A stretch of 64,000 bases of DNA, taken from positions 120,220-184,219 of the IMG/VR virus record IMGVR_UViG_3300037067_011302. The stretch is one strand, 5' to 3'. Both the position numbers and the translations under genes were made by a program. Position 1 is the stretch's first letter. The number at the start of each line of letters is the position of its first letter. Below are positions 1 to 64,000 of the stretch, one piece after another. The DNA comes from a virus (taxonomy: Duplodnaviria; Caudoviricetes). A model generated the notes under the pieces. That model was not told the origin of the DNA and did no database searches. It saw nothing but the letters and a program-made list of their open reading frames with translations.

Positions 1-584
1 GAAAAGCATGGAGTAGTCTCAAGACGATGTTCACGTCAGGTAAGGCAAATCCTGTCGCGAAGGCCGCTGGATTTGTATCACTCGTAGGAGGTGCGTGCAG
101 TCAAATGCCTCAAATCATCAAGAATGTTGTTGGAAATTTCGAGGCAACGAGCAACCAAACGTTGACCCAACTCGTCACAGACGAAAAGAAAAAGAAGCAA
201 TTGAACGATCTGCTGATGAAGGCGTTCACTCCTGACAATCCGCTCGAAAAATTCTACGGAAATACAAATGCATTCGTGAAAGACGTCATGAACACTCCGT
301 TAGAGAGCATCTCGAAGCTCGTCGACGGCGTTGCAAAGCTGAGTCCTGCCGTTGAAAGCATCATGAAATCTCAGGCAACAGAACAGCCCCAGCAAGCTCA
401 GCAGCAAGCACCCGGCACGAAGCCAGCCGAAAAACAAAATGTGTCGACCGACAATGAAGCTGCCGCGGCGCTTTCAAAGAAGATGAATGACCCTGATTTC
501 ACATTGAAATTGTTGAAACTTGCGTCAGATCCGGAGACCAAGCAACTGATGCTACGGTTGATCAATCAGCCAGCAAATCAGTGA
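1..584 (+). CDS. Hypothetical protein, C-terminal part (frame open to the window edge)
   Basis: The ORF 27..584 frame has no stop back to position 3. Helical, with a Q/P-rich linker. Confidence 0.7.
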   Translation, partial: KAWSSLKTMFTSGKANPVAKAAGFVSLVGGACSQMPQIIKNVVGNFEATSNQTLTQLVTDEKKKKQLNDLLMKAFTPDNPLEKFYGNTNAFVKDVMNTPLESISKLVDGVAKLSPAVESIMKSQATEQPQQAQQQAPGTKPAEKQNVSTDNEAAAALSKKMNDPDFTLKLLKLASDPETKQLMLRLINQPANQ

Positions 585-588
585 CCGA

Positions 589-1833
589 TCACGCAAGCAC
601 GGCACCCAATCGTTGAACTAGATCGCGCAATTGTTTGAACCGTGCGTTGACGGCAACCTCTGTCGACAATAACGTGCTTCCGTTTGAACCACGGACGATG
701 CCGTACTTCGTTGCCGCGTGAAATGCTCGTAGTGTCCTATCGATCGATTGCATCCTCGATATGTACATTTCATCCGCACGTAGCCTGATCACAACGTGAT
801 TTGGAGACAACGATCGAATACGATCGTCCAACAATGACGCAACCTCATCGACAGTCTGTTCACTACGTTTTTTTCTGATGAATTCAACGTGATCAATGAC
901 CCTACGTGACGTGCTTGATGACGTGATCGTGACGTTCGATCGTCCTATCATCGCCCTGTCAATCGTCCCACACTTTGACAACGTGATCGCACCGATCAAA
1001 TCGCCCTTTGTGCTCGACACGACGTCAATCCCTGAAACGATAGCAATGTCGTTCAGTACATTGATTCCACTGACGTCAAACTTCACCGTGAAAGGAATCA
1101 CGCCCAACGTACCTCGATCATAGTTGACGCGGATCGTGTTCAACACGTCGTCCGACAATCCTCGTGTGAACAACAACACACGTTCTCCTGATTCATGTGC
1201 ACCCTCAAATAGACCGTGTAATTCACCAACTGTTTCAACGTACCCATCAATGCACAGGATCCTGGGGTGGTGCAGAGTTGTGACAATATTCCAACATGGA
1301 ACCAATGAAAATGTGTACCCATTGATCAGTTCAATCGATTCTACGTCAGACGACGATCGTTCAATGATGATCCTTCCGTTGTATCCCGCGAGGTCGAGCG
1401 CCTCAATCACAACGTCATGAACGATCGGATCGTCGACGAATGTCTCTAAAATAGATGCAACATCACTCCTAAACGGAACGCTCACCGTCACTCCAGAGTG
1501 ACCGCTAGGGCCGCTTTCACAATTTAATGGTGGGACATCCATCGTCAGTCCAAAGGACGTTTCTAGGATGGTTTCTATGAAACTGTCGAACCCTCCCGGT
1601 CCATCCTGTTCCGCTGACAATGCATGGGATATGACAAGTTCATACACTACACGGTGAAGTTCATCGTTAAACTTCAGTCCGAACAACGTCTGGAACTTCG
1701 TCTGGATGTACGTTCTATCTCGACAGACCAACACTCGTTCTAAATGATGGGACTGGATGTTTCTCAGTTCATCAAGAATGAATTTAAGCGCAGAAATGAC
1801 TTCATTTCTCATGAAAACGTGATGACATGTCAC
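589..1833 (-). CDS. Degenerate chaperonin Cpn60/GroEL-like protein (apical and intermediate domains retained)
   Basis: LDLAGYNGRIIIERS..IELINGYTF, PRILCIDG, RVLLFTRG.SDDVLNTIRVNYDRGTL, LNDIAIVSG, LDDRIRSL, AATKYGIV align with GroEL segments. GDGTT and GGG nucleotide motifs are not conserved. Confidence 0.75.
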   Translation of the reverse strand: MTCHHVFMRNEVISALKFILDELRNIQSHHLERVLVCRDRTYIQTKFQTLFGLKFNDELHRVVYELVISHALSAEQDGPGGFDSFIETILETSFGLTMDVPPLNCESGPSGHSGVTVSVPFRSDVASILETFVDDPIVHDVVIEALDLAGYNGRIIIERSSSDVESIELINGYTFSLVPCWNIVTTLHHPRILCIDGYVETVGELHGLFEGAHESGERVLLFTRGLSDDVLNTIRVNYDRGTLGVIPFTVKFDVSGINVLNDIAIVSGIDVVSSTKGDLIGAITLSKCGTIDRAMIGRSNVTITSSSTSRRVIDHVEFIRKKRSEQTVDEVASLLDDRIRSLSPNHVVIRLRADEMYISRMQSIDRTLRAFHAATKYGIVRGSNGSTLLSTEVAVNARFKQLRDLVQRLGAVLA

Positions 1834-1922
1834 AGATGAATTTTATGCCACGATGTGACAACTGGATTGTATGCGATCACATTGAGAGATTATCTCCTCA
1901 GTGTATTCTACGCGCCCGCATT

Positions 1923-2145
1923 ATCTGATCCTCTGATATCAGAGATCTATTTATAGCTTTAAAGCTGTAAAGCTTTAAATCTGATCCTCTGATATCAGAG
2001 ATCTATTTATAGCTTTAAAGCTGTAAAGCTTTAAATCTGATCCTCTGATATCAGAGATCTAGATTTTAAGATCTTAAATTTAAGATCTTAAATATTTAAG
2101 ATCTTAAATTCTGATCTCTGATATTCTCTGATATCAGAGATATTA
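1923..2145. repeat. AT-rich tandem/palindromic repeat locus (56-bp unit x2.5, plus TTTAAGATCTTAAA x3); candidate replication origin
   Basis: TCTGATCCTCTGATATCAGAGATCT recurs at 1924, 1980 and 2036. Perfect palindromes CTCTGATATCAGAG, AGCTTTAAAGCT and TTTAAGATCTTAAA. Non-coding, between divergent genes. Confidence 0.85.
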
Positions 2146-2301
2146 CATTGTTTTCAACTTGATCAAGTATTTTTCACTTTTTTCAATTTATTTCTATTTG
2201 ATCAGTAAATGGCGCGCGAGCATACAAGAGCACGCCCGCGCGCGGGCTCGCGGGAACACAATTGTTGTTCAGTGAATGCGAACGTAGTACAATGTTGAGG
2301 T

Positions 2302-4218
2302 ATGTTTGCAGACAACATCTTCTCACAGTCGACCATTCCAGAACAAGCAAAAATCGTCTTCGTTGCAGATCTCTTTGCTGAAGACTACACTGGTGGTGCT
2401 GAACTGACGACTCAAGCTTTGATCGATTCGTGTCCATTTGAACACTGTGAATTGCGATCTGCACAGGTCTCAATTGAAACACTTAGGCAGGGAGCAGACA
2501 AATTTTGGATCTTTGGGAACTTTGCCAAACTCAATCCCCAGTTGATCCCAACGATAGTTGGCAATCTCCAATATGCAATTCTTGAGTACGATTACAAGTA
2601 CTGTCAACATCGATCTCCAGAAAAACATGCATCGATCACCGGATCACCATGTGATTGCCACAACATGTTGAATGGAAAGATTATTTCAGCATTCTACTAC
2701 GGTGCAAAGGCACTCTGGTGGATGTCAGAGAAACAAAAAGAACGTTACCAAACGTTGTTTCCTTTCTTGAGTGAGAAAGATAACTTTGTCCTGTCCAGCG
2801 TATTCGATCACAAGACGCTTGGCACGATCAAGCAATTACGATCGTTGGCAACTTCAACCGGAATCTCCAGAAACAAATGGATCGTGTTGGGTTCTGACTC
2901 TTGGATCAAAGGATTTCAGGATGCAAAGGATTGGTGTGTAAAGAATGACGTTGATCACGATGTAGTGTGGAACGTGCCGTACGATGTCATGTTGAAGATC
3001 CTATCAACTGCGAAAGGATTTGTGTACCTTCCCAAAGGAGGAGATACGTGTCCTAGAATGGTGATCGAGGCGAAACTCCTCGGATGTGAATTGCAGATCA
3101 ATGAAAATGTGCAGCATGCCGCTGAATCTTGGTTTAATGCCTCTCTTGAGGAGATCGAAGAGTACCTATACTCAGCCCCAGGATTGTTTTGGACCGCCAC
3201 GAAGAAGCTGATGGACTATCGACCTACGATCAGCGGATACACGACGACGTTCAATTGCATCAAGCAATCGTACCCATTCATCCAGTGCATCAAGTCGATG
3301 TTGACGCTTTGTGATGAGGTCTGCATCGTCGACGGAGGATCTGACGATGGTACGTTTGAAAAGTTATTGAAGATGCACGATGAAGATCCACGAATTCGAG
3401 TTCGCCGAGTCTCTCGCGATTGGACACACCCACGTTCAGCACTGTTCGACGGAATGCAGAAGGCAGAAGCAAGGACGATGTGTAAGTGTGAATTCTGTTG
3501 GCAGATGGACTCCGACGAAGTCATTCACGAGGATGACGTCAAGAAGGTCGTCGACATATGTTACCGCCTACCAAAAAACGTCAACGTTGTCTCCCTTCCA
3601 GTGATTGAATACTGGGGCGGTCCCGAGAAGGTTCGATTTGATGTCACGCCTTGGAAGTGGCGATTGACGCGGAACGTTCCGACGTTGACGCATGGAATTC
3701 CAAAATCGTTACGTCGGTACGATGAAAGTGGTGAACTATACGCTGCACCTGGAACTGATGGGTGTGATGTGATTGATTCGATCACCGGTGAGTGTCTACC
3801 ACACGTTTCATTCTACACGCAGGAGGCCGACAAAATACGTTGTGAGGCACTGTCGGGCAATGAAGAAGCAAGAAAAACATACGAACGATGGTTCAACGAA
3901 ATCACCGAAAATGTTCCTGGCGTGTTTCACTATAGTTGGTACGACCTTGAACGTAAGATCAGGCTCTACAAGGATTTCTGGACGCGTCATTGGAGTGTGT
4001 TGGAAGGAAAGACGTACGAAGACACGACAGAGACGAACATGATGTTCGACGTGCCGTGGTCAGAGGTCACCGACAAGATGATTGAAGAACGTGCTGCGCT
4101 GATGAAGGTCCTGCTAGGAGGATGGGTGTGGCACCGAAAGTGGGACGGAAGGACGATGACGCCGCACATCACGTGTTCAAGGCGACAACCGGCAATCATG
4201 ATCGAGGAGTGTAAGTAA
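2302..4218 (+). CDS. Bifunctional glycosyltransferase (N-terminal GT4/GT-B-like, C-terminal GT2)
   Basis: GGAE motif and DTCPRMVIEAKLLG (GT-B), followed by IVDGGSDDGT and WQMDSDE (GT-A DxD). Confidence 0.85.
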   Translation: MFADNIFSQSTIPEQAKIVFVADLFAEDYTGGAELTTQALIDSCPFEHCELRSAQVSIETLRQGADKFWIFGNFAKLNPQLIPTIVGNLQYAILEYDYKYCQHRSPEKHASITGSPCDCHNMLNGKIISAFYYGAKALWWMSEKQKERYQTLFPFLSEKDNFVLSSVFDHKTLGTIKQLRSLATSTGISRNKWIVLGSDSWIKGFQDAKDWCVKNDVDHDVVWNVPYDVMLKILSTAKGFVYLPKGGDTCPRMVIEAKLLGCELQINENVQHAAESWFNASLEEIEEYLYSAPGLFWTATKKLMDYRPTISGYTTTFNCIKQSYPFIQCIKSMLTLCDEVCIVDGGSDDGTFEKLLKMHDEDPRIRVRRVSRDWTHPRSALFDGMQKAEARTMCKCEFCWQMDSDEVIHEDDVKKVVDICYRLPKNVNVVSLPVIEYWGGPEKVRFDVTPWKWRLTRNVPTLTHGIPKSLRRYDESGELYAAPGTDGCDVIDSITGECLPHVSFYTQEADKIRCEALSGNEEARKTYERWFNEITENVPGVFHYSWYDLERKIRLYKDFWTRHWSVLEGKTYEDTTETNMMFDVPWSEVTDKMIEERAALMKVLLGGWVWHRKWDGRTMTPHITCSRRQPAIMIEECK

Positions 4219-4958
4219 TGAGGATCGTTCACATCAAACAGAAGTTGGAAGAACTACAGGTTGCCACCGACGGGATTGTCCTCGGCGATTTCGACATGAT
4301 CGGTGAGTTTACGGCGAAGAGGTTCAGAGACCGCAACGATCCAAACTACAAGAAGTTCGGTGCGGCGTACAGAAGCAACTATGAACGCGGCATCCTCGTT
4401 TACTTCCTGATCAGGCAATTAAACATCAAGACGATGTTGGAGATCGGCTTTGGAAGGGGATACGCAACCTTCTGCGCCGCGAAGGCGTTCGATGATGCCG
4501 GCGTCAAGGGAAAGATCGTAACGATCGATCCGAACGTCAATGAGGAACACGTCAACGCACTACAACGAGTTTTCCCCAGTTCGTGGTTCAAACACGTGAA
4601 CCTCATCAAGGGACTGTCACAGGATGTCATTCCGAAGCTCAATGAACAATTTGGGCTCGTCTACATCAACGGCGATCATTCGATGGACGCAACGAAGCGT
4701 GATTGGGAATTGACGAACGTAAAGTGTACTCACGCAACGTTGTTCGATGATTATCACCTTCCATCGAAGGACGATCCTGGAATCCATTGTCGTGATGCGA
4801 TTGATCAGATTGATTGGAAGTCGAGTGGATTTCAAGAACCTGAATTGATCAAGCTGGACAGGAGAATCTTTGTCGATGAGAGAAGGTACACCGACGAACA
4901 GGTCGACTACGGTCAGGTCTTGGCACTCAAGGAAGGCGTCGGAATTCCGGAGTGGTAA
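4218..4958 (+). CDS. Class I SAM-dependent methyltransferase (Methyltransf_24-like)
   Basis: LEIGFGRGYAT motif I, IVTID, VYINGDH, LFDDY. Confidence 0.85.
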   Translation: MRIVHIKQKLEELQVATDGIVLGDFDMIGEFTAKRFRDRNDPNYKKFGAAYRSNYERGILVYFLIRQLNIKTMLEIGFGRGYATFCAAKAFDDAGVKGKIVTIDPNVNEEHVNALQRVFPSSWFKHVNLIKGLSQDVIPKLNEQFGLVYINGDHSMDATKRDWELTNVKCTHATLFDDYHLPSKDDPGIHCRDAIDQIDWKSSGFQEPELIKLDRRIFVDERRYTDEQVDYGQVLALKEGVGIPEW

Positions 4959-5731
4959 TGGCTTCTGTCAAAGATAATCGTTTTGTGTTCGTGGCGTGCC
5001 ATTTTAACATGGCTGACACCCTTTCTAGGATGCTTCATAGCATCGTCGGTCAATCGTACGAGAACTGGAAGCTCATCATCACCGACGATGTTTCGGATCC
5101 TGATCAGTACGAAGCGCTGAAAGAAACTGTCAGTAAGTTCAGGACGCTCATGGGTTCGAGCACAAAGATTGAGACGTTCTTCAATGATACGAAGAGGTGG
5201 GAGGTAGAAAACGTCCTTCGTGCCATCAAGGAATGTGATGATGATGACATCATCTGTAGGATTGACTGCGATGATTGGTTGACAGATGCTGATGCATTGT
5301 CGATCATCGATCATGCATATAAGTCATATGCTGTCGTTGATGCAATGTGGACGAAGCACAGGTGGGGATTCAGCGATAGAAACATCAGCAATGACATGTC
5401 ACAGGGTGCTGATCCATACGTGCACCCATGGGTTTCCTCTCACCTGAAGACGTTTCGAAAGAAGTTGTTGAACGGCATCCCAGTAGAAAATTTCAAGAAC
5501 CAAGCAGGACAGTTTGTGCGTCGGGCAGGAGATCAGGCGATCTATTTACCGGCGCTCAAACGAGCAAACATGTGGTGCTTCATTCCTCGTGTAATGTATC
5601 ACTACTCGATCGACGAACGTGGAGGCGAGGTCTACACGACAGATGATGCAAAGTTTCAACGTGGTGAAGCTGAATTCTTGAGGGAACGAGGCTACGTCAA
5701 CGAAGGCGAGCCGTGGGAGAAGTTTGTGTGA
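4958..5731 (+). CDS. Glycosyltransferase family 2
   Basis: QSYENWKLIITDDVSD, RIDCDDW, SHLKTFR. Confidence 0.85.
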   Translation: MASVKDNRFVFVACHFNMADTLSRMLHSIVGQSYENWKLIITDDVSDPDQYEALKETVSKFRTLMGSSTKIETFFNDTKRWEVENVLRAIKECDDDDIICRIDCDDWLTDADALSIIDHAYKSYAVVDAMWTKHRWGFSDRNISNDMSQGADPYVHPWVSSHLKTFRKKLLNGIPVENFKNQAGQFVRRAGDQAIYLPALKRANMWCFIPRVMYHYSIDERGGEVYTTDDAKFQRGEAEFLRERGYVNEGEPWEKFV

Positions 5732-6627
5732 GAATACACATCAATCGAGTTCCTATCAGGGACAAGGCATGGGGCGGCGGTAGGCACTTTTACAACGCAG
5801 TACACGATTATGCGCCTGAATTTGGGTGTGAGCTCGTCGGAGCAACACACGTGCCTGATGCATACCTGATCGCAGGGCTCGATGACGATGATTGTTGCGT
5901 GTCGGCCGAAAAATTGTTGATGTACCGTGCACTCAGTTCTGATGTTAGGATTAGAACCGTCATTCGTGTGAATGAAAATGACGCTAGGAAGAACACGAGG
6001 TTCGTTGATGAACGTTTGTTGAACCTGTCGTCGCGAGTTGATGGGACCGTGTTCGTGTCAAATTGGCTGCGTGATTACTTCGTGCACCGAGGTTGGAAGT
6101 GTCGCAACAATTGCGTGATTCACAACGGTGTCGACAGGAATGTTTTTCGTCGTTCACAGAAGATTGACAACGGAAAAGTCAACATCGTCACGGCACATTG
6201 GAGTGACAATGCATTGAAGGGTCAGGACGTTGTTGAATGGTTGGATGAGTTCGTCGGAATGAACGCTGAACGATACACGTACACGTACATCGGTAGGACA
6301 AAGGTCCGACTACGTAATTCTAAGCTGATTGCACCATTGTATGGTAAGGCACTCGGTGAAGAACTTGGTCGGTACGACGTGTGCATCAATGCAACGAGGT
6401 TCGATCCAGGACCGAACTCAGTGCTTGAACCAATCGCTTGTGAAATTCCAACGTACGTACACGTCGACGGAGGAGGTGCAGTTGAATTTGCTGGTTCAGA
6501 TCACGCGTTTTCAAACACAAAAGAGTTGGAGATGATTGTCCTAGGTGAGCACGAATTGAACTCATTTGTGCCTAGCGAGTGGCGAAACGTCGTGAAGGAG
6601 TATGTTGATTTCGTCAGGAGCATTTAG
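5728..6627 (+). CDS. Glycosyltransferase family 4 (GT-B)
   Basis: WGGG, VFVSNW, IHNGVD, DPGPNSVLE. GTG start overlaps the upstream TGA. Confidence 0.85.
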   Translation: MRIHINRVPIRDKAWGGGRHFYNAVHDYAPEFGCELVGATHVPDAYLIAGLDDDDCCVSAEKLLMYRALSSDVRIRTVIRVNENDARKNTRFVDERLLNLSSRVDGTVFVSNWLRDYFVHRGWKCRNNCVIHNGVDRNVFRRSQKIDNGKVNIVTAHWSDNALKGQDVVEWLDEFVGMNAERYTYTYIGRTKVRLRNSKLIAPLYGKALGEELGRYDVCINATRFDPGPNSVLEPIACEIPTYVHVDGGGAVEFAGSDHAFSNTKELEMIVLGEHELNSFVPSEWRNVVKEYVDFVRSI

Positions 6628-6633
6628 AGTTCA

Positions 6634-7002
6634 ATGAAGGACACTGTAAAATTACATGAACTTTTCACAACGATCATAGGAGAACGTCTCACCGACATCA
6701 TGATGCATCGGTCGTTGAATCACACCACGTGTGTCGAGATCTATCAAGTCATCTTCAACGTATTGTCTGACATCATTTCGACGGCAAATGTACCGTTGAC
6801 AAACGAGTCGATGAACTACGTTGCTCAACAGTACTATGACGGCGTGCTCATTAATGGAAACGCTGAACTCGATCCAAACATCTTTGAACAACGTGCAAGG
6901 CTCGAAAACGTTGACACAAAGCAACTGGGATTGTTGATGGCGATGTTCAATCACACGCCGTTCGTCGTTCCGATCGTTGAGGAGTTTCGGAGGAGGAATT
7001 GA
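6634..7002 (+). CDS. Hypothetical protein
   Basis: 122-aa ORF filling the gap in a co-directional, coupled operon. Confidence 0.7.
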   Translation: MKDTVKLHELFTTIIGERLTDIMMHRSLNHTTCVEIYQVIFNVLSDIISTANVPLTNESMNYVAQQYYDGVLINGNAELDPNIFEQRARLENVDTKQLGLLMAMFNHTPFVVPIVEEFRRRN

Positions 7003-7946
7003 GGGTACACTTTGACGGCGTCGACTTAGGTTCTTACAGCGGTCCAAACACGATGGCGAGAAATCTCGTCGTCGCAATGGTTGAGATGGGACATGAGATC
7101 GTCGACGAAGGTTCACGTGCAGACGTTTCATTGGTGTTCATTGAACCTTCTGGAAAACCACTCGCCAAGAAAGTCGTTCAGAGGCTAGATGGCATCTGGT
7201 TTTCACCTTCCGACTTCCTCATGAAAAATCGTAGGATCAAGTTGCTGTACGAATCCTGTGATCACGTCATTTGGCAGTCAGAATTCGACAGGATGATGAC
7301 GACGAGGTGGTGGGGACAACCTCGCGTTGGAACGGTGATTCACAATGGAACGCCTGCTAACTCAGTCAAGTCATTTTCAATTCCAGAATTTGAAAAGCTA
7401 CGCAACGATCATGACGTGATCTTTGTGAGCTCTGCCAACTGGCACGGGCAAAAGCGTCTTCGCGCGAATGTAGATTTTTACTACTATGCCAAGGATTCAT
7501 TGTGTGCAGGCAAGAAGTGTTGCATGTTGATCTTTGGAACGAATCCTGATCGATTGATGGCGGATCCGACAATCTTCTATGCCGGATTGCAGTCGATGAA
7601 CGTGTGTTTGGAAGCCTATTCGATGGCCGACTGGATGATTCACCTTGCGTGGTGCGATCACTCACCGAATACCGTCGTCCAGTGCCTATCGCAGGAAACG
7701 CCGGTGATCTGTACTGAAGCCGGTGGAACGGTTGAACTCGTTGATAAATTTGGCATCACGTTGAAGGAACCTTGGGACTATGATTTTAGGCTCTATGACT
7801 ACGATAGTCCTCCCGACATTGACGTCGGACAGGTCGAACGTTTGCCATCGAAGAAAGAGCTCGGTCATCACCGCGACGTGTCAATGAGAACGTGTGCAGT
7901 GCGGTACGTTGACGTGCTTGAACGTGTCATTGCCGGCCAAATATAG
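6999..7946 (+). CDS. Glycosyltransferase family 4 (GT-B)
   Basis: SGPN, VQRLDG, IWQSEF, VIHNG, QKRL, DHSPNTVV, GGTVEL. Confidence 0.8.
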   Translation: MRVHFDGVDLGSYSGPNTMARNLVVAMVEMGHEIVDEGSRADVSLVFIEPSGKPLAKKVVQRLDGIWFSPSDFLMKNRRIKLLYESCDHVIWQSEFDRMMTTRWWGQPRVGTVIHNGTPANSVKSFSIPEFEKLRNDHDVIFVSSANWHGQKRLRANVDFYYYAKDSLCAGKKCCMLIFGTNPDRLMADPTIFYAGLQSMNVCLEAYSMADWMIHLAWCDHSPNTVVQCLSQETPVICTEAGGTVELVDKFGITLKEPWDYDFRLYDYDSPPDIDVGQVERLPSKKELGHHRDVSMRTCAVRYVDVLERVIAGQI

Positions 7947-7953
7947 TTGACAT

Positions 7954-8859
7954 ATGCGGAAGGTTTATGTCAATTCACCCAACGAGGGATGGATCGTTGA
8001 TAGGTTCGTCGACGAATGGTACCGCGACAACGCAGACATTTCAACGAACGATCCTACAAATGCTGACGTCATCTGGTTGTTGTCTGATTGGACGTGGAAT
8101 CGATTTCCGCTCAAGCTGTTGCGCGATAAGAAGGTCATCACCACCGTTCATCACATCGTTCCAGAAAAATTTGATTCTGCGGCGAAGGATGATTTCTTTC
8201 GTCGTGATGAGATCACTGACGTCTATCACGTCTTCAACGAAAGGGCATTGCAACAGGTTCGTTTCTTGTCAAAGAAGAACGTTGAATTGATCCCGTATTG
8301 GGCGAACCAACGCATCTGGCACAGGACCACCGATAGCAATTTTCTCCGTGCAAAGTACGGAATTCCAATTAATTCCTATGCCTGTGGTTCATTTCAACGT
8401 GACACTGAAGGTTCTGACCTCAAGAGCCCAAAACTTGAAAAGGGTCCGGACTTGCTAGCCGACGCACTCATCAAGTTCAAGAGTTGGAATGTTAACCTAC
8501 ACGTTGTCCTCGCTGGTTGGCGTAGGCAATACATCATGCGTCGTCTTGACGACGCTGGAATCAATTTTACGTACGTTGAAAGGCCAAATCAAGAGATTGT
8601 AAATGAGCTATACCAAACGCTTAGCTTATATCCTGTCACTGCTAGGCACGAAGGCGGTCCTCAATCGTTGATCGAATGTGGCTTGTTGGAAGTACCCGTC
8701 GTTTCAAGACCCGTCGGCATTGCAGAACAGGTGCTTCCATTATCGTCAATCTCTGACGACATTACGCTTGCAAAGCCAGCAGTTCCTAACGTGAAGCACA
8801 TGTTGCTTCCTGAGGGTTACAAACCGTACAGAGCGTTGATTGAGAGCGTTGAATTCTGA
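7954..8859 (+). CDS. Glycosyltransferase family 4 (GT-B)
   Basis: GSFQRD, KGPD, HEGGPQSLIE, PVVSRPVG. Confidence 0.85.
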   Translation: MRKVYVNSPNEGWIVDRFVDEWYRDNADISTNDPTNADVIWLLSDWTWNRFPLKLLRDKKVITTVHHIVPEKFDSAAKDDFFRRDEITDVYHVFNERALQQVRFLSKKNVELIPYWANQRIWHRTTDSNFLRAKYGIPINSYACGSFQRDTEGSDLKSPKLEKGPDLLADALIKFKSWNVNLHVVLAGWRRQYIMRRLDDAGINFTYVERPNQEIVNELYQTLSLYPVTARHEGGPQSLIECGLLEVPVVSRPVGIAEQVLPLSSISDDITLAKPAVPNVKHMLLPEGYKPYRALIESVEF

Positions 8860-8870
8860 GGTAAATTATC

Positions 8871-10025
8871 ATGTCGAAAAAGTTAAACATTTTGGTTCTT
8901 GACACAGATGATAGAGGAGCACAGGCAGGTTTTCCTTATCATTATTGTAAACTTGGACACAATGTTTATATGCCAAAACCAAAAAGTGTTGGAATTCCGT
9001 GGCATAGGACAGTGACTTGGCCTCGTTTGTTGATGAGACCGATGTTTGACGATAATGTGTTGATGAATGTTGATAAACATCCGTTAGAACTTCCTGTTAC
9101 ATTTGGTGAAGACAACATGCTTGTTGATGAACTTGATGATATCAGGTCACAACACATACAATCAATTGCGCGGTGTGAGCTTGTTGATCTATCAAAAGAA
9201 AAAATTCATATAGATGCGTTTCATACCTCTAGTAACGCCGTTGCTGAATTAAAAACGTTGTTCAAGTACGTTAGTGATTATACACCAAGCGCAAAGTGGA
9301 TATCATCGTCATTCAATCACTGGGATCATAATCCATATGGATTATCACCTAAAAATGTCGTGAGATCGTTGACGGCAAATTATGACAACAAATATAATGA
9401 TGTAAATGTTTGTGATTGTTATAGACATCATACAGAGTTTGACTTATTGGGTGTTGACAGAAATGTCAAGCATAATCGTAGTGGATTTGCGTCATTTAAT
9501 CACAACTACAGCATGCGTCATCCTGAGGAATGGCAATTTTTCTGTGAGATGAACAAAATACTTGTCTCTATGAGATATCCACAAGTTCCAAATCACGGTG
9601 GAAATATTAGAGGACAAGGTGCTGACACACGTTATTCTGGAAACAACGGAATAACCGGACAGTTGGTCACGTTGACTCCAAGACAAGCTGCACAAAAATA
9701 CATGACAATACGTGCAGTAGTTCATTTCAAAAAAACTGACTGGCACAGTGGTGGAGTTCCTTCGTGTTGTAGATTTGCTTCCACACCTCTGATCACCACA
9801 AGAACGTTCGTTGATACGTCGCACTCACAGTCAACGCTCATCGACGGAGAAAATTGTGTGATCGTCAACACACCACGTCAGGCCGCAGAAGCAGTGATGA
9901 GGTTGACGCACGATGATGCATACGTGAAGAAGCTTTCGCTTGGAATGGAACAATCACACAAGCGAATCTTTGAGTCGCAATCATATTGGGATGCGTGGGA
10001 ACGTATGTTGAACAACTTGGTGTGA
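8871..10025 (+). CDS. Divergent GT-B glycosyltransferase-like protein
   Basis: C-terminal STPLIT...LIDGENCVIV...AEAVMRL..D resembles the Glycos_transf_1 tail. Lower GC than its neighbours. Confidence 0.55.
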   Translation: MSKKLNILVLDTDDRGAQAGFPYHYCKLGHNVYMPKPKSVGIPWHRTVTWPRLLMRPMFDDNVLMNVDKHPLELPVTFGEDNMLVDELDDIRSQHIQSIARCELVDLSKEKIHIDAFHTSSNAVAELKTLFKYVSDYTPSAKWISSSFNHWDHNPYGLSPKNVVRSLTANYDNKYNDVNVCDCYRHHTEFDLLGVDRNVKHNRSGFASFNHNYSMRHPEEWQFFCEMNKILVSMRYPQVPNHGGNIRGQGADTRYSGNNGITGQLVTLTPRQAAQKYMTIRAVVHFKKTDWHSGGVPSCCRFASTPLITTRTFVDTSHSQSTLIDGENCVIVNTPRQAAEAVMRLTHDDAYVKKLSLGMEQSHKRIFESQSYWDAWERMLNNLV

Positions 10026-10044
10026 TTAAGTTAGGATTATAAAT

Positions 10045-10776
10045 ATGATGAAAATATTTGTTGGTGTGATATCATGTGGAGAAGGAGATAAAGATCGAAG
10101 TTTTTCTTCAATAGAGGCACAAGAACGTGGCAACATCATTAGTGATGTTGAAATATTCAAAATTGACGATCTTTCTGAAAAAAAAGCACATGATCTATTG
10201 CATGAAGCATTTCGTGATGCATCAATGAACAACTATGATGTGTTGATCAAAGTTGATGCTGATACAGTTTTAGCACACCAACAAATATTTATCAATATAT
10301 GTGAACAGTTTGTAGCAAATCCTAAAGTCACTAAAGTACAAGCGCCATTGCATGATTATTTCATAGATGATTTGTTGAATGGTCTTAATAGCTTTTCTAG
10401 AAATGTGAAATTTCGTAAATCATGTGACACATTATTTTGTGATCGTGTTGATGAAGCTCACAATGTGAGGTTGTATCAGAGAGATCTACCACAAAGTCTC
10501 ATTCCTGCAGGATTTCATTGTCACTATGCGACCGAATGTCAGGCATTTCATTATGGTCTTCATCGTGAATTAAAGGGACAAAAAGATACACTTGCATTAG
10601 TTAAAAAAGCGTTCCAAAAAAATAGAGATCGAATACGTGGCATGGCACTCCTCGGTGCACAGGCAGCAGGCTCATTCACAAAATTTGGTGGATTCAACTA
10701 TGCTGACAAACAATTTTGTGATGCATTTGAAAAATCTTCAAATGAATATGATCGTTTGATTACTTGTTTGAGATGA
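10045..10776 (+). CDS. GT-A (GT2-like) glycosyltransferase
   Basis: YDVLIKVDADTV DxD motif. AT-rich. Confidence 0.6.
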   Translation: MMKIFVGVISCGEGDKDRSFSSIEAQERGNIISDVEIFKIDDLSEKKAHDLLHEAFRDASMNNYDVLIKVDADTVLAHQQIFINICEQFVANPKVTKVQAPLHDYFIDDLLNGLNSFSRNVKFRKSCDTLFCDRVDEAHNVRLYQRDLPQSLIPAGFHCHYATECQAFHYGLHRELKGQKDTLALVKKAFQKNRDRIRGMALLGAQAAGSFTKFGGFNYADKQFCDAFEKSSNEYDRLITCLR

Positions 10777-10780
10777 TTGA

Positions 10781-10981
10781 ATGCGTTCACGAATCTTGTG
10801 TATTGTTGACACGAAGGACTATGTTTTCTCGAAGATCTATCAACACAAACTGCACAAAGCGTATGAACGTGATGTTACACACATCATTCGTGAGTCTGCA
10901 CTCCGGCATCAAGCAGAATTGGAGCGGGTGGGAAAGAGGAAATTTTCACATCGCATGTACGAACACTGGAGTATAAATTAA
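10781..10981 (+). CDS. Small hypothetical protein, possibly a truncated gene remnant
   Basis: 66-aa ORF at the end of the AT-rich patch. Confidence 0.35.
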   Translation: MRSRILCIVDTKDYVFSKIYQHKLHKAYERDVTHIIRESALRHQAELERVGKRKFSHRMYEHWSIN

Positions 10982-10990
10982 GGTATTACC

Positions 10991-11932
10991 ATGGCAAAAA
11001 GCGTTGCAGTGATCGGTCAGGGATTTGTCGGTGGGTCATTGACGACCGTTTTGAACGAGCGGTGCATTGACGTGTTCGTCTACGATAAGGCCGGAAAAGT
11101 ATCTCCTGGAGGAATTCCTGGAGTCGGCGGCAAACCCATGTTTTCGTCGTTGACGAACATGGTTGAATTGATCGAGCAGAATCAAAAGTTTTCGAGGATT
11201 TACTTCGTGTGTCTGCCGACTCCGATGAACAAGGACGGAAGTGCAAACCTGTCTATCGTTGAAGGCGCTCTGACAGAGCTGGCGAACATTCCTGGAAAGG
11301 AACGGATTGCCGTTGTCAAGTCGACCGTTCCACCCGGATCAACACAGGCATGGAACGATAAGTTTGCCGACAAGCTTCACGTCGTGTTCTGTCCTGAATT
11401 TCTCACCGAAGCAAACGCCCTCGACGACATGAGGAACCAAGATCGGATCATCCTCGGTGGGCCACGCCCGTGGATCAACAAGGTGAAGCAGCTATTTCAG
11501 ACTGCATTTCCAAACGTTCCGATCATCAAGACGAGCAGCACGAATGCCGAGCTGACGAAGTACGTCACCAACTGTTTCTTGGCACTGAAGGTCTCGTTTG
11601 CAAACGAACTGTACCAGCTATGTGCCGCGCTCGATGCCAAGGGTCTCAATGCAGACTACGATCGTGTCGTTGAGTGTGCAACACTCGATAAACGACTCGG
11701 AACGTCTCACTGGCAAGTTCCAGGACCCATGCCAGCATCGGACACAGGAGAGCCAGCGTTCGGTTGGGCTGGATCGTGCTTCATCAAGGATGTCAACGCC
11801 CTAATCTATGTCGCTCGACAATTAGGTATCGATCCAAAGGTGATCGATGGCGCATGGCAGAAGAACCTTGAGGTCAGGCCACAACGTGATTGGGAGAAGC
11901 TCGTCGGTCGTGCCGTCACAGAAGAAAAGTGA
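10991..11932 (+). CDS. ugd: UDP-glucose/GDP-mannose dehydrogenase family (short form without the C-terminal domain)
   Basis: VIGQGFVG Rossmann motif, VCLPTP, KSTVPPG, PEFL, AELTKYVTN, GSCFIKD catalytic Cys. Confidence 0.9.
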   Translation: MAKSVAVIGQGFVGGSLTTVLNERCIDVFVYDKAGKVSPGGIPGVGGKPMFSSLTNMVELIEQNQKFSRIYFVCLPTPMNKDGSANLSIVEGALTELANIPGKERIAVVKSTVPPGSTQAWNDKFADKLHVVFCPEFLTEANALDDMRNQDRIILGGPRPWINKVKQLFQTAFPNVPIIKTSSTNAELTKYVTNCFLALKVSFANELYQLCAALDAKGLNADYDRVVECATLDKRLGTSHWQVPGPMPASDTGEPAFGWAGSCFIKDVNALIYVARQLGIDPKVIDGAWQKNLEVRPQRDWEKLVGRAVTEEK

Positions 11933-12169
11933 TTAGATAGAACCGAAATTGCCGCCTCGTCGAGGACGATCTGCGCCGGCCATAGGAAAGTGTCCCACGT
12001 GTTCTGAATGAGCACGCTCTTCCTCTGCACACTCAGGACACAGTTCTTCGTCGGTGCAGAATGGGCACATCTCTTTGTCGTCTTCTTCTGGGAATCCAAC
12101 GTCAGGTTCGTTCTCCTGCCACTCACGTAGCACGCACTTGATGAATCGTTTCAGAGTGTCCTTTGTCAT
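11933..12169 (-). CDS. Small acidic protein with N-terminal LKRFIKxVLRE helix and CxxC..CxxC
   Basis: Own CTATTTA-N5-ATG promoter. Shares the leader motif with 24157, 38687 and 56142. Confidence 0.65.
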   Translation of the reverse strand: MTKDTLKRFIKCVLREWQENEPDVGFPEEDDKEMCPFCTDEELCPECAEEERAHSEHVGHFPMAGADRPRRGGNFGSI

Positions 12170-12190
12170 GTGTCTAAATAGGGAGTCAAC

Positions 12191-12442
12191 GTGAAATTCC
12201 TATTTGAATTGACGCTTGAACGGGAACACAGATCATTGTATGTTCATTTCGTGTTCAAGTGTCCTTGGTGTAACGCACAATTTGCGTCAGAGTCTTCTGT
12301 CGTTCGACATTCGGGTCGAATTCACAAGCACGGTCGTCGTGACTATGACGTTCTCATGAAGTACAACAGCATCATTCCAACATGTGAATGTGGATGTGGC
12401 GAAGAAGTTAGTGATCGTCATTATTTAATTGTTGTAAATTGA
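12191..12442 (+). pseudogene. C2H2 zinc finger plus CxCGCG N-terminus of a homing-endonuclease-type protein, truncated just before tnpB
   Basis: CPWC...HSGRIH and PTCECGCGEEV, then an abrupt stop; no nuclease domain. Confidence 0.55.
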
Positions 12443-12451
12443 AATTGTCAA

Positions 12452-13603
12452 ATGTTTCGCGCGGTCAAAACCAAGTTGGATAATCTTTTGGAATCTGAGA
12501 TTCAGTCTCTTAGAGAAACCCAGCGTATTGCAACGAACGTGTACAATGACTATGTCAACTACGCGTTTGAGCACCAAAAGTGCTCAAGGTTCGACCTACA
12601 GAAGGCGTTGTACTATGTTGAACGGGAGAAGTTTCCTGAATTTCATTCTTCACTCGTTCAATCGATCATCGTTGAAGTAATGAGTGCACTCAAGGCGGTC
12701 AAGTACAAGTTTCGCCCACACCGGAGTGAGAACGCTTCTCTCACGTATGACGTGAGGATGTTCAAATTACGAGGTGATCAACTTTCGCTCAGCACGACAG
12801 GAAAGCGCTTCAGGACGATCATTCAGTTTCCTGACTGGTGTAAAGACATCATTAAGGAAGGAAAATCAAAGACAATTCAACTTATTTGGGACAGGAAAAA
12901 TCAGCGGTTTGATGCTCGGATCGTGTTCAAACTTCCCGATGTTGAGAAGAAGGACGAAGGTAAGGTCATCGGAATTGACCAAGGATTGGTCAATTTGGCA
13001 GTCACTTCAGAAGGTGAATTTTTTGGTGCGAAGAAAACAAGGAGGAATCAAAGGAAGTTTTTATTTTTGAGGAGAAAGCTCTCGGCAAAAGGCACTCGTT
13101 CCGCAAAGAGATTGTTGAAAAATCTCAGTGGAAAAGAGAAGCGGTTTAACCGAGACGTAAATCACTGCATTGCAAAGAAGCTTGCGTCACGTAGTGACGT
13201 AAAGGCATACGTCATTGAGGATCTCAAGGGAATCAGGAACCAAAAATGTGGGAAAAAGCTTAACAAACTTCTTTCCTCATGGACGTTCTGTCAACTTGAA
13301 TCTTTCCTCACGTACAAGTGCCTTGCGAATGGAATCTCCGTTCAAAAAGTGAGTCCAGCGTACACCTCACAGAAGTGTTCAAATTGTGGACGGATCCATA
13401 AAGAGAATCGTAATCAAGGACGTTACGTTTGTGATAAGTGTGGGTTCAAAATTCATGCAGATGTAAACGCAGCGATCAACATACGAGATAAGTGGGTCTC
13501 AAAATCATCCTATGGTTTAGCCCATAGGCAGGGTACATTCGATTGCCCGAACGGGAATAACAGAAATGTCAAGTCCCAAGATCATCACATAGGTAATGGT
13601 TAA
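12452..13603 (+). CDS. tnpB: RNA-guided endonuclease TnpB (family 1 here)
   Basis: RuvC IGIDQG / VIEDL / HADVNAA, YTSQKCSNCG..CDKCG zinc ribbon. D-E-D triad intact. Confidence 0.92.
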   Translation: MFRAVKTKLDNLLESEIQSLRETQRIATNVYNDYVNYAFEHQKCSRFDLQKALYYVEREKFPEFHSSLVQSIIVEVMSALKAVKYKFRPHRSENASLTYDVRMFKLRGDQLSLSTTGKRFRTIIQFPDWCKDIIKEGKSKTIQLIWDRKNQRFDARIVFKLPDVEKKDEGKVIGIDQGLVNLAVTSEGEFFGAKKTRRNQRKFLFLRRKLSAKGTRSAKRLLKNLSGKEKRFNRDVNHCIAKKLASRSDVKAYVIEDLKGIRNQKCGKKLNKLLSSWTFCQLESFLTYKCLANGISVQKVSPAYTSQKCSNCGRIHKENRNQGRYVCDKCGFKIHADVNAAINIRDKWVSKSSYGLAHRQGTFDCPNGNNRNVKSQDHHIGNG

Positions 13604-13625
13604 GTCGAAATGACGTACGATTATG
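13457..13625 (+). ncRNA. omegaRNA (reRNA) of TnpB family 1; scaffold ends ...TTAAGTCGA at 13608, guide starts AATGACGTACGATTATG
   Basis: Overlaps the tnpB 3' end. Boundary is set by loss of similarity to the orphan copy at 62660-62814. Confidence 0.65.
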
Positions 13626-14740
13626 CGATCATCGGTGCCGGTTTGAGCGGAGCAACATTCGCTGAACGTGCAGTCAAGAACGGAAAGAGGGTGTTGGTCA
13701 TCGACAAACGTGAACACGTTGCTGGCAATTGCTACACCAGTCGCGGATTCATGGGAAGCATGATCAACGTTCACCAGTACGGACCGCACATCTTTCACAC
13801 GTCTGACAAGCAAATTTGGGAATACGTAAATCACTTTGCGTTGTTCAACGGCTACGTTCATAGTGGTCACGCGATCGTCAACGGCGAACACTGGTCATTG
13901 CCGATAAACATGGCAACGATGAACAAATTGTGGGGTGTGAAGGATCCTGATGAAGCAATGGCACGAGTGGCGTCATCACGAATTGTTCCAAAACCGGGCA
14001 GCGATGACTGTGAATCATGGATGCTGAGCGTTGTTGGGCGTGAACTCTATGAACTCCTCTTCAAGGAGTACACGACCAAGCAATGGGGAAAACATCCTAG
14101 TGAACTTCCTTCAAGCATCTTCAAGCGATTGCCCATTAGGTTCACGTGGAACGATCGTTATTACAATGATACGTTTCAGGGAATTCCCGTTCACGGATAT
14201 ACGTCAATGATCGAGAAGATGTTGCAGGGAGCGTGCGTCGTTCGCGGGTGCGATTATGCGTATGAGAAGAACTTCATCAACAAGATTGCAAAGCACGTTG
14301 TGTACACCGGACCAATTGACGCTTTCTTTGAACACTCGTGTGGCAAATTAGAGTATCGTTCACTACATTTTGAACACGATCTAGTGAAAAAACCCGACTT
14401 TCAAGGTACTTCCGTCATTAACTACCCGAGCAAAGACGTCAAATACACTAGAATCATTGAACACGTACACTTCGACGATCGAACGAGTCTACCATCAGTT
14501 GATGACAACAACACGGTCATTACGTACGAATACCCATGCATGTATCAGGCTGCCGAAGAACCGTTCTATCCCGTGTGCACGGCAGACAACCTGTTGAAAC
14601 TCGAAAAATATCAGAGGAAAGCAAGTGAGATTCGAGATAGGTACACGTTCTTGGGTCGCCTAGGGACGTTCCAATATCTTGACATGGATGACGCAATTTA
14701 CTTTGCACTCAAGGCGGCCACTCGTTTAGGAATGCAGTGA
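13610..14740 (+). CDS. glf: UDP-galactopyranose mutase
   Basis: IIGAGLSG, AGNCYT, HQYGPHIFHTS, YTTKQWG, YQ/FQGIP..GYT, LEYRSL, GRLGTFQYLDMD. Confidence 0.95.
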   Translation: MTYDYAIIGAGLSGATFAERAVKNGKRVLVIDKREHVAGNCYTSRGFMGSMINVHQYGPHIFHTSDKQIWEYVNHFALFNGYVHSGHAIVNGEHWSLPINMATMNKLWGVKDPDEAMARVASSRIVPKPGSDDCESWMLSVVGRELYELLFKEYTTKQWGKHPSELPSSIFKRLPIRFTWNDRYYNDTFQGIPVHGYTSMIEKMLQGACVVRGCDYAYEKNFINKIAKHVVYTGPIDAFFEHSCGKLEYRSLHFEHDLVKKPDFQGTSVINYPSKDVKYTRIIEHVHFDDRTSLPSVDDNNTVITYEYPCMYQAAEEPFYPVCTADNLLKLEKYQRKASEIRDRYTFLGRLGTFQYLDMDDAIYFALKAATRLGMQ

Positions 14741-14913
14741 AATTCATAAAGGAACACACAAAGGAGGAGATCATCGACGCGATCAATGACCTGTTGGCAC
14801 AGCGTGCGAAGTACGTGGCAATGGTCGAGGCAGGTCATCCAGAGGTGTTGGTGGCCATCCAGTTCATCGACAATGTCCTACGAATGACCGGTGTGCCCAA
14901 GAAGGATGGTTAA
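14737..14913 (+). CDS. Small hypothetical protein (58 aa, MKFIKEHTKEEIIDAIND...)
   Basis: GTG overlaps the glf TGA. Below the 60-aa cut-off of the ORF track. Confidence 0.6.
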   Translation: MKFIKEHTKEEIIDAINDLLAQRAKYVAMVEAGHPEVLVAIQFIDNVLRMTGVPKKDG

Positions 14914-14955
14914 TCATTGACATTCGTCGGCGGCACGTGCACAATCGTGGGTCAC

Positions 14956-14990
14956 TTGAACGAGCATTGACTTTGGTGTAAATTTGTTCA
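14956..14990 (+). promoter_or_regulatory. sigma70-type promoter, leaderless (TTGAAC-N17-TAAATT-N6-ATG)
   Basis: Canonical spacing directly before ATG 14991. Confidence 0.55.
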
Positions 14991-15797
14991 ATGGACAAAA
15001 TTGACGATTCGCGATTTCAATTGCTTCCCAATAAGAAGAAGCACGTTTCTTTCTCTGAACTGCGTCAATGGTGTGAGTGTTCATGGCGACACAAGGTTCA
15101 ATTTATAGACGGAATTGACCTCAGCACTCCTGGCACTGCGCTAGACTTCGGCACGTCAATTCATGCTGCGCACGAGCAATTCATCAACACGCGCGTCATG
15201 TCGCCTGAGATTTCAACACAATCGATCGACAAATTGTGGTTGGAGCACTCTCACGGTCCTGCAATCAAGGGACAATTCATCAATGAATCCAATGCAATTC
15301 TTGCCGAAGTGCCGTCATTTTATGACGTGACATTTCCTGGTTGGGAATCAACGAGTGCAGAACACTTTCTGTATGAACCAGTCGGAAACGGAGATCACGC
15401 GTTCAAGGGATACATCGACGCGATCATCACAGCACCAGGTCCGCGCAACAAGAAGTTGACGTGGATCATTGACGTAAAGACAACATCGTGGGGTTGGGAC
15501 AGGGAGAAGAAGGAGAATGAACTCACGAGGATGCAGATCGTCCTCTACAAGAAGTTTTGGTCGCTGAAGACGGGGACCGATCCAAAGGACGTGAGGTGTG
15601 CATTCTTGTTGCTCAAACGTGCCGCAAAGACGAACAATCGGTGTGAACTGTTCACTATTTCTGCCGGCGACAAGACGATGGATCGAGCGATGAAGCGCGT
15701 GACGAGCATGTTGAATGGAATGAAAAAGGGAATTGCGATCAAGAATCGCTATTCGTGCATCTACTGTCCCTACAAGGACACAAAGTGGTGCACGTGA
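14991..15797 (+). CDS. PD-(D/E)XK nuclease, Cas4/AddB-like with probable Fe-S cysteines
   Basis: SFSELRQWCEC, GTSIH, FKGYIDAI, IIDVKT, QIVLY, CIYCPY....C. Confidence 0.85.
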   Translation: MDKIDDSRFQLLPNKKKHVSFSELRQWCECSWRHKVQFIDGIDLSTPGTALDFGTSIHAAHEQFINTRVMSPEISTQSIDKLWLEHSHGPAIKGQFINESNAILAEVPSFYDVTFPGWESTSAEHFLYEPVGNGDHAFKGYIDAIITAPGPRNKKLTWIIDVKTTSWGWDREKKENELTRMQIVLYKKFWSLKTGTDPKDVRCAFLLLKRAAKTNNRCELFTISAGDKTMDRAMKRVTSMLNGMKKGIAIKNRYSCIYCPYKDTKWCT

Positions 15798-15800
15798 GCG

Positions 15801-16436
15801 TCATACCTTCGATAACTTGAACACTTCGCGCATAGTTTCTGGCGTGATGAAGTGAGCAGTAATTGCACCGCCCACCTTCAATGAATCTATCGAAGGGTCA
15901 CGCCTGAACACGTTGTCATGGCGTCTTGCAATCTTTGCTTCCCTCATCCAGAGGCCGATTGACGTGTCGCTATTTTTGGTGATTGCAATGCTATCACCTT
16001 GAGAGATGACGTACTTCGATAGTTCAATCATCGCGGTCTTACTTACGATGATTCCTGCACCACCACGTGGGAATTCAACGTTGTCGTTTAGTCCAACGTT
16101 TCCTGCGATTATTTTTGCGTTCGTCATGCATCCGACGAACCTGTAGTTGCCGATGACGATCGATTCATTTGGATCGCACTTTGACAGGTAGTCGTTCATC
16201 ATCTTGACGTTTACGTACGTGTCGTCGTCGACGAGGACGTACCAGTCATGTGTTACGTTGACTCTACGAAAGAATGTTACGTACTTGTATGGGCATGAGT
16301 CATAGCCCAACACAGGTGAGTCGTCATCGCTGAGTTTGATCAGTTCGTCGACCTGAGAGCCCCACGTTTCAATGACCGCCTTGAATCGTGTTTGCTCATA
16401 ATTTCCACACGTCAACACAACATATGCGATCGACAT
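15801..16436 (-). CDS. Fringe/GT31-like glycosyltransferase
   Basis: ETWG, WYVLVDDDTYVN, GGAGIIVS, DTSIGLW, AHFITPE. Confidence 0.75.
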   Translation of the reverse strand: MSIAYVVLTCGNYEQTRFKAVIETWGSQVDELIKLSDDDSPVLGYDSCPYKYVTFFRRVNVTHDWYVLVDDDTYVNVKMMNDYLSKCDPNESIVIGNYRFVGCMTNAKIIAGNVGLNDNVEFPRGGAGIIVSKTAMIELSKYVISQGDSIAITKNSDTSIGLWMREAKIARRHDNVFRRDPSIDSLKVGGAITAHFITPETMREVFKLSKV

Positions 16437-16529
16437 GAAAATATGTATGTGTCACGATGACACAAAATTTGCTCATCATTCGACAATTCATGAACACATC
16501 ACACATGCAAAGTATATTCGGTTCAAGCT

Positions 16530-17847
16530 GATGTCACCGATTAGTTCACTTCCACAGGCGAATTTTTCTCTTGCGAACAATTTTTTGGGTCCACAGAAGA
16601 AAAAAATTATGTGGATCTCAGATCATCCTCTGAGCACGTCTGGCGTCGGCACGCAGGCACGGTGGCTGATCGACGGTCTGTTGAGGACCGAGAGGTACTC
16701 ATTCAGGTGCTTCGGCGGTGCACTGAAGCACGATGACATGAACACAATCACCGTCACTCCCGATTGGATCATCAAGCCGACGAATGGGTACGGTGACATA
16801 AACATGCTACGTCAGGTGCTCGTCCAAGAAAAACCTGACGCCCTCGTGTTGTTCACTGATCCTAGATTTTTTACGTGGACGTGGGAAATGGAGGACGAAA
16901 TACACCAAGTGTGTCCGATCGCCTACAATCACCTGTGGGACAACCTTCCCGTTCCGGCATTTAATCGCGTGTTGTACGAGAGCACTGACTTGTTGAACTG
17001 TATCAACTATCCTACGTATGAATTCGTTCACGATTGGTTGCCAGATCGCACGAACTACGTTCCGCACGCTGCACCACGCGAGCTATATTTCCCACTTCAA
17101 CAGGAAGCAATTCAGAACGTGAGGAAGACGTTCTTCGGTAATTCTCGAGCGGATCACTTCATTGTGCTGTTCGTCGGTAGGAATGCACGTCGTAAGTGCA
17201 CCAGCGATATCATTGCCGCGTTCAAGATGTTCGTTGACGAACTGTTTGAGAGGCACGGCCACCGCAAGGCGACGCTCGTCATGCATACTGATCCACATGA
17301 CAGAGAGGGACCAAATCTCTATCACATGTTGGACGCATTCAACGTGAAGGAAAATGTCGTATTTTCCAATGATCGCGTGAAGTTTGAGGAGATGAACCTC
17401 CTCTACAACTCGTGTGATGCACTCGTGCAGTTCAGTAGCGCAGAAGGCTTTGGATTGCCAGTGTTGGAGGCAAAGATGGCAGGAAAGCCAATCATTGCAA
17501 TGAAGACTGGCGGCGTGACTCGACAAGTTGAGGACCATGAGACGAATGAACAATTCGGCGTTGCCATCGATCCTGAGGTTCAAACGTTGGCAGGAAATCA
17601 ATTGGTTCCTTTCATCTATGAGGATTATGCATCACACAGGACGCTCGCGAATGCATACATGAAGGTGTTCGAAATGGGTCACGATGAACGTTCAAGGATC
17701 GGTCTTCGAGCTCGTGAACACGCGTTGAAGAACTACAACATTGATGAAATGATCTCAACGTGGGACAGAACGTTGACTGACCTCATCGATCGGTGGAAAC
17801 GTGGTGAGTGTCCGAACAACAAACGATGGCGAACAGTGACCCTTTGA
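16530..17847 (+). CDS. Glycosyltransferase family 4
   Basis: SDHPLSTSGVG, FTDPRF, GRNARRK, AEGFGLPVLEA. Start probably ATG 16530 or later. Confidence 0.9.
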
Positions 17848-17850
17848 GGA

Positions 17851-19032
17851 GTGATGACAATGAAAAGCATTGTGATGCGTGGACCGTGCATGACGGTCAG
17901 TGGTTACGGAAATCACGCTCGCGAGGTTGCGAAGTGGTTGCTCAGCAAAAAAGACGTTGACGTCAAGTTTGTTCTCACTCCGTGGGGAGACACGCCTTGG
18001 ATCGTTGATAGGACTCGGCACGGAGGATTGATCGATGAGATCGTGAAACGATCTGCAAAGCCTTCACAAGGAATGGCTGACGTGTCGATCCAACTACAAT
18101 TACCGAATGAGTGGGATCCGAAGCTCGCGACCGTGAACGTCGGCATCACTGCCGGCGTTGAGACCGATCGTTGTAACCCATCATGGATTACGTCTTGCAG
18201 TGCAATGGACGCAGTCGTCGTTCCGTCAACACACGTTGCTGATTGCTTCACGAACACTGGAATTGTGAATAAGCTCATTCACGTTGTGCCTGAATCTTAT
18301 GGCAATCGTGCCGGTGATAGGTCGACAAATAACATCGTTGATGTGCTTCCTGAGTTGACGACGGCGTTCAACTTTCTCGTCTTCGGACAAATCACAGGAA
18401 ATTCTCCGCACAATGATAGAAAGAACACGTTCAACACTGTGAAGTGGCTATGCGAGGCATTCCGCGACGATCCTGACGTCGGAATCGTCATCAAGACGAA
18501 CGTCGGTAGGAATTCATTGATTGATCTGAACATCACGACGTCGCTGGTGAAGAAGCTCCTGGAAGAGGTCAGGCGTGGACCGTTTCCAAAGGTGTACCTC
18601 GTACACGGTGACGTTCCAGACGCTGACATCGCAGCAATCTATGCACACCCCAAGGTGAAGGCACTCGTCTCACTCACAAGAGGAGAGGGATTCGGTCTGC
18701 CCATTCTTGAAGCGGCCGCTAGTGGACTGCCGATCATCGCGACCGGATGGTCAGGACACATGGACTACTTGAAGCACGGTAAGTTCATCAACGTTGATTA
18801 TGTCCTACAGGATGTTCATCCGTCTCGCGTTGACAACAACATCTTCATGAAGGGTGCGAGGTGGGCAGAAGCATCATCAGAAGACGTCAAGAAGAAATTG
18901 ACCAAGTTTAGAAATTCCAGCACCATTCCTGAGTCTTGGGCAACTGAACTTGCGACGAAGGTCGTTGAAAAGTATTCATTCGATGAAGTGTGCAAGCAGT
19001 ACGACGTTGTGCTGGGTGAGGTCATCAAGTGA
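17851..19032 (+). CDS. Glycosyltransferase family 4
   Basis: SGYGNHAR, AGVETD, DRKN, RGEGFGLPILEAAASG. Confidence 0.9.
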   Translation: MMTMKSIVMRGPCMTVSGYGNHAREVAKWLLSKKDVDVKFVLTPWGDTPWIVDRTRHGGLIDEIVKRSAKPSQGMADVSIQLQLPNEWDPKLATVNVGITAGVETDRCNPSWITSCSAMDAVVVPSTHVADCFTNTGIVNKLIHVVPESYGNRAGDRSTNNIVDVLPELTTAFNFLVFGQITGNSPHNDRKNTFNTVKWLCEAFRDDPDVGIVIKTNVGRNSLIDLNITTSLVKKLLEEVRRGPFPKVYLVHGDVPDADIAAIYAHPKVKALVSLTRGEGFGLPILEAAASGLPIIATGWSGHMDYLKHGKFINVDYVLQDVHPSRVDNNIFMKGARWAEASSEDVKKKLTKFRNSSTIPESWATELATKVVEKYSFDEVCKQYDVVLGEVIK

Positions 19033-19355
19033 CAACTGCGTTCATGTTTGTGTTCCTATTTGCGTGGTTGATCACGACGATCGGTCTTGTGATTAGCATC
19101 TCAAAGAACGTCAAGTTGATTGAAAAGCTCGATCGCGTTGCCGAACAGGTTGAGAAGTCACTTGATGTGATTGACACAAAGTACGCAAAGATAGCGTACA
19201 TCGCGTCGACGCCGGTGTTGTCGAATGAACCACAGATCAAGTCGTTGATGTCAAACGTTCGTGACACAAAGAATGCAATCATTGACATCGTCAATGCACT
19301 CGTTGATTCGGTCAACGATGAAGAGACTAAGACAGAAAGTGACGTAGACGAGTGA
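19029..19355 (+). CDS. Membrane-anchored coiled-coil protein
   Basis: N-terminal hydrophobic segment followed by heptad repeats. Confidence 0.65.
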   Translation: MTTAFMFVFLFAWLITTIGLVISISKNVKLIEKLDRVAEQVEKSLDVIDTKYAKIAYIASTPVLSNEPQIKSLMSNVRDTKNAIIDIVNALVDSVNDEETKTESDVDE

Positions 19356-20104
19356 TGGAAAAAAAAGAAATCGTAAAGAAATCACGTGCTCCTCGTGGTT
19401 CAAAGCAGAAGGATCCTTCGAAGCTATACTTTCACAAGGGAACTCAGGCGGCAATCGTTGCCTACCAACAGGTCGTAGACAACCAAAAGGAACGTGAAAA
19501 GATATACGTCACCGACATCCTTCCGGCATTTACACGATTGGTGGAGAATCTCATCAACGTGTACAAGTTTGCATCGCTTCACGATTCGTTCGATGACTTG
19601 AAGCACGACTGTGTCAACTTCTTGTTCGAGTCAATCGGCAAGTTTGACAACACCCGTGGGACCAACGCATTCTCGTACTTCAACGTCGTTGCGAAGAATT
19701 TTCTCATTGTGAGGACGAAGCAGAAGGCACAGAGGATCAAACGTAGCATCAGCATGGACGACGTCAGGGCACTCAACACGCACGAGTGCAGCATCGTAGA
19801 GGAAAATTCGACCATACCTGCGCAGGATCTGGTGTATGAAAATGCAACGATCACGCACAATATAATCAAAATGTTGTACGAGATTCGTTCGAAGATGAGG
19901 ACGGACAACGAACTCGTCTGTATCAATTCGATCATCACCATATTTGAACACATCGACGACATTGACATCCTGACGCGCAGTGCAATTCACCTCTACATTC
20001 GTGAAATGTCAGGACTCAGTCCAAAGCAACTGTTGACGAGCATGCAAGCGATAAAGAAGCACTACAAGAAGATGAAGCTCGACATGGGTCCCGATCTTTT
20101 TTGA
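19352..20104 (+). CDS. Phage late-transcription sigma factor (T4 gp55-like)
   Basis: LYFH, AFTRLVENLI, DDLKHDCVNFL, KFDNTRGTNAFSYFNVVAKN (sigma region 2 of gp55 type). Confidence 0.7.
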   Translation: MMEKKEIVKKSRAPRGSKQKDPSKLYFHKGTQAAIVAYQQVVDNQKEREKIYVTDILPAFTRLVENLINVYKFASLHDSFDDLKHDCVNFLFESIGKFDNTRGTNAFSYFNVVAKNFLIVRTKQKAQRIKRSISMDDVRALNTHECSIVEENSTIPAQDLVYENATITHNIIKMLYEIRSKMRTDNELVCINSIITIFEHIDDIDILTRSAIHLYIREMSGLSPKQLLTSMQAIKKHYKKMKLDMGPDLF

Positions 20105-20113
20105 GGAACGACG

Positions 20114-20500
20114 ATGGTAGACGAAAGTAATGATGTTGACAACCGCGAACTTGTTGAAATTGCAAAGGTCAACATCGGCGAGAGGATAAGCAATTTTGCT
20201 TCGTTGCTGGGAAAGCTCACCGGACTCGACGACAAGGCGAAACAATTGTGGACCGAGATCTACGAAAATGCCATCTGCGATCGACAGAACTCGTACGTGA
20301 TGTTCATGCGATTGGCACAGATTTCAGGTGCCAAGAGCACCGAGCACGCAATTCACGGTAAGTCGTTGGCATCGTACATTGAACGCATGCAGAAGGCGAA
20401 CGAACAGTTGCTTCGCCTCGCCGAGCTCGTCGCGAAGGTTGATCGTGAAACTGAACCGATGAACGTCGACGACGTTTTTTCGCAGATCAGGAAGAAGTGA
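20114..20500 (+). CDS. Hypothetical helical protein
   Basis: ORF with GAGGA RBS, in operon. Confidence 0.7.
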   Translation: MVDESNDVDNRELVEIAKVNIGERISNFASLLGKLTGLDDKAKQLWTEIYENAICDRQNSYVMFMRLAQISGAKSTEHAIHGKSLASYIERMQKANEQLLRLAELVAKVDRETEPMNVDDVFSQIRKK

Positions 20501-20505
20501 ACTAG

Positions 20506-22044
20506 ATGCCGCCGAATCGCTACAGCAAGCTGGACAAACAGATAGTCGAGGGCACCGCACATCGTGTAATAAGCGAACGTAACGTGTACGGCGACAACAC
20601 GGGCTCGCCTCCTCCTCCGTTCATGCGATTCGTCGTCATTGAAGTGATATTCGATCCAACGATCGTTGACGACAACAAGGCGGCGTACTTTGAGCATGTG
20701 ATCGGCGTATCAAATCAACAGTACGCTAAGGTGTTGCCACGAAATGCAATAATCGCGCAGCAAGTGATCTATGGAGATGCAAATGCGCCATCCCAACCGA
20801 TGTTCCTGTTTCCGTTCTTTCCTCCTCACTTGTCACTTCCGTGTCAGCCAGGCGAGCACGTTTGGGCGATGTTTGAAAATGCTGGTGGTTCGATCAGCGA
20901 CTTGGGATATTGGTTCTGTCGAATCGTCGAACCAGGATTTGTAGAAGACGTAAATCACACTCACGCTCCACGTTCACTTGATTCAGGCTTTGTCACAACG
21001 ACAAAGGAATCATTCGACGGTCAGGTTCCGCCAAAGTATGAATTCCGTAACGGAATGGCGATGATGACGCCTGACGGTGCGCGCCAGACGATCGCAGAGA
21101 CTGCATTCATGAATGAGGACGAAGGTGTCTATGAGCGATTGATGCACAATTCAGATGCCGGTCGCACGATGACGTACGAGGCGGTTCCTCGCTACAGAAA
21201 ACGTCCTGCTGACGTGACGTTGGAAGGTTGCAACAACACATTGATCGTGCTCGGAAAGGACAGGGTCGGGCCCGCAGCACAGTTCGTCAGTGATGATGAA
21301 TCAAAGTTTGCCGTCGTCGTCCCACAAGAGATCCCAGAACGTGGCGTTGGTGCAATCGACATCGTGGCTGGCAGGGGACAAATTCCTGAGACGGCTGGAA
21401 GTGTTGTCGCGTGTTCATCGATCAACGGAGAGCCAACGGGTCAACTTGAATTGGGCAAATCAACGGTTGAGTTGGTTCCAAATGAAGGTGATCCGGATTT
21501 TTTGCACGATCGTAGCAGAGTGTACGTTGCACAGAAGACACGCGTTGACACCAATTTTGGCCTGTCGTCGTTCAATCTAGCGTTCGGCGCTGGTACAATA
21601 CAAGGAACGAGCGTCAGGGGATCGGAATCTGATGCGTACGTCGGAGATGAAGCAGGAGGTGACGGAGCGGTCGTCGTTAGGTCCGACAAGGTGAGGTTGA
21701 TTGCACGGTCTGACATTGAAATCGTCGTCACGGGAGTGGACTCGAGGGACGCCGAGGGCCGCCTGGTGGCGAGTTCTGACGTGTCGGGGTATGCGTCAAT
21801 AACGATCAAGGCAAATGGTGATATCGTCATGAAACCTTCGGCAAAGGGCTACGTCAAGTTGGGCGGCGACGATGCTGACAAGGGATTGTTGTGCACAGAT
21901 CAACCAGTTGTTGCTCAGGAAGGACTCGTGCAGGGTCCACCACTGATCACGACGATGGGTGGTCAGATCGGTGGAAGCACAGGCGACGGCACGGCGCTCG
22001 TGACCGGTCAGGGTAGGTACGCAGCAAAGGTCTTGGTGAAGTGA
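20506..22044 (+). CDS. Baseplate hub/spike protein (gp5/VgrG-like)
   Basis: PCQPGEHVW (OB fold), DVTLEGCNNTLIVLG, SDKVRLIAR, ITIKANGDIV beta-helix. Lies upstream of gp25. Confidence 0.65.
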   Translation: MPPNRYSKLDKQIVEGTAHRVISERNVYGDNTGSPPPPFMRFVVIEVIFDPTIVDDNKAAYFEHVIGVSNQQYAKVLPRNAIIAQQVIYGDANAPSQPMFLFPFFPPHLSLPCQPGEHVWAMFENAGGSISDLGYWFCRIVEPGFVEDVNHTHAPRSLDSGFVTTTKESFDGQVPPKYEFRNGMAMMTPDGARQTIAETAFMNEDEGVYERLMHNSDAGRTMTYEAVPRYRKRPADVTLEGCNNTLIVLGKDRVGPAAQFVSDDESKFAVVVPQEIPERGVGAIDIVAGRGQIPETAGSVVACSSINGEPTGQLELGKSTVELVPNEGDPDFLHDRSRVYVAQKTRVDTNFGLSSFNLAFGAGTIQGTSVRGSESDAYVGDEAGGDGAVVVRSDKVRLIARSDIEIVVTGVDSRDAEGRLVASSDVSGYASITIKANGDIVMKPSAKGYVKLGGDDADKGLLCTDQPVVAQEGLVQGPPLITTMGGQIGGSTGDGTALVTGQGRYAAKVLVK

Positions 22045-23678
22045 TGGCCGGCGACGGGTGTCAATATCACGCTGGAATCTTGAATCCTGATGGCACGTTG
22101 ACCTACATTGCAAAGCAAAAGTTCATCCGTGAAGTGAAGGACCAACTTGTTCACGGAACTGACAACATGCCGGCCGCACTGATGTTTCCGTGTGGAAAGC
22201 CGGTGCCGCCGAACCCATGGGCTGCGCAACTTGACCTTGAGAACGAAGAAAAGTTTCCCGACTTTCACAAGTACATGTTGGGAAGTTTTGAAAAGATTGC
22301 GCGCGCGCTTGACATGAAGTCCGACTTCAAATTTCTGCCGATATGCTGTCCAGTGTCGCTTGGATTCGTGCTCGATGCCAACATCGAACTTGATTTCGTG
22401 GATGGCTTCATTCCGTTCTTTTCGCCAGCGCTTCCGCTCCTCGCCGTCAAGCTCGACATCATGCCTCCTCCGAAGTTGGCCGTCAAGTTACCCGGGCTTC
22501 CTCAGATTCCTCCTCCGATTCCGAAGTTTGAACTGCCGACGTTCGATCCTGAATTGTTGATCGACTTGTTTAACTTCAACATGTCGTTTATACTCGGCAT
22601 TCCTAAGTTCATAGCAAACCTGGCACTCAACATTCCAAAGTTGATCCTCAAATTGCCGAGCGTTCCTGACCTATTCAAGGAGATCTGTACGATCGCATTT
22701 GACTCTGACCTGTTCGGTGACATCGATAGTCGGTCGATCGTTGAGATCACGTCGGTGAAGGTCCTGACGACGAGGGTCGCTGAGATGTCGTTCATTGCGG
22801 CAACTGGTACCACGGTGGGTTCATCACAGGGAGGAATCGTCGGTGGACTCGGCCGCGAGCTCGGATACGTTCCGCCCGATCCTGTGCCGCCCGACAAGAA
22901 GAATGAAACGATCAGAGAACGCATTATCACCAGAGCGAGGGAAAGCGTCGGGTTGTCATACGGTGACATCACAAAGAGACAAGATTATACGTACCTGTTA
23001 TTGCCTGCAGAATGTAGCAGTCAAGTTCCTGGTGATTGTGGAAAGTTTCAGACGACGCCATTTGCCGAAAACATGGCTAGCACAGCATCGTCTTGTGGCA
23101 TGTTTGCACGAGCGTGTTTGGCTAACGCTGGGTGCACACATAGGTTGATCACCGGCATGTATGACTTAAAGTGGACCAGCACCATTGACTATGAAATCGA
23201 CAACATGCCAAATGAAAAGCGTCTAAAGATTCGACCGTACAAGGTGAGGTACTCTCCTCAAGGTGAGAGCTTTCCTGTCCCGTTGAAAAAGGGCGACATA
23301 ATCATCATAGGTCTTGGCGGCGGCGGTGTTCAAAGTGCTATCGATGACATCCAACACGTTTTGATCGTTGAGGAAGATCACAACGGTGACATTCGTACCT
23401 CGCTGAAGGCGATCGCCGGAGGACAATCAGATCCAAACAATAAGAAGTACGGCGATGGTGGCACATTCAGTCTACAACCGACTGCGATCGATCGATACGA
23501 ATATAAGTCGGTCGTCGTAGGATCGACAGAGGTCACCGCCCTTCGACGTGCAGCTATAGGTCCAAAAGGTCAGTTTGTTTGGGCACTCGGTGAGGGAATT
23601 AAGTCGAAGGCCATCTATTCGATCTACGACGCCGATGAATTCGCCAAGTACCTCGGGAGCACGTTCCCAACGTCATAA
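22041..23678 (+). CDS. Baseplate-associated protein with Pro-rich region and C-terminal papain-like (NlpC/P60/CHAP) domain
   Basis: SSCGMFARAC...KKGDIIII...QHVLIV gives a Cys-His dyad pattern. Confidence 0.55.
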   Translation: MMAGDGCQYHAGILNPDGTLTYIAKQKFIREVKDQLVHGTDNMPAALMFPCGKPVPPNPWAAQLDLENEEKFPDFHKYMLGSFEKIARALDMKSDFKFLPICCPVSLGFVLDANIELDFVDGFIPFFSPALPLLAVKLDIMPPPKLAVKLPGLPQIPPPIPKFELPTFDPELLIDLFNFNMSFILGIPKFIANLALNIPKLILKLPSVPDLFKEICTIAFDSDLFGDIDSRSIVEITSVKVLTTRVAEMSFIAATGTTVGSSQGGIVGGLGRELGYVPPDPVPPDKKNETIRERIITRARESVGLSYGDITKRQDYTYLLLPAECSSQVPGDCGKFQTTPFAENMASTASSCGMFARACLANAGCTHRLITGMYDLKWTSTIDYEIDNMPNEKRLKIRPYKVRYSPQGESFPVPLKKGDIIIIGLGGGGVQSAIDDIQHVLIVEEDHNGDIRTSLKAIAGGQSDPNNKKYGDGGTFSLQPTAIDRYEYKSVVVGSTEVTALRRAAIGPKGQFVWALGEGIKSKAIYSIYDADEFAKYLGSTFPTS

Positions 23679-23686
23679 TTAGATGC

Positions 23687-24154
23687 ATGGGAACGTATAG
23701 CTTCAAGAGCAGCGGAAAAACGAGCGTTCAAAAAGTTGATGAAACGCCTGCAGAAACGCCTCTACCGATCGGCATCGTCACTCCTCTCAGGCTCGGAGAT
23801 CAACACGGTTTTTTGGCGATGCACACATCGCTCGCTGATCAAATGCACGACAACCTGAGAAACTTACTTCTCACAAATTGGGGCAGTAGACTAGGACAGT
23901 TTGACCTCGGAGGAAACTTACGACCATTGTTATCAGAGTTCACGACGCAGGATGACTTTGACACTCAGGCGATCGAACGAATACGTAGTGCTGTAGGAAA
24001 GTGGATGTCATTCATATCATTGAACGATTTTTCTTCTGTCGTTGACCACGTTGACAACAAGCACACGGGAACCGTATTACTGACAATCACGTACGACATT
24101 CCTCTACTGAACGTCAAGGGACGCAAGTTGTTGCTCACTCTCTATGTGATGTAG
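23687..24154 (+). CDS. Baseplate wedge gp25/GPW-like protein
   Basis: NLRNLLLTNWGSR...GGNLRPLL...IRSAVGKWM. Confidence 0.85.
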   Translation: MGTYSFKSSGKTSVQKVDETPAETPLPIGIVTPLRLGDQHGFLAMHTSLADQMHDNLRNLLLTNWGSRLGQFDLGGNLRPLLSEFTTQDDFDTQAIERIRSAVGKWMSFISLNDFSSVVDHVDNKHTGTVLLTITYDIPLLNVKGRKLLLTLYVM

Positions 24155-24156
24155 GA

Positions 24157-24699
24157 TCAATGATCTCTTTCTAGTTCTTCTTCAATATCTAGAAGATCTG
24201 CCCAAAAACCATTTCCTTCTGAATCCTCACCAGCGAGCGTAAAATCGAAACCATCACCGCCCGTAGCATCAATGAGTTGTTGGAGTGAATCATATCCCTC
24301 GCTATTCATAGTTTCTTGAATTTTCTTTTGAACGTTGCGAGGCAGTGCATTGAACGCAGCATCATAATCAAAAGCGTCTTTCGCACCAGGAACGTTAAAT
24401 TCAATCCATCCTGGATCATTCGGTAGTGGACCGTTATTTCCATTCATGTCTGCACAAGATGGATGATAATGAAACTTTATTCCGTTGCCTCGTGGTGTGC
24501 CAAAGTCATCTTCTGTTGAAGTGCCAAAAATATCATCGTGTTGTTTCTTAGAGAACGCATCACATCCTACGTTTGGACACTCAACGCTGTTCATTCCAAT
24601 GTACGCGTCTTTTCCACCACATTGTGGACACGTTGCCTCGTGGACAATGTGTTCAATGAGAGTACGTAGTCGTTTCATTGACAATTTCATAGTCTTCAT
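24157..24699 (-). CDS. Putative internal virion protein with leader helix and zinc ribbon
   Basis: MKTMKLSMKRLRTLIEHIVHE, then CPQCGGKDAYIGMNSVEC. Paralog of 38687..39364. Confidence 0.7.
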   Translation of the reverse strand: MKTMKLSMKRLRTLIEHIVHEATCPQCGGKDAYIGMNSVECPNVGCDAFSKKQHDDIFGTSTEDDFGTPRGNGIKFHYHPSCADMNGNNGPLPNDPGWIEFNVPGAKDAFDYDAAFNALPRNVQKKIQETMNSEGYDSLQQLIDATGGDGFDFTLAGEDSEGNGFWADLLDIEEELERDH

Positions 24700-24828
24700 G
24701 GTATAGTTTGACTCCAAATGTTAAATATTAGCTTTTTTCAGTGCACATAACAATTAACCTGTCACGATTGTGACGCAATCTACGAAGCAGGAAGAGTTGG
24801 AACCCACGACGATACCTACAATAGGCAC

Positions 24829-26673
24829 ATGACTCTCAAGCGTGATGATCTCAAGAGCGTGCGACAACGTAGGTACGTCGCAAAGGACTTCGATGGACTA
24901 CGTGCTCTGTTGTTGGAATACGTTCGCCTTTACTATCCCGACAGGATCAAAGATTTTTCTGAGACGTCTGTCGGTGGAATGTTTCTTGAGCTCGCCGCGT
25001 ATGTAGGCGACAATCTATCGTTTTACCTCGATCACCAGTACGGTGAGCTCAATCCTACGACCGCCGTCGAGACGACGAACATCGAACGTGCACTGAAGAT
25101 TGCCGGCGTGCCGATCGTCGGAGCGGCTCCGGCACTCGTTTCTGTGATGTGCTACGTTCAGGTGCCCGCAGAAAAGGTTTCAAACGTTCAGGGACCGATG
25201 ACGTCAGCAATTCCAACAGCACTGGCTGGTTCAATATTTTCGGCTGACAATGGCACGGTGTTCATTCTGTTGGAGGACATTGACTTCAATAAGAAACGTT
25301 CCGACGGAAAGTACGTTGCCGACGTACGTGTAAGTCAAAAGACGACAACGGGAGTTCCGACATCGTACGTCATGGCGTTGGCTGGACTGTGCATTTCTGG
25401 TGCTGAGACGACGGAAAGCGTCACATTGTCGGGTCCATTTGAGGCATTCAAGAAGATCACGCTTTCATACGCAAATGTATCGGAAATCGTTAGTGTGTAC
25501 GACGATCTAGGAAACACATACTATCAGGTCAATTCACTGTCTCACGATGTCGTCTACAAGAATGTCTTGAACACCTCAAAGGACACCGACCTCGTGAAGG
25601 ATGTCATCAAGATCATTCCTGCGCCGTATAGGTTCATTACGTCAGTCGACCTAGCATCAAGGAGGACGACATTGACGATGGGAGGAGGCAGCGCTGACAC
25701 GTTGGAAGACGATGTAATTCCTGATCCTGCCGACTTTGCAATATCGTTCCCATACAGCAAGACATTCTCAAGGATCTCAATAGATCCGAACAAACTGTTG
25801 CAGACGAAGACGCTCGGCGTCTGTGCAACTGACACAACGTTGTCGATCACGTACAGGTACGGTGGAGGACTCAGCCACAGCGTTCCACCCAACACGATTC
25901 GAACCGTCAAATCGTTGAAGATGCAATTTCCAAACAGTCCACAACCGGCAACTGCATCACAGGTTCGTACGAGCCTTGAGGTCTCAAATCCGCGTGAGGC
26001 GGCAGGAAGCGACGATGCTCCGACCGCGGACGAGTTGAAGATGCTGATTCCTCAATATAGGAGCGCTCAGGAACGAATCGTTTCACGTGAAGATCTGCTT
26101 GCACGAGTGTACACATTGCCATCAAACTTTGGGCGTGTGTTTAGGGCAGCTGTCAGGTCGAATCCAAACAATCCATTGGCACTACAGTTGTTCATCATCT
26201 CAAGGAACGCCGACAGTCAATTGATCGTGTCTCCTGACACGCTCAAGCAGAACCTGAGGACGTACCTAAATCCGTACAGATCAATTTCAGATGCCATTGA
26301 TGTCATTGATGCCAGAGTCATCAACGTAAAGTTAGACTTCGACGTCCTGTTGGATCCGTCGTTGAACAAGAGCATCGTCATGCAGACGATCCTCAAGAAG
26401 TTGCAGAAGACGATGGACATCAAGAACTTCCAAATCGATCAACCGATCGTGATTGAAGACGTGAGAGACGTCATCTTCTCAACGCCCGGTGTCGTGTCGG
26501 TGAATGGAATAAAGTTCGACAGTGTGAACGGCATTGTCGGCACTCGAACGTATAGTACAGAAGTGTTTGACGTTGCTGCAAATACAAACAAAGGAATCAT
26601 ATTCCCAACGGGAGGCGCAATCTTTGAGTGTCGCTATCCAGAATATGACATCACCGGAAAGGTAACTGGTTAA
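24829..26673 (+). CDS. Baseplate wedge protein (T4 gp6 / baseplate J-like)
   Basis: KDFDGLRALL..Y...YYP...DFSETSVGGMFLELAAYVGD.LSFYLD, YRYGGG, AQERIVSRED. Confidence 0.88.
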   Translation: MTLKRDDLKSVRQRRYVAKDFDGLRALLLEYVRLYYPDRIKDFSETSVGGMFLELAAYVGDNLSFYLDHQYGELNPTTAVETTNIERALKIAGVPIVGAAPALVSVMCYVQVPAEKVSNVQGPMTSAIPTALAGSIFSADNGTVFILLEDIDFNKKRSDGKYVADVRVSQKTTTGVPTSYVMALAGLCISGAETTESVTLSGPFEAFKKITLSYANVSEIVSVYDDLGNTYYQVNSLSHDVVYKNVLNTSKDTDLVKDVIKIIPAPYRFITSVDLASRRTTLTMGGGSADTLEDDVIPDPADFAISFPYSKTFSRISIDPNKLLQTKTLGVCATDTTLSITYRYGGGLSHSVPPNTIRTVKSLKMQFPNSPQPATASQVRTSLEVSNPREAAGSDDAPTADELKMLIPQYRSAQERIVSREDLLARVYTLPSNFGRVFRAAVRSNPNNPLALQLFIISRNADSQLIVSPDTLKQNLRTYLNPYRSISDAIDVIDARVINVKLDFDVLLDPSLNKSIVMQTILKKLQKTMDIKNFQIDQPIVIEDVRDVIFSTPGVVSVNGIKFDSVNGIVGTRTYSTEVFDVAANTNKGIIFPTGGAIFECRYPEYDITGKVTG

Positions 26674-28190
26674 TGTATCGCATCTATCGTGCCGACAAGG
26701 ACGCATACATCACGGATCGCGTGATCAACACGGTGCGTCGCACCGGAGCAAACACTGGTAGGTGTGGTACGCTTGACCTGTTTAAGTTGTACGGGTACAA
26801 CGTCAGCGGTTCATCTGCAGAACCACTGTATGAACTCTCGAGGTTACTTGTCCACTTTGACATCACTGGACTACGAACGTTGTTCGACGACGGGAAGTTT
26901 GATCCTGGAAATTCGAGCTTTTCATGCACTCTCAAGTTGTTCGACGTCTACGGTGGACAACCCACACCTGCAAATTTTACCGTCACGGCGTCACCATTGT
27001 CACGCTCGTTTGACGAAGGCTTGGGACGTGACCTCGTGCAGTACGCCGACACGGATGCGTGCAACTTTCTGACGGCTTCATGGACATCAGGCAGCTGGTA
27101 TGCAAGTGGGTGCGGCCTCGGCGGCGTGTCTGGGCAGTCTGTCGATTTCATTACGTCATCGTTGGCAGGAACTTCACTATCGTCAGAACAACTGTTTCAC
27201 ACCGGTGAAGAGGACCTTGAACTTGACGTCACGACTGTCATTTCTGCAACGTTGGCAGGCACGATCGACGATCACGGGTTTAGAATTGCACTGTCGTCTA
27301 GCCTAGAGGACGACGTTCACACCTACTTCGTCAAGAGATTTGCGTCTCGTCACGCGTACGATGAAAGCAAGCACCCAAGGTTGATCGTCAGGTACGATGA
27401 TTCAATCGAGGACGATTCGCAAGACCTGTACCTCGACGCAACCAGCACGTTGTTCATGCACAATTACGTCAGAGGAGTGCACGCAATATTAGCGTCAGGT
27501 TCGGCGTTGACGCCGATCACGGGAACAAACTGCGTGATCCTAAAATTGTCGACTGACATTTCAGGCGGTACATACACGTTGGCGTTCTCGGGTTCTCAAC
27601 ACTTCTCTGGCATCAACGCGGTGATGGGTGTCTATTCAGCGAGCGTCTACATTCCATCGACGAATGCGAACGTCATCTCAAAGTTGGCACTGTCAAGTTC
27701 AATCGCGTTCACGCCAGTGTGGGGTTCCGTTGATGGTTCTGTCGGGTACGTGACCGGGTCAACGATCTATGCGTACCCTGCGCAACGTGTTGCTGCAACG
27801 ATCGATTCGTCTAGGTACCACGTCAACATTTATGGTCTCAGGGAGAGCTACAACACGACTGACACAATCTCTGCACGTGTTAACGTGCTTGACCATTCAT
27901 CGCCGACGATCAGGCTGGTGAAGACACCTGTCGAACTTCCTGGAGTCGTCCTACGCGATGTTCACTTTCAGGTCCGCGACGCTGTGACGAACGTCATCGA
28001 GATTCCATTTGACACGGTGTACAATTCAACGAGGTGCTCGAGCGATTCAATGGGAATGTATTTTTCGATTGACGCATCGTCGTTGACGAAGGATCGTTCA
28101 TACGTTGTGGACGTGTCAATGAACGTCGGCGATGGAAGGCACGTCTACAAGGCAGCATCTCCTACGTTTAGAGTGAGCGACGTTCAGTGA
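26673..28190 (+). CDS. Virion structural protein (baseplate region)
   Basis: Coupled to the wedge gene (TAATG). KDAYIT, SRLLVHFD, HPRLIVRYDD; beta-rich. Confidence 0.7.
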   Translation: MYRIYRADKDAYITDRVINTVRRTGANTGRCGTLDLFKLYGYNVSGSSAEPLYELSRLLVHFDITGLRTLFDDGKFDPGNSSFSCTLKLFDVYGGQPTPANFTVTASPLSRSFDEGLGRDLVQYADTDACNFLTASWTSGSWYASGCGLGGVSGQSVDFITSSLAGTSLSSEQLFHTGEEDLELDVTTVISATLAGTIDDHGFRIALSSSLEDDVHTYFVKRFASRHAYDESKHPRLIVRYDDSIEDDSQDLYLDATSTLFMHNYVRGVHAILASGSALTPITGTNCVILKLSTDISGGTYTLAFSGSQHFSGINAVMGVYSASVYIPSTNANVISKLALSSSIAFTPVWGSVDGSVGYVTGSTIYAYPAQRVAATIDSSRYHVNIYGLRESYNTTDTISARVNVLDHSSPTIRLVKTPVELPGVVLRDVHFQVRDAVTNVIEIPFDTVYNSTRCSSDSMGMYFSIDASSLTKDRSYVVDVSMNVGDGRHVYKAASPTFRVSDVQ

Positions 28191-28219
28191 GGTATTATCT
28201 CTCTTGCTATGGAGTAATT

Positions 28220-29419
28220 GTGTCTCATTTATCACACAAAATCAGGCTATATCCGAACAAACAGGTCTTGAACTATTTCGTTCAAGCCGTGGGTACGGCG
28301 CGATTTTCCTGGAATTGGGCACTTGCTAAGTGGCAGGAACTCTATAAAAAAGGCGTCAAGGATCTTTCAGGATACACACTCGATAAGGAATTCAATAGGA
28401 TCAAAAAGGAAGAATTTCCTTGGACGAAAGAAATAGCTGCGCATATTACTGATGTGTCGATTCAAAATCTTGGAAATGCGTTCAAGAGGTTCTTTAATAA
28501 GAAATCGGGATATCCAAAATTCAAGAAGAGAGGTGTTTCAAAGGAATCATTCTATGTTAGGTTGAACAATTCGAAAGTCGTAGGTAAGTTTCTAAGGATT
28601 CCACGTCTCAAGTCATCAATTCGAATGGCTGAAGAAGTGAGGTTTCCTGGAAAGATCAAAAGTGCGGTGATCTCGAAGGGTTCCAACGGAAATTGGTACG
28701 CATCCTTTGGGATCGAGTTGGATGAGTCATACGTCTATCCACACAAGTGTGAGAGCCAAGCACGAGTTGGTGTGGACCTCGGAATCAAGACGCTCGCCGT
28801 CTGTTCCAACGGAACAAGGTTTGAGAACCCGAAGTGTTACAGGACACGTGAGAGGAAGATCAGGTCGTTGAGCCAATCTCTCTGCCGAAAGAAGAGAGGT
28901 TCTTCGAACCGGATGAAGGCACGGATTAAGTTAGCATGTGCTCACGTGAGGATCAGGCGGATTAGATTGGACGCAATTCATAAGATGACCTCTATGATCG
29001 TGAAAAGGTTCAAAGTGATCTGCATCGAGGATCTCAACGTTAAAGGCATGCTCAAGAACCACTGTCTTGCGAAGTCAATTTCTGACGCATCATTTTCTGA
29101 GATTCGGCGTCAATTGGTGTACAAGTCGAAGTTGAGTGGGTCAAAGTTGATCATCGTGAATAGATTTTTCCCATCGAGCAAGTTGTGTTCCGATTGCGGA
29201 CACAAGATGGAAGAACTTGATCTCTCGATCCGTGAATGGGTGTGTCCTGAATGTGGTGTTGTTCACGATCGTGACCTGAACGCTGCACAAAATTTGGAAA
29301 AGTGGGTCGCCCCGGGACATGAGGAGACCAAAAACGCCCGTGGAGATGGTGTTAGACGAGCGAGGGTTCGCAAGAACCCACGTGAGCAGCTGTCTGTGAA
29401 GCAGGAAGTCACATTGTGA
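28220..29419 (+). CDS. tnpB: RNA-guided endonuclease TnpB (IS605 OrfB type, family 2 here)
   Basis: HKIRLYPN HTH, VGVDLGIK, CIEDLN, FFPSSKLCSDCG..CPECG..HDRDLNAA. Confidence 0.95.
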   Translation: MSHLSHKIRLYPNKQVLNYFVQAVGTARFSWNWALAKWQELYKKGVKDLSGYTLDKEFNRIKKEEFPWTKEIAAHITDVSIQNLGNAFKRFFNKKSGYPKFKKRGVSKESFYVRLNNSKVVGKFLRIPRLKSSIRMAEEVRFPGKIKSAVISKGSNGNWYASFGIELDESYVYPHKCESQARVGVDLGIKTLAVCSNGTRFENPKCYRTRERKIRSLSQSLCRKKRGSSNRMKARIKLACAHVRIRRIRLDAIHKMTSMIVKRFKVICIEDLNVKGMLKNHCLAKSISDASFSEIRRQLVYKSKLSGSKLIIVNRFFPSSKLCSDCGHKMEELDLSIREWVCPECGVVHDRDLNAAQNLEKWVAPGHEETKNARGDGVRRARVRKNPREQLSVKQEVTL

Positions 29420-29445
29420 CATATCAGAGGATCAGATGACGACGA
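29305..29445 (+). ncRNA. omegaRNA of TnpB family 2; scaffold ends near TCA 29426, guide (G)AGGATCAGATGACGACG
   Basis: Hairpins GGGTTC-GCAA-GAACCC and GTCAC-ATT-GTGAC. Conserved with the copies at 34155 and 59152. Confidence 0.7.
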
Positions 29446-32400
29446 GGCACACAGTCACATCACCGTTCATTCCTTCATTCTTGATCGCTGCTGCCGAAGG
29501 AACGAGGCCTGTGCAGTTATCGTTCAATGACGTCAGCGACACGAATATGTTGAGCACGTCGTCATTCATGTACGATGCAGCCGATGCACCGATGAAGTCA
29601 ACGCAGCAGCTCAACGTTGACTGGGCGCACTTCGAGAATCACACGTTCTTCATGTCGGCCGAGGCAAAGGTCAACCTAGCGTTCGACCAAATCATCAACG
29701 GATTTCCGTTCGATGGTTCTAGAAAGGACGTTGAAGAATTCTTTGAAAGGTTGACTGGGTACGACAAGTGGGTATTCAACGAATTTCCGAAGCACCGAGG
29801 ACAACTGCGATTTTCGGGAGGTCCTGTCGGTTCTTACGTTGTCGTCGAGGACGTTGCCGGCGGACTCTATCCTGAACTGGCAAAGAACAAGACGGGTGAG
29901 TCAATCCTGAATCCCAAGGACGGTGCATCGCTCAGTGTAGAGATGCAGTTGTTCCTTCCAAAGGTCACGAACGATTGTCAGGTCGTGTGCCAAAAATTGA
30001 GCGGCAGCACGCAGGGATTTTCGCTGTACGTTTCAGCGAGTTCACTTACGTCAAGTGCCGAGGCAATGTTCAGCGTCGTCTCGGGCACCACGTGTCTCAC
30101 CGTGCCCTTCACGCTCGACAAGGGGTTGTATAACCACCTGTGCGTGTCGTTGAATCGAGAGGGCGGCCTGCACTATCTGGAAGCATTCCAGGGTGCGGTG
30201 CTCAGTTCCTCGACACAGGCCCGTGCCGTGATCGGCGACATGGACATCGATGATTCACAGTTCATCATAGGCTCAGGGACAACGCTTTCGTTGGATGGAA
30301 CCACGTTCACTCCGAAACAGACGTTGTCGGGTACGATCGATGAGCTACGAGTGTTCCACTCAACACGTACCGAATCGCAGCAGGCGTTGTACGCTCAGAA
30401 GGCGCTGTATTCGACGTCCGACCTCAAGCTCTACTACAGGTTCAATGAGCCACCGATGTTGGCGACTTCAGGCAGCACGATCGATTCAATCGTCATTGAT
30501 AGCAGCGGAAATGCACTTCACTCGTATGTCACTAACTTCACAGGAAGCTTGAGGGAAAATTCAGCGCTCGATGCACTCAATCCGATGGTGTACGAAAAGG
30601 ATGAAACGATTCCTGTCCTATTCCCAAAGTACGCTGGCGTCGTTGATTTCAACGTTGAATTGTTGGCAAGCGCGTCCGAATACGACAGAGCAAATCCAAA
30701 CCTCATCACGAGGCTCGTTCCTGAACACTACCTGCTCGAGGGCGCAACGTTTGACGGATTTGATGAACCTGAGTGCAACGGCAATGATGCGTACTCCGGT
30801 GAAGGAATTCCCGGTGAGGGAAAGATCGGCAACGTGCAGATCATGTTGTCGTTGCTCTACGTGTACGCAAGATTTTTCGACGAATTGAAGTTGTTCGTCG
30901 ATGCGTTCAGCACGATTGGGTACGTTGACTACGACACGAACCTAAGCATGCCGAACAACTTCCTTCGTGACGTGATTTCGAGCTATGGTTTTGAGCTGCC
31001 TCCGTTGTTCAACGATTCGACGATCGAACAGTACATACGTGCCGAGAACATCGATCCGATGATCAGCACCGGTACGACGCCGTTGAAGAGCGTACAGCAC
31101 GAATTGTTGCGACGTGTGTTGATCAACCTGCCGGACGTCATTCGTTCAAAGGGAACGCAGCACAGCATCAAGGCATTCCTACGAACGATCGGCATCGATC
31201 CTGACAACAGCATGAGGATCAGGGAGTACGGCGGCCCGACGTCGCGGCACCTGACGTTCTCTCGAGAAAAGAAACGTGACGTCATGACGATGGTCGAATT
31301 TTCAACGTCATCGTACTTTGACACCGGAATATTGTCCGGCTCTCGCGTTGAGGTGGGATATCCCGAAGTCAGCGGCACGATGGTCATGAAGGACATTTTT
31401 GCGCCGCACGGCGTCAGCGACAGTGTTGATGACGGAATGTTCACGTCAGGATCGTGGACAATCGAGGCAACGTATGCATACAAGAAGACGCACGTTTCCT
31501 CGATGACGAATGCGACGCAGAGCCTCGTGAGGATGAACCTCATCGGGTGCAACACCTACAATGAGCCCGTGGGGTCAGGAATTGATCCACTTCTCGTTGC
31601 GAACTTGCTGGCGATTTCATCGTCAGTCGATCCCAGGATCTCCCTGTACATCAAGCCGACGATCTTGAATCGACCGATTGACGCTCCACTCGTGTTGACG
31701 TTGGACATTCCGACGGGAACGTTCTTTGACGGTGACGTGTGGCAGGTGTCGTTCGGGTGCCAACGAAATGATGAAATCGATTCATTGACATCATCGTCGT
31801 ACTTCTTACGCGTGGCATGTCAGAACAACGGAGAGATCTGGCACAGTCAGTCGACGTCGTCATACTACGATGATTCTGTGCAACACCTTGCAGGCAATCC
31901 CGACTATCCTAACGTTCTACGTAGCAAGTCGCTCGTCACTAGTCCTAGCCACGACCCTCACTTGAACATGGACGGCGTCGGAATCACATTGTCGATGGGA
32001 ACAAATCAATCGATCGCGTCAGGCCCAGGGGGTGACTATTTCTTGTTGAATACGACGGACGTTAATGTTCCTCCTGAAGCTCGAGCGACCGACTTCAATG
32101 GCATGGCGTCGAACCTTAGGTTCTGGTCGAAGGCACTGACGACAGACGAGTGGAAAGAACACGTGCTGAACTACAACTCACGCGGCGTTCATGATCCATT
32201 GGTGAACTTTAACTTTGAGCACGTTCGCACCGGTTCGTTCGAACGTCTAAGGCTTGAGACATTGTGTAAACAGGACACCCGTCGAGCAATTGCAACGGCA
32301 AGCCTAGGAATCCTGGGAACGATTGAATTTCTTGACTTCAGTCAGAACGGCATTCATTGTTCTGGTAGCGGTTTTCCAATCGAAAAAGACTGCGTGAAGC

Positions 32401-32990
32401 CGACGATGATTGACTTCAGCTACGTTTCGCCGAGGTTCGATGAGGCGGTCACTGATGAAAAGGTGAGGATCAGGAGCTACAATGATCAAGCGCTCGTCGA
32501 TGCAACGCCCTGGGCAGCACACGCTCCTGTGTATGAACTGTTGAAGAGCGAAGAGCCCATGGACGACACGAGGTTTTCAGTTGAATTTTCGTTGACTGAT
32601 GCGCTCGACAGGGACATCGTCACGATGTTTGCGACGTTGGACTCGTTCGACAATGCACTCGGCGCGCCGGAACTGTTGAACTCACCTGACTATCCCGACC
32701 TGGCAAGGTTGCAGGACATTTACTTTCATCGCATCGGTGAGAAGTTGAACTTCAAGGCGTTCCATGAATTCTTCAGGTGGTTCGATTCATCGATCGGCAC
32801 GTTCATTTCACAGCTCGTGCCGAAGAAGACCAATTTCAAGGGAGTGAACTTTACCGTGGAATCTCACATGTTGGAACGCTCTCACCTCGAATACTACCAG
32901 AATGAACAATATTTGTCGGAGACATCACGCGTGAGATTCAGTGATTCGTTGGTCCTACAACAGATCTTCGGAACGATCAAGAAATACTGA
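29436..32990 (+). CDS. Large baseplate/tail protein with LamG/concanavalin A-like domains
   Basis: LSGTIDELRVF, LKLYYRFNE, NLRFWSKALT, IRSKGTQHSIKAFL. Confidence 0.75.
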   Translation: MTTRHTVTSPFIPSFLIAAAEGTRPVQLSFNDVSDTNMLSTSSFMYDAADAPMKSTQQLNVDWAHFENHTFFMSAEAKVNLAFDQIINGFPFDGSRKDVEEFFERLTGYDKWVFNEFPKHRGQLRFSGGPVGSYVVVEDVAGGLYPELAKNKTGESILNPKDGASLSVEMQLFLPKVTNDCQVVCQKLSGSTQGFSLYVSASSLTSSAEAMFSVVSGTTCLTVPFTLDKGLYNHLCVSLNREGGLHYLEAFQGAVLSSSTQARAVIGDMDIDDSQFIIGSGTTLSLDGTTFTPKQTLSGTIDELRVFHSTRTESQQALYAQKALYSTSDLKLYYRFNEPPMLATSGSTIDSIVIDSSGNALHSYVTNFTGSLRENSALDALNPMVYEKDETIPVLFPKYAGVVDFNVELLASASEYDRANPNLITRLVPEHYLLEGATFDGFDEPECNGNDAYSGEGIPGEGKIGNVQIMLSLLYVYARFFDELKLFVDAFSTIGYVDYDTNLSMPNNFLRDVISSYGFELPPLFNDSTIEQYIRAENIDPMISTGTTPLKSVQHELLRRVLINLPDVIRSKGTQHSIKAFLRTIGIDPDNSMRIREYGGPTSRHLTFSREKKRDVMTMVEFSTSSYFDTGILSGSRVEVGYPEVSGTMVMKDIFAPHGVSDSVDDGMFTSGSWTIEATYAYKKTHVSSMTNATQSLVRMNLIGCNTYNEPVGSGIDPLLVANLLAISSSVDPRISLYIKPTILNRPIDAPLVLTLDIPTGTFFDGDVWQVSFGCQRNDEIDSLTSSSYFLRVACQNNGEIWHSQSTSSYYDDSVQHLAGNPDYPNVLRSKSLVTSPSHDPHLNMDGVGITLSMGTNQSIASGPGGDYFLLNTTDVNVPPEARATDFNGMASNLRFWSKALTTDEWKEHVLNYNSRGVHDPLVNFNFEHVRTGSFERLRLETLCKQDTRRAIATASLGILGTIEFLDFSQNGIHCSGSGFPIEKDCVKPTMIDFSYVSPRFDEAVTDEKVRIRSYNDQALVDATPWAAHAPVYELLKSEEPMDDTRFSVEFSLTDALDRDIVTMFATLDSFDNALGAPELLNSPDYPDLARLQDIYFHRIGEKLNFKAFHEFFRWFDSSIGTFISQLVPKKTNFKGVNFTVESHMLERSHLEYYQNEQYLSETSRVRFSDSLVLQQIFGTIKKY

Positions 32991-33071
32991 CGAAGCTAAA
33001 TAGCAATGTGCTAAATTGAACACATCGACAATTGATTCGTCGAATTGCATCATTTGTTGTAGGATGTAATC

Positions 33072-34268
33072 GTGCCTCACCTGACCCATAAAATCAGATT
33101 GTATCCAAACAAACAGGCCTTGAGTTACTTCGCTCAAGCAGCGGGTACGGCTCGATTTTCTTGGAACTGGGCACTCGCCAAGTGGCAGGAACTTTATAAA
33201 CAGGGCATCAAGGGTCTCTCAGGGTACACACTTGACAAGGAATTCAATAGGATCAAGAAGGATGAATTTCCTTGGACGAGTGAAATGTCTTCACAAGTCA
33301 CTCAGGTATCGATCCAAAATCTTGGAAAGGCGTTCAAGGGATTTTTCAATGGAAAAGGGTATCCAAAGTTCAAGAAGAGAGGTGCATCGAAAGAATCGTT
33401 TTATGTTGGACTGAATAATTCAAAAGTTGTAGGTAAATTCTTAAGGATCCCACGACTCAAGTCGTCAATTCTGATGGCGGAAGAAGTGAGGTTTTCTGGG
33501 AAAATTAAAAATGCAGTGATCTCGAAGGGTTCTGACGGAAACTGGTACGCTTCGTTCGGGATCGAGCTGGACGAAAGTTACGTCTATCCACATAAGTGTG
33601 AGAGCCAAGCACGAGTCGGTGTGGACCTTGGAATCAAGACGTTAGCAGTCTGTTCCGATGGTACGAGATTCGAGAACCCAAAGAGTTACAGGACACGTGA
33701 GAGGAAGATCAAGTCGTTGAGCCAATCTCTTTGTAGAAAGAAAAGAGGTTCTTCGAATCGGATGAAGGCACGGATCAAGTTAGCATGTGCTCATGCAAGA
33801 ATCAGGCGGATCAGGTTGGACGCGATTCACAAGATGACAACGTCAATCGTGAAGAGGTTCAGAGTGATCTGCATCGAAGATCTCAACGTGAAAGGCATGT
33901 TAAAGAACCACTGCCTTGCGAAGTCAGTTTCAGATGCATCATTCTCTGAGATTCGACGTCAGTTGGCGTACAAATCGAAACTGAGTGGGTCAGAGTTGAA
34001 CATTGTGAATAGGTTCTTCCCATCGAGCAAATTGTGTTCAGATTGTGGGCACAAGATGGAAGAACTTGATCTTTCGATTCGTGAGTGGGATTGTCCTGAG
34101 TGTGGCGCGGTCCATGACAGGGACCTAAACGCCGCACAAAATTTAGAAAAGTGGGTCGCCTTGGGGCACAGGGAGACCGAAAACGCCTGTGGAGATGGTA
34201 CAAGACGTGTAAAGGTTCGCAAGAACCCATCAACGCAACTATTTACGAAGCAGGAAGTCACACTGTGA
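33072..34268 (+). CDS. tnpB: RNA-guided endonuclease TnpB (family 2, close paralog of 28220..29419)
   Basis: Same motifs with an intact D-E-D triad. TAGGAT-N6-GTG leaderless promoter. Confidence 0.95.
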   Translation: MPHLTHKIRLYPNKQALSYFAQAAGTARFSWNWALAKWQELYKQGIKGLSGYTLDKEFNRIKKDEFPWTSEMSSQVTQVSIQNLGKAFKGFFNGKGYPKFKKRGASKESFYVGLNNSKVVGKFLRIPRLKSSILMAEEVRFSGKIKNAVISKGSDGNWYASFGIELDESYVYPHKCESQARVGVDLGIKTLAVCSDGTRFENPKSYRTRERKIKSLSQSLCRKKRGSSNRMKARIKLACAHARIRRIRLDAIHKMTTSIVKRFRVICIEDLNVKGMLKNHCLAKSVSDASFSEIRRQLAYKSKLSGSELNIVNRFFPSSKLCSDCGHKMEELDLSIREWDCPECGAVHDRDLNAAQNLEKWVALGHRETENACGDGTRRVKVRKNPSTQLFTKQEVTL

Positions 34269-34294
34269 TGTGTCAAGGATAGACGTACATGGCG
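34155..34294 (+). ncRNA. omegaRNA of TnpB family 2; scaffold ends near TCA 34275, guide (A)GGATAGACGTACATGG
   Basis: GGTTC-GCAA-GAACC and GTCAC-ACT-GTGAT hairpins. Confidence 0.7.
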
Positions 34295-36127
34295 ACAGAA
34301 CAATTTTCAAACGCGGCAACGACGACGCTGGCTTCAGGTATTTCTTCTGTCGCGACGACGCTCACCGTGTCGTCTGCAACGAAGTTTCCAACCGTCGGAC
34401 AGTTCAGGTTGTTGATTGACGATGAGATCATGCTCGTCACGGGCGTGTCCGGCACGACGTTCACCGTCGTCCGTGCATCCGAGGGAACGACGAACGTCAT
34501 ACACTCCGCTGGTACTGTGGTGATCCATCCACTCACTGCAGGTGCGATGCTTGCATTTCAAGCAGACACACTGTCGAGCGTGTTCAGCGCGTCGTTGTCA
34601 GGATCGAGCGTCGTGTGCGCTGCGGCTGGCGTGACGATCAACGGTCCGAGCACATTCATCACCGGAAGCACATTGTTGGGGCTCACCGGTTCAACGGTGA
34701 CGCTTACGGGCAAATCGTCAATCAACGGAACGAACGTTTGCCTGACTGGAAGCAATCTCATTGGATTGTCAGGATCAACATTGTCTGCAACTGGATCATT
34801 AATGTCTGTCGACTACTCGAGGACATTCATAACTGGTAGTGCTTATCTTGGTCTAAAGTGCAATGCAACATCGTATACCGAGATAACACCAATGACAACT
34901 TGGATTCAATCGCCAGTGGCGAGCATTCAAGGAAGTACAGCATTTAATGCCTATGCTACAACAAATACAATTCTTGGATATACGAATACATTCATCACCG
35001 GAAGCATATTTTTGGGTCTCACTGGTTCATCGGTGTTGATCGCAGGTAAGACGTCAATCGATGGCACAAACGTCTGCCTGACAGGTAGTAACCTCGTCGG
35101 ACTGTCCGGTTCGTCAATTCGTGTCAATAGTGACAACACAATCATCAATGGTTCGACAACGATCGATGGCACAAGAACGTTCGTCACCGGTTCAACGTTG
35201 TTGGGTCTAAAGGGAACGACGATTGCGTTGGCTGGCAACACGACAATCGATGGAACGAATTCATATCTGACAGGTAGCAACCTCATCGGGTTGTCGGGTT
35301 CATCGATTACATTGTCCAGTGATAACATCACGTTGAGCGGAACGCTGACGACAATCGGTGTAGACGGTGTTGCATCTACACTACAATTGGGTCCGACAGG
35401 TGCTGGTGCCGTCGTGACACGAAAATTGACCACTGGCACTGGTGACAACATACACATTCAGGCAACAACAGGTGGATCATTTCAAATTAATGCAAATGGA
35501 AATGCGTTTGGATGGCCTGATGGCGTGTATGGCAACGGCACCGTCACGTATATCGGCGCAAATAATGTATGGGGAATTCAGCTTTCAAATGTTCTTTTTC
35601 AAACGTATTTGCCTCTTCGAATTAAATCATCGACAGATTCTCTTCCGTTGACAGGCGATAGCATTCTATTCGGTTCAGATGATGCTTCAAATGGTTTAAC
35701 AGGCGTGACTGTAAAGATTCGTGCCGCCAATCTGACGTTGTCAAGTTCAGTTCCAAATAGCATTGCGATTGAAACTGGTAAGGGCCCAACGATCGGTGGC
35801 ACGGGTTCTCTGAATGCCGGTGGAGGAGCACAACGAGTCAATTGGAGCGATGTTGGCGTTCAACTCACCGGAAGCCTCGTACAGATCACCGGTTCCAACA
35901 TTGGTCTATACGGCGACACGATCTTGATGCGTGGGCCCGATTCAAACAATGCGGCGTTCCATGCACAACCTCAGAGTTGGAACTCAGGAAAGGGAACATT
36001 GTTCCTTGGAGATTGTACGGTCGTTCCGGTGGCGGCACCGGTCTCAGGCGTCTACCTATACGTTGAGAGCGGGAGCCTGAAGGCGATGTCTCCGTCCGGA
36101 TACGTTGCAACGCTGTGTCCTGCATGA
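34289..36127 (+). CDS. Tail fibre-like protein with internal TGS/SGS repeats
   Basis: N-terminal TTTLASGI..FP..EIMLVT..FTVVRA module. Repeated FITGSxxLGLTGS / CLTGSNLIGLSGS units. Confidence 0.75.
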   Translation: MATEQFSNAATTTLASGISSVATTLTVSSATKFPTVGQFRLLIDDEIMLVTGVSGTTFTVVRASEGTTNVIHSAGTVVIHPLTAGAMLAFQADTLSSVFSASLSGSSVVCAAAGVTINGPSTFITGSTLLGLTGSTVTLTGKSSINGTNVCLTGSNLIGLSGSTLSATGSLMSVDYSRTFITGSAYLGLKCNATSYTEITPMTTWIQSPVASIQGSTAFNAYATTNTILGYTNTFITGSIFLGLTGSSVLIAGKTSIDGTNVCLTGSNLVGLSGSSIRVNSDNTIINGSTTIDGTRTFVTGSTLLGLKGTTIALAGNTTIDGTNSYLTGSNLIGLSGSSITLSSDNITLSGTLTTIGVDGVASTLQLGPTGAGAVVTRKLTTGTGDNIHIQATTGGSFQINANGNAFGWPDGVYGNGTVTYIGANNVWGIQLSNVLFQTYLPLRIKSSTDSLPLTGDSILFGSDDASNGLTGVTVKIRAANLTLSSSVPNSIAIETGKGPTIGGTGSLNAGGGAQRVNWSDVGVQLTGSLVQITGSNIGLYGDTILMRGPDSNNAAFHAQPQSWNSGKGTLFLGDCTVVPVAAPVSGVYLYVESGSLKAMSPSGYVATLCPA

Positions 36128-36136
36128 GGAATAACA

Positions 36137-36532
36137 ATGGCAATCGTCTACAATGATTGGTCAGGTGGAATCGCATCACAGGGATGCGTGACGGTCATCG
36201 GTGCGACCAGAACACGGTTGGGTTACGTGCTCGACGCTGACTTACCAGCATCGGCGGGAGCAAATAAAGCACTGATCAAGGTTTCATTATCAGCCCGCGC
36301 GACTTCCGGTGACTACATGTGTGGGCACGACATTTATGAATTCAACGGTGGCGAAGGTTCGCATGACTGGCTAATCCTGGATCGTAGTTGGTTGTCGAGC
36401 GGCGCTGACAACTGGACAGTTGAATTTGCTGACGGCACTGACCTGGAGTTATTCTTCACCGGCGAGGCTGCACACACGATTGACGTAGGTTACACGATTG
36501 AGATTTTGAATAAGTCGAGGTACTCGCTGTGA
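36137..36532 (+). CDS. Tail-fibre-associated protein
   Basis: Shares SGD..G / W...LxFTG segments with the N-terminus of 37589. Confidence 0.6.
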   Translation: MAIVYNDWSGGIASQGCVTVIGATRTRLGYVLDADLPASAGANKALIKVSLSARATSGDYMCGHDIYEFNGGEGSHDWLILDRSWLSSGADNWTVEFADGTDLELFFTGEAAHTIDVGYTIEILNKSRYSL

Positions 36533-37581
36533 ACACACTTGATGAATTTAACATCACGTCAATCGGCTACAGGGACCTCGCCGGCGCCGGAACGAATGAG
36601 ATCAACACGATCTGTTCTGCAACGTTGCCGGACGGCACAATCTCACTCGTTACGTCGTACTTTAATGCATGTGAAGATGCCAGTCCATCGAATGAAAGGT
36701 ACGGATTCATTCAATCTCTTGTACAGAGGTCAGGTTCAAATGTGTCGATCATTGGAACAGTGACGTCGTCGATTGCGGGTTCAATGGACTGGCAGTTCAT
36801 CATGTCATCCAGTTCGTCAACATTGTTGACAAGCCTCTCATCGTCTGACGCAAAGATTAAAAACGTGAACGTCACGATGCACGTTGAGCCAGCGTTTACA
36901 ATGTTCGATCCAATGATCCTATCGCCCCTCGCGTACTATAAAGCCGTTCCAAAGAACCTTGCATTCGATGCGACTGGAAAGGTGACGACGCTATTGAATT
37001 CTGTGTCAACGTCGTACATGTTAACACAATCAAATGCAACGTTAAGACCATCGTACTCTCCACGAGCAACGTGGCACACTTCCAACGCACAATCACATTA
37101 TCTTCAATCAGGACCGATCCCGTTGGCATCAGGTGATCCTGTGTACACGATTGCATTTGTCGCGGAATTTACAAGCCTTCCAGCCGCTGGTGAATTTCCT
37201 CACATCATTCAAATAGGTGCATCAACGTTGTCAGGCGTTCGTATCTACCTTGCACCTGGAAATACGTGGGTCATCTATCATGATGGTGTGGAGTACGCAG
37301 CATTTTCAGCCACTCCACCCACCGGATCGTGCTTCAGTGGTGTTGCATATTATGACGGAACGAACATTGCAATGACAATGAATAATGTTGTGATTAGAAC
37401 GCCAACGCCTCTTGGTAATCTCACAGAACCAACAGTATGTACAACATTTGGATCTGACAATACAGGTGCGTACATATTCTATGGAAAGATCTACGAGGCC
37501 GCGGTCTACGATCGGTGTCTCACTGCCGACGAAAGAAGACGATTGTCTGCTTATTACACCTCGATGTATGGCGTTGCGTGA
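36529..37581 (+). CDS. LamG/concanavalin A-like lectin-domain tail protein
   Basis: FDPMILSPLAYY...YGKIYEAAVYDRCLT. Confidence 0.7.
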   Translation: MNTLDEFNITSIGYRDLAGAGTNEINTICSATLPDGTISLVTSYFNACEDASPSNERYGFIQSLVQRSGSNVSIIGTVTSSIAGSMDWQFIMSSSSSTLLTSLSSSDAKIKNVNVTMHVEPAFTMFDPMILSPLAYYKAVPKNLAFDATGKVTTLLNSVSTSYMLTQSNATLRPSYSPRATWHTSNAQSHYLQSGPIPLASGDPVYTIAFVAEFTSLPAAGEFPHIIQIGASTLSGVRIYLAPGNTWVIYHDGVEYAAFSATPPTGSCFSGVAYYDGTNIAMTMNNVVIRTPTPLGNLTEPTVCTTFGSDNTGAYIFYGKIYEAAVYDRCLTADERRRLSAYYTSMYGVA

Positions 37582-37588
37582 GGACTAA

Positions 37589-38683
37589 ATGACATCTTAC
37601 TACGACACAATCAGTGGAAAAGTTGCGTCTGGAATCGCCTACGTTTCTGGCTCCGGAATTGCAACCATCTGTCGCTATACGCCGACCGACGGACACATCG
37701 TCAACGTGCGCGCACCCTACATAGCCGTTGCCGTGTCAGGAGACTGCAGAGGTGGAATTGTGTCAGGTGCAATCTATCGCTCCGGATCTGTGACGTCGAT
37801 ATTGTCCACGGGTCACGATTCACTCTCAAGTGGTTCAACGGCTTCCTCATGGTCATGCAACCTCGACTCGCTCGGCACTGACGTGTTGCTGTCATTCACT
37901 GGTTCAGTGGATGCTGTAAAGGTCGCCGGTTCGATGACAGCGTCTCCGAGCACACTTGCGTGGAATCCTCTATTGTTGTCTCCTATGGCATACTACGTTG
38001 CCACGTCGTCAGTCATGACGTTGAGTGGGAACGACGTTGTCCAGTGGAACGATGCATCGGGCAACGGATATCACCTCGGACAGGCGACCGAATCAAAGAG
38101 GCCTCACCTCGTCGATGCACCGACGATCACCAACAACACGATCGGCAGAAAGTCGCCGGCCGTGCAGTTCACCAAAGCAGCAACACAGTTTCTCACCGGC
38201 ACGGTGTTACCTTACCTGACGTCTTCATACACAATGTCGTCGGTCGTTCGAATGAACACTGGAAGCTGGCCGAATGCATCACAGACGAATTGTCTTTGGA
38301 TCAACGGTGAGGTTGCAGGCTCAGGACAATCAGTTGACATACGCATCTTGTCAACCGTCCTCGGCGTTCTTCTCTACCACGCGCCGCCAATCAACGCAAT
38401 GTGTTTCAATGGCGTTGCGGAGAGCTATGAGCCCAAGTCGGTGTCAGTGAGGTACGGTTCTGATGTCGGTGAGGTGAGGTACGGAAGTGACGTTGCGACT
38501 GCTGCGATGGTAACGTCGTCGATTGCCGTCGGATTTAACACGATCGGTGCACGAGCAAATACTTCTTCAGATGCGTTCGACGGCTACGTGCACGAGATGT
38601 CAATCTACAATCGACGATTGGATGACGCTGAAATTGCGATGCTGTCGCAGTATTACCTGTCACGATATGGCACGCCGGCGTAG
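37589..38683 (+). CDS. LamG/concanavalin A-like lectin-domain tail protein
   Basis: WNPLLLSPMAYY, VVQWNDASGNGYHL, FDGYVHEMSIYNRRL. Confidence 0.75.
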   Translation: MTSYYDTISGKVASGIAYVSGSGIATICRYTPTDGHIVNVRAPYIAVAVSGDCRGGIVSGAIYRSGSVTSILSTGHDSLSSGSTASSWSCNLDSLGTDVLLSFTGSVDAVKVAGSMTASPSTLAWNPLLLSPMAYYVATSSVMTLSGNDVVQWNDASGNGYHLGQATESKRPHLVDAPTITNNTIGRKSPAVQFTKAATQFLTGTVLPYLTSSYTMSSVVRMNTGSWPNASQTNCLWINGEVAGSGQSVDIRILSTVLGVLLYHAPPINAMCFNGVAESYEPKSVSVRYGSDVGEVRYGSDVATAAMVTSSIAVGFNTIGARANTSSDAFDGYVHEMSIYNRRLDDAEIAMLSQYYLSRYGTPA

Positions 38684-38686
38684 GCG

Positions 38687-39364
38687 TCAAACGTCATCGA
38701 TGTCTGTCGTGTATTCGAAATCGACGTCACTCTCATCGGGATTGTAGACACCCGCTCCAGGAAGCCAGTAATCCCTCAAGAATTTTCTTATGTTTTCCTT
38801 GGGACCCTCGACAGAAAAAATTGGATTACCATGTAGATCGGCCTTGCCGTCGACAAACTCGCAGTCAAGTTTGAGCGGCGCGCAAACCGTTTTAGCCCAT
38901 GACAAATTGTCAGAGCATGATGCCTTGTAAATTTTTTCAACGCTCGCATCGACAACGTCATCTTTCATGCCAACGTCATCATATTGTTTCTGCGAAAATG
39001 AACTGCACTTTCTTTCAGGACACTCGACATCGTTCATCCCAATATACGCATTTTTGTTGCCACACTTTGGACAGACGGCTTCATCAACGCCGAAGTTGGT
39101 ACGCCGCCAACCCATCATTCCTCGAGCAGCCTTTCCTTTACGTGACAGGCTTCCCAACACCTCACGCGCGATCGTTTGAGTCGTTGGTGTGCCACTGTCG
39201 AGCATGAAGTCGGCAACATCGTGCACTGTCTTTGCACCGGCTGACAGTGCCTGCAGAGCTAGGTCTTCACGTTCCTTGTCTTCCCAAGAATCTCCACGTG
39301 ATTCACGCACGACTTGTTTGATCAATCCACGTAGTTGGCCAGGTGACAATTTCATAGTTTTCAT
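38687..39364 (-). CDS. Putative internal virion protein with leader helix and zinc ribbon
   Basis: MKTMKLSPGQLRGLIKQVVRES, then DEAVCPKCGNKNAYIGMNDVEC. Confidence 0.7.
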   Translation of the reverse strand: MKTMKLSPGQLRGLIKQVVRESRGDSWEDKEREDLALQALSAGAKTVHDVADFMLDSGTPTTQTIAREVLGSLSRKGKAARGMMGWRRTNFGVDEAVCPKCGNKNAYIGMNDVECPERKCSSFSQKQYDDVGMKDDVVDASVEKIYKASCSDNLSWAKTVCAPLKLDCEFVDGKADLHGNPIFSVEGPKENIRKFLRDYWLPGAGVYNPDESDVDFEYTTDIDDV

Positions 39365-39495
39365 GGTGATTCCGATGATTAACTATGTTTGTGCACGTGT
39401 ATTGTCGCAGACGTTGTGTGATTTGTAATTGTGTTGCACGTGGCCGAACATGTTCATCGCTTTCTACTTAGAGGTGTCAACTACAGGAATTCACG

Positions 39496-40305
39496 ATGAC
39501 GACTGGTCTTCTCGGCACTCGCTACAGTTGGTTCAGTAACATTCTTCTCGGTGCACCCGAGGATGAAGGCGTTCCTGTTGAACACCTGCTGACGTCCAGC
39601 ATTGACACGTCGGAAATTGATGCGTACCGTCAGGGCGTTGAACTACGACTGCCAAAACACTACGAGCAAGGCGTCGTCAAGATTCATTCTGGAGAGACAG
39701 ACCACGTCCTCAAACAACAATGGTTCGGAATGGGCGACAAATGGTGGAAGGATGCGTTCTTCACCGACAAGCAAGAATTTCGAACGATCCTATTTGCGTC
39801 ATCGTCAACGTATGAATTCCCAACGACGCTTGCGTTCGATGAAAACTTGGAAGTTGGCACTGCACATGACGGCGTCATTGAACCGTTTGAGATCAGGGAC
39901 GTCGTGGAATCATCGACGAGCAGTTCACTGTTTCACGTTGCCAATGCAGCAGTGATGGCTGGAAATGTTGACATCAACGATGCATCTGACGCCATTGTCA
40001 CCGTTTACGATCCTGCACAACGTGATCACAAGGAATTCTTTGACGTACGTGGCGAACTTGAAAGACAGTCAACGTACGATGACGCAAGGTCAGACGTTGA
40101 ACCTTTCAACGATAGGCGATTGACGAGCAACTTCACGTTGTCATCGAGCGTTGACGTTGGAATGATTGCTGCATTATCGCCGATGACCGGATCGACGATG
40201 AATTATATTGCACCTTGGCAGGTCTCATCAACGTGTGGTTGGTCGTTTGACTACAACTCATCGATTGGGACTGATTCGTTAGCGTTTGGAGGAATGACAT
40301 ACTAA
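39496..40305 (+). CDS. Virion structural protein (hypothetical)
   Basis: In the tail module, preceded by CTACTTA. DGVIEPF, GTDSLAFGG. Confidence 0.65.
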   Translation: MTTGLLGTRYSWFSNILLGAPEDEGVPVEHLLTSSIDTSEIDAYRQGVELRLPKHYEQGVVKIHSGETDHVLKQQWFGMGDKWWKDAFFTDKQEFRTILFASSSTYEFPTTLAFDENLEVGTAHDGVIEPFEIRDVVESSTSSSLFHVANAAVMAGNVDINDASDAIVTVYDPAQRDHKEFFDVRGELERQSTYDDARSDVEPFNDRRLTSNFTLSSSVDVGMIAALSPMTGSTMNYIAPWQVSSTCGWSFDYNSSIGTDSLAFGGMTY

Positions 40306-43300
40306 TGGCGACGCCAAAGAACGGACGGCAACAGCCTCCTCGAGTCTTCAAGAACTACACGCTCGTTCGCGTCAGCGCACCTCACGTTGGATTGACGGAC
40401 ATTCCTGACTCCGCAATGACGCCGTTGAACGTTGCAAACACGAAGGGCGCTCCGTACTATGCGTTGGTCGCCATTGGGTTCGACTTTTCGTTTAACGGAA
40501 TCACGTACAAGTCGTGCGTGCCGCACCAGTTTGGGTGCTTGATGCTCGCGGATCCCGTTGATTCAGCGTCCGCTGATGACGTGATTGCACACCTATTCAC
40601 GGACTCAAACGTCTACGGCGATAGCATACTGACGAGCATTGCCTACGATGATGCACTTCTAGCACCTTGGCTTGAGGAACAATATAGCACCACCGACATT
40701 CCTGATGCATCATTCATTGGCTACAACGACAGGATGAAGTACGGGATGGCGACGGCGTATCAATCGTACAGTCAGGTCAACTGTGGCCTACGAATGTACG
40801 TCGACGAGCACTCGTCAAAGGGTCGTAGGACGATCTTTCGTTGGACGTCAATGCCGGCCGAGTGGGATTCATTCCTTGCACCGAACGTGTACGTGTTTCG
40901 TTTTGAGTGCATTCTGTATGAATCGGGACGCATTGAGTACAGGTACGATTCGAGAAAGAACACCGGTCTCGGTCCAGCGGCGGCAGAAATGTCGAATGCA
41001 AAGGGCGCGATCGGTTCGTGGGCGTCAGGTTCGTACACGTTTCGAGACTTTTCGCTTGGATTGGGCTATGACGACGACAAACGTAGTGAATACACGTACG
41101 GCGGAATGTCGTACTCATCGTACGTCGACGGAGCGATTCCTTGGGCGTACAACCTGACTGCCCGACGACACTGGCCAGCTCCGTATGAGCACGGTGCAAT
41201 GTATGTGTTTGAACCGCCGAAGATGCGACGACGTGTGTTGCCGAGGATCGAACAGAGGATCGTCGATTCGAGGCTCACTTATCCACACACATCGCGCGCG
41301 CTCGTTCCGCAACACCAACGCGTGACGTCACAGGTGTTCGACGATCGTAGAACAGTTCCATTCATCACTCAATCGATCGTTGCATCGATCATCACCGGAT
41401 CGGTCGTCAACTATCCGACGGCAATGAGAAGGTTTCAGGGGGGCACGTCCCACGGCGTTGCCGAAAGGCAGGATCTATTCACAGGTGACCTTGAACTCAC
41501 GGGTGGAATCGTCAAGTCAGCGTGTGATGATTGGATGAACGCTCCCGATCCGATCCAAACGTTGCCATGGTCGGAAGCGCTGATCCACGACGGTGATGAT
41601 CCGTTCTTTAGTGGTTCGTTGATCGAAGAGGTTGGACTTGGATTCTCGTCGCCGCTGCACAGCAAGACGCAGCTACGGATGTCGTTCGGCATCAACACGT
41701 CGACGCAGATGTTGAGTGCGTCGTCATGCATCTACTACTTCAACACGAAGGCGGGAATGTGGGAGATTCCTCAGAACTCAATCAGTTCATCGTACAAACA
41801 ACCGATTGATGCTTCAAATAGTGACATCGGTGATCCTTTATTTGACAGTCCTTATGGTCGCGTATTAGAAGACTACAGAGGATTTGGACCAATTGGTAAC
41901 TTTGTGTGTTCCGGTGGCATTGATCGTGGAACTGATGTTGGTAAGCAGTCTGATACAATCATTGGTTCAAGTATAACGCGTGATTTGTTGGTTAATGCGT
42001 TGACAAGCGAACTAACAAATAGTATCACCGTCAATGAGGATTATAGGGCTACGTCTGATGAGGTCTTCTCAATCCCAATTGAAAAACCATTCCTTCTTGA
42101 AAAGGCGGTGTTCAATTTTCCAATGGCTGCTGGACCTGGGTGGTTTTGGGATTACACGACGACATACATCACAAGTGAAGGAATATGGGAACAATCATTT
42201 GATTTTGGTGGACCTGGTTTAACGATTGCATTGTTCAATCAACGTACGATGGGCGATGGCACAACGATCCGTGATCTCATCATGACAGGCACGATCACGC
42301 ACAAGTACGATGATTGTAGCTTTTTCAACGTCAGGGATACTCAACTCAAACAGATGGGATTTCGAGCATACGGCTCATCACCATCGACGATCATTCATCC
42401 AACGAACATATTGACAGGCCCGGGGGGCGAAGAAGAACCTCAATATTTGTTGACGTCATCATACACTGGTTCAATCAATGTTCAGTGCACTTCTCAGGTC
42501 ACAAACAATATTTTTGTTAGATTGTATAAGCGATGTGAACTTCCTGACGATTTATTTTCGTACTTTAATAAAGAAAAATTGAACGTATACGAAGTTGGTA
42601 CGACTGAACTTCGCGGCCTACACACATCATCATACGTTAGTTCATTCGGTAGGAACAAGTGTGGATTGAACGCCACACTACGTTCACAATTTTGCAAGGA
42701 ATTTGCAACTCCACAGAATTTGAATGAAGGAGGAAATGTTCCAAATCCATTCTATGTGTCAGGCGGAATGGGATTGATTGATCAATGGAACTATTGGTCA
42801 TACATTTCATCATATTTTACTGGTTCATCAACATATCCATCAAGTTCATTAAAATTGACTGGTAATGATTCAATCGCAGTCTCAACGATCATTCAATTAA
42901 ACAATACACAAGAATCTCCATACCTCATCCTACCAGGAGATAAGTTAGTCTTGGCACTTGCTAAGGCACGCCCATTTTGCATGGGCTCAAATTACAGTCC
43001 ACGTCCTAGCGTTTCATCATCATTGTCACACGACATACAACTAATGACAGGAACTCTCAATGTTACGTTGTATGGGAGCATGGTTCGCGAAGGCAAGGAA
43101 TTTCATGAACAACTGACGCAGCCATTCGAGACGAACTCAATTCACGTTGCGATTGGTGATGAACCTGTGCTCGATCAGATTGAACCCGACTACAAGCAAT
43201 TGTTCATCTCAGGATCAAATGACGATCACCACGTACAGTTCGTCTTGACAAGCGAAAAAGAAGGTACAATTGATGGTGGATTTTGGGGTGATTCTGCATT

Positions 43301-44507
43301 GTATGACGCAATAAAAGCAAAGCAGACGATCACTGATTGGGTCAGCGGAAGAAAGTTCAGCAACGTTCGACCGAATGATACGTTGAAAAGTTTGACGTAT
43401 CGTTACAATGACATACGAAGGAATGAGAAAAATTTATATTCAGATTATTATAAATCGTACAATACGTGCAAGACAAATGTTAGGTACGTTCAATGCAACA
43501 ATAACGTTGAACGTTTTTGGGATTCAATGATGCCTTCAGTCGACGAATGTTTCAAAATTGACAACATGTCAATAATGAGGATTGGTAGCACGGGTTCATT
43601 TATAGCGGGTGGACTTGGATCTTTATTATACACGAATGGATTTGCCATCTTTGATTGTGCACACAGCGATTCAAGTGTGACGACAGGAAGCATTAACAAT
43701 AATTGGACAAAGTCATATCCATTTGAACCTCATTATGGAACGGCTGCACGACAAGAAAAAATTGAAAAATCATTTATTTCACATTTGTTCATTCCTTCAG
43801 GATCATTGACGTGTAGTGTCACAACGCCTATACCTATTTCAGCGTTTACGTGTGGACCTGTTGGAAAACCGTGGTTACGTAGTGCAACGTATTCATACTT
43901 TAATTTTTTATATGATTATTGGGGAGGTGGAGGTGAAAGAGTGTTGTATAAAACGATTTCACCAACCGTCAATGATTTAACAAAGGTGCTATATGGATTC
44001 GGCGACTTCAACAACATGATCGTTTCTGGCGGACTGACGTATGGAACAAATCACTTCGCTGATACGATGTTATACACTGATGAGTATTGGTTCATCGATG
44101 AAAATCACCACACGACGTATGGTCTAGGTCCCATCATTCGCGGGTGGAAGTACGGCGTCTATAGCGGCCTGCCGTTCTACTCGAAGGCAGTCTTTCGTCG
44201 TTCAAGCTACGGCCAAATGCGCGACATGCTCGAGCAGCGTCCCTACACGAAGTTCTACGTCATTCCCGATGAAGAAGGTGCAAAGAAGTCGGTGCGCGTC
44301 GGACCCGTCACCGTGCAGTTCGTGACGCAGGACGGCAAGGTGACAAAACCCGAGAACACGTGGTCGCAGAACCTGAGCACCGAGGCAACCTCGTCGTTTC
44401 CGTACTTGGATGGCGTAGCCCGCAACCGCACAGATCCCGTCGGGTCCGTGCTCAACTCTAGCGTCGTCAACTTCACGTTCGACCAGTTTGGCCAGTTGAC
44501 CGTGTGA
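40305..44507 (+). CDS. Large virion structural protein (1400 aa)
   Basis: IGFDFSFNGITY, FECILYESGRIEYRY, IRGWKYG, YGQMRDMLEQR. Low-GC central segment. Confidence 0.7.
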   Translation: MATPKNGRQQPPRVFKNYTLVRVSAPHVGLTDIPDSAMTPLNVANTKGAPYYALVAIGFDFSFNGITYKSCVPHQFGCLMLADPVDSASADDVIAHLFTDSNVYGDSILTSIAYDDALLAPWLEEQYSTTDIPDASFIGYNDRMKYGMATAYQSYSQVNCGLRMYVDEHSSKGRRTIFRWTSMPAEWDSFLAPNVYVFRFECILYESGRIEYRYDSRKNTGLGPAAAEMSNAKGAIGSWASGSYTFRDFSLGLGYDDDKRSEYTYGGMSYSSYVDGAIPWAYNLTARRHWPAPYEHGAMYVFEPPKMRRRVLPRIEQRIVDSRLTYPHTSRALVPQHQRVTSQVFDDRRTVPFITQSIVASIITGSVVNYPTAMRRFQGGTSHGVAERQDLFTGDLELTGGIVKSACDDWMNAPDPIQTLPWSEALIHDGDDPFFSGSLIEEVGLGFSSPLHSKTQLRMSFGINTSTQMLSASSCIYYFNTKAGMWEIPQNSISSSYKQPIDASNSDIGDPLFDSPYGRVLEDYRGFGPIGNFVCSGGIDRGTDVGKQSDTIIGSSITRDLLVNALTSELTNSITVNEDYRATSDEVFSIPIEKPFLLEKAVFNFPMAAGPGWFWDYTTTYITSEGIWEQSFDFGGPGLTIALFNQRTMGDGTTIRDLIMTGTITHKYDDCSFFNVRDTQLKQMGFRAYGSSPSTIIHPTNILTGPGGEEEPQYLLTSSYTGSINVQCTSQVTNNIFVRLYKRCELPDDLFSYFNKEKLNVYEVGTTELRGLHTSSYVSSFGRNKCGLNATLRSQFCKEFATPQNLNEGGNVPNPFYVSGGMGLIDQWNYWSYISSYFTGSSTYPSSSLKLTGNDSIAVSTIIQLNNTQESPYLILPGDKLVLALAKARPFCMGSNYSPRPSVSSSLSHDIQLMTGTLNVTLYGSMVREGKEFHEQLTQPFETNSIHVAIGDEPVLDQIEPDYKQLFISGSNDDHHVQFVLTSEKEGTIDGGFWGDSALYDAIKAKQTITDWVSGRKFSNVRPNDTLKSLTYRYNDIRRNEKNLYSDYYKSYNTCKTNVRYVQCNNNVERFWDSMMPSVDECFKIDNMSIMRIGSTGSFIAGGLGSLLYTNGFAIFDCAHSDSSVTTGSINNNWTKSYPFEPHYGTAARQEKIEKSFISHLFIPSGSLTCSVTTPIPISAFTCGPVGKPWLRSATYSYFNFLYDYWGGGGERVLYKTISPTVNDLTKVLYGFGDFNNMIVSGGLTYGTNHFADTMLYTDEYWFIDENHHTTYGLGPIIRGWKYGVYSGLPFYSKAVFRRSSYGQMRDMLEQRPYTKFYVIPDEEGAKKSVRVGPVTVQFVTQDGKVTKPENTWSQNLSTEATSSFPYLDGVARNRTDPVGSVLNSSVVNFTFDQFGQLTV

Positions 44508-44525
44508 TGCATAGTTAGACGTGAG

Positions 44526-46739
44526 ATGTCCGACATCACGAAGCAATCAGTCGAACGTTCGATGTTTGTGTTCATCCGCGATCCAAACACAGGAATCGTA
44601 CGACGGACGGTGGTGCCGTCTGACCTACAAGTCGGCACGTCGCTCGTTCCTTCTGAGTTGCAGCTCACCGGGCGCCTATCGCTCGCAGCACGTGATGTCA
44701 CCGTGGCGAATGCATCGCAGGCAACTTTTTCAATCTCACCGCACGATTCTCTTGTGTTCATCAACGTCACGAACACGTCGTCACTTCCCGGCGTCAGCGC
44801 GAGCCTACCGTCGAACGTTCGTGACGGTGAGCTACACGTTGTCAAGGACGCATCTCGCACCTCATCGACAGTTCCCATCACGATCTTTCCTGATTCTGGT
44901 GCCCTGATCGACGGAGCAACGACGAAGGTGCTCAATAGCGACGGTGACTCCCTGGTGCTCTGTCGTGAGTCAGGGGCATGGCACTCCATTGCGAAGTACT
45001 CGACGGCATCTGGTGGCGGCGGTGCCCCCGTGGATGCACAGTACGTGGTGGTCAGCCTCAACGGCACGCTGACGAATGAACGTAGGTTGGTCGTCAACGC
45101 TGACGACATCTCATTGAGCGACGCAGGTCCAGGTGCCGACCTCACGTTGGCCCTTGCACCGACTGCAGTGACAGCGGGTTCCTACACGAACACGTCATTG
45201 ACGGTTGATGCCAACGGAAGATTGACTGCGGCATCGAATGGAACAGGTGATAGTGGTGCAGATCGTGAGGCACAGTTCCTATTGATTGCCACCACTGCTT
45301 CACTTCCAAATGAACGAGCGTTGGCCGTCGTTGCCGGTGATTTGACGTCGACCGACGGAGGTGCAGGAAGCAATCTTCAACTTGGCCTCGCCAACACAGC
45401 AGTGTCAGCGGGTTCATACACGAATACCTCACTTACTGTCGATGCCAAGGGTAGGTTGACTGCGGCGTCGAATGGAATTCCGGGTGCAGACAGGGAAGCA
45501 CAGTATCTTCTTATTGCTAACACTGCTTCACTTCCAAATGAGAGAGCATTGTACGCTGATGGAACGAACATCTCGTTGACTGATGATGGAACGAAGCTCG
45601 CCGTTGACTTGGTCGCAACCGCCGTCTCCGCAGGTTCCTACACGAATGCCTCGATCACTGTTGATGCCAAGGGTAGGTTGACGGCTGCCTCTACGGGAAC
45701 TGACAACGGTGCTGACAGAGAAGCACAGTACATCCTCATTGACACAACGGCTTCACTTCCCAATGAACGTTCACTAAAAGCGGGAACAGGCATAACACAA
45801 ACTGACACAGGCGCAGGTAATTCATTTACACTAGCCGTCGATAACAACGTCGTTGCAACGATCTCGGGATCAACATTTTCAGGACCTGTTTCAACGAATG
45901 GACACCTGTACATCAACAACAGCGCATATCTCGGCGACTCGAAATTTTTGTTCTTCGGTAAAGACTGTACAGTATATCAGGATTGTGCATCAGGAGATTC
46001 TACGTACGTCTATCGTACCACAAATTCTAATGAAGTACAGATCTTCGGCGATGATGACACAGTCGCCACCGCCGGCGTCGGAGCGTCTCGTTTCATAGGT
46101 AATTTAAGCGCGAGCCTTGAAACGATACACACTGGACATGAATCGCATGCCTGTGGAGTGCACGTCGGTGGTAAACGTATCGTACTACGTCATGAAGCTA
46201 TTGACACGCTCGTCGTCAGCTCATCATACGTCGTTCCACGCGTGCCAATTAGGTTTCCGACAACCCAAATCGTCGAGGCGATGGGCGATGTTGGAATGAA
46301 TGTCACGACCGGGCGCATGACGATGTACGTGAATGGTGCATCACGAAACGTTGCGTACGTTGGCGAGAGTCCAACGAATGTCACGTATCCACTGCTCGCC
46401 GGCGTTGCAAACTGTTCTGTCACGTCATCGCAACGCGTGGGTTCAAAGTACATTGATTCATCGAGCCTTGCATCGCTCGGAGCGACCGTGAACTTTCGAG
46501 CGATCTGGGAGTCGACGACGGGCATCACGGCCGAAGTGAGCCTCTACAACCGCTCGAGTGCCTCGTACGTTGCCGGTTCAACGATGACGACGACCTCGCT
46601 CGTGCCGTTCTTTTCATCGAGCGTAGTCTCGTTGAACCCAGGAATGTGCATCTATGAGGCGCACCTACGAGCAACGACAGCGATCACGTCCAGCAAGGTC
46701 GTCACGTGTTCGTCGGCTGAGCTCTATTTATCGTGGTGA
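44526..46739 (+). CDS. Tail fibre protein with tandem repeats
   Basis: Three AGSYTNxSxTVDAxGRLTAAS repeats and four AQY/F...ASLPNER repeats. Confidence 0.75.
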   Translation: MSDITKQSVERSMFVFIRDPNTGIVRRTVVPSDLQVGTSLVPSELQLTGRLSLAARDVTVANASQATFSISPHDSLVFINVTNTSSLPGVSASLPSNVRDGELHVVKDASRTSSTVPITIFPDSGALIDGATTKVLNSDGDSLVLCRESGAWHSIAKYSTASGGGGAPVDAQYVVVSLNGTLTNERRLVVNADDISLSDAGPGADLTLALAPTAVTAGSYTNTSLTVDANGRLTAASNGTGDSGADREAQFLLIATTASLPNERALAVVAGDLTSTDGGAGSNLQLGLANTAVSAGSYTNTSLTVDAKGRLTAASNGIPGADREAQYLLIANTASLPNERALYADGTNISLTDDGTKLAVDLVATAVSAGSYTNASITVDAKGRLTAASTGTDNGADREAQYILIDTTASLPNERSLKAGTGITQTDTGAGNSFTLAVDNNVVATISGSTFSGPVSTNGHLYINNSAYLGDSKFLFFGKDCTVYQDCASGDSTYVYRTTNSNEVQIFGDDDTVATAGVGASRFIGNLSASLETIHTGHESHACGVHVGGKRIVLRHEAIDTLVVSSSYVVPRVPIRFPTTQIVEAMGDVGMNVTTGRMTMYVNGASRNVAYVGESPTNVTYPLLAGVANCSVTSSQRVGSKYIDSSSLASLGATVNFRAIWESTTGITAEVSLYNRSSASYVAGSTMTTTSLVPFFSSSVVSLNPGMCIYEAHLRATTAITSSKVVTCSSAELYLSW
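45030..45790 (+). repeat. Intragenic tandem repeat (~75-80 aa unit)
   Basis: GGTTCCTACACGAA..GATGCCAA.GG.AG.TTGAC and ACTGCTTCACTTCCAAATGA recur at the DNA level. Confidence 0.8.
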
Positions 46740-46751
46740 TGGTGAAAAACA

Positions 46752-47705
46752 ATGGCATACGTATTTAACGTCAACAACGCACCTGCAACAGGTGGTCTGG
46801 CTATTTACATACTCATCGCCACGCTCGAGGCGGCAGGTTGGGTTCAGATGGCGGCTGGAGACGGCACGTCACTTTTTAGGTTTGCGCCTTTCATCACTTC
46901 GGGTGCCACTGGTGCGAATGGCATAGGAAACAACAGTGCGTGGACGCGGATCCAATCACCCGATGGCGTCAGGGAATACACGATTCAACGTGGGACAGTA
47001 GGCACTGCGTGGCGGATCAAGTACAGCTTTGCCGGAAAGTTCACTGATGGTGCGATGAGCGCAACGGTAACGCCGTCCGCTGCCGATCAAGTCATCATGA
47101 TGGGTGCAGGTTCTGATGCATCTCCAACGTACGCAACAGCGTACATGCTGACAGATAACACATATCGCTACGAAGTGTGTGCGGACGATGCTAGTCCATA
47201 CACGTTCTGGTCTGCGTCTTTCGCAAATGGAGGCGGCACGCCACGTGCTGTATTGCTTCTCGATAAGCTGACGGGTGAACCCACCGACGGAGACACGTAC
47301 TTAACGTACAGTTACTATTCTAATTCAACAACAGGATTGTTTGCAACATCATTGTTGGCTGAGACGGCATCTGCAAGTCAACAGTGCAGTTACGCCACCA
47401 TTCCTGCTGCGTCTCCAACGACATTGATCCAAATGCCATGTGCGACATACAACAACGGCGGGAACGTTATCGTTCCGTCGAACGTCACCACGAATCCGAT
47501 CACAACGAAGGATGAACTGTTACCGATCGTCTTCATGCGACGTTCTGCGATTGCATCGCCAGGATACAAAGGCATCGCCACGATGATGAAGTGGCCAGGA
47601 ACGTTGAGGACGACAGGCGACACGATGAGCGTCAGTTCAGCGTCCGATCGCATCATCATGGGAGAGGTGTCGCTTCCTTGGAACGGCTCGTCGGTGAAGA
47701 TATGA
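46752..47705 (+). CDS. Tail-associated structural protein
   Basis: LEAAGWVQ N-terminus; beta-rich and T/S/A/G-rich. Confidence 0.65.
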   Translation: MAYVFNVNNAPATGGLAIYILIATLEAAGWVQMAAGDGTSLFRFAPFITSGATGANGIGNNSAWTRIQSPDGVREYTIQRGTVGTAWRIKYSFAGKFTDGAMSATVTPSAADQVIMMGAGSDASPTYATAYMLTDNTYRYEVCADDASPYTFWSASFANGGGTPRAVLLLDKLTGEPTDGDTYLTYSYYSNSTTGLFATSLLAETASASQQCSYATIPAASPTTLIQMPCATYNNGGNVIVPSNVTTNPITTKDELLPIVFMRRSAIASPGYKGIATMMKWPGTLRTTGDTMSVSSASDRIIMGEVSLPWNGSSVKI

Positions 47706-47944
47706 CGACATACAGTGCTCAGGAGATCGTGACGATCACAGAGCAACAGGCACTTGCAGATCCGATCGCTGCCGAACAGATTATGAAGACCGGCGTCCGT
47801 TGGTATCGACTGTGCTCACGCGATTCTGGCACTGGTGTTGACGTTGCGTGGGATTCCGTCAATCCCTATAGCAATCCGCCGACGACACCTGCTGGTTCAT
47901 GGGGAACGGTGAACGTATTGACGTCTTGGGACGAGATCGAATAG
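47702..47944 (+). CDS. Small hypothetical protein
   Basis: ATGA overlap with the upstream gene (MTTYSAQEIV...). Confidence 0.6.
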   Translation: MTTYSAQEIVTITEQQALADPIAAEQIMKTGVRWYRLCSRDSGTGVDVAWDSVNPYSNPPTTPAGSWGTVNVLTSWDEIE

Positions 47945-47952
47945 GTAAAGAC

Positions 47953-48456
47953 ATGAACCAACGCATTCTCTATGAATTCATCGTTCAACAAGTCCATTCC
48001 TTGATGGAGGCCCCTGCCGGCAAACCCACTCCAACACAGGTCAATGCGGCATCACAGGGAAAGCCCACAAAGGACCTGAAGACGCGGCTAGGAAGCATGA
48101 CATCGCTTCGTGACAAGCCAAAGGAAGGCGAAACAAAGCAGGCACCCTCAGAATCCGGTGAAAAGCAGTACGCAAACGTGAGCTACGTCAACGGAACTTA
48201 CAAGTTTCGCGTGACGACAAAGTTTGCTGAAGGTTCATACACGACCGTGGTTGCACTCGACGGCATTGCTGACAACCTTGTCGTCAAGACGTTCAAGGGC
48301 GCAAAGGATGCAGACAAGGCGAAGGTTCAACACGATCAAGCGGTCGCGTGGATCAACGTCGACAATGCCGAGGTCACTCACGCCGCCCCTCAGAAGACAT
48401 CAGGCAGGACAACGCGTTGGTCAGGTCCAACCTACTCGCCTTCGTCAACGCGGTGA
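47953..48456 (+). CDS. Hypothetical protein with leader helix (MNQRILYEFIVQQVHSLME)
   Basis: ATAGGTA-N5-ATG. Distant similarity to 54579..55310. Confidence 0.65.
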   Translation: MNQRILYEFIVQQVHSLMEAPAGKPTPTQVNAASQGKPTKDLKTRLGSMTSLRDKPKEGETKQAPSESGEKQYANVSYVNGTYKFRVTTKFAEGSYTTVVALDGIADNLVVKTFKGAKDADKAKVQHDQAVAWINVDNAEVTHAAPQKTSGRTTRWSGPTYSPSSTR

Positions 48457-48460
48457 TGCG

Positions 48461-48763
48461 TCAGTTGTCGATCGACAGGTCGCTTGCCTCATTCAGGAGG
48501 CGATGTGTGGCGGCACATTCAACATCGTCCCAGTTGCTCTCGATGATCAGTGAACCTCTGACGTCGTTCAGCGGATCGCCGTCGTCGAACGTGTTGGCGT
48601 AGATCTTTGCCGCGATCTTCATGATCTCGTCGGCACACTTGTCGCACGTCCTCACGCCGGTGTGACGGTGCTCGACGGTCGCAAACCTCACCTCACATCG
48701 TTGGCACACGTCGACCTTGGCACGTGCATTGAACGCCAGCCTACGACCGAACTTCAATGTCAC
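48461..48763 (-). CDS. Small zinc-finger protein
   Basis: CQRC...CDKC; coupled minus-strand operon. Confidence 0.55.
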   Translation of the reverse strand: MTLKFGRRLAFNARAKVDVCQRCEVRFATVEHRHTGVRTCDKCADEIMKIAAKIYANTFDDGDPLNDVRGSLIIESNWDDVECAATHRLLNEASDLSIDN

Positions 48764-48951
48764 GGCGTCACCTGGTTTTGTTCTTGCGCGGGATTAAAGC
48801 ACGAACAATCGGATGCATCATTAGTGGGTCGAACGAGCCAAGGAACGTGTTCAAATTCAACGTCGTCAATCCATTGTGGAACATCACACTCACACGCCCG
48901 TGCGTGACGACTGTAGTGCACGCACTTTCCGCACGTCTTCATCATGATCAC
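48760..48951 (-). CDS. Small Cys-rich protein
   Basis: KTCGKCVHY...CEC...CSCF. Confidence 0.55.
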   Translation of the reverse strand: MIMMKTCGKCVHYSRHARACECDVPQWIDDVEFEHVPWLVRPTNDASDCSCFNPAQEQNQVTP

Positions 48952-49172
48952 TGCCTCGGTAGCAATGAGCTCATCGACGCCGCGTTTAAGAGATCGCTCT
49001 TGATCTTGTCGAGGTGTGCAAACAACGCCTCAACGTCCGCCACGGTCATGAACTTTGAGTTTTTCACAATGTCAAGTGCCGTCATGTCGAGGTACTCAAA
49101 GAACGGCGCCGGATTTTTCGGATCAAACGTTGGGCTCGATTTCTGTGGTTGCTGCAGTTTTCCGTGATTCAT
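48948..49172 (-). CDS. Hypothetical protein
   Basis: ATGA/GTGA overlaps on both sides. Confidence 0.55.
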   Translation of the reverse strand: MNHGKLQQPQKSSPTFDPKNPAPFFEYLDMTALDIVKNSKFMTVADVEALFAHLDKIKSDLLNAASMSSLLPRQ

Positions 49173-49660
49173 TGTTGTTCTCGATCTAGTGATACGTCCC
49201 TCGTGAACGCAGTGACGTCTACCTTTTCAGCGGCAATGCATTCTTCTCGTACTTCCTCGAGGATGCGACCCAACCAGTTCTGTCCTGTGCCTCTACAAAT
49301 GCCCCAGAACCTATCATTCCAGAAATTTCCTTCCACGAGCCTCGCCGGATACGTTGCAATCAGTAACGGCCTGAGGAATGGGTTCTCGAATTTCCTCCTG
49401 ACGAACGTTCTCATCAAGTCGACACGTGCACTCTCCCAATCGCGCCTGATGTCGACCGACTGTCCCAATTTCTTTGCGATCGCTGGAGATTTTGCGTTCC
49501 TGATCGTCGCCCGCACGCTTTCATCAAGTGATTTGTACGCTTGATACGCATGTTCAACCGTCGCGTATCGTTTTCCATCGACGTAGATCGTCGATTCGTA
49601 GAAGTTCGACAGGAACGCAAAATCTCCGACGAACCGATCAATCACGGGATCACTGCACAT
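49169..49660 (-). CDS. NADAR family protein (YbiA / T4 gp30.3-like N-glycosidase)
   Basis: FLSNFY, YATVEHAYQAYK, AKKLG, DWE, LVEGNFWNDRFWG, GQNWLGRILEEVR. Confidence 0.92.
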   Translation of the reverse strand: MCSDPVIDRFVGDFAFLSNFYESTIYVDGKRYATVEHAYQAYKSLDESVRATIRNAKSPAIAKKLGQSVDIRRDWESARVDLMRTFVRRKFENPFLRPLLIATYPARLVEGNFWNDRFWGICRGTGQNWLGRILEEVREECIAAEKVDVTAFTRDVSLDREQQ

Positions 49661-49662
49661 CT

Positions 49663-49740
49663 CTATAGTACCAACACGATGATGAGTGCCAACAACGTTC
49701 CGACAACGTGTGCGGCGACGTATTTTTGGACGTCAGTCAC
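49663..49740 (-). CDS. 25-aa hydrophobic peptide
   Basis: GTG start; VTDVQKYVAAHVVGTLLALIIVLVL. Confidence 0.35.
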   Translation of the reverse strand: MTDVQKYVAAHVVGTLLALIIVLVL

Positions 49741-49852
49741 GATCGTCGTCCTTGTCGGTGAACTTGTCGAACAGGATCCGATACGTGATCATGCCGATCA
49801 CAGCGGCCGCAAATATCATGACAACCTTGACGTTGAACTTTTTTTTCGACAT
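49733..49852 (-). CDS. 39-aa single-pass membrane peptide
   Basis: MSKKKFNVKVVMIFAAAVIGMITYRILFDKF...; GAGGA RBS and GTGAAC-N18-TATGTT promoter upstream. Confidence 0.55.
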   Translation of the reverse strand: MSKKKFNVKVVMIFAAAVIGMITYRILFDKFTDKDDDRD

Positions 49853-49916
49853 GAACTTCCTCGCTTCTGTTTTGAACATACACCGCACAACGACCAACGT
49901 TCACCTATTTAGGATC

Positions 49917-50693
49917 GTGACCACAAAGTTCAATGTTCCGGTGCCCACGAATCACATGTCGGCGACTACGTTCCTTACGTTGGTGAAGAACGTCGACAGG
50001 TTCAAGAGGGACGAGGTGGCGACCAACGTGATCCTTGAAGGACACGTGCCGGGAAAGATGCGCGACTTCACGTCAGTGTGTTTCACGGCGAAGGACGGCG
50101 AAGAAAACGTACACGTTGTGACGTTTCGAGCGTTGGTCGACTACCTGTGCATCGGCACCGACGACGACTATGTCCGTGTGCCATTGAATCCCCTCAGTGC
50201 ACAGAGGATCGCAGATGTAACCACCACGACGCTTCCGACAACGAAGATCGTCGACATCGTGTGGGGCGCTGCATCGAACAAGTTGGATCCACTTCCGTGG
50301 GGTCCACCTTACGACGCAAGCATGATGAGCACGGCACGCATTCCGGTGCACAACGCTCGCATCAACGCTGAATTGAAGTCTACGTACTGCGACCCGACAC
50401 AGTTGACGGCCGGCCACAAGAAGGACGTTGTCGTATCGAACGCATTGGAGACTCACTCAAAGAGCGTCGCAATCTACGGGTGGCACAAGAAGAACGGTGA
50501 ACCGATCCAACCGCTCTACGTTGGTCACGAAAATCTCTACTGCGATTATTCACACGGAATCAGGCTGATCGACCGCGAGTGCATCATCGATTCACAGTCA
50601 CACGACATTCTGGCCGTGTTGTCCGATCCCATGCTGTCGGTCCTGTTGTCGTCTGAAGGTCAGCTGCGCGTCCTACGACAACCGAACGCTTGA
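49917..50693 (+). CDS. Conserved hypothetical protein, late-expressed; candidate cell-wall enzyme
   Basis: CTATTTA-N5-GTG. Enzyme-like motifs DYLCIG, AGHKKDVV, VAIYGWH, IQP, DYSHGIRL. Confidence 0.55.
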   Translation: MTTKFNVPVPTNHMSATTFLTLVKNVDRFKRDEVATNVILEGHVPGKMRDFTSVCFTAKDGEENVHVVTFRALVDYLCIGTDDDYVRVPLNPLSAQRIADVTTTTLPTTKIVDIVWGAASNKLDPLPWGPPYDASMMSTARIPVHNARINAELKSTYCDPTQLTAGHKKDVVVSNALETHSKSVAIYGWHKKNGEPIQPLYVGHENLYCDYSHGIRLIDRECIIDSQSHDILAVLSDPMLSVLLSSEGQLRVLRQPNA

Positions 50694-50695
50694 CG

Positions 50696-52162
50696 TCACC
50701 GCCACGCACCGCGCAGTTGTGCTGCGTCGGAGATGACGATCTGCGGTTCGGTCGTCTCGAACTCGAGCTTGCAGTTTCGTCCGAGCACCCACGCCCGCCG
50801 TCCTCTCACTGGGATCGGAGGAGGCGCTTGTCCGTCGGTCAGGATGATCAGACCATCCCACCGCCCGCGGTGCGCAGGATCATTGAACAAGTGCGTAGGT
50901 GCGCTGAAGTCTGTCCCACCACACTTGGTCCTCATCGCCTGGATCTTTGCGCCCTTACGCCACTCGAACACATCGAGTTCATTGCACGCGCAGTCGAACG
51001 GTACCACTGAGATCGTGACCTTCTTCGTCAGTGAACCGAGTTCACCGAAGAACTCAGCGAGCATTTCATCGCCGACGCTGCCCGACTGGTCGATCGCGAC
51101 CAACAACTTGGCGACCCACCCACGCTTGATGCCCGGGTGAATGTACGGATACCGTCGATTGATCCTCTTGATGCTCGTCGAGCGACCGCCGTGGACAGTG
51201 TTGCCGATGAACTGCCTCAACACGTTCTTCCAGTTGATCACGTTCGAAACGTACTGGCGAACTTGTTCACGCAGTTCAGCCGGAACGCTTCCCCAACCCT
51301 TCGACGTTTGATCGGCAACTCGCGCCGCTGCCTCGACGATGCTCCTGACCTTTCCCTCGATGTATTCTCGTGCTGTATCGCCACACTTGTCCCACGAGGA
51401 GTGATCGCCGCTCGGCGAGAATTCGCCTTCACAGTTACACTTGTCACACCCTCCACCGTGACCGTGACCGTCCTTGTCACACCCACCGTCGCAGTCGCCG
51501 CTGCTCCCACCGCCTTCTCCCTGACCTTCATCGTCAGCGCTCGAACCGTCGCCCGCATCGCTTCCGGAGCCGGTGCCATTGTGACAACTGCACTCGCACG
51601 GAGCTCTCATCTCGGGTGGAATCTTCGTCATGAGGTCCTGAAAGTACCACTCTGACGCCATGTTGAGCGGCCAACTGGCGATGATCTCAGCGAGCTTTGC
51701 TCGTTCCTTCATCTCCTTCGTCATCTCGGAACCGTCAGGCATCTTGGGCCACTGACCCGGGATCACGCATCCCAGAGGTAGCAGTTCGTCGACCGTCATC
51801 TCGTTCGACGAGTTCATCGTCACGATGATGCTGTTGATCGCCGCGTCGGTCGCAATGTTCCACGCCATGTGCGGCGTGCACCTACGAGTTGAGATGTGAC
51901 CGAAGATCACGTGCGATAGTTCGTGGATGATGACGTTCCTGATCCTGACGTTCGTCATCTTCCGGAACTCTTCCGGATTGTAGTACATCGTGATCATCTC
52001 CGACCGCGGTTCATAGCAGACACCGGCGATGGCTCCACCCGGAATCGACGTCGTCGGGATCTTCACGATCCTACGCGACACTTCGGCATAGAATGGCTCA
52101 TCCTGCATGAGCTGGATGAGGTGTCCTGAGATGTTGAAGTCTGTGTTCGTTCGTTCCAGCAT
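50696..52162 (-). CDS. vWA-domain metallopeptidase (DUF2201-like)
   Basis: VIIHELSHV..H, WNIATDAAIN, AIDQSGS MIDAS, GGTDF, ILTDG. Likely start MLERTN. Confidence 0.88.
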   Translation of the reverse strand: MLERTNTDFNISGHLIQLMQDEPFYAEVSRRIVKIPTTSIPGGAIAGVCYEPRSEMITMYYNPEEFRKMTNVRIRNVIIHELSHVIFGHISTRRCTPHMAWNIATDAAINSIIVTMNSSNEMTVDELLPLGCVIPGQWPKMPDGSEMTKEMKERAKLAEIIASWPLNMASEWYFQDLMTKIPPEMRAPCECSCHNGTGSGSDAGDGSSADDEGQGEGGGSSGDCDGGCDKDGHGHGGGCDKCNCEGEFSPSGDHSSWDKCGDTAREYIEGKVRSIVEAAARVADQTSKGWGSVPAELREQVRQYVSNVINWKNVLRQFIGNTVHGGRSTSIKRINRRYPYIHPGIKRGWVAKLLVAIDQSGSVGDEMLAEFFGELGSLTKKVTISVVPFDCACNELDVFEWRKGAKIQAMRTKCGGTDFSAPTHLFNDPAHRGRWDGLIILTDGQAPPPIPVRGRRAWVLGRNCKLEFETTEPQIVISDAAQLRGAWR

Positions 52163-52182
52163 GTACAGAGTGTACCACCGAC
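52159..52182 (-). promoter_or_regulatory. Early promoter, extended -10 TGG-TACACT-N6-ATG (leaderless)
   Basis: Perfect 24-bp inverted copy at 52448..52471. Confidence 0.7.
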
Positions 52183-52447
52183 CGACACAACGTTTCACGG
52201 TGCTCGGCACAATGTTGCTCAATTGTTCGTCACGATCCATCGGTACGCTCAACGTCCCAGGCCGCCCACGTGTCACTCACGTGTCCTACGTTGGTTGCCC
52301 AGTGTCCTGTGCCCGTAGGGGTCACAGAGGCCATCCTGAGAGCGCTCGAGCACCGTCTTGGACCACTGGGTGGCCGTGCACGTGCGTTGTATGACCCTTT
52401 TACCATAGTGTTGCAAAAGTGTGTCACGTGAGTGAATCATCATCATC

Positions 52448-52471
52448 GTCGGTGGTACACTCTGTACATGC
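52448..52471 (+). promoter_or_regulatory. Early promoter GTGAAT-N18-TACACT-N6-ATG (leaderless)
   Basis: Identical to 52159..52182 on the opposite strand. Third copy GTGGTACACTCT near 52769. Confidence 0.7.
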
Positions 52472-52761
52472 CATTCAACGGTTTTTTCAAACCAAACCCA
52501 AAATCACAGTGTGAAATCACAGCGAGGCGTGCCTTCAAGGACGCATCGACGATCAAGGTCACCGGCGAACGCCTCGAGAAGGTGAACCCGAAGCTCAAGG
52601 CGTTGTACCGCTGTGAGTGCGTCATCGTGCTTCCTGACGGCGTTGAACTGATGTTCGAGTCGATGCATTGGGACTGGCGCCGTGCGTACAAGGGACTCAA
52701 CGCTGAGATCATCAACACCGTCAATGTTGAACAAAAAAGTGCGACTCGAGTGAACGCCTAA
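52468..52761 (+). CDS. Hypothetical protein
   Basis: Starts at the ATG inside the promoter repeat. Confidence 0.6.
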   Translation: MPFNGFFKPNPKSQCEITARRAFKDASTIKVTGERLEKVNPKLKALYRCECVIVLPDGVELMFESMHWDWRRAYKGLNAEIINTVNVEQKSATRVNA

Positions 52762-52808
52762 AGCGTTCGTGGTACACTCTTGAATCAAGGAAAGTAGGAG
52801 AAGAACAG

Positions 52809-54041
52809 ATGTCGAACATGTCGATCAAGACGTTTCTTGCCGTGGCAATGAGCCTCCCAGCGAACACCTCGCTGCTGCTTCGCAGCAATCACGGCATGGG
52901 AAAGAGCCAGCTGGGTCGCCAACTCGCAACGCTCATCGCCCGCCGGGAAAAGTTGGACGAGTTTCCGGTCATCGACCGTCGACTCAGTCAGGTGAGCGAA
53001 GGTGACATCATTGGGTTGCCGTCAACCGATGGCAACGTCACGCGATTCAATCCTCCCGATTGGTACAAGCAGGCCTGCAATCAGCCTTGCTTTCTGTTCC
53101 TCGATGAGCTCAACCGAGCGACTCCGGAGGTCATGCAGGCTGCGTTCCAGATCGTGTTGGATCGTGAGCTCAACGGTTGGAAGCTCCACCCGCAAACGCG
53201 CGTGATGAGTGCCGTCAACCTCGGTGCCTCATACGTGGTCAACGAGATGGATCCCGCGCTGCTCGATCGCTTTTTCGTGGTCGACCTCTGTCCGACCGTT
53301 GAGGAATGGCTCGAGTGGGCGCAGGCGAAGGTCGAGGACTTCGGCGGTGAGGTCATCGAGTTCATCGTCGACTTCATCCGAACGAACAACGGGTTCCTTG
53401 ACCCACCGAAGAACTGCGAACCGAACAGCGTTCAGCCCTCGAGGCGCAGTTGGGATCGTCTCTCGAAGGCGCTCAAGGCTGACGGCATCGATGAGAAGCC
53501 CGAGAACGAGTTGTTCTACGCGATCTCGACGGGTTTCGTTGGGACCGAGGCAAGCATCGCCTTCGTGGCACACGCCAAGACGCTTGACTATCACTTCACC
53601 GGCGAAGAGTTGGTGAACGACTACGCAAGCGTTGCAAAGAAGCTGCGTGGAAAGCGCCGCCATGAGCTCATCCTTTCGGCGATCGATAAGATCGGTGAGT
53701 ACATGAATGCGCAGGCAGACGTGACCGAGCAACAGTGCAAGAACGTTGCAGCGTTCCTCAGGGATCTGCACGCCGACGAGGGCGAGCTCAAGATGAGCAT
53801 GTGGAAGAAGCTCATGTCGAACGGGCTCGACAACATCGAGCGGACCAAGAAGATCCACAAGGAAATCATGCCAATCATTCTGGTCGATGTATTCCAGGTG
53901 ACTCCCGGTGAGACCGGCACCGGCAAGCTCCCCAACATCCCGGCATACGTTTCCGGAAAGATCGACGAGCAGCCTGCTCCAGCTCCCACGCCTGAGCCTG
54001 CTCCCGAGGTGAAGACCACGAAGAAGCGTGGTAAGAAGTAG
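52809..54041 (+). CDS. MoxR-like AAA+ ATPase (AAA_5)
   Basis: SNHGMGKS Walker A, LFLDELNRA Walker B, MDPALLDRF, PSRRSW. Confidence 0.9.
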   Translation: MSNMSIKTFLAVAMSLPANTSLLLRSNHGMGKSQLGRQLATLIARREKLDEFPVIDRRLSQVSEGDIIGLPSTDGNVTRFNPPDWYKQACNQPCFLFLDELNRATPEVMQAAFQIVLDRELNGWKLHPQTRVMSAVNLGASYVVNEMDPALLDRFFVVDLCPTVEEWLEWAQAKVEDFGGEVIEFIVDFIRTNNGFLDPPKNCEPNSVQPSRRSWDRLSKALKADGIDEKPENELFYAISTGFVGTEASIAFVAHAKTLDYHFTGEELVNDYASVAKKLRGKRRHELILSAIDKIGEYMNAQADVTEQQCKNVAAFLRDLHADEGELKMSMWKKLMSNGLDNIERTKKIHKEIMPIILVDVFQVTPGETGTGKLPNIPAYVSGKIDEQPAPAPTPEPAPEVKTTKKRGKK

Positions 54042-54072
54042 GCGAACGCGCAGAAAAACGACCTAAACGACA

Positions 54073-54115
54073 GGCGCCGCGTGTCCTAAGATGGACTGCG
54101 GCGTCATGTTATTTG
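54073..54115 (+). terminator. GC-rich hairpin with U-rich tail (terminator or attenuator)
   Basis: GGCGCCGC..GTCC-TAAGAT-GGAC..GCGGCGTC followed by ATGTTATTT. Confidence 0.4.
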
Positions 54116-54678
54116 ATCGTTCGAAGTGGTTGAAGAAGTGTTGGGGAAAGAAAACGCCTAGAGCCAAGGAGGACGTGAAGTACGTGCGTGCGATGGCACG
54201 AGTCGTTCAGTGGTGCGCAAAGAATCGAGTCATCGTTGACTTCGAGCACCTGACGGACGTGTACGGATTCTACGACCGTGACGATTGTGGCCAACACGTC
54301 ATCAAGGTGGACTTGAGCATGAAGCCACAGTTCCAATACTACGTGTTGCTACACGAGTGCGGTCACTACCTCATCGACAAGAAGAGGCCTCTCGATCACC
54401 TGTTGCACGGGTACATTTCGACGAACAGTGATGAACCGTTGCTCAGGGAATGTGACATCCTTGAAGAGGAGATGCACGCCTGGCTCAGGGGCCGCAGGTT
54501 GGCCGGCCGATTGAGGCTACCTCTTGAGCCCAAGACCTTCGAGTTCGTCAAGGTCAGGAGCCTGGTGGCCGACGTGCGTCACTTGAACGGGCTCTGCTTT
54601 GGTGCATTGAGCGACGACACGAACGCCTTGTCACGCTCGCGTTCCTTTTCGCCACGTGGTTGTGCACGTCCTGAGTAG
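54106..54678 (+). CDS. HExxH zinc metallopeptidase (ImmA/IrrE-like)
   Basis: YGFYD, VLLHECGH, LEEEMHAW. Confidence 0.7.
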   Translation: MLFDRSKWLKKCWGKKTPRAKEDVKYVRAMARVVQWCAKNRVIVDFEHLTDVYGFYDRDDCGQHVIKVDLSMKPQFQYYVLLHECGHYLIDKKRPLDHLLHGYISTNSDEPLLRECDILEEEMHAWLRGRRLAGRLRLPLEPKTFEFVKVRSLVADVRHLNGLCFGALSDDTNALSRSRSFSPRGCARPE

Positions 54679-55310
54679 CTCGGCAGCGTCTCGCCTCCAC
54701 TGAGCTTTTCCTTCGAGCCGAACTCAGTCGTCAATTGATCCTCAACGTCAGCGCTCAGGCCCGTCTTGACGTTTGCCTGTTTCATTGCGTTGACCGTGTT
54801 GTGCAACCCCTTCTGCTGTTCGCCTGACAGTGACTTGATTGTCTCAACGTCCAACACGTTCTTCACGAGCTCCTTCCAGGCCTTCTCGTGCCCGCCACCG
54901 TCGACCCACTTCACGATGCGTTCGTGCATCTTTTTGGGCGGTTCGTCGGCATCATTCCAGTCCTCACGCACGATGAATCCCTTTGCATCCCCTAGCCTCA
55001 CCTGCGTGATTGCGTACTCAGCGTCCTTGAATGATCCTTTAGCGTAAGCAGGCGCCGGCATCGTCGTCACGTACGCCGAAACAAAGTCGCCTCCACCCGC
55101 CGCGTCACTGAAAAGAGGTCTCAACGCGACATTTTTCACCTTCGTGATGTCAGTTGGTCCCCTCTTTTTTGTCACCTTTCCGAAAGGTGTCGCCTTCGTC
55201 ATTACGACGCCGCCTCCCAGGCCAGGCTTCGTTTTTTCCTCTGCATCCTCACGAAGCAAAGAAATGTACTCGATGAGCCTCCTGGTCGCGATCGCGTTCT
55301 TGTCCATCAC
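54579..55310 (-). CDS. Hypothetical protein with leader helix (RRLIEYISLLRE)
   Basis: CTATTTA-N5-GTG promoter. Confidence 0.65.
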   Translation of the reverse strand: MMDKNAIATRRLIEYISLLREDAEEKTKPGLGGGVVMTKATPFGKVTKKRGPTDITKVKNVALRPLFSDAAGGGDFVSAYVTTMPAPAYAKGSFKDAEYAITQVRLGDAKGFIVREDWNDADEPPKKMHERIVKWVDGGGHEKAWKELVKNVLDVETIKSLSGEQQKGLHNTVNAMKQANVKTGLSADVEDQLTTEFGSKEKLSGGETLPSYSGRAQPRGEKERERDKAFVSSLNAPKQSPFK

Positions 55311-55334
55311 GAGGCTAAATAGCCGCGGCACGAT

Positions 55335-56075
55335 CTATCCGTGTACGCGATCGAATTTTTCATCGGCAGCGATCGTCAATAGCTTCGACAGAGGTTCTTG
55401 AGCCATCGATCCAAGTTGTTGACGCCCGAACGTCGTGAATGTGATGCATGCCTTTGCATGGTTTTCGATCAACCTCGCAATCCTCGGACACTTTGGAAGA
55501 AAGTACGCAGTATTGAAGTGCTTCTTTTTGTTTGAATGGTGACTATAGGTCGTGAACAGTCGTTTTGGCATGTACGTACACTCGAACACCTCGCGGTGTA
55601 GGACCGCCTTACGTACATCGTGACGATCGTTGAAGTACTTCTTCCACACATGCGATGCCGATCGTGACACGGAATAACGATCAGGGATCAGTCCCATTCC
55701 GTTCGACATTGCAACGTCGTATAGAAGAGGTCCATAGCCATCTCGAGCTATAGACTGTCCGACGACTCGAGCGCGCGCGCTGTTCGTCAATGACTTTGTC
55801 GTGACGATCGACGCAACTACACAGTCGACGAACGCTTCCTGGAACTTGTGAACGCACTTGATTCGTTGCCAGTGCGTACCCACCATCGTCAAGACGTGAT
55901 TCGATAAAGGATCAGTCGCGACCGTAGCCTCAGTATTTGCGATCACGTCACGTATTCCGGTGAACAGCACGTTCGGATCGTATAGAACGTAAAAAAGTGA
56001 ACCATCAGCCTTGTACGTGATTGCACAGAACGCATAGCCTGCCCGCTCGGCATCACCCACCGTCTTCATTGGCAT
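55335..56075 (-). CDS. GNAT-fold-like protein
   Basis: SIARDGYGPLLYDVAM...LIPDRYSVSRSASHVW resembles GNAT motifs A/B. Confidence 0.5.
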   Translation of the reverse strand: MPMKTVGDAERAGYAFCAITYKADGSLFYVLYDPNVLFTGIRDVIANTEATVATDPLSNHVLTMVGTHWQRIKCVHKFQEAFVDCVVASIVTTKSLTNSARARVVGQSIARDGYGPLLYDVAMSNGMGLIPDRYSVSRSASHVWKKYFNDRHDVRKAVLHREVFECTYMPKRLFTTYSHHSNKKKHFNTAYFLPKCPRIARLIENHAKACITFTTFGRQQLGSMAQEPLSKLLTIAADEKFDRVHG

Positions 56076-56141
56076 ATTGATATTACACTACCTCACAGTA
56101 CGCACAAGATTCACCGTGTGTTTCACCACATAGTTAGTGGC

Positions 56142-56477
56142 ATGAAGATCGCGGTTGGAGACCTACGTAGAGTCATCAGGAACGTCATACGTGAGCAGAT
56201 GTGGGTGCCTGGAAGGTACGATCCAACGTCAGTCGAGCCCGTCGACGACGACGAACAGGAAAGGTTGAATCAGCCCGCTGGGAGGAAGACGAACATCGAC
56301 GAAGATAATCTAGACGAAGTCGACACTGACCCATCAAATAATCCCGGTCGACCTGAGGATCCTTACGCTTACATTGGAATGCGACCCGAGCCAACGTGGG
56401 CACTTGCGCACCCTGGCGCTAGTGGGGGAAGCGTTGCAATTAATACAGGTGTTGACGACAGTGAAGACGTTGTATAA
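56142..56477 (+). CDS. Small acidic protein with leader helix (MKIAVGDLRRVIRNVIREQ)
   Basis: ATAGTTA-N5-ATG. Confidence 0.7.
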   Translation: MKIAVGDLRRVIRNVIREQMWVPGRYDPTSVEPVDDDEQERLNQPAGRKTNIDEDNLDEVDTDPSNNPGRPEDPYAYIGMRPEPTWALAHPGASGGSVAINTGVDDSEDVV

Positions 56478-56619
56478 GATTGATGCACACACACACTCTT
56501 TTTGACGCAGCCGATGTACGAGGCCCACAAGTGGGTTATGGTCAAATCAACGGCCATGGTAGGCATGGCGTTATTCTGAAATTGTTACGCACGTTCGACT
56601 TGAACGCGGATCACAACAA

Positions 56620-56988
56620 ATGCAGACGCAAAAAAAGCAGCAGAACAAGAAGCCTCAACAACGTACTACGTTTCAACTGCCGTCGTTGGTGACAATTGAT
56701 GAATTGGCAGTGATGACCGACGGCGACCTGCACGCAAGGCTACGATCGTTGTACGATGAACACGGAAAGGTAGCGAAGGAACACTACGATTCGTACGCAT
56801 GGCAGATTGAAATTGCTTACGCTCAGCGTGAGGCTGACATCAGGTTCGATCGTGCCGAGCTTCACAAGAAGTTTCTCGATGAAACGCACGATGATGATGA
56901 GTTCGTCGACGAACGTGACTTGCCAGACGCTGACCTCGACAACAGCAGGTTCCTGAACATCAGGTTTCCTTCTCGGCGTTGGAATTGA
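56620..56988 (+). CDS. Hypothetical protein
   Basis: ORF immediately upstream of the sigma gene. Confidence 0.65.
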   Translation: MQTQKKQQNKKPQQRTTFQLPSLVTIDELAVMTDGDLHARLRSLYDEHGKVAKEHYDSYAWQIEIAYAQREADIRFDRAELHKKFLDETHDDDEFVDERDLPDADLDNSRFLNIRFPSRRWN

Positions 56989-56990
56989 AG

Positions 56991-57800
56991 ATGGGTGCAC
57001 CTGAACGATCGAAGGCCGACGACGGAGCCTTGTCGGCGTACATGGCATCACTGCGACGATTTCCGGTGTTGGATCACGTCGAGATGATGAACCTATTTCA
57101 GAACCTCGAACGAGGAGGAACGCAGGTAGAATCTGCGAAGAAGCTGCTCATTGAGTCAAACCTCAGGTTGGTGATCTCAATCGCAAAGCAATATCGTGGT
57201 TATCAACTGCCGTTTGAGGACCTGATCCAGGAGGGAAACCTCGGCCTGATGAAGTCGATCGAACGATTCGATTGGAAGAAGGGCTTCAGGTTCTCAACGT
57301 ACGCATCGTGGTGGATAAAGCAGGCAATCGGTCAGTACGTCCTGAAGCGAAAGCAGACGATCCGACTACCTGCTCACGCTGCGATCGTGCAAAAGAAGCT
57401 CGTCCGCGCGGCCGAAGAATATCGCGAGAGGACTGGCAATGAACCCACCTCTGACGAGCTGTGTGAGTTGGTTCACGCGAGCAAGATCGTCGTGAAGGCA
57501 ACGATCCATGGTGGAAAGAAGACAGTGTCGCTCGACGATCCGATATCATCGTTCGGTGGAAATACGACGCTCGTCGGCGACAGAGTGTGCGACGGCAGTG
57601 CCAACAGTGACCCACACGGTCTCACGTCGCACCGTGAGTTGATGGACATGTTCAGAGGAGTGCTTGACTCACTGTCTCCGAAGGAACAGGCGATCATTCG
57701 CCTAAGGTTTGGCCTCGTCGAGGACGTCATCAATGCAGAAGGATACGAAATTTCAAACGAGGAAGAGGCGATGATCGCATCAGGAAGGGGACTCAGGTGA
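56991..57800 (+). CDS. RNA polymerase sigma-70 family factor (RpoD/SigA-like, lacking region 1.1)
   Basis: SNLRLVISIAKQY, DLIQEGNLGLMKSIERFD..KGFRFSTYASWWIKQAI, VSLDDPI, LSPKEQAIIRLRFGL. Confidence 0.93.
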   Translation: MGAPERSKADDGALSAYMASLRRFPVLDHVEMMNLFQNLERGGTQVESAKKLLIESNLRLVISIAKQYRGYQLPFEDLIQEGNLGLMKSIERFDWKKGFRFSTYASWWIKQAIGQYVLKRKQTIRLPAHAAIVQKKLVRAAEEYRERTGNEPTSDELCELVHASKIVVKATIHGGKKTVSLDDPISSFGGNTTLVGDRVCDGSANSDPHGLTSHRELMDMFRGVLDSLSPKEQAIIRLRFGLVEDVINAEGYEISNEEEAMIASGRGLR

Positions 57801-58072
57801 TGCCGTTCTACGTGTATGATTCCAGGACGCAGTACGTTGAACCCGTGTTCATTGCGTACAATCGTGAACACGTTGAACCGATGCTCATGGCGATCTATGG
57901 GTGCTACCCTGACTACATTGAAGTCTACACATTTCGCATGCACGATTTTGATCCACAGAAAGATTCATTCTTGGGAATTGTGGCACCGAGCGCTCGCCCG
58001 GTGAACGCTCCACACGAACGTCGAGACTCATGGCACCTCGCACAGAAGAAGAAAGCGAAGGCAAGGCGTTGA
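57797..58072 (+). CDS. Hypothetical protein
   Basis: Coupled to the sigma gene. Confidence 0.5.
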   Translation: MMPFYVYDSRTQYVEPVFIAYNREHVEPMLMAIYGCYPDYIEVYTFRMHDFDPQKDSFLGIVAPSARPVNAPHERRDSWHLAQKKKAKARR

Positions 58073-58074
58073 TC

Positions 58075-58365
58075 ATGCAGCGGACGAAGAAATTTCACAC
58101 GTACATTCCCGAAGAAGACAACGTTGACTACCGAGGCATCGCCGAGACGATGACCGACATTGGTTTTCCGATGCAACACTCGACGGTCAGAAATTGGACG
58201 CTGCGCATCCTGGAAAAGTTTGCTGCGGCAACGTGTGAGGGGTACGACATCGCCGCTGGACCTGAAAAGATCAAGTCGATCGCGAAGGCACCGGCATTTC
58301 AGCGATCGGTGCACGACATCCTCAACATCATTGAAGCTGAACGACGGGCTTCCCGGCATACATAG
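58075..58365 (+). CDS. Small HTH protein (sigma region 4-like)
   Basis: DYRGIAETMTDIGFPMQHSTVRNW..RILEKF. Confidence 0.6.
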   Translation: MQRTKKFHTYIPEEDNVDYRGIAETMTDIGFPMQHSTVRNWTLRILEKFAAATCEGYDIAAGPEKIKSIAKAPAFQRSVHDILNIIEAERRASRHT

Positions 58366-58368
58366 AAC

Positions 58369-58719
58369 ATGAAGAAGAACGCAAAACCCACGAACATCAG
58401 GCTCATTGACCTCGTCAGGCGACGCAAGTCAACGCTCGCACAGACGTTCAGCGACCTCGGTATCACAACGTACGAGGGATGCCTGAACATGTGCGCGTCG
58501 ATGGGCGTCGAGCCGCCCGATGAGCGGGACTTTGACAGGGCGCTCGGAAGGAACCGTCAGCCCGTCAACGACCCACAAGAAGGCGTCATCGTCGTTGATA
58601 CCCCCGTGATTGTCTCGGAGTCGACCGGCAACCCAATTCCTCAGGAACCGTTCGAAGACGTGCCGGCGCAGTTGACCACGACCAAGCGATATAAGCGACG
58701 TCCGGCGTCGGTCGACTAG
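58369..58719 (+). CDS. Hypothetical protein
   Basis: ORF in operon. Confidence 0.6.
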   Translation: MKKNAKPTNIRLIDLVRRRKSTLAQTFSDLGITTYEGCLNMCASMGVEPPDERDFDRALGRNRQPVNDPQEGVIVVDTPVIVSESTGNPIPQEPFEDVPAQLTTTKRYKRRPASVD

Positions 58720-58961
58720 ACTCTACGTCCATCACACCAGTGAGATCCACAGGATCCGCAGATCTTGTGGCCTGGTGGTTCAACGTAGAAGGCACGTTCG
58801 ACCAACCACAGCTTCCCACCACAGGTGCACGGACCGTCGTGTTCGATCCTTGCACCGTCATCAACCTGCAGTGCACAACGAAGTCGTAGGACCTCGTAGT
58901 AGCTCGTCGCGGGCTTACCGTCGTGGATGCCGATCCTGACCGTGTTGTTTCCTTTGTCCAT
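58716..58961 (-). CDS. Small zinc-ribbon protein
   Basis: CTCGG..ICGSCG. GTGCAC-N18-TAGGAT-N6-ATG promoter. Confidence 0.6.
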   Translation of the reverse strand: MDKGNNTVRIGIHDGKPATSYYEVLRLRCALQVDDGARIEHDGPCTCGGKLWLVERAFYVEPPGHKICGSCGSHWCDGRRV

Positions 58962-59134
58962 GGTTTGATCCTACCACGGACTGGGCGGCACGTGCACTGT
59001 GAACGCTCAAATGGCGGTGCACGTTCCACACGAAATTTCATCATCGTAGAACGATATTGTAGACACGGCGCCGTCTTCAAACATGATGACGTAGTCGCAC
59101 GTTTGCACTGTGTGCCTTGCCCCCAACATTACTA

Positions 59135-59273
59135 CATTCGTGTCGTACTTCTGACATGTCACTTACGTAACTTCCTGCTTCATCGACAATTGCTCGCGTG
59201 GGTTCTTGCGAACCCTCGCTCGTCTTACACCATCTCCACAGGCGTTTTCGGTCTCCCTGTGCCCCAAGGCGAC
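59135..59273 (-). ncRNA. Orphan omegaRNA of TnpB family 2; guide (G)AAGTACGACACGAATG
   Basis: ~120 nt closely matching 29305-29426 and 34155-34275, diverging right after ...GTGACATGTCA. Confidence 0.75.
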
Positions 59274-59430
59274 ACAAATTTTTTTGTGGCATTTGTTCCT
59301 TGTTGTGAAGGATCGATCCTCAAGATTGCTTGGTTTTCGCACTCTCAGAGATCAATTAATTCACCCAGAACAACGCCGAAAGTTCATATTATTTTTCCTT
59401 TCCTGATTGTTTGATATTACAACACTCTCT
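59274..59430 (-). pseudogene. tnpB: Decayed, internally deleted tnpB fragment
   Basis: Translates to SVVIS.../TFGVVLGELIDL*ECENQAILRIDP, versus SAVIS...SFGIELDESYVYPHKCESQARVGVDL, then jumps to the C-terminal NA motif. Confidence 0.55.
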
Positions 59431-59445
59431 CGCGCTGTTCATCGT

Positions 59446-59508
59446 TGGAGCCGAATGAGGGAATTGAACCCACAACAGCCTGTTTACAGGACAGGTGCTC
59501 TACCGTTG
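59446..59508 (-). tRNA. 5'-truncated tRNA-Thr(UGU) remnant with CCA
   Basis: CAACGGTAGAGC (D arm), CCTGT-CCTGTAA-ACAGG (anticodon arm), GTGGG-TTCAATT-CCCTC (T arm), ATTCGGC-T-CCA. The 5' acceptor strand is absent. Confidence 0.7.
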
Positions 59509-59568
59509 GCCTCCATAGTGACACTCCAGTGAAAAATACTAGGTCACCGACGTTATATTTCGCCATGT

Positions 59569-59823
59569 TCAGTCCGTGCACAGCACCTTGATCGTGCTTC
59601 CGTTCAAAACACAATCACTTTCGTCATCGTAGACAACGTAAGTACTAATGGTGCCATCGTTCCTCAACACTTCATAGATCGCGTATACCGGGCATAGTCG
59701 GCGACGCATCAAGATCATTGCCGTGATAAATCTTTGTTCTGTCCGACACCAGATCGAGTGTTCGATCGATAGCAACGTCCCAGCGGGAAGTTCAAGTCGG
59801 TTCACCGGTGTTCTTTCGACCAC
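59569..59823 (-). CDS. Small SH3/KOW-like paralog
   Basis: LPAGTLLSI...YEVLRNDGTI. Confidence 0.6.
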   Translation of the reverse strand: MVERTPVNRLELPAGTLLSIEHSIWCRTEQRFITAMILMRRRLCPVYAIYEVLRNDGTISTYVVYDDESDCVLNGSTIKVLCTD

Positions 59824-60239
59824 GACTTACGCGGACCGGGAAATCGATCTTTGAAGTCATAGCTGTGAAGCCACTTGTTGAACGACGATCTCATTTTTTT
59901 TGGCGTCACGTCGGTGTCCATCCAATACCCGTTCAATCGATCGTCGTAGATCCTGACGATCTGTCCGTCCGGCATCATGACGTGGAAGTGATCGAGGTTG
60001 CGGACGTCGTGGGGAAATCGAACGATCGCAACGATCGTAACAAGCGTCACGCAATCGTCCTCGACTGCGTTCCAAGAGAACACGCAGTGACTACCGAGGT
60101 GCGCTAAGTGCTTGGTGCTGCAATTGTCTGGCGCGGCGCCCAGCGCCACGAATGAATCATTGACGTTGTATTCGTCGCCGCAAATAAGCGCGCGAGAACG
60201 CACAAGAATTTGGTCACCTACCTTCACCATCAAGTCCAT
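59802..60239 (-). CDS. Paralog family A protein
   Basis: VKVGDQILVRS...IVAIVRFP..NLDHFHVMMPDGQIV..DD..NGYW. Confidence 0.7.
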   Translation of the reverse strand: MDLMVKVGDQILVRSRALICGDEYNVNDSFVALGAAPDNCSTKHLAHLGSHCVFSWNAVEDDCVTLVTIVAIVRFPHDVRNLDHFHVMMPDGQIVRIYDDRLNGYWMDTDVTPKKMRSSFNKWLHSYDFKDRFPGPRKSWSKEHR

Positions 60240-60263
60240 CCTCTCACCGAGTCGGTCGCTCGT

Positions 60264-60695
60264 TCACTCACGTCCATCATAGAACGTCCTTTGACCTGAC
60301 CATCCTTGGACTGTGGCGGCGGCACGTGGGTCACTCGGTGCACTCATCATCGATGTCGCCCTCTCGCTCACCGTGAACGACGTACATACGTACCACAGTT
60401 CGCCGTTCTCCAACAGGACGATCGTCGTGGGAATGGCATCGTGATATTGCTCGAGCTCCTTGTTGAAGTTCACCAGTGCTTTCGACCTCGTCAACAATTT
60501 GCCGACGATCGTCACGAACAATTCACGTGGAATGCCCCTGACACAGTGCGTCGTATTGACGTACTCAACGAGCGCTTCACTTGAGTCGTCGGTGAGGACG
60601 GTCGTCTTTCCGACGGGACGCCAGAGGATTGAGTTCCAAATGATCACGACGCCACCGATCGGCAGCAGATCGTTCAATCGCAGAGCGCTACACAT
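60264..60695 (-). CDS. Paralog family B protein
   Basis: LNDLLPIG..LWRP..VGKLLTR..IPTTIVLLENGELWYV. Likely start MCSALR. Confidence 0.65.
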   Translation of the reverse strand: MCSALRLNDLLPIGGVVIIWNSILWRPVGKTTVLTDDSSEALVEYVNTTHCVRGIPRELFVTIVGKLLTRSKALVNFNKELEQYHDAIPTTIVLLENGELWYVCTSFTVSERATSMMSAPSDPRAAATVQGWSGQRTFYDGRE

Positions 60696-61098
60696 TGATA
60701 ATCTTTCTCGCGTCAAGGCCGTAGTGATACCACTCGAGCAGGGCGTTCGTGTAGTTGGACGTCCTCTTGTCGGATGAACCAACTTCGATCCAAAATCCGT
60801 TCTCGTGATCGTCAAAGACACTGACAATCTGACCGTCTGGCATCATCACGTGGAAATGGTTGAGGTTGTGCGCCTCACTGGGAAACCTGACGATCGCCAT
60901 CACTGTCACTAGTGTAAAGTGATCTTTTGAAGCGTACTTTATGACAGAACGTTCGCCCAACCAATACCAATTGTCGTCTTCGGCGGTGAATTTGAATTTT
61001 TCTGGATCGCGCCACTCGCAGTGACCCCCACAAACCAGTGCTGACGATCGCGCCAAAATTGCGTCACCGACTTTAATTTCCATCACGACCATGCTCAA
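60688..61098 (-). CDS. Paralog family A protein
   Basis: IKVGDAILARS...AIVRFP..NLNHFHVMMPDGQIV..DD..NGFW. Confidence 0.7.
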   Translation of the reverse strand: MSMVVMEIKVGDAILARSSALVCGGHCEWRDPEKFKFTAEDDNWYWLGERSVIKYASKDHFTLVTVMAIVRFPSEAHNLNHFHVMMPDGQIVSVFDDHENGFWIEVGSSDKRTSNYTNALLEWYHYGLDARKIINV

Positions 61099-61101
61099 CG
61101 A

Positions 61102-61377
61102 TCACTCTATAAAAGTGGCATTTAGCACATATGCATCGTAATCGACGTACCACGCAGTGCCGTCTTCAGCAAGCACGATGACTACGTCATGAGTCATCGC
61201 ATGAACAGTCGAATAATGCTCCTCGATGAACACTGAATCATTTCCGATGATGACCACCAATAATTCGTCGTTCATGTCTGACCACGTCTTCTTGAACGAT
61301 CGTACAGTGTTGTTGTTCACTCCGGAACGAGGACGCCACAACAGTCTACAATAAATTTTTGTCAACGAATTCATCAC
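61102..61377 (-). CDS. Paralog family B-like protein
   Basis: LLWRP...IVLAEDGTAWYV. Confidence 0.55.
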   Translation of the reverse strand: MMNSLTKIYCRLLWRPRSGVNNNTVRSFKKTWSDMNDELLVVIIGNDSVFIEEHYSTVHAMTHDVVIVLAEDGTAWYVDYDAYVLNATFIE

Positions 61378-61727
61378 GTGTTCAATGAAGTGTACGTTGA
61401 ATGAACGTACCAAGTCTCGCCGTTGCCCAACAGAACGATCGTCGTCGGGATCACTTGGTGCTTTCTCGCCGCCGCAAAGTTCTCCGGAGTCCACACTCTC
61501 GTCAGCAACTTACCAACGACGACGGCCGGCACGACGTTGATCCGATCATCATCGTCAATTTCCTCTAGGAAGTGCTTCGAAATGTGCTCGAGCAACGTCA
61601 CTCCACCTTCGCCATGCGTCATGACGTAATCGATGGGTCGCCACAAAAACAGTGCATCGATGAACAAGATGGTGCCCAATGGCACCAAGTCATTTAGGTC
61701 ACGTTCACAGTTCATCTTACACATCAT
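61374..61727 (-). CDS. Paralog family B protein
   Basis: ERDLNDLVPLG..LWRP..VGKLLTR..IPTTIVLLGNGETWYV. Confidence 0.7.
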   Translation of the reverse strand: MMCKMNCERDLNDLVPLGTILFIDALFLWRPIDYVMTHGEGGVTLLEHISKHFLEEIDDDDRINVVPAVVVGKLLTRVWTPENFAAARKHQVIPTTIVLLGNGETWYVHSTYTSLNT

Positions 61728-62046
61728 GTACTAAAGTGTGCGTTGTGTGGATCCACCACACTTCACCGTTGCCTAACACGACGACCGTCGTCGGAACGTA
61801 ACTATGTGTGACAACATTTGGGATCGAAATCCGCTTCGTCAGCAGTTTACCGATCACCGTTACACATTGGTCGCCAACAAGGTAGCTCAGGTTGTAATAT
61901 TCCTTGTCGTAATAACTGACGATGATTTCACCTGAGGACTCGCAACGGTTGAACGCCTGCCTTCCGGCACGCCAAAGAGCGTTCGCCCTGATCGATACGA
62001 TGGTACCGATGGGAATCAGGTCGTTCATGTCACGTTCGTGATTCAT
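61717..62046 (-). CDS. Paralog family B protein
   Basis: MNHERDMNDLIPIG..LWRA..IGKLLTK..VPTTVVVLGNGEVWWI. Confidence 0.7.
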   Translation of the reverse strand: MNHERDMNDLIPIGTIVSIRANALWRAGRQAFNRCESSGEIIVSYYDKEYYNLSYLVGDQCVTVIGKLLTKRISIPNVVTHSYVPTTVVVLGNGEVWWIHTTHTLVHDV

Positions 62047-62381
62047 CGCCACACTCGGGCACCCGGCGCGAGCACCTCCGATACACACCACGTCTCTCCG
62101 TCGTCGATCAACAACGACGACGTGGAAATTTCCGCGAATTGTTGTTGATTGAACGGCATCCACATCTTCGTGAAGAACCGACTCATGATTGTTGCGGTGA
62201 CGTCGCCGGTGTACATGTGTCGTTGTAATGATCCATATTCAATTAACAATTTGTTGGGATCGTCCATGAAGCACTTGATTTCATTGGTCACGCCCCACGG
62301 GCGCCACAACGATATTGTGCATACGGTCACCATCGTTCCGACCGGCAATTTCACGATTTCTTCACGTTCCATCGCGACCAT
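62043..62381 (-). CDS. Paralog family B-like protein
   Basis: LPVGTMVTV..LWRP..LLIDDGETWCV. Confidence 0.6.
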   Translation of the reverse strand: MVAMEREEIVKLPVGTMVTVCTISLWRPWGVTNEIKCFMDDPNKLLIEYGSLQRHMYTGDVTATIMSRFFTKMWMPFNQQQFAEISTSSLLIDDGETWCVSEVLAPGARVWR

Positions 62382-62605
62382 CACGACCTCTTCAATGGGT
62401 GCAGCGTCCTCGTCGTGCGCACTTCGCCGCTCTTCGCGCCGCACTGCATGCACTGCGTCGTCCTCATCGCGTGTCCTTTGTCGATCGTGTTCCACCACAC
62501 CTCGAGCGGCACCATCAGCTTCCTGCACGAGCACACGATCGGCGTGTCGTCAACGTCAACGTTCAGATCATCGCACCCGTCACACCACCAACTAGGAACG
62601 TCCAT
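62381..62605 (-). CDS. Small Cys-rich zinc-ribbon protein
   Basis: CDGC..CSC..CMQCG; TGATG coupling to the upstream gene end. Confidence 0.55.
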   Translation of the reverse strand: MDVPSWWCDGCDDLNVDVDDTPIVCSCRKLMVPLEVWWNTIDKGHAMRTTQCMQCGAKSGEVRTTRTLHPLKRS

Positions 62606-62997
62606 CAGAATTCCTCAGCGATTGAATCATTGTGAACATTTCGAAGCCTTCCATCACCGTCGACTTAACCATCACTTGCGTGATGATCTTGGGACTCGGT
62701 GTTCTCACCGTTCCCATGCGGGTGATCGACTACACCCTGCCTGTGGGTTATTAACCCACGGGATGATTTTGAGACCCACCTGTCTCGAATGTTCAATGCC
62801 GCGTTTACGTCGGCAATGTACACCACGACCACGTACGTCGTGCAGTACACGCTGATCCGTGGAACAGACAACACGACGGCTATGCCACGAGCGTGCCATC
62901 GTATGCTGCTTGTTCCAACGATCACGCCGTACGCATCATCGATGAGAATCATGTCACCCGCACGACAATCACCTGTCGACAGGACTTGTTGCCTCAC
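62605..62997 (-). pseudogene. Small SH3-like paralog interrupted by a 150-bp omegaRNA insert
   Basis: ...YVVVVYIAD | insert | (D)GDGRLRNVHNDSIAEEF*. The final TGA overlaps the next ATG. Confidence 0.7.
62640..62814 (-). ncRNA. Orphan omegaRNA of TnpB family 1; guide CGGTGATGGAAGGCTTCG
   Basis: Homologous to 13457-13608 (GTGGGTCTCAAAATCATCC...AGTCCCAAGATCATCAC...ATGGTTAAGTCGA) with covarying hairpins. Confidence 0.75.
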
Positions 62998-63380
62998 GTC
63001 TTGCACCGGCCCTTGCTGCGCCAGTATGTACGTGGCTTCAGCTTCGTTCCCGGCGGCGCGATCGGCACGAACCCAGCGTCTGATGACTCCTCGATCGGAT
63101 CCCATGAGGTCCCCTTGATGCACTGCAACCTCATGAACCTCCCGTCGTTGAGCATGACGACCAACGACAACATCGCCCGACGAGGCCTGGTGCCGTTGAG
63201 CTCCATCATCTCGGACCCGACGATCGTCGCTGGGATCATTCGTGACTCGGGGCGCCAACGCGTCCTCGGGATGGTCGCCAGTTCGATCGGAAATAACCAC
63301 CCCTCGTTCACCATGATCAGTTGGCCATCGTTGAACATTGCCATGATCTCATCATATGGCACGATGAGGCCATGTTTCAC
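62994..63380 (-). CDS. SH3-like paralog-array protein
   Basis: NDGQLIMV...PATIVG...VVMLNDGRF. Confidence 0.6.
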   Translation of the reverse strand: MKHGLIVPYDEIMAMFNDGQLIMVNEGWLFPIELATIPRTRWRPESRMIPATIVGSEMMELNGTRPRRAMLSLVVMLNDGRFMRLQCIKGTSWDPIEESSDAGFVPIAPPGTKLKPRTYWRSKGRCKT

Positions 63381-63404
63381 CGATGTGTCACGACATGAGA
63401 TCTT

Positions 63405-63779
63405 TCACATCGTCAACATTTTCCCGAACTTTTGACGATTGATGAACCCAACCCGCCTTGCGTTCCACCGGTTCAACGATGATGTTTTCTCAACGTCGGA
63501 TGCGTTCGAAGACAGCCAAAATCCGTTGTGCAGATCGTCGTACAACGAAGCGATTCGACCGTCAGGAAGAAGCAAATGGAAGTGATTGAGATTATCATTC
63601 GGCGCATAAAATTGAACGATCGCCACAATGACGCTCGGAACCAGCACGTCATGGTGTACGCGCTCGAACGCATCTTCGTCACCGAGCGCAACGTAATCAA
63701 CGTTGAACAAATTTGAACACAGTTCAACTCCGCGGCGCACTGCGCATGCCCGTGCAAGGATCAGATCGCCAATCGTCAT
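63405..63779 (-). CDS. Paralog family A protein
   Basis: MTIGDLILARA...IVAIVQF..NLNHFHLLLPDGRI..YDDLHNGFW. Confidence 0.7.
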   Translation of the reverse strand: MTIGDLILARACAVRRGVELCSNLFNVDYVALGDEDAFERVHHDVLVPSVIVAIVQFYAPNDNLNHFHLLLPDGRIASLYDDLHNGFWLSSNASDVEKTSSLNRWNARRVGFINRQKFGKMLTM

Positions 63780-64000
63780 TACATAGCCTATACATCGTAT
63801 TGCTTGACAAATTGATCCATTTCTCGAATGAGCGTTTTATGTCACGATCTGTCGCGGTGCCGTGAACCCAATAGCCACACTTGAAATCGTCGTAGATCAG
63901 CGCAACACGACCGTCCGACAATAGCACCGTGAAATACCTGGTATGTGTATCGTTAGGAACGGCTGTACTCGTTGTGATCGCCAACAACGTGACATGTACC
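63724..64000 (-). CDS. Paralog family A protein (partial, runs off the window)
   Basis: FTVLLSDGRVALIYDDFKCGYW. Confidence 0.6.
   Translation of the reverse strand, partial: VHVTLLAITTSTAVPNDTHTRYFTVLLSDGRVALIYDDFKCGYWVHGTATDRDIKRSFEKWINLSSNTMYRLCNDDWRSDPCTGMRSAPRS

Follow-up and report, generated by a model that had tools for sequence, protein, structure and literature searches.

TnpB of ISDra2 binds a reRNA of about 150 nt (PMC8612924), for which a scaffold of 116 nt is the minimum (PMC10097598). This RNA overlaps its gene at the 3' end, folds into several stems and takes its guide from the flank (PDB 8h1j, 8exa). According to the summary of Altae-Tran et al. (2021) in PMC10691335, stand-alone omegaRNAs work in trans with compatible effectors and have been reported to add target sites without duplication of the nuclease. 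PATEs are minimal protein-less IS200/IS605 elements, often encoding omegaRNAs that need TnpB in trans (Meers et al., 10.1101/2023.03.14.532601). Homing that needs no TnpA, with co-resident plasmids or phages as targets, has also been suggested (PMC13565253).

We analyzed a 64,000-nt stretch (the window; positions 120,220 to 184,219) of a lytic-type jumbo-phage contig of 184,219 bp, rated 54% complete (IMG/VR record IMGVR_UViG_3300037067_011302). The window contains three intact tnpB genes of two families and two gene-less copies of the 3' omegaRNA scaffold, O1 and O2; beyond it, the contig carries a fourth tnpB, of family 2 and truncated at the contig start (T4), and a third orphan, O3, also of family 2. 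All copies (7/7, tnpB elements and orphans) are co-directional with the adjoining genes. The elements are best explained as IS200/IS605-derived TnpB-omegaRNA elements of two families that lack a nearby transposase gene and almost lack a left end. Judging from sequence comparison, they are probably selfish homing elements with the lifestyle of free-standing homing endonucleases, accompanied by non-autonomous derivatives with internal deletions, on which TnpB could act in trans. Since stand-alone omegaRNAs acting in trans are an already published concept, this is a well-documented phage example and no new type of system.

Like the stand-alone omegaRNAs summarized in PMC10691335, the orphans are complete gene-less scaffolds with their own guides, in the same genome as effector loci. 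Unlike the omegaRNAs described there, they lie in a jumbo-phage contig instead of a bacterial chromosome and appear to be deletion or mosaic derivatives without a left end; O2 is accompanied in the sequence by only a 79%-related nuclease, and function in trans is predicted. With PATEs they share a non-autonomous, protein-less make-up, a right end with the omegaRNA and reliance on TnpB from elsewhere; however, PATEs keep left- and right-end hairpins and are moved by TnpA, whereas only 2 nt of the left end survive in O2 and nothing of it in O1 and O3, and the contig has no TnpA. The phage scaffolds resemble that of ISDra2 in 3' overlap with the gene, several stems, flank-derived guide and length (about 116-150 nt), but the elements have no tnpA partner or recognizable left end, their junctions lack TTGAT and the scaffold sequence is unrelated.

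Intact TnpB elements of two families

The preliminary description had listed three intact tnpB genes of two families with the RuvC D-E-D triad, and Pfam together with PDB and multiple alignments agrees. The anatomy of elements and orphans, and the structure and conservation of their scaffolds, could be established directly. Family 1 is represented by T1 and by L092, a sister element on a metagenome contig whose nuclease is 79% identical to that of T1 and is not found in this contig.

12414-13608, plus strand: T1 element (family 1), with left end (12414-12451), tnpB and omegaRNA scaffold
12414-12451, plus strand: short left end of T1, beginning ATCGTCATT; boundary from comparison with L092 and the HEG paralogue
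12452-13603, plus strand: T1 tnpB, 383 aa; Pfam OrfB_IS605 and Cas12f1-like_TNB
about 13456-13608, plus strand: T1 omegaRNA scaffold; similarity to O2 and L092 stops at 13608
13609-13628, plus strand: predicted T1 guide, spanning the start of the UDP-galactopyranose mutase gene (ATG 13610)
12210-12413, plus strand: N-terminal fragment of a zinc-finger PD-(D/E)XK-type endonuclease gene, adjoining the T1 left end

Alignments to Cas12f/TnpB PDB chains show that T1 TnpB has the RuvC D/E/D residues and the zinc finger. The gene at its predicted guide was identified by Pfam as glf, and the truncated endonuclease fragment on its other side shares 94.6% identity with an intact paralogue in another part of the contig. 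T1 is not preceded by TGTAC. Across five family-1 members (T1, O2, L092, L093, L095), 20 of the 42 scaffold pairs display compensatory change. The relatives L093/L094 adjoin a PolA piece.

Family 2 comprises T2 and T3, which share 83% DNA identity, as well as T4; T1 belongs to a different family.

28205-29427, plus strand: T2 element (family 2, ISDra2-like), with a ~15 nt leader containing a TAAT motif, tnpB and scaffold
28220-29419, plus strand: T2 tnpB, 399 aa, GTG start; Pfam ORF 28220(28187)-29419, OrfB_IS605 and Cas12f1-like_TNB
29303-29427, plus strand: T2 omegaRNA scaffold; alignment stops at ...ATATCAG
29428-29447, plus strand: predicted T2 guide, spanning the ribosome-binding site and start codon of gene B
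33057-34277, plus strand: T3 element (family 2), with tnpB and scaffold
33072-34268, plus strand: T3 tnpB, 398 aa; Pfam OrfB_IS605 and Cas12f1-like_TNB
34152-34277, plus strand: T3 omegaRNA scaffold
34278-34297, plus strand: predicted T3 guide, just upstream of and overlapping the start of a tail-fibre-like gene at 34289

T2 TnpB matches ISDra2 TnpB (8h1j) with E 2e-66, and the RuvC D/E/D residues and zinc finger are conserved, as they are in the multiple alignment of T2, T3 and T4. T2 separates the conserved baseplate genes A (26673-28190) and B (29436-32990). In relatives whose gene A is 56-62% identical, A directly adjoins B and the intervening tnpB is missing (gene B of L001/L002 is 58% identical), and a lineage-specific block (33072-39364, tail-fibre-like and Laminin_G_3 genes) that relatives lack has T3 at its left edge; absence of these insertions from relatives is thus directly established.

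The family-2 scaffold adopts a four-helix structure common to T2, T3, O1, O3 and three IMG/VR relatives, with 93.7% of alignment cells paired and both-sided changes in 12 of 27 pairs; 0 of 500 shuffles matched the real level, and slid controls were only 39-47% paired. A covariance model built on this family finds exactly four copies in the contig. Upstream of the start codon, family-2 copies are alike over only 6-16 nt, too little to accommodate a left-end hairpin. No TAM consensus could be derived from the sequences left of T2, T3, T4 and their relatives.

Neither a Y1 TnpA (PF01797) nor a serine recombinase (PF00239) was detected in the whole 184,219-bp contig (~54% complete). The preliminary claim that transposases are missing therefore holds only for the contig, about half a genome; moreover, a 57%-identical family-1 relative (L095/L096) adjoins a divergent Y1 TnpA in a phage-like contig.

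Gene-less omegaRNA scaffolds

Self-BLAST (E 1e-24 to 1e-34 for the O1 and O2 matches) recovers the orphan scaffolds that had been placed near 59.2 kb (family 2) and 62.7 kb (family 1), with the earlier coordinates right to within a few bases. Both lie on the minus strand, a detail not given before. As had also been noticed, the five window scaffolds continue into different 3' sequences: similarity stops exactly at the scaffold end and unrelated flanks follow. Scanning for further orphans with covariance models yielded O3 in the contig and none among five related viral records.

Each of the three orphans has a tnpB-derived block that opens with the RuvC-III codons and runs for about 155-159 nt to the element end, close to the length of a mature omegaRNA. 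The covariation-supported structures of both families are kept in the orphans. No sigma-70-like promoter stands out near them.

59151-59276, minus strand: O1, a complete family-2 omegaRNA scaffold of 126 nt (covariance model R1, 138 bits)
59131-59150, minus strand: predicted O1 guide; the insert splits a small gene here, and the guide falls in its downstream half (QKYDT...)
59277-59503, minus strand: rest of the O1 insert, a tRNA-Thr-like fragment followed by a stretch shared with O3 and ~28 nt of tnpB-like sequence

O1 (59276->59150) is 84% identical to T2 (29303-29428) and 84% to T3; its first stem is T3-like and the remainder T2-like, a patchwork that could reflect gene conversion from intact copies, which could preserve orphan scaffolds without function. 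The upstream half of the split gene ends ...LWRPT at 59504, and the joined halves align across the junction to a neighboring paralogue (59757-59611, E 4e-5). In transcription order, the remaining insert begins with a 5'-truncated tRNA-Thr-like fragment ending in CCA (59503-59445), continues with the O3-shared stretch, which in O3 constitutes the last codons of a homing-endonuclease ORF, and ends with ~28 nt bearing weak likeness to the tnpB RuvC-III codons. Apart from these ~28 nt, no tnpB derivation is detectable upstream of the O1 and O3 scaffolds, and the sharp drop in similarity may mark a breakpoint and not differential selection.

O3 is located between a PHROG 'homing endonuclease' gene and gp32. 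Its specific substitutions at paired positions, one double (G-C to A-U) and three C-to-U wobbles, all keep pairing, yet O3 substitutions introduce a stop codon into the old tnpB tail frame, which suggests constraint at the RNA and not the protein level. O1 and O3 are best explained as copies of one mosaic element that has a homing-endonuclease gene in place of nearly all of tnpB. They occupy different loci, so homing alone is insufficient and another way of moving is needed.

O2 and a natural filled/empty pair

62659-62817, minus strand: O2, a family-1 cassette of 159 bp, comprising AT plus the last ~157 nt of a tnpB element
62818-62822, minus strand: TGTAC, immediately 5' to the O2 insert, candidate TAM for the L092 subfamily
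62639-62658, minus strand: predicted O2 guide, continuing the reading frame of a small ORF
TGTAC + GGTGATGG..., minus strand: reconstructed uninterrupted O2 site, insert removed

O2 consists of 2 nt matching the element left end (AT), the RuvC-III codons, the tail and a complete scaffold, and its junction reads GGTGTAC|AT. When the 159 bp are taken out precisely at the TAM, the small ORF stays in frame and its TGA stop overlaps the next ATG. Self-BLAST aligns O2 (62815->62660) to T1 (13456-13608) at 75%; scaffold identity is 91-92% to L092 versus 76% to T1. Derivation from T1 was rejected on these identities, and O2 is best explained as an internal deletion of an L092-like element formerly inserted at TGTAC. 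The preliminary description had matched O2 to family 1 of the window; its own, L092-type nuclease is not in the contig, so service by T1 would be an extra assumption.

L092 reads ...TTTTGTAC|element|AACACAATC..., and its 3' flank is identical (100% over 105 nt) to positions 1880-1776 of our contig. There, the phage reads ...ATTTGTAC|AACACAATC... and has no tnpB; its empty site is TGTAC followed by a 20/20 match to the L092 guide. The left end of L092 is also preceded by TGTAC, a motif found about once per 1000 nt per strand in the contig. The two contigs form a natural filled/empty pair, a directly observed polymorphism with TAM and intact target that fits homing. The slot taken by L092 separates the two halves of a split intein in a DnaE-type polymerase; our phage has an endonuclease ORF in that position, and T4 is found downstream of the next polymerase piece.

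Guides had been said to match the uninterrupted alleles. This is true by construction for any IS605-type insert, but a real empty site is available for L092 and for no window element: no empty allele of the latter was retrieved, the closest visible relatives having ≤62% protein identity.

Discussion

The co-oriented elements occupy intergenic slots immediately upstream of phage genes, the kinds of slot that protein homing endonucleases and inteins also use in this phage. We propose that each element would be transcribed together with its operon. TnpB would bind the ~125-155-nt scaffold with which its own gene ends and use the 16-20 nt of flank beyond as guide. During mixed infection, the complex would cut the insert-free homologous site of a related phage, with the TAM beside the target, and recombinational repair would copy the element in, amounting to homing without TnpA. 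What the orphans retain is precisely the portion required for a complete guide RNA, and a different flank takes the place of the guide. Loading in trans by a resident TnpB from the matching family could therefore maintain or disperse them in the same manner (cf. PATEs and bacterial stand-alone omegaRNAs). RNA-programmable action resembling that of homing endonucleases had been put forward before, and endonuclease-like placement and the L092 pair, with TGTAC and a perfect guide match, agree with it; cleavage and homing, like scaffold transcription and loading of orphan RNAs by TnpB, are steps that we infer.

The orphans could instead be inert debris, left where deletions or invading protein homing endonucleases destroyed TnpB elements, and be young or gene-converted and devoid of functional guide RNA. 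We regard this as possible, though the less probable view. O2 is only about 8-9% diverged from its intact sister and may be recent, the O1 mosaic indicates exchange between copies, both orphans interrupt small ORFs, and O1, with its tRNA fragment and endonuclease-gene piece, resembles sloppy repair; homology above the O1 and O3 scaffolds is absent rather than graded, and related viral records contain no orphans (zero of five). However, three (semi-)independent remnants of two families keep the whole scaffold up to the exact guide junction and begin near one functional landmark, about 155-159 nt from the end. O3 combines a compensatory double substitution and exclusively pairing-preserving stem changes with a broken reading frame, and O1 and O3 show that a unit already stripped of its gene was duplicated at another locus without loss of its 3' boundary.

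Two further readings concern the elements as a whole. That they are ordinary non-autonomous IS605/IS1341 insertions, moved by a TnpA of the host or of the missing phage half and placed like homing endonucleases incidentally, seems unlikely to us. The TnpA beside L095/L096, the 54% completeness of the contig, the TAM-precise TGTAC|AT... junction expected of TnpA-mediated integration and the transposition-like step required by copies at several loci all speak for it, but 184 kb contain no Y1 or serine transposase, family-2 similarity starts too close to the start codon for a left-end hairpin, and orphans without a left end could not be moved by TnpA. We consider it quite improbable that the phage has domesticated a beneficial multi-guide weapon against co-infecting phages (marker exclusion), a step towards a CRISPR-like array. 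Each nuclease family does have several guides, at conserved or essential loci (baseplate gene start, gp32 leader, polymerase split site), and the lineage-specific tail-fibre block next to T3 would be co-converted. Yet the guides are whatever flanks each insert, dispersed and not arrayed, with no enrichment beyond insertion sites; two orphans damage small phage genes; and the elements are lineage-specific, missing from relatives and interchanged with selfish endonucleases, the signature of a parasite and not of a conserved phage function. The organized multi-guide system of the preliminary description accordingly gives way to selfish elements and deletion derivatives mixed with protein homing endonucleases.

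As selfish homing elements, they would be counterparts of the free-standing HEGs of T-even phages (Seg/Mob; intronless homing) and of 'transposon non-restorative homing' (PMC13565253), which should cleave the allele that lacks the insert in a co-infecting phage and then be copied in by repair. In contrast to HEGs, target recognition by TnpB would depend on an RNA guide and a TAM, not on protein, self and non-self would be told apart by presence of the insert, and RNA-only, non-autonomous passengers, impossible for protein HEGs, become possible. As with the T-even HEGs, the elements are inserted amid conserved phage genes and some relatives have them while others do not, and protein endonucleases occupy the same slots in this phage.

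TnpB nucleases and stand-alone omegaRNA scaffolds

The viral contig is linear, 184,219 bp long and 54% complete according to CheckV, so the genome is probably that of a jumbo phage of ~340 kb. The window is its last 64 kb; besides numerous small genes, it contains genes for sugar-nucleotide enzymes and a module for the baseplate and tail fibres. The tnpB elements and the orphan omegaRNA scaffolds, which lack tnpB, are as follows:

12452-13603: T1, family-1 tnpB, TnpB by Pfam
28220-29419: T2, family-2 tnpB, TnpB by Pfam
33072-34268: T3, family-2 tnpB, TnpB by Pfam
Outside the window: T4, family-2 tnpB, cut by the contig start
59276->59150, minus strand: O1, family-2 orphan, matches the terminal ~127 nt of T2 and of T3 at 84% identity (self-comparison)
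62815->62660, minus strand: O2, family-1 orphan, matches the terminal ~153 nt of T1 at 75% identity (self-comparison)
Outside the window, in the rest of the contig: O3, a third orphan, family 2

A preliminary description had listed three intact TnpBs with the D-E-D triad and two protein-less scaffold copies in the window; Pfam and the alignments confirm the former, and self-comparison the latter, both on the minus strand. Pfam and structure alignments identify the OrfB_IS605/RuvC fold with D-E-D and the zinc-ribbon TNB domain typical of TnpB. T2 aligns to ISDra2 TnpB (8h1j) with an E value of 2e-66 and retains both the catalytic D/E/D residues and the zinc finger, all of which are kept in T3, T4 and two database relatives (T2, T3 and T4 in alignment A4). 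T2 and T3 share 83% DNA identity across 1219 nt. T1 forms a separate branch closer to Cas12f-like TnpBs, with D/E/D present in an alignment to Cas12f/TnpB structures. T1 to T4 are predicted RNA-guided, TAM-dependent dsDNA nucleases.

The scaffold ends are marked by a common point at which similarity between copies stops, and the flanks beyond are all different. Together with covariation, this defines a structured omegaRNA that overlaps the 3' end of tnpB and ends at the element boundary, with the flank as the predicted guide. The family-2 scaffold, aligned with three IMG/VR relatives (~56% protein identity), folds into four helices with 93.7% of cells paired, and 12 of its 27 pairs carry changes on both sides; none of 500 shuffles reached the real level, and slid controls were 39–47% paired. 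In the family-1 scaffold, aligned with three metagenome relatives, compensatory change was found in 20 of 42 pairs. The orphans fit their family structures in full, O2 aligning along the entire family-1 structure. A family-2 covariance model (CM R1) retrieved exactly T2, T3, O1 and O3 from the contig, O1 and O3 scoring 132–138 bits, as high as T2 and T3; on five related viral records it found no orphans. A pattern scan with a 19-nt core of the family-1 scaffold gave no match in viral contigs; the seven hits in metagenome contigs were all due to chance, as neither similar flanks nor a tnpB accompanied them.

The tnpB-derived block in O1, O2 and O3 starts at the RuvC-III codons, 155–159 nt before the element end, compared with a TnpB-bound reRNA of ~150 nt (PMC8612924) and a minimal scaffold of 116 nt (PMC10097598) in ISDra2.

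A gene-less unit shared by O1 and O3

O1 and O3 are each part of a 295-bp unit that occurs at two loci; its two copies are 86% identical and differ in their flanks. This sharing places the loss of tnpB before the unit was copied to the second locus. At O3, the start of the unit corresponds to the last codons of an intact PHROGs homing endonuclease gene (DUF7487), the former tnpB tail frame now has a stop, and the predicted guide is the leader of a gp32-like gene. At O1, a 5'-truncated tRNA-Thr-like fragment precedes the unit, and the whole patch (~350 bp) splits a small gene whose joined halves align over the junction with a neighbouring paralogue (E 4e-5).

We considered whether the 120 nt 5' of the O1/O3 scaffold represent tnpB decayed to randomness, and rejected this reading: global identity is 50–53%, against 48±2 for shuffles, and local alignment to tnpB is significant for only ~28 nt beside the scaffold. 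Since no tnpB homology could be detected past that point, differential decay was dropped as strong evidence of selection, and a breakpoint is the safer explanation for the loss of similarity.

The tRNA-Thr(UGU)-like fragment (window 59445-59503, minus strand) ends in CCA and has one T-stem mismatch; an 18-nt piece of its T-arm recurs at contig positions 14063-14080, and 13 nt recur within the O3 unit. The gene interrupted by O1 is one member of a family of small paralogous genes with a (S/I)LWRP motif at 59600-62400 (minus strand).

A filled and an empty site in near-identical phages

Searching with the T1 protein identified P0122, which shares 79% identity with it and is encoded on L092, a 1685-bp ENA metagenome contig. 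The O2 scaffold is 91–92% identical to that of L092 and 76% identical to that of T1, so O2 descends from an L092-like element and not from the resident T1. Among the effectors of the contig, T1 comes nearest to the cognate nuclease of O2, at 79% identity.

Contig positions 1880-1776 are 100% identical to the 105 nt past the L092 scaffold. With slashes at the boundaries, L092 reads ...GATTTTGTAC/ATCATCATT...tnpB...GAGTCGAC/AACACAATCATC..., and this phage reads ...AAATTTGTAC/AACACAATCATC..., with tnpB absent. The two are a filled/empty pair between near-identical phages. The empty site carries TGTAC at the TAM position, followed by a 20/20 match to the L092 guide.

On the 5' side of O2 stands GGTGTAC; the cassette itself opens with AT, which are the two initial bases of the left end, and continues with the terminal ~157 nt of the element. 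Given this arrangement, O2 most plausibly arose by internal deletion from an element integrated at TGTAC. The boundary set by TGTAC gives a length of 159 bp. When these 159 bp are taken out, a small ORF stays in frame and its stop overlaps the next start; the predicted insert-free target is TGTAC+GGTGATGGAAGG... An alternative delimitation of O2 as a 150-bp cassette bordered by G(C/T)CGACG microhomology was rejected, as the left GCCGACG is tnpB-derived and identical in L092.

TGTAC is a candidate TAM for the L092 subfamily of family 1: it has a frequency of roughly one per kb per strand and stands at the left junction of L092, at the empty site and at O2. No TAM was found for T1 or for family 2, in which the left junctions of T2, T3, T4 and the relatives L003-L006 gave no consensus.

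Placement in slots used by homing endonucleases

T2 lies between conserved baseplate genes A and B, which are adjacent in relatives with the same gene order, and its predicted guide covers the start of gene B. Both T2 and T3 are missing from relatives that keep the gene order. T3 stands at the start of a 6.3-kb lineage-specific block of tail-fibre-like genes. This block (33072-39364; T3, a tail-fibre-like gene, two Laminin_G_3 proteins and a reverse-strand gene) has no counterpart in relatives that otherwise keep the gene order, and possibly acts as a host-range cassette, which T3, if it homes, would carry along by co-conversion. In a relative of this phage the same baseplate module contains a gene for a GIY-YIG endonuclease (L090:1075-1890), so protein homing endonucleases also use this module.

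T1 adjoins the N-terminal stump of a zinc-finger endonuclease gene, of which a 94.6% identical, intact paralogue exists elsewhere; its predicted guide is the start of glf. Nearby, a UDP-glucose dehydrogenase-like ORF (10991-11932) has the N-terminal and central domains and lacks the C-terminal domain; 280 nt of apparently non-coding sequence, the endonuclease stump and T1 follow. This gene may have been truncated by mobile-element traffic.

The slot filled in L092 belongs to a DnaE-type polymerase gene that a split intein divides. The order in this phage is part 1 with a Hom_end_hint end, an endonuclease ORF, part 2 and T4, and part 2 resumes the profile at the exact point where part 1 stops. 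The separate ORFs of this Pol III alpha gene lie outside the window (contig positions 984-4516): PHP, the initial portion of the polymerase domain and the N-intein (Hom_end_hint) are in part 1, and in part 2 ~53 residues before the profile resumes form a putative C-intein half. In L092 the family-1 element occupies the slot directly before part 2.

Other family-1 relatives adjoin a PolA piece that forms part of a phage replication module, close to a RecA gene interrupted by a Vsr-like gene. In an unrelated phage contig that carries a family-1 TnpB, RecA (L093:9277-11981) forms two ORFs with a Vsr/DUF559-like endonuclease gene between them.

Position between conserved genes, absence from relatives and an intact target in the empty allele, the last provided by the L092 pair and by none of the window's own elements, are the hallmarks of a homing endonuclease gene. 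The suggestion that the elements act like free-standing homing endonucleases fits their placement and their absence in relatives, and the intact elements may well behave in this way.

Interpretation and alternatives

It is established that the TnpB nuclease serves to reinstate the transposon that encodes it, and solo tnpB (IS1341-type) is the commonest form in nature; the lack of TnpA is therefore compatible with TnpB membership. The earlier claim that a transposase is absent holds for the 184 kb searched for Y1 TnpA (PF01797) and serine transposase (PF00239), in a genome that is 54% complete, and does not extend to a family-1 relative (L095/L096), which has a Y1 TnpA next door. The left ends are short (~15–40 nt), and the combination of TnpA and LE/RE subterminal hairpins that marks autonomous IS605/IS607 elements was not found. 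Ordinary insertion by a TnpA acting in trans is a less likely explanation of this arrangement than the one that we favour: the simplest account is that selfish TnpB-omegaRNA elements form a population maintained in phages through TnpA-free homing, together with non-autonomous derivatives cut down to the guide-RNA module. Such guide-only derivatives would be kept or spread only if a resident TnpB loads them. The word "system" in the preliminary description is accordingly replaced by a population of selfish elements and guide-module derivatives.

As the main alternative, the orphans might be inert debris whose similarity to intact copies reflects youth or gene conversion, a reading that we regard as somewhat unlikely. 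O1 combines a T3-like first stem with a T2-like remainder, indicating that copies exchange sequence; a sigma-70 promoter scan near the orphans, in which terminators were also scanned, was not above shuffled expectation, and no dedicated promoter is evident. The O3 stems carry one double change (G-C to A-U) and three C-to-U wobbles, none disruptive. All seven copies have the same orientation as the neighbouring genes, so read-through transcripts would contain the scaffolds. An arrangement that serves as a weapon, to the benefit of its bearer, is also less likely than selfish persistence. With the guides as queries (up to 4 mismatches per 16 nt), no second site in the contig came closer than 3 mismatches, the guide start used being off by a few bases for T2, T3 and O3. 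It is quite improbable that jumbo-phage TnpBs took over the niche of protein homing endonucleases, including the split-intein endonuclease slot of the replicative polymerase, that the separable ~150-nt guide gave rise to RNA-only passenger homing elements, and that one nuclease polices several loci against co-infecting relatives. If true, this would be a natural multi-guide, TnpA-independent state between a transposon nuclease and CRISPR-like guide sets.

Relation to known elements

The mechanism first put forward, in which each TnpB family can load an extra guide in trans, is reasonable and not new: stand-alone omegaRNAs beside effector loci work in trans (PMC10691335), PATEs, minimal protein-less IS200/IS605 elements, often encode omegaRNAs that need TnpB action in trans (10.1101/2023.03.14.532601), and there is a proposal that elements home into plasmids or phages resident in the same cell (PMC13565253). 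TnpA-free homing between genomes has likewise been proposed, the evidence cited there being from plasmids only (PMC13565253). Like stand-alone omegaRNAs, the orphans lack a nuclease gene, keep the whole scaffold, each with a guide of its own, and share the genome with a compatible effector, making O1 to O3 candidate trans-acting guides for a resident TnpB. Strict PATEs keep both transposon ends, whereas O2 keeps 2 nt of the left end and O1 and O3 none; the 295-bp unit of O1 and O3 is PATE-like as a gene-less unit copied to new sites.

The phage offers natural material for testing TnpA-free homing: several transposase-less TnpB elements in classical homing endonuclease slots, a filled/empty pair in near-identical phages with TAM and target intact, and RNA-only derivatives that could spread only by a borrowed nuclease. 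If loaded and able to direct cutting, the orphans would be an RNA-guided counterpart of non-autonomous homing elements and would show a route by which a single nuclease uses several guides. Even without such loading, the locus clearly documents how RNA-guided and protein endonucleases replace one another in a phage genome.

Further observations on the contig

Rfam at gathering thresholds and ARAGORN returned nothing on the window, and ARAGORN found no tRNA gene in the whole 184-kb contig. For 10 kb of the window, Megablast detected nothing similar among GenBank phages, and in viral contigs neither the gene adjoining O1 and O2 nor the T1 protein had relatives; among genome contigs T1 had a single relative (35%). 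The closest relatives found for a conserved baseplate protein share at most 62% protein identity, which puts guide matches at the nucleotide level beyond reach with them. The near relatives P0123, P0243 and P0244 are all on one JGI contig (59,668 bp), and ENA sample ERZ27247358 is a further source of near relatives.

A large intergenic region between divergent genes (window 1833-2302) contains palindromic and tandem repeats, including 2.5 copies of a 56-bp unit. Within this unit, 17 nt (ATATCAGAGGATCAGAT) are identical to the T2 scaffold-guide junction, covering the final 7 nt of the scaffold and the initial 10 nt of the guide. The match may reflect a regulatory motif shared with the region upstream of gene B, or coincidence.

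What the first reader, a model, noticed from the sequence alone, without database searches (positions are those of the whole stretch)
26673..46739. [ST]-[GAS]-S motif saturates unrelated virion proteins: candidate glycosylation sequon
Seen: TGS/SGS/TAS/TSS/SSS occurs repeatedly in 26673 (VSGS, LTASWTSGS, FSGS, VTGS), 29436 (LSGS, FTGS, TSGS, RTGS, ATAS), 34289 (many ITGS/LTGS/LSGS), 37589, 39496, 40305 (ITGS, LTSSYTGS, FTGS, ISGS, TTGS) and 44526 (TAS in every repeat). It appears rare in the enzymes and TnpBs. These proteins have different folds, so a shared tripeptide suggests a recognition signal. Inference: it is the acceptor site for the phage's own glycosyltransferases, producing a glycan-shielded virion.
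Basis: partly seen in the sequence, partly recalled or inferred. Interest (0 to 1): 0.75.

Follow-up and report, generated by a model that had tools for sequence, protein, structure and literature searches.

The report
Candidate sugar-attachment tag on phage tails
The outer baseplate and fibre proteins of this uncultured jumbo phage, its many relatives and two cultured phages carry the ordered tripeptide Ser/Thr-Gly/Ala-Ser three to five times more often than chance, and it behaves like a signal read by an enzyme, most plausibly an attachment site for sugars made by the phage's own glycosyltransferase island, though no chemistry has been done.

Summary
In nine proteins between 26673 and 47705, [ST][GAS]S occurs 109 times against 37 expected (z about 12). 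The excess survives local-composition shuffles and depends on residue order. TGS and SGS are the two most over-represented of all tripeptides.

The excess starts sharply at the first protein after the gp6-like wedge. It holds in about 80 related IMG/VR phages (GC 30-65%), in Flavobacterium phage immuto and in Microcystis phage Mel-JY01, but not in T4.

Sites are conserved, with S/T and G/A/S interchange and a nearly invariant third Ser. Their structural contexts are mixed.

Two independent sublineages lost the motif from all orthologues at once. They keep the conserved GT4 pair, GT2S and GT2L (whole or only its N half). They lack the middle block of at least five GT genes plus Ugd-like that all six motif-rich genomes examined carry.

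My reading is a Ser-specific O-glycosylation sequon on distal tail proteins (about 0.5). The main rival is an unmodified turn or strand-end motif. The capsid and portal are not enriched, so "glycan-shielded virion" is too broad.

This scan has already reported the same motif with a GT pair in at least eight other genomes. My data contradict the claim that the GT4 pair alone tracks the motif.

The parts
26673..28190 (+). Family-1 protein (505 aa), first protein after the gp6-like wedge. It is a multi-beta-sandwich with a CBM-like domain and carries 11 motif sites. This is where the motif-rich block begins.
   Evidence: More than 1268 homologues. Eight of 11 sites are kept in at least 83 of 120 homologues. 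AF2 model pLDDT 73; fold matches.
29436..32990 (+). Family-2 protein (1184 aa), a LamG/pentraxin-like multidomain baseplate protein with 18 motif sites.
   Evidence: 1960 representative homologues; the median homologue has 18 sites, at 2.9x. AF2 model pLDDT 85; fold matches.
34289..36127 (+). Thr/Gly/Ser-rich fibre protein (612 aa) with roughly 28-residue repeats, each holding two motifs; 20 sites in all. Its N-terminus resembles tail-fibre PHROGs.
36529..37581 (+). LamG-domain tail protein (350 aa), 7 sites. Paralogue of 37589.
37589..38683 (+). LamG-domain virion protein (364 aa), 11 sites.
39496..40305 (+). Conserved 269-aa protein, 6 sites. Its orthogroup pools to 2.63x across relatives.
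40305..44507 (+). Conserved 1400-aa distal tail protein, 17 sites. Its orthogroup pools to 2.19x.
44526..46739 (+). Tail-fibre protein (737 aa) with three roughly 75-residue repeats, each containing TTASLPNER; 15 sites.
46752..47705 (+). 317-aa protein, 4 sites. Weak, not significant on its own.
   Evidence: 53 of 300 shuffles reach the observed count.
24829..26673 (+). gp6-like baseplate wedge protein (614 aa). Motif-poor; it marks the inner side of the boundary. Its orthogroup has 67 sites observed against 138 expected.
2302..11932 (+). Upstream part of the glycan island. In order: GT2L (a GT-B-like N half fused to a GT2 domain), methyltransferase, GT2S, then the middle block. The middle block is GT4-like 5713-6627, p122, GT4-like 6999-7946, GT1 7954-8859, GT-B-like p384, GT-A-like p243 and a UDP-glucose-dehydrogenase-like gene. 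The middle block is absent from all motif-poor relatives.
   Evidence: No TM segments.
13610..14740 (+). UDP-galactopyranose mutase (Glf).
   Evidence: PF03275, E 6e-68.
15801..16436 (-). Fringe-like (GT31) glycosyltransferase.
   Evidence: PF02434, E 9e-17.
14991..19032 (+). Conserved end module: PD-(D/E)XK nuclease, GT4a (16435-17847) and GT4b (17851-19032). It is found across the whole superclade, including immuto, Mel-JY01 and the motif-poor lineages.
   Evidence: A heterodimer model supports GT4a-GT4b binding.

Best explanation
The motif is hydrophobic-[S/T]-[G>A>S]-S-hydrophobic/aromatic. I read it as a short linear signal that selection keeps on the proteins distal to the baseplate wedge (outer baseplate, lectin-like proteins and fibres). 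It occurs across a large superclade of aquatic myophages.

The most likely mechanism runs as follows.
- The proteins are made in the cytoplasm.
- A soluble phage glycosyltransferase recognises the motif and O-glycosylates the nearly invariant third-position serine.
- Further glycosyltransferases of the island extend the glycan, using Ugd- and Glf-derived precursors and a methyltransferase.
- The particle therefore leaves the cell with sugar-decorated tail tips rather than a fully shielded virion.

Shown here: the motif statistics, site conservation, coordinated loss, the association with the island's middle block, and the soluble nature of the island.

Inferred: that the signal is a glycosylation site, that the third Ser is the acceptor, and which enzyme reads it.
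For: 1. The excess is order-specific and independent of composition.

2. A positional scan over 222 non-identical distal proteins of the clade (151,000 residues) gives a sharp definition.
- Position 1: only T (3.3x) and S (2.6x) are enriched.
- Position 2: G 5.2x, A 2.2x, S 1.7x.
- Position 3: S 2.8x but T only 1.4x.
- Flanks are hydrophobic, and D, E and K are excluded.
- [ST]GS occurs 1170 times against 224 expected.

3. At conserved sites, position 1 is S 53% / T 46%, position 2 is G 63% / A 26% / S 7%, and position 3 is S 93% / T 3%. Motif serines are more conserved than other serines of the same protein (0.73 vs 0.50, p 0.02; 0.49 vs 0.37, p 0.056).

4. There is a sharp boundary along one operon in about 80 relatives with GC from 30 to 65%. 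The wedge protein is at 0.48x and gp25 at 1.07x. Family 1 is at 3.25x, family 2 at 3.16x, and the next two orthogroups at 2.6x and 2.2x.

5. The excess is absent from T4 fibres and peripheral baseplate proteins (21 vs 21.6). It is present in cultured Flavobacterium phage immuto (wedge 0.79x, downstream proteins 2.2-5x) and Microcystis phage Mel-JY01 (wedge 0.88x, downstream 2.7-5.9x).

6. Two independent sublineages, nested among motif-rich ones, lost the motif from all orthologues together. One of them shows a graded decline. The former sites now hold unrelated polar or charged residues, so the fold does not need the motif.

7. Structural contexts are mixed in two AF2 models: 66% coil, 17% strand interior, 7% helix, close to the background distribution.

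8. All six motif-rich genomes examined carry the middle block of at least five GT genes plus a Ugd-like gene. All four motif-poor contigs lack it.

9. No island protein has a TM segment, and no flippase, polymerase or lipid-carrier transferase is present. The glycan must therefore be built on a soluble acceptor.

10. There is precedent for Ser-not-Thr hyperglycosylation of folded beta-rich proteins by a soluble enzyme: TibC/AAH (PMC4358343).
Against: - No chemical evidence of any modification exists.
- The GT4a/GT4b pair, GT2S and GT2L (whole, or only its N half in two contigs) persist in lineages without the motif, and GT4a/GT4b keep their EX7E motifs there. The most conserved enzymes therefore do not track the motif.
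- The association with the middle block rests on only two independent loss events.
- Immuto and Mel-JY01 are motif-rich, but their middle GTs are not detectably orthologous to the window's. No single candidate reader is conserved wherever the motif is.
- The capsid and portal are not enriched, unlike the mycobacteriophage case.
- In immuto and Mel-JY01 the PDDEXK-GT4-GT4 module lies among replication genes. Relatives also encode a ThyA-like gene. DNA or another soluble target for the island is therefore not excluded.
- [ST]-G-S can be rationalised as an ST-turn or strand-end sequence. Motif serines lie next to a strand end twice as often as background (28% vs 14%).
Confidence: 0.5

Rival explanations
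1. The motif is an unmodified structural element. [ST]-G-S would be a favoured ST-turn, strand-end or hairpin sequence (a hydroxyl side chain capping the backbone, with Gly giving the turn). This clade's beta-sandwich and fibre proteins would use it where other phages use Asx-Gly turns. Nothing would be attached to it.
For: - The flanks are hydrophobic and Gly is preferred at the centre.
- Motif serines sit within two residues of a strand end twice as often as background (28% vs 14%).
- In 34289 the motif is part of a regular repeat of about 14/28 residues.
- Motif-poor lineages show a small excess of D-G-S, 17 against about 5.4 expected, as if Asx-turns had replaced ST-turns.
- Ser is a better turn former than Thr, which could explain the asymmetry at position 3.
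Against: - Contexts are mixed: long coil, strand interior and helix all occur.
- The beta-rich wedge and hub proteins of the same phages are depleted rather than enriched.
- T4 fibres show no excess.
- Whole lineages dropped the motif from every orthologue at once without losing the folds, and GC content does not explain this.
- The D-G-S sites in motif-poor family 1 do not sit at the former motif positions.
Confidence: 0.27
2. The motif is a recognition signal for something other than glycosylation. This could be another serine modification (phosphorylation, acylation, phospho-sugar or phosphoglycerol addition). It could also be a docking motif for an assembly factor specific to distal tail proteins.
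For: The signal-like behaviour applies equally here: sharp positional definition, conservation, coordinated loss and a compartment boundary. The most conserved GTs do not track the motif.
Against: - No kinase, acyltransferase or similar enzyme was found next to the tail genes in the Pfam and PHROG scans of the window.
- The only gene set found to co-vary with the motif is a block of glycosyltransferases.
- Ten to twenty docking sites per protein would be unusual for a chaperone signal.
Confidence: 0.13
3. The excess is a statistical or compositional artefact of Ser/Thr/Gly-rich fibre proteins, internal repeats or post-hoc choice of motif.
For: The proteins are S/T/G-rich. 34289 and 44526 contain internal repeats.
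Against: - Global and local shuffles give z 8-12, also without the repeat proteins.
- Permuted-order controls reach only 1.06-1.97x.
- The unbiased tripeptide ranking puts TGS and SGS first.
- The excess is replicated in about 80 relatives and two cultured phages.
Confidence: 0.02

Closest known systems
Virion O-glycosylation of mycobacteriophages by phage-encoded glycosyltransferases (Freeman et al. 2023, Cell Host Microbe). Known here only through citing papers PMC12619734 and PMC11256854; the paper itself is not held.
   Same: Phage-encoded soluble glycosyltransferases lie beside structural genes and are proposed to decorate virion proteins in the cytoplasm.
   Different: In mycobacteriophages the glycans sit at the C-termini of the capsid and tail-tube subunits (PMC12619734), and modification was measured. 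Here the candidate sites are internal, number 10-20 per protein and sit on distal baseplate and fibre proteins. The capsid is not enriched, the island is far larger (about 11-12 GT domains), and nothing has been measured.
Bacterial autotransporter heptosyltransferases (TibC-TibA, AAH-AIDA-I; PMC4358343)
   Same: A soluble cytoplasmic enzyme hyperglycosylates many serines, but not threonines, on a folded beta-rich adhesin. This parallels the Ser-specific third position and the multi-site pattern seen here.
   Different: No BAHT or GT9-type enzyme was seen in the island (Pfam finds GT2, GT4 and GT31 only). Most substrates here are beta-sandwiches, not beta-helices. BAHT has no comparably sharp tripeptide.
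GtfA-GtfB O-GlcNAc transferase of serine-rich-repeat adhesins (from my own knowledge, not checked in a paper here)
   Same: Two adjacent GT-B (GT4-type) genes whose products act as a heterodimer on Ser-rich acceptors. A model supports GT4a-GT4b binding: score 0.90 against best control 0.00, a mark reached by 58 of 80 solved complexes and 2 of 110 mismatched pairs. The runs agree in at least 86% of contacts and the partner pLDDT is at least 90. Because similar complexes are solved, this pass may reflect likeness only.
   Different: No DUF1975 domain was found. Both subunits keep the EX7E motif. The pair persists in phages without the motif.
ST-turn / Asx-turn small structural motifs (from my own knowledge)
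   Same: Ser/Thr followed by a small residue at strand ends; hydroxyl capping could explain a [ST]-G-S preference.
   Different: Such motifs are not known to be confined to one virion compartment, nor to be lost from all proteins of a lineage at once.
Virus-encoded glycosylation machineries of giant viruses (chloroviruses, mimivirus fibrils; from my own knowledge). The GT4a sequence also matches PBCV-1 B736L (3oy2).
   Same: Large virus-encoded sets of soluble glycosyltransferases and sugar-nucleotide enzymes build glycans on virion surface proteins without host ER or lipid-carrier pathways.
   Different: Those are eukaryotic viruses with different acceptors (atypical N-sequons in chloroviruses) and no shared gene order with this island.

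Membership tests
Phage virion glycosylation of the mycobacteriophage (Che8) type | Phage-encoded glycosyltransferases next to virion structural genes | tested here: met
   The GT island at 2302-19032 lies directly upstream of, and co-oriented with, the baseplate operon. The arrangement is conserved in relatives.
Phage virion glycosylation of the mycobacteriophage (Che8) type | Glycans demonstrated on virion proteins | not testable with these tools
   Needs mass spectrometry or glycan staining of virions.
Phage virion glycosylation of the mycobacteriophage (Che8) type | Acceptor sites at the C-termini of capsid and tail-tube subunits | tested here: not met
   The capsid has 4 sites against 2.8 expected. 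Candidate sites are internal and lie on distal tail proteins.
BAHT (TibC/AAH) autotransporter heptosylation | Serine but not threonine acceptors, many per substrate | tested here: inconclusive
   Sequence only: position 3 is S 93% / T 3% at conserved sites, with 10-20 sites per protein. No modification is known.
BAHT (TibC/AAH) autotransporter heptosylation | BAHT/GT9-type heptosyltransferase enzyme | tested here: not met
   Pfam scans of the island proteins give GT2, GT4/GT1 and GT31 families only.
GtfA-GtfB two-subunit protein O-GlcNAc transferase | Two adjacent GT-B subunits forming a heterodimer | tested here: inconclusive
   The genes are adjacent and conserved. The model supports binding: 0.90 against best control 0.00 (mark reached by 58 of 80 solved complexes and 2 of 110 mismatched pairs), runs agreeing in at least 86% of contacts, partner pLDDT at least 90. 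This is a prediction and may reflect likeness to solved complexes.
GtfA-GtfB two-subunit protein O-GlcNAc transferase | DUF1975 insertion in GtfA and a catalytically inactive GtfB | tested here: not met
   No DUF1975 hit. GT4b keeps the E279...E287 motif.
Bacteroidota general O-glycosylation (D-[ST]-[AILVMT] sequon, periplasmic, lipid-linked; from my own knowledge) | Asp immediately before the acceptor, and a lipid-carrier/flippase pathway | tested here: not met
   Asp is strongly excluded at the position before the motif (0.1x). At the position directly before the putative acceptor Ser (motif position 2), G/A/S dominate and D is 0.7x. No TM protein, flippase or lipid-carrier transferase is in the island.

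The most novel reading that the evidence does not exclude
A defined, Ser-specific O-glycosylation sequon, hydrophobic-[S/T]-[G/A]-S-hydrophobic, is used by a widespread superclade of aquatic myophages (hosts include Bacteroidota and cyanobacteria). It would hyperglycosylate their receptor-binding tail apparatus with a phage-built, lineage-variable glycan. The fixed GT4a/GT4b heterodimer and the swappable middle GTs would divide the labour of initiating and extending the glycan. This would be the first sequon described for any phage glycoproteome, and it would imply that tail-fibre glycans help determine adsorption, host range or particle survival in nature.
Probability: 0.4. Interest if true: 0.85.

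Novelty: new variant of a known kind. Interest (0 to 1): 0.66.

Why it matters
- Glycosylation of phage particles by phage enzymes has been measured only in mycobacteriophages, and no acceptor sequon is known for any phage.
- If this motif is such a sequon, glycosylated tail proteins could be predicted from sequence alone in thousands of uncultured aquatic phages.
- The function of the large, puzzling glycosyltransferase islands of jumbo and T4-like aquatic phages would become testable.
- It would mean that receptor-binding proteins of abundant environmental phages carry glycans. That matters for host-range prediction, structural work and recombinant expression of fibres.
- Two cultured phages, Flavobacterium phage vB_FspM_immuto and Microcystis phage Mel-JY01, show the same pattern, so the question can be settled directly at the bench.

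Tried and rejected
- **DNA-level signal.** Rejected: codons at the sites vary.
- **Composition or local low complexity.** Rejected.
- **GC-driven amino-acid usage.** Rejected. Motif-rich relatives span 30-65% GC, and motif-poor ones span 31-44%.
- **Generic property of tail fibres.** Rejected for T4 (0.97x). Xanthomonas phage XacN1 ORF325 gave 2.0x with GTs nearby, so it was not a clean control.
- **GT4a/GT4b pair as the enzyme that co-varies with the motif.** Rejected. The pair is intact in four motif-poor contigs.
- **GT2L as the co-varying enzyme.** Rejected. It is present in L110 and L122. In L109 and L121 only an ORF of about 300 aa matching its N half remains.
- **A replacement sequon in motif-poor lineages.** Nothing convincing was found, only a weak D-G-S excess.
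- **'Avoidance' of [ST]GS in inner proteins.** It is 0.36x in the clade's upstream block. Other non-target sets range from 0.4 to 1.4x, so this is only suggestive.
- **Single-protein scans of IMG/VR.** Family 1 and its motif-poor orthologue found nothing. Family 1 has no match in cultured phages, and megablast of the window found nothing.
- **Fold searches.** They gave only generic CBM or LamG beta-sandwich matches.
- **PDB sequence searches of GT4a and GT2L.** They gave generic GT-B and GT-A relatives.
- **Solvent accessibility.** It could not be computed, because model coordinates are not exposed to scripts.
- **Literature.** Freeman et al. 2023 is not held. Searches found no paper describing this motif. 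'Moraphages' (PMC12619734), with four core GT orthogroups, may be related, but this was not tested.

Full report
**What the window is**

The window is the last 64 kb of a 184-kb IMG/VR virus record that CheckV rates 54% complete. That makes it a jumbo myophage. Its left part holds a glycan-synthesis island at 2302-19032. The island contains:
- GT2L, a fusion of a GT-B-like N half with a GT2 domain;
- a methyltransferase and a short GT2;
- three small GT-B genes;
- two further genes that the ESM Atlas places with GT-B and GT-A folds;
- a UDP-glucose-dehydrogenase-like gene and UDP-galactopyranose mutase;
- a PD-(D/E)XK nuclease, a Fringe-like GT31 gene on the minus strand, and a pair of GT4 genes.

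None of the island proteins has a membrane-spanning segment.

The baseplate operon follows directly: gp25-like 23687-24154, gp6-like wedge 24829-26673, then the proteins of the finding. Two TnpB genes interrupt them, at 28187-29419 and 33072-34268.

**The observation**

All quoted examples are present. The nine proteins from 26673 to 47705 hold 109 [ST][GAS]S sites against 37.4 expected from within-protein shuffles (z 12.1).
- The five permutations of the same residue classes reach only 1.06-1.97x.
- Shuffling within 10- or 20-residue blocks, which preserves local composition, leaves z 10-12. Without the two internally repetitive proteins it leaves z 8-9.
- In an unbiased ranking of all tripeptides, TGS and SGS come first and second.
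- Codons at the sites vary, so the signal is at protein level.
- Only 36529 and 37589 are detectably paralogous, although a LamG domain recurs in three of the proteins.

In the rest of the genome the capsid, portal and enzymes are not enriched. The two sheath paralogues are mildly enriched. A few unannotated proteins are enriched, among them G000 95513-97987, which has a LamG domain, and 98500-99714.

**Definition of the motif**

I pooled 222 non-identical distal proteins from about 80 related IMG/VR contigs. The enriched residues are T and S at position 1, G then A then S at position 2, and S at position 3, with T barely enriched there. Both flanks are hydrophobic or aromatic, and D, E and K are strongly excluded. 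[ST]GS occurs 1170 times against 224 expected.

**Conservation**

Family 1 (26673) has more than 1268 homologues. In the closest 120, at 50-62% identity, eight of its eleven sites are kept in at least 83 sequences.
- Position 1 exchanges S and T freely, and position 2 exchanges G, A and S.
- Position 3 is Ser in 93% and Thr in 3% of sequences.
- Motif serines are more conserved than other serines of the same protein.

Family 2 (29436) has 1960 representative homologues. About eight of its 18 sites are widely kept and the others turn over. The count per homologue stays near 18, at a median of 2.9x.

**Where the signal starts and how far it spreads**

Across the relatives (GC 30-65%) the gene order is PDDEXK, GT4a, GT4b, hub genes, gp25, wedge, family 1, family 2, then the 39496-type and 40305-type proteins.
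- Pooled ratios are 0.5-1.2 for everything up to and including the wedge, with the wedge itself at 0.48.
- They are 3.25, 3.16, 2.63 and 2.19 for the four distal orthogroups.

The major capsid protein and GT4a identify the nearest cultured relatives: Flavobacterium phage vB_FspM_immuto, Microcystis phage Mel-JY01 and Rhodothermus phage RM378.
- Immuto shows the same pattern: wedge 0.79, downstream proteins 2.2-5x, and one tailspike with 60 sites against 20.4 expected.
- Mel-JY01 shows it too: wedge 0.88, downstream proteins 2.7-5.9x.
- T4 fibres and peripheral baseplate proteins show none (21 vs 21.6).

**Loss of the motif**

Among family-2 representatives a few are motif-poor. On a maximum-likelihood tree they fall in two places nested among motif-rich branches. 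One is P0248 alone. The other is a clade with a graded decline, from P0180 at 1.9 down to P0250 at 0.8.

In their contigs every distal orthologue is motif-poor at once. These contigs have GC from 31 to 44%, while motif-rich relatives at 30-33% GC keep the motif. At former family-1 sites the motif-poor orthologues carry residues such as TTT, VS, AD, NK and KQ. The fold therefore tolerates unrelated polar residues there. No clear replacement motif appears, only a weak D-G-S excess.

**Structure**

AlphaFold models are available for family 1 (pLDDT 73) and family 2 (pLDDT 85). Both are multidomain beta-sandwich, CBM-like or LamG-like proteins.

The 29 motif sites fall in long coil (38%), coil next to a strand (28% against 14% background), strand interior (17%), strand edge (10%) and helix (7%). 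This is close to the background distribution, apart from the doubling next to strand ends. The motif is therefore not one recurring buried turn. Solvent accessibility could not be computed.

**Co-occurrence with glycosyltransferases**

The GT4 pair, PDDEXK, GT2S and GT2L (whole, or only its N half in L109 and L121) are present in the motif-poor contigs. GT4a and GT4b are 40-48% identical to the window's, with the EX7E motifs intact. The most conserved enzymes therefore do not track the motif. This contradicts earlier notes of this scan.

The island is much smaller in the motif-poor contigs, however.
- All six motif-rich genomes examined (the window plus five large IMG/VR records) carry the same ordered middle block. 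It runs p122, GT4-like b, GT4-like a, GT1, then p384, p243 and Ugd-like, with unannotated ORFs in between.
- All four motif-poor contigs lack that block.

Immuto and Mel-JY01 also share only PDDEXK, GT4a and GT4b with the window by BLAST, and their other GTs are not detectably orthologous. The island thus has fixed ends and a swappable middle.

**The GT4 pair**

A complex model supports GT4a-GT4b binding. The score is 0.90 against a best control of 0.00. That mark was reached by 58 of 80 solved complexes and 2 of 110 mismatched pairs. The runs agree in at least 86% of contacts and the partner pLDDT is at least 90. The pass may reflect likeness to solved GT-B heterodimers, and it says nothing about the substrate.

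**Interpretation**

Five behaviours are what one expects of a sequence read by an enzyme, and not of a folding requirement:
- a sharp positional definition;
- class-wise conservation with a Ser-specific third position;
- a compartment boundary within one operon;
- simultaneous decay in all proteins of a lineage;
- mixed structural contexts.

The only neighbouring machinery that co-varies with the motif is a block of soluble glycosyltransferases. The island has no lipid-carrier or export genes. TibC/AAH provides precedent for Ser-not-Thr hyperglycosylation of folded beta-rich proteins in the cytoplasm (PMC4358343).

I therefore favour an O-glycosylation sequon on distal tail proteins, at about 0.5. 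The main rival, at about 0.27, is an unmodified ST-turn or strand-end preference. Other serine modifications or docking signals take about 0.13. An artefact is essentially excluded.

'Glycan-shielded virion' overstates the case, because the capsid and portal lack the excess. The island's target could still be DNA or another soluble acceptor. Relatives encode a ThyA-like gene, and in immuto and Mel-JY01 the GT module lies among replication genes.

**Relation to earlier notes of this scan**

The same [S/T]-[G/A]-S excess with a conserved GT pair has already been reported by this scan in at least eight other genomes. The island of this genome has also been noted. I reached immuto, the boundary and the loss lineages independently.

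- site-level conservation;
- two independent loss lineages with an intact GT4 pair;
- the association with the middle block;
- a second cultured example, Mel-JY01;
- the heterodimer model.

Noticed in passing
window 16435-19032: The two adjacent GT4 genes are conserved from this clade to Flavobacterium phage immuto, Microcystis phage Mel-JY01 and Rhodothermus phage RM378. They usually sit right after a PD-(D/E)XK nuclease gene (in Mel-JY01 a GuaB gene lies between; RM378 context was not examined). A complex model supports a heterodimer: 0.90 against best control 0.00, a mark reached by 58 of 80 solved complexes and 2 of 110 mismatched pairs, with at least 86% contact agreement and partner pLDDT at least 90. 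The invariant C-terminal tail of GT4a (residues 464-470, with W465) lies on GT4b residues 247-256.
   Followed up: partly
window 12452-13603, 28187-29419, 33072-34268: Three TnpB (OrfB_IS605/Cas12f-like) genes are inserted inside the glycan island and between baseplate genes. Relatives lack them at these places.
   Followed up: no
window 2302-4218; L109 14191-15980; L121 6806-7705: GT2L is a fusion of a GT-B-like N half of about 300 residues (GGAELT motif) with a GT2 domain. In one motif-poor relative (L109) the N half is a separate 301-aa ORF, followed by an unrelated 295-aa ORF. In L121 only a 299-aa ORF matching GT2L is left.
   Followed up: partly
G000 81439-86055 (L018): The portal gene is 1538 codons long and also matches several HNH-endonuclease and helicase PHROGs, which suggests intein or homing-endonuclease insertions.
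   Followed up: no
G000 53768-59962 (L013, L014): Two adjacent tail-sheath paralogues of about 1000 residues each, both mildly motif-enriched (2.2x).
   Followed up: no
L026, L119, L120, L025 (motif-poor relatives): The distal proteins of the motif-poor lineages show a small excess of D-G-S: 17 sites against about 5.4 expected. In the window's own distal proteins D-G-S is at 0.6x. This could be an Asx-turn substitute or a shifted signal; it is unexplained.
   Followed up: partly
G000 104765-111203 (L011, L012): Two large Ser/Thr-rich proteins (1334 and 813 aa) have no family match. They have fewer motif sites than expected (4 vs 7.0 and 2 vs 4.2), so they are S/T-rich proteins that escape the motif.
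   Followed up: no
L118 (Xanthomonas phage XacN1, 203370-216456 of AP018399.1): A 3313-aa protein after the wedge gene shows a 2x excess of the motif. It lies next to annotated GT9-family and other glycosyltransferase genes.
   Followed up: no

Follow-up and report, generated by a model that had tools for sequence, protein, structure and literature searches.

A small gene in a paralog array of a Caudoviricetes genome is interrupted by an insert that we read, on balance, as a patchwork of mobile DNA, consisting of a PATE-like orphan omegaRNA module and passenger scraps, and not as a designed processing cassette. The locus is a fairly ordinary mobile-element scar. It lies in the 64,000-nt stretch analysed here (positions 120,220 to 184,219 of IMG/VR record IMGVR_UViG_3300037067_011302; hereafter the window). 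In transcription order, the insert, ~350 bp long, would comprise a dead tRNA-Thr(UGU) fragment from the 3' part of the gene, then a scrap of about 26 nt that stems from the 3' end of a homing-endonuclease-like gene (DUF7487) and closes with TTGTA, and finally a protein-less PATE-like derivative (~267 bp) of an ISDra2-type element, whose last ~125 nt would be the omegaRNA scaffold. Coordinates are collected in Table 1.

Table 1. Parts of the split gene and its insert, and the full-length tnpB genes that could act in trans
Feature	Positions	Strand	Basis or remark
Split gene, N-half	59566-59504	minus	Sequence MAKYNVGDLVFFTGVSLWRPT; joined halves align to the paralog across the junction
Degenerate, 5'-truncated tRNA-Thr(UGU) pseudogene piece, D-loop to CCA	~59511-59446	minus	Rfam; alignment to Mx1
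26-nt scrap with DELRESVV codons, 3' end of the 325-aa DUF7487 gene	59443-59418	minus	Match to the second copy
Protein-less mini element, left end and interior	59417-59277	minus	Mostly without a detectable relative outside the mini family
OmegaRNA scaffold, five helices, ~125 nt	about 59280-59150	minus	Covariance model; covariation
Split gene, C-half, QKYDT...CTAI and stop codon	59153-59007	minus	Same junction-spanning alignment to the paralog
Putative guide AAGTACGACACGAATG, start of the C-half	59150-59135	minus	Position directly 3' of the right end
tnpB1 with omegaRNA scaffold (29299-29427)	28220-29427	plus	Possible trans partner; Pfam, R1
tnpB2 with omegaRNA scaffold (34148-34276)	33072-34276	plus	Possible trans partner; Pfam, R1

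The insert splits one gene of a paralog array

A preliminary description of the locus had taken the two coding stretches that flank the insert for halves of a single gene. This is borne out by an alignment that spans the junction: the rejoined halves match the adjacent paralog at 59569-59823 (minus strand), with SLW.RPTQKYDT placed against SIWCRTEQRFIT (phmmer, E 5e-5). In the present arrangement the N-half reading frame continues into the tRNA piece and stops at the TAA within TTGTAA. We found neither an uninterrupted allele nor any relative of the split gene among 5.8 billion proteins, the sole match being the query itself, and an empty site (a contig joining both gene halves directly) was not listed in the metagenome runs examined. 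Because the uninterrupted allele was found nowhere, we infer the exact junctions and the microhomology at them: on the left, CAACG (59508-59504) is common to the N-half gene and the first 5 nt of the tRNA piece, and on the right the CAG codon of the C-half coincides with the last 3 nt of the mini element. Searches for related phages via the sigma factor returned only contigs of ~53% identity, in which the minus-strand paralogs are missing, and comparison of the 1400-aa structural protein with GenBank phages gave zero matches. The string CTATGGAG, common to the N-half and the left flank of tnpB1, reflects the LW conserved among the paralogs, which it encodes, and the match is probably due to chance.

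A protein-less element with a second copy in the genome

The interval between the mini element's ends holds no protein-coding gene, only ~32 nt of frame-broken tnpB codons. The preliminary description had reported a decayed and deleted tnpB piece here. That holds 5' of the scaffold at 59308-59277, where codons of the RuvC-III region are recognisable as a relic of HDRDLNAAQN that carries a 1-nt and a 7-nt deletion; tblastn on the mini element recovered only TnpB residues 361-397. It does not hold for the ~110-140 nt upstream of the relic, whose similarity to tnpB1 and tnpB2 is not above that of shuffled controls.

The right end of the element is fixed. It reads ...ATGTCAG at 59151, and the terminal ...TCAG is common to five copies with different flanks, among them L138, the 3' end of another full-length tnpB and the one match in a pseudo-ORF search with the mini element; L138 did not reveal the tRNA junction. 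The left boundary probably lies near 59417-59414, on the indirect evidence of metagenome contig X2 record 10, where the sequence from 59414 onward directly follows the right end of another element. Three copies, however, have a common 5' boundary near 59441-59444, which could be the true left end instead, and the border between scrap and element is to that extent uncertain. Mini copies with the same ends occur at unrelated sites, namely at C1:30997-31286 and in metagenome contigs (short, with sequences read in part) that have flanks of their own. A 21-nt word specific to the mini element had one metagenome match, L137, a chance match of 21-31 nt.

The copy at G000:C1:30997-31286 repeats the ~295-bp unit at 86% identity. 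It is flanked by a 325-aa DUF7487 gene whose in-frame end is the 26-nt stretch found in our insert, and homologues of this gene have similar C-terminal tails. There the mini element sits canonically, right after TTGTG at the end of the DUF7487 gene. At the split gene, the DUF7487 scrap ends in the TAM-like TTGTA (59422-59418). This copy is nevertheless not directly 3' of a target TAM: its TTGTA came with 26 nt of foreign flank, and the gene itself supplies ...CCAACG. Both the scrap and the second copy of the unit had been overlooked in the preliminary description. The 295-bp unit had no match among GenBank phages.

TAM-like motifs, TTGTA or TTGCT, stand upstream of the left ends of tnpB2, tnpB3 and tnpB1, and TTGTA and TTGTG precede the two mini left ends. 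The ISDra2 TnpB has the TAM TTGAT. From the five left flanks and their likeness to this motif, the resident TnpB clade would have the TAM TTGTN; the relatives L009-L012 yielded none. The left end of the mini element resembles that of the full-length copies over only ~12 nt (CAAACAATCAGG versus CAAAAATCAGG), with a shared TTGT(A/G) immediately upstream, and local alignment of the two is not significant.

The omegaRNA scaffold is intact and has diverged like the rest of the mini element

The scaffold had been called well preserved, and the covariance model R1 agrees, scoring the orphan at 149.1 bits, on par with the intact copies in tnpB1 (149.8 bits) and tnpB2 (136.1 bits). R1 places the scaffold at the same position in the relatives L009, L011, L012, L014, L058, L059 and L015. 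Both hairpins named earlier, GGGTTC-GCAA-GAACCC and GTTAC-GTAA-GTGAC, are present, and at 59276-59150 the scaffold shares 84% identity with the 3'-terminal ~125 nt of tnpB1 (ending at 29428) and tnpB2 (ending at 34261). In an alignment of 12 sequences that was itself fitted to the model, 91.4% of cells are paired and 30 of 35 pairs changed on both sides; none of 500 shuffles reached the observed level, and slid controls gave 35-44% paired. The modelling supports a structurally intact omegaRNA scaffold. In the fold, a 9-nt complementarity between the guide (CGACACGAA) and the 5' edge of the scaffold (UUUGUGUCG) is missing in the sister copy, and we rejected it.

This preservation had been taken to suggest selection on the RNA, which need not be invoked. 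Between the two mini copies, divergence is the same inside the scaffold (109 of 126 positions identical, 86.5%) as outside it (143 matches, 18 mismatches and 7 gaps, 85%). Moreover, the scaffold is a mosaic, as the preliminary description had noticed: its first 8 distinguishing sites are like those of tnpB2 (the copy at 33072) and the rest mostly like those of tnpB1 (the copy at 28220; Fisher p 0.004). Hence, gene conversion between full-length copies and the orphan can explain why the scaffold is well kept.

The orphan guide and its possible use in trans

A rival to the patchwork reading, possible in our view and rather unlikely, is that the orphan guide works: the omegaRNA, transcribed along with the gene array and loaded in trans into TnpB1 or TnpB2, would cleave uninterrupted or similar alleles of co-infecting phages, with homing of the insert or damage to a competitor as the outcome, and with the other orphan scaffold of the array it would form a small guide repertoire. 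The state of the scaffold, which scores like those of intact elements and keeps all helices, speaks for such use, as does the presence of intact ISDra2-type TnpBs in the window. Complete OrfB_IS605, Cas12f1-like_TNB and HTH_OrfB_IS605 domains (Pfam) are found in both tnpB1 and tnpB2, TnpB2 matches ISDra2 TnpB structures (E 1.4e-67), and its alignment to the related chain 9yyg shows DLGIK, IEDLN and HDRD, the three RuvC motifs. Judged by its sequence, a catalytically competent TnpB is available in the genome. A second orphan scaffold, of another TnpB family, lies at 62660-62815 inside a gene of the same paralog array and likewise stops at its element's right end. Two orphan scaffolds in one array hint at a directed mechanism or use, and this arrangement, with two mini copies here and more copies in metagenomes, favours a working guide. 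So does the precedent of PATE-encoded omegaRNAs, for which use in trans has been proposed (PMC10055086). Finally, no match to a Y1 TnpA (PF01797) was found in the 184 kb examined (the record is ~54% complete), which fits a homing-only lifestyle. A TnpA gene, a tRNA-Thr gene and further copies may lie in the remainder of the genome.

The target site, however, argues against a working guide. In the presumed uninterrupted allele, ...CCAACG(CAG) would stand before the target in place of a TTGTN-type motif; for this reason the guide AAGTACGACACGAATG probably has no cleavable homing target. The 184 kb of genome examined hold no other match to the guide with fewer than two mismatches. Moreover, the module arrived with passenger DNA through a non-canonical join, so its guide was not chosen by TAM adjacency. 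The scaffold is also no more conserved than the rest of the mini element, and its mosaic pattern fits gene conversion.

A further idea, which we hold to be doubtful, is that scaffold-only omegaRNA modules spread without TnpA, through right-end-anchored break repair or template switching. If true, each landing would create a new guide for the resident TnpBs, a primitive, array-less diversification of guides for fights between related phages. Possible traces of such spread are the orphan scaffolds of two families in one array, the scaffold-tRNA-Thr joint described below and tandem tnpB-mini arrangements in metagenome contigs.

The structure of the locus might in principle be an assembly chimera, the contig having been mis-joined within the repeated scaffold, and this we consider very improbable. 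Logan unitigs do break in the scaffold (no contig of its own depth is shown for 59182-59243), the scaffold is a mosaic, and the first base of the record lies within a tnpB copy. But the flanks restore one gene, an outcome that a mis-join would not give; the uncovered repeat is only ~62 nt, less than one read; and contigs with zero differences extend over 58500-59181, 59244-59382 and 59377-60500.

The tRNA-Thr piece is a passenger

The preliminary description had recognised a 5'-truncated tRNA-Thr ending in CCA upstream of the scaffold, and this identification stands, albeit at a sub-threshold score: the piece covers positions 9-63 of 71 in the Rfam tRNA model with 24.4 bits (E 0.014), where the gathering score is 29. 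An alignment of 52 nt to the tRNA-Thr of Myxococcus phage Mx1 gives 84.6% identity, and annotated tRNA-Thr genes in 121 phage records match it. The piece is degenerate. Its 5' acceptor strand and D-stem are absent, with no upstream complement to ATTCGGC; its anticodon loop, CCUGUAA, has C33 and not the canonical U33; and its T-stem, GUGGG/CCCUC, contains a U.U mismatch (T.T in DNA). Folding of the region yields no more stability than folding of shuffled sequence (z +0.46). ARAGORN called 0 tRNA genes in the window and in the 184 kb of genome examined (record ~54% complete).

A joint of the form ...ATGTCAG+CT+CAACGGTAGAGC, in which the tRNA segment adjoins the right end of a scaffold, occurs in metagenome contigs from two studies. 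Because these contigs show the segment butted against the scaffold right end, the tRNA piece most likely once flanked another TnpB element. Viral and metagenome contigs scanned for patterns of the scaffold, of the tRNA piece and of a scaffold-tRNA junction gave no match. At the second copy of the unit, homology begins just past the CCA and the tRNA piece is missing; the piece and the scaffold are hence unlinked. We conclude that the tRNA piece is a passenger and not an RNA-processing signal.

Three other origins or roles of the piece were weighed. Phage attachment sites often contain the 3' part of a tRNA gene, and the piece extends to the CCA end, as it would if a temperate ancestor, once integrated in a host tRNA-Thr gene, had retained the 3' portion of that gene. 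The preliminary description had named an integration scar as its fallback. As a scar, this comes close to the patchwork reading that we favour; in its integrase-dependent, attP-type form it is highly improbable. Neither a tyrosine integrase nor a serine recombinase was found in the 184 kb examined, the piece sits inside a small gene as part of a fusion with other scraps, phage tRNA-Thr genes match it most closely, and the metagenome contigs show the same segment directly adjoining the right end of a TnpB scaffold.

The main proposal of the preliminary description was that tRNA-processing enzymes cut the tRNA-like piece and so free the guide RNA from a polycistronic transcript. The tRNA piece does share its strand with the scaffold, lies upstream of it and has a CCA end, and the minimum-free-energy fold contains a 7-bp pseudo-acceptor pairing (UGGAG-CC / GGCUCCA). 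However, this pseudo-stem swallows the CCA and stands 4 nt off the T-arm, in a fold not more stable than that of shuffled sequence, and the missing acceptor strand and D-stem, C33 and the T-stem mismatch also speak against processing. The tRNA 3' end (59446) is ~170 nt upstream of the scaffold, with the scrap of another gene between them. TnpB, in addition, is reported to process its own mRNA to make the omegaRNA 5' end (PMC10278001). The sister copy, moreover, has the scaffold without the tRNA piece. The proposal fails on this last point, and we regard tRNA-like processing as having next to no chance of being right. Hardly a better case can be made for an origin through RNA, in which a chimeric cDNA that joins the 3' part of a mature tRNA-Thr to a transcript ending with the scaffold was copied into a break beside a guide-matching site: the CCA end, the 5' truncation in the D-loop and the right border of both orphan scaffolds at the scaffold/guide junction would suit it, but no reverse transcriptase is known here, a CCA can also come from the gene itself (as in X2, where a bacterial tRNA-Thr contig has the end ...CGCCGGCTCCA), and the metagenome joint has the same tRNA segment as an ordinary element flank.

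Comparison with known systems and proposed origin

The patchwork may have arisen as follows. The DUF7487 scrap and the mini element would have been copied from a locus resembling that of the second copy (C1:30998-31286). The whole block, including the tRNA piece, would then have entered one paralog of a redundant array by a non-transpositional microhomology join, at CAACG on the left and CAG on the right, presumably killing the recipient gene. Read-through of the minus-strand array could yield an omegaRNA with the guide AAGTACGACACGAATG, which TnpB1 or TnpB2 might bind and trim at its 5' end in trans. The good state of the scaffold would reflect a young module and sequence exchange with full-length copies, that is, gene conversion.

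The closest parallel is offered by PATE elements, protein-less, non-autonomous IS200/IS605 elements that encode omegaRNAs for which use in trans has been proposed (Meers et al. 2023, PMC10055086). Like them, the mini element has no protein gene, keeps the right end and a full omegaRNA scaffold, exists in several copies and would need TnpB in trans from full-length elements of the same genome. Unlike them, it resides in a large phage whose genome has no TnpA as far as examined, its left end has little in common with that of the full-length copies, and the copy in the split gene arrived as a block with tRNA and gene scraps, not by canonical insertion after a TAM. The resident TnpBs match the ISDra2 TnpB-omegaRNA complex (PDB 8EXA, 8H1J, 8BF8) at E 1.4e-67; as in ISDra2, omegaRNA and tnpB overlap at the 3' end of the gene, and the DNA just past the right end serves as the guide. 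In contrast to ISDra2, the nuclease gene is cut down to ~32 recognisable nt in the mini element, the putative TAM is TTGTN and not TTGAT, and the full-length copies begin only ~15 nt ahead of the start codon.

A weaker resemblance links the scaffold to the RAGATH-18 reRNAs of IS607 elements (ISFba1, PDB 8IAZ). The RAGATH-18-like core at 59242-59172 reads CCUGUGGAG...CGAUGAAGCAGGAA and matches the ends of the model, but it scores 24.3 bits (E 0.05) against an Rfam gathering score of 44.9. TnpB2 matches the IS607 TnpB of 8IAZ at E 3e-44, and the protein is closer to ISDra2. Only ~21 nt separate motif and guide here, whereas the reRNA carries a 3' flanking motif of 64 nt (PMC11061315), and no serine recombinase was found in 184 kb. 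The TAM reported for the RAGATH-18/IS607 reRNA family is AGGAG or GAGGG (PMC11061315).

For the tRNA piece, the best comparison is with the clusters of tRNA genes in Mx1 and other large phages, whose tRNA-Thr(UGU) genes are closest to it. The Mx1 cluster also holds genes for HNH and Hef-like endonucleases, which matches the pairing of a tRNA scrap with an endonuclease scrap in the insert. Unlike such clusters, the 184 kb contain no intact tRNA gene, and the fragment lies inside an unrelated small gene. With synthetic polycistronic tRNA-gRNA arrays the locus shares a tRNA-derived sequence upstream of a guide-RNA scaffold on one strand. Those arrays, however, use whole tRNAs that abut the guide RNA, whereas here a defective 3' fragment lies ~170 nt away and is missing from the sister copy.

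Had this locus been a natural tRNA-gRNA processing unit, it would have set a striking precedent for a synthetic design in wide use; the evidence indicates that it is not one. What remains is a phage in which several ISDra2-type TnpBs and protein-less omegaRNA modules occur together, in which no transposase was found in the part of the genome examined, and in which one module moved with passenger scraps instead of by canonical transposition. The case cautions against taking orphan guides as functional. Overall, it adds a small data point on the detachment of an omegaRNA from its nuclease, a step that is assumed in the evolution from TnpB to CRISPR-Cas12.

Setting and the interrupted gene

The record is a single virus sequence of 184,219 bp with a completeness of ~54% (CheckV), and the window is its final 64 kb. 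The phage is large and encodes its own sigma factor. It carries several tnpB genes (table; C1 denotes whole-record coordinates, other positions are those of the window). TnpB2 matches the solved ISDra2 TnpB structure (E 1.4e-67), and three RuvC motifs are visible in its printed alignment to the related chain 9yyg. TnpB3 shares 89% amino-acid identity with TnpB2 over residues 1-258; the record starts inside tnpB3 and therefore lacks this gene's 3' end along with its scaffold and flank. No Y1 transposase was found in the 184-kb record (~54% complete).

Positions of the features discussed
Feature	Position	Strand	Remarks
N-half of split gene	starts ATG 59566	minus	encodes MAKYNVGDLVFFTGVSLWRPT
C-half of split gene	ends 59007	minus	frame resumes after insert: QKYDTNVVML...CTAI*
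tRNA-Thr piece	D-loop (CAACGGTAGAGC) to ATTCGGC-T-CCA, end 59446	minus	
tnpB1	28220-29419		intact; OrfB_IS605, Cas12f1-like_TNB, HTH domains
tnpB2	33072-34268		intact; OrfB_IS605, Cas12f1-like_TNB, HTH domains
tnpB3	G000:C1:1-795 (L003)	minus	cut off by record start
Divergent fourth tnpB	12452-13603		
Second orphan scaffold	62660-62815	minus	75% identical to divergent tnpB 3' end (13456-13608)

The preliminary description of a gene split by an insert proved correct. Because the joined protein aligns through the junction to the adjacent paralog 59569-59823 (SLW.RPTQKYDT versus SIWCRTEQRFIT, E 5e-5), we take both halves to be one gene and the insert to be real; the same alignment argues against mis-assembly.

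Boundaries of the protein-less element

A BLAST search of the full 184-kb record with this region returned a sister copy of the protein-less element (mini) at C1:30997-31286, flanked by a 325-aa DUF7487 gene and a gp32-like gene (295 nt, 86% identity). Its counterpart in the window is 59444-59150; homology begins directly after CCA, and the tRNA piece is present in the 59-kb copy only. The first ~26 nt common to both copies form the in-frame end of the DUF7487 gene (..LDELRESVV). DUF7487 homologues in a library of 1.8 billion proteins have C-terminal tails of like length and type, which moderately, not decisively, favours these codons being native to that gene. The last five letters of the stretch are TTGTG at the sister locus and TTGTA at 59 kb. 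In the left flanks of the tnpB genes, the letters immediately ahead of the shared element sequence are TTGTA for tnpB2 and tnpB3 and TTGCT for tnpB1. In a landfill-metagenome contig (record 10), 1 nt separates a full-length tnpB's right end from a mini that starts at 59414. Based on the DUF7487 tails, the TTGTN-type flanks and this contig, we place the left end of the mini at about 59417 and take 59443-59418 to be a remnant of a DUF7487-type gene that moved together with it. The right end, ...ATGTCAG (59151), is common to five copies whose downstream DNA differs.

The sister mini (G000:C1:30998-31258; L002:1499-1759, minus) follows TTGTG at the DUF7487 gene end, and the final ~10 codons of the gene, with its stop, come from the mini. 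Were the mini absent, the reading frame would continue to ...VVRKTVRGKRR*, just before the ribosome-binding site of the gp32-like gene. It looks like a clean canonical insertion.

The decayed tnpB piece first described holds for 59308-59277, the recognisable tnpB of the 59-kb copy (HDRDLNAAQN codons with 1-nt and 7-nt deletions), but not for the ~110 nt upstream of 59308, where local alignment scores against tnpB were no better than those of shuffles and no match was found in 136 related loci or GenBank phages. A weak resemblance over ~12 nt close to the left end (CAAACAATCAGG versus CAAAAATCAGG, tnpB codons 6-9) would fit an internal-deletion derivative. Both mini copies keep AGGAAAGGAAAA(A)TAATATG, at 59397-59371 (minus) and in the sister locus L002, followed by a 7-codon ORF (MNFRRCSG* and MNFWHCSG*). 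An unrelated metagenome contig has a 31-nt look-alike of this stretch (L137:2192-2222).

Structure and preservation of the scaffold

The last part of the insert, 59276-59150, is an omegaRNA scaffold 84% identical to the tnpB1 and tnpB2 3' ends, and it holds both hairpins named at the outset. It scores 149 bits, the same as intact copies, in a covariance model built from five scaffold copies. Rfam gave no matches at gathering thresholds in the whole window; below them, RAGATH-18 (24.3 bits) and Transposase-2, motifs known from TnpB guide RNAs (PMC11061315), matched weakly within the scaffold. The covariance model locates a homologous RNA at the tnpB 3' end in seven more distant loci. Across 12 sequences, in an alignment that had been fitted to the model, 91% of cells pair and 30/35 pairs have changes on both sides; with partners slid by 1-3 columns, 35-44% paired. 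Judged by this covariation, the scaffold fold is real, and the constraint it shows is on the scaffold family, not on the 59-kb copy.

Between the mini copies, the scaffold has diverged as much as the remainder (109/126 identical versus 143 matches, 18 mismatches and 7 gaps). The scaffold of the 59-kb copy is also a mosaic, as had been noticed: of the sites at which tnpB1 and tnpB2 differ, the first eight agree with tnpB2 without exception and most of the others with tnpB1 (p 0.004). The sister (31-kb) scaffold is tnpB1-like over its full length. Given equal divergence and the mosaic, sequence exchange with full-length copies would suffice to explain the good state of the scaffold, and the selection on the 59-kb RNA proposed earlier is not needed.

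On the minus strand, guide region 59145-59137 (CGACACGAA) is complementary to the scaffold 5' edge 59281-59273 (UUUGUGUCG). The complementarity forms pairs in the minimum-free-energy fold, is absent from the sister copy and is probably due to chance.

Mode of insertion and origin of the tRNA piece

At the left junction, CAACG is common to the gene and the tRNA piece; at the right, the element's final CAG doubles as the gene's Gln codon. Because of these shared letters and the foreign flank carried along, we infer that the block entered by break repair or template switching rather than by TnpA transposition. A directed mechanism or use for orphan scaffolds is a live minority view, mainly because a second orphan scaffold (table) recurs in the same paralog array. 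GCCGACG and GTCGACG border it within another small gene; it is protein-less, lacks a left end and stops at its element's right end.

The insert begins with a tRNA-Thr(UGU) piece covering positions 9-63 of 71 of the Rfam tRNA model (24.4 bits, E 0.014; under the gathering score). As originally described, it is 5'-truncated and ends in CCA; it has neither the 5' acceptor strand nor the D-stem, carries C at position 33 and contains a T.T mismatch in its T-stem. Identity to the tRNA-Thr of phage Mx1 is 84.6%, and annotated tRNA-Thr genes in 121 phage records match the piece. ARAGORN found no tRNA gene in the window or the whole record. A weak YrlA (Y RNA-like) match lies at G000:C1:13975-14106, minus (L139:1476-1607; 23.9 bits, E 0.086). 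The T-arm of this match, TGTGGGTTCAATTCCCTC, and that of the tRNA-Thr piece at 59474-59457 agree at 18/18 positions, T.T mismatch included, and the two sequences may have a common origin within the phage lineage.

We compared the region with contigs of two public metagenomes (X1, X2), from groundwater and landfill; the groundwater sample is probably where the record comes from, and the landfill sample contains the same phage (flanks 100% identical). Within 59150-59510, X1 and X2 contigs cover the scaffold and the 5' part of the mini at 10-20 times flank depth, hence more copies exist than the record contains. In the parts of the contigs covered, both runs have the minus-strand joint ...ATGTCAG + CT + CAACGGTAGAGC..., a scaffold right end joined to this tRNA segment, which is 2-4 letters longer there than in the window. 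Most simply, this suggests that a TnpB element hit a tRNA-Thr gene of the phage lineage and that the window piece is former flanking DNA of that sort. In large phages such as Mx1, endonuclease genes of HNH and Hef-like type sit among tRNA genes; a similar arrangement would explain why the tRNA scrap adjoins the DUF7487 scrap. There are also contig variants in which 81 nt (59290-59372) or 139 nt (59273-59413) are absent. An integration scar of attP type, the alternative first offered, is unlikely, with no integrase or serine recombinase in the 184 kb of this incomplete record.

While its observations were largely right, the main interpretation of the preliminary description, that tRNA-like processing releases the downstream guide RNA, is not supported: the sister copy has the scaffold without the tRNA piece, and the piece ends ~170 nt ahead of the scaffold with another gene's scrap between and is not a processable tRNA. 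Its region folds no more stably than shuffled controls (z +0.46), and the sole acceptor-like pairing, UGGAG-CC with GGCUCCA, uses up CCA and is offset from the T-arm. Nor is a helper signal needed, because TnpB reportedly cuts its own mRNA, making the omegaRNA 5' end (PMC10278001). UGGAG-CC corresponds to the split gene's LWRP codons (59515-59508, minus) and GGCUCCA lies at 59452-59446; their pairing would close a pseudo-acceptor stem that takes in CCA.

Possible function

ISDra2 uses TTGAT. The guide of the would-be RNA, AAGTACGACACGAATG, matches nothing in the record other than its own flank. In an uninterrupted allele, the target would follow ...CCAACG(CAG), not a TTGTN-type motif, which makes homing by the 59-kb module doubtful. 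Bacteria are already known to carry protein-less PATE elements, whose omegaRNAs depend on TnpB supplied in trans (PMC10055086). The 59-kb module would be a phage-borne member of that kind, but sits in a non-canonical position, where it is probably inert. Overall, we regard the insert as a patchwork of mobile-element origin that includes a PATE-like orphan omegaRNA.
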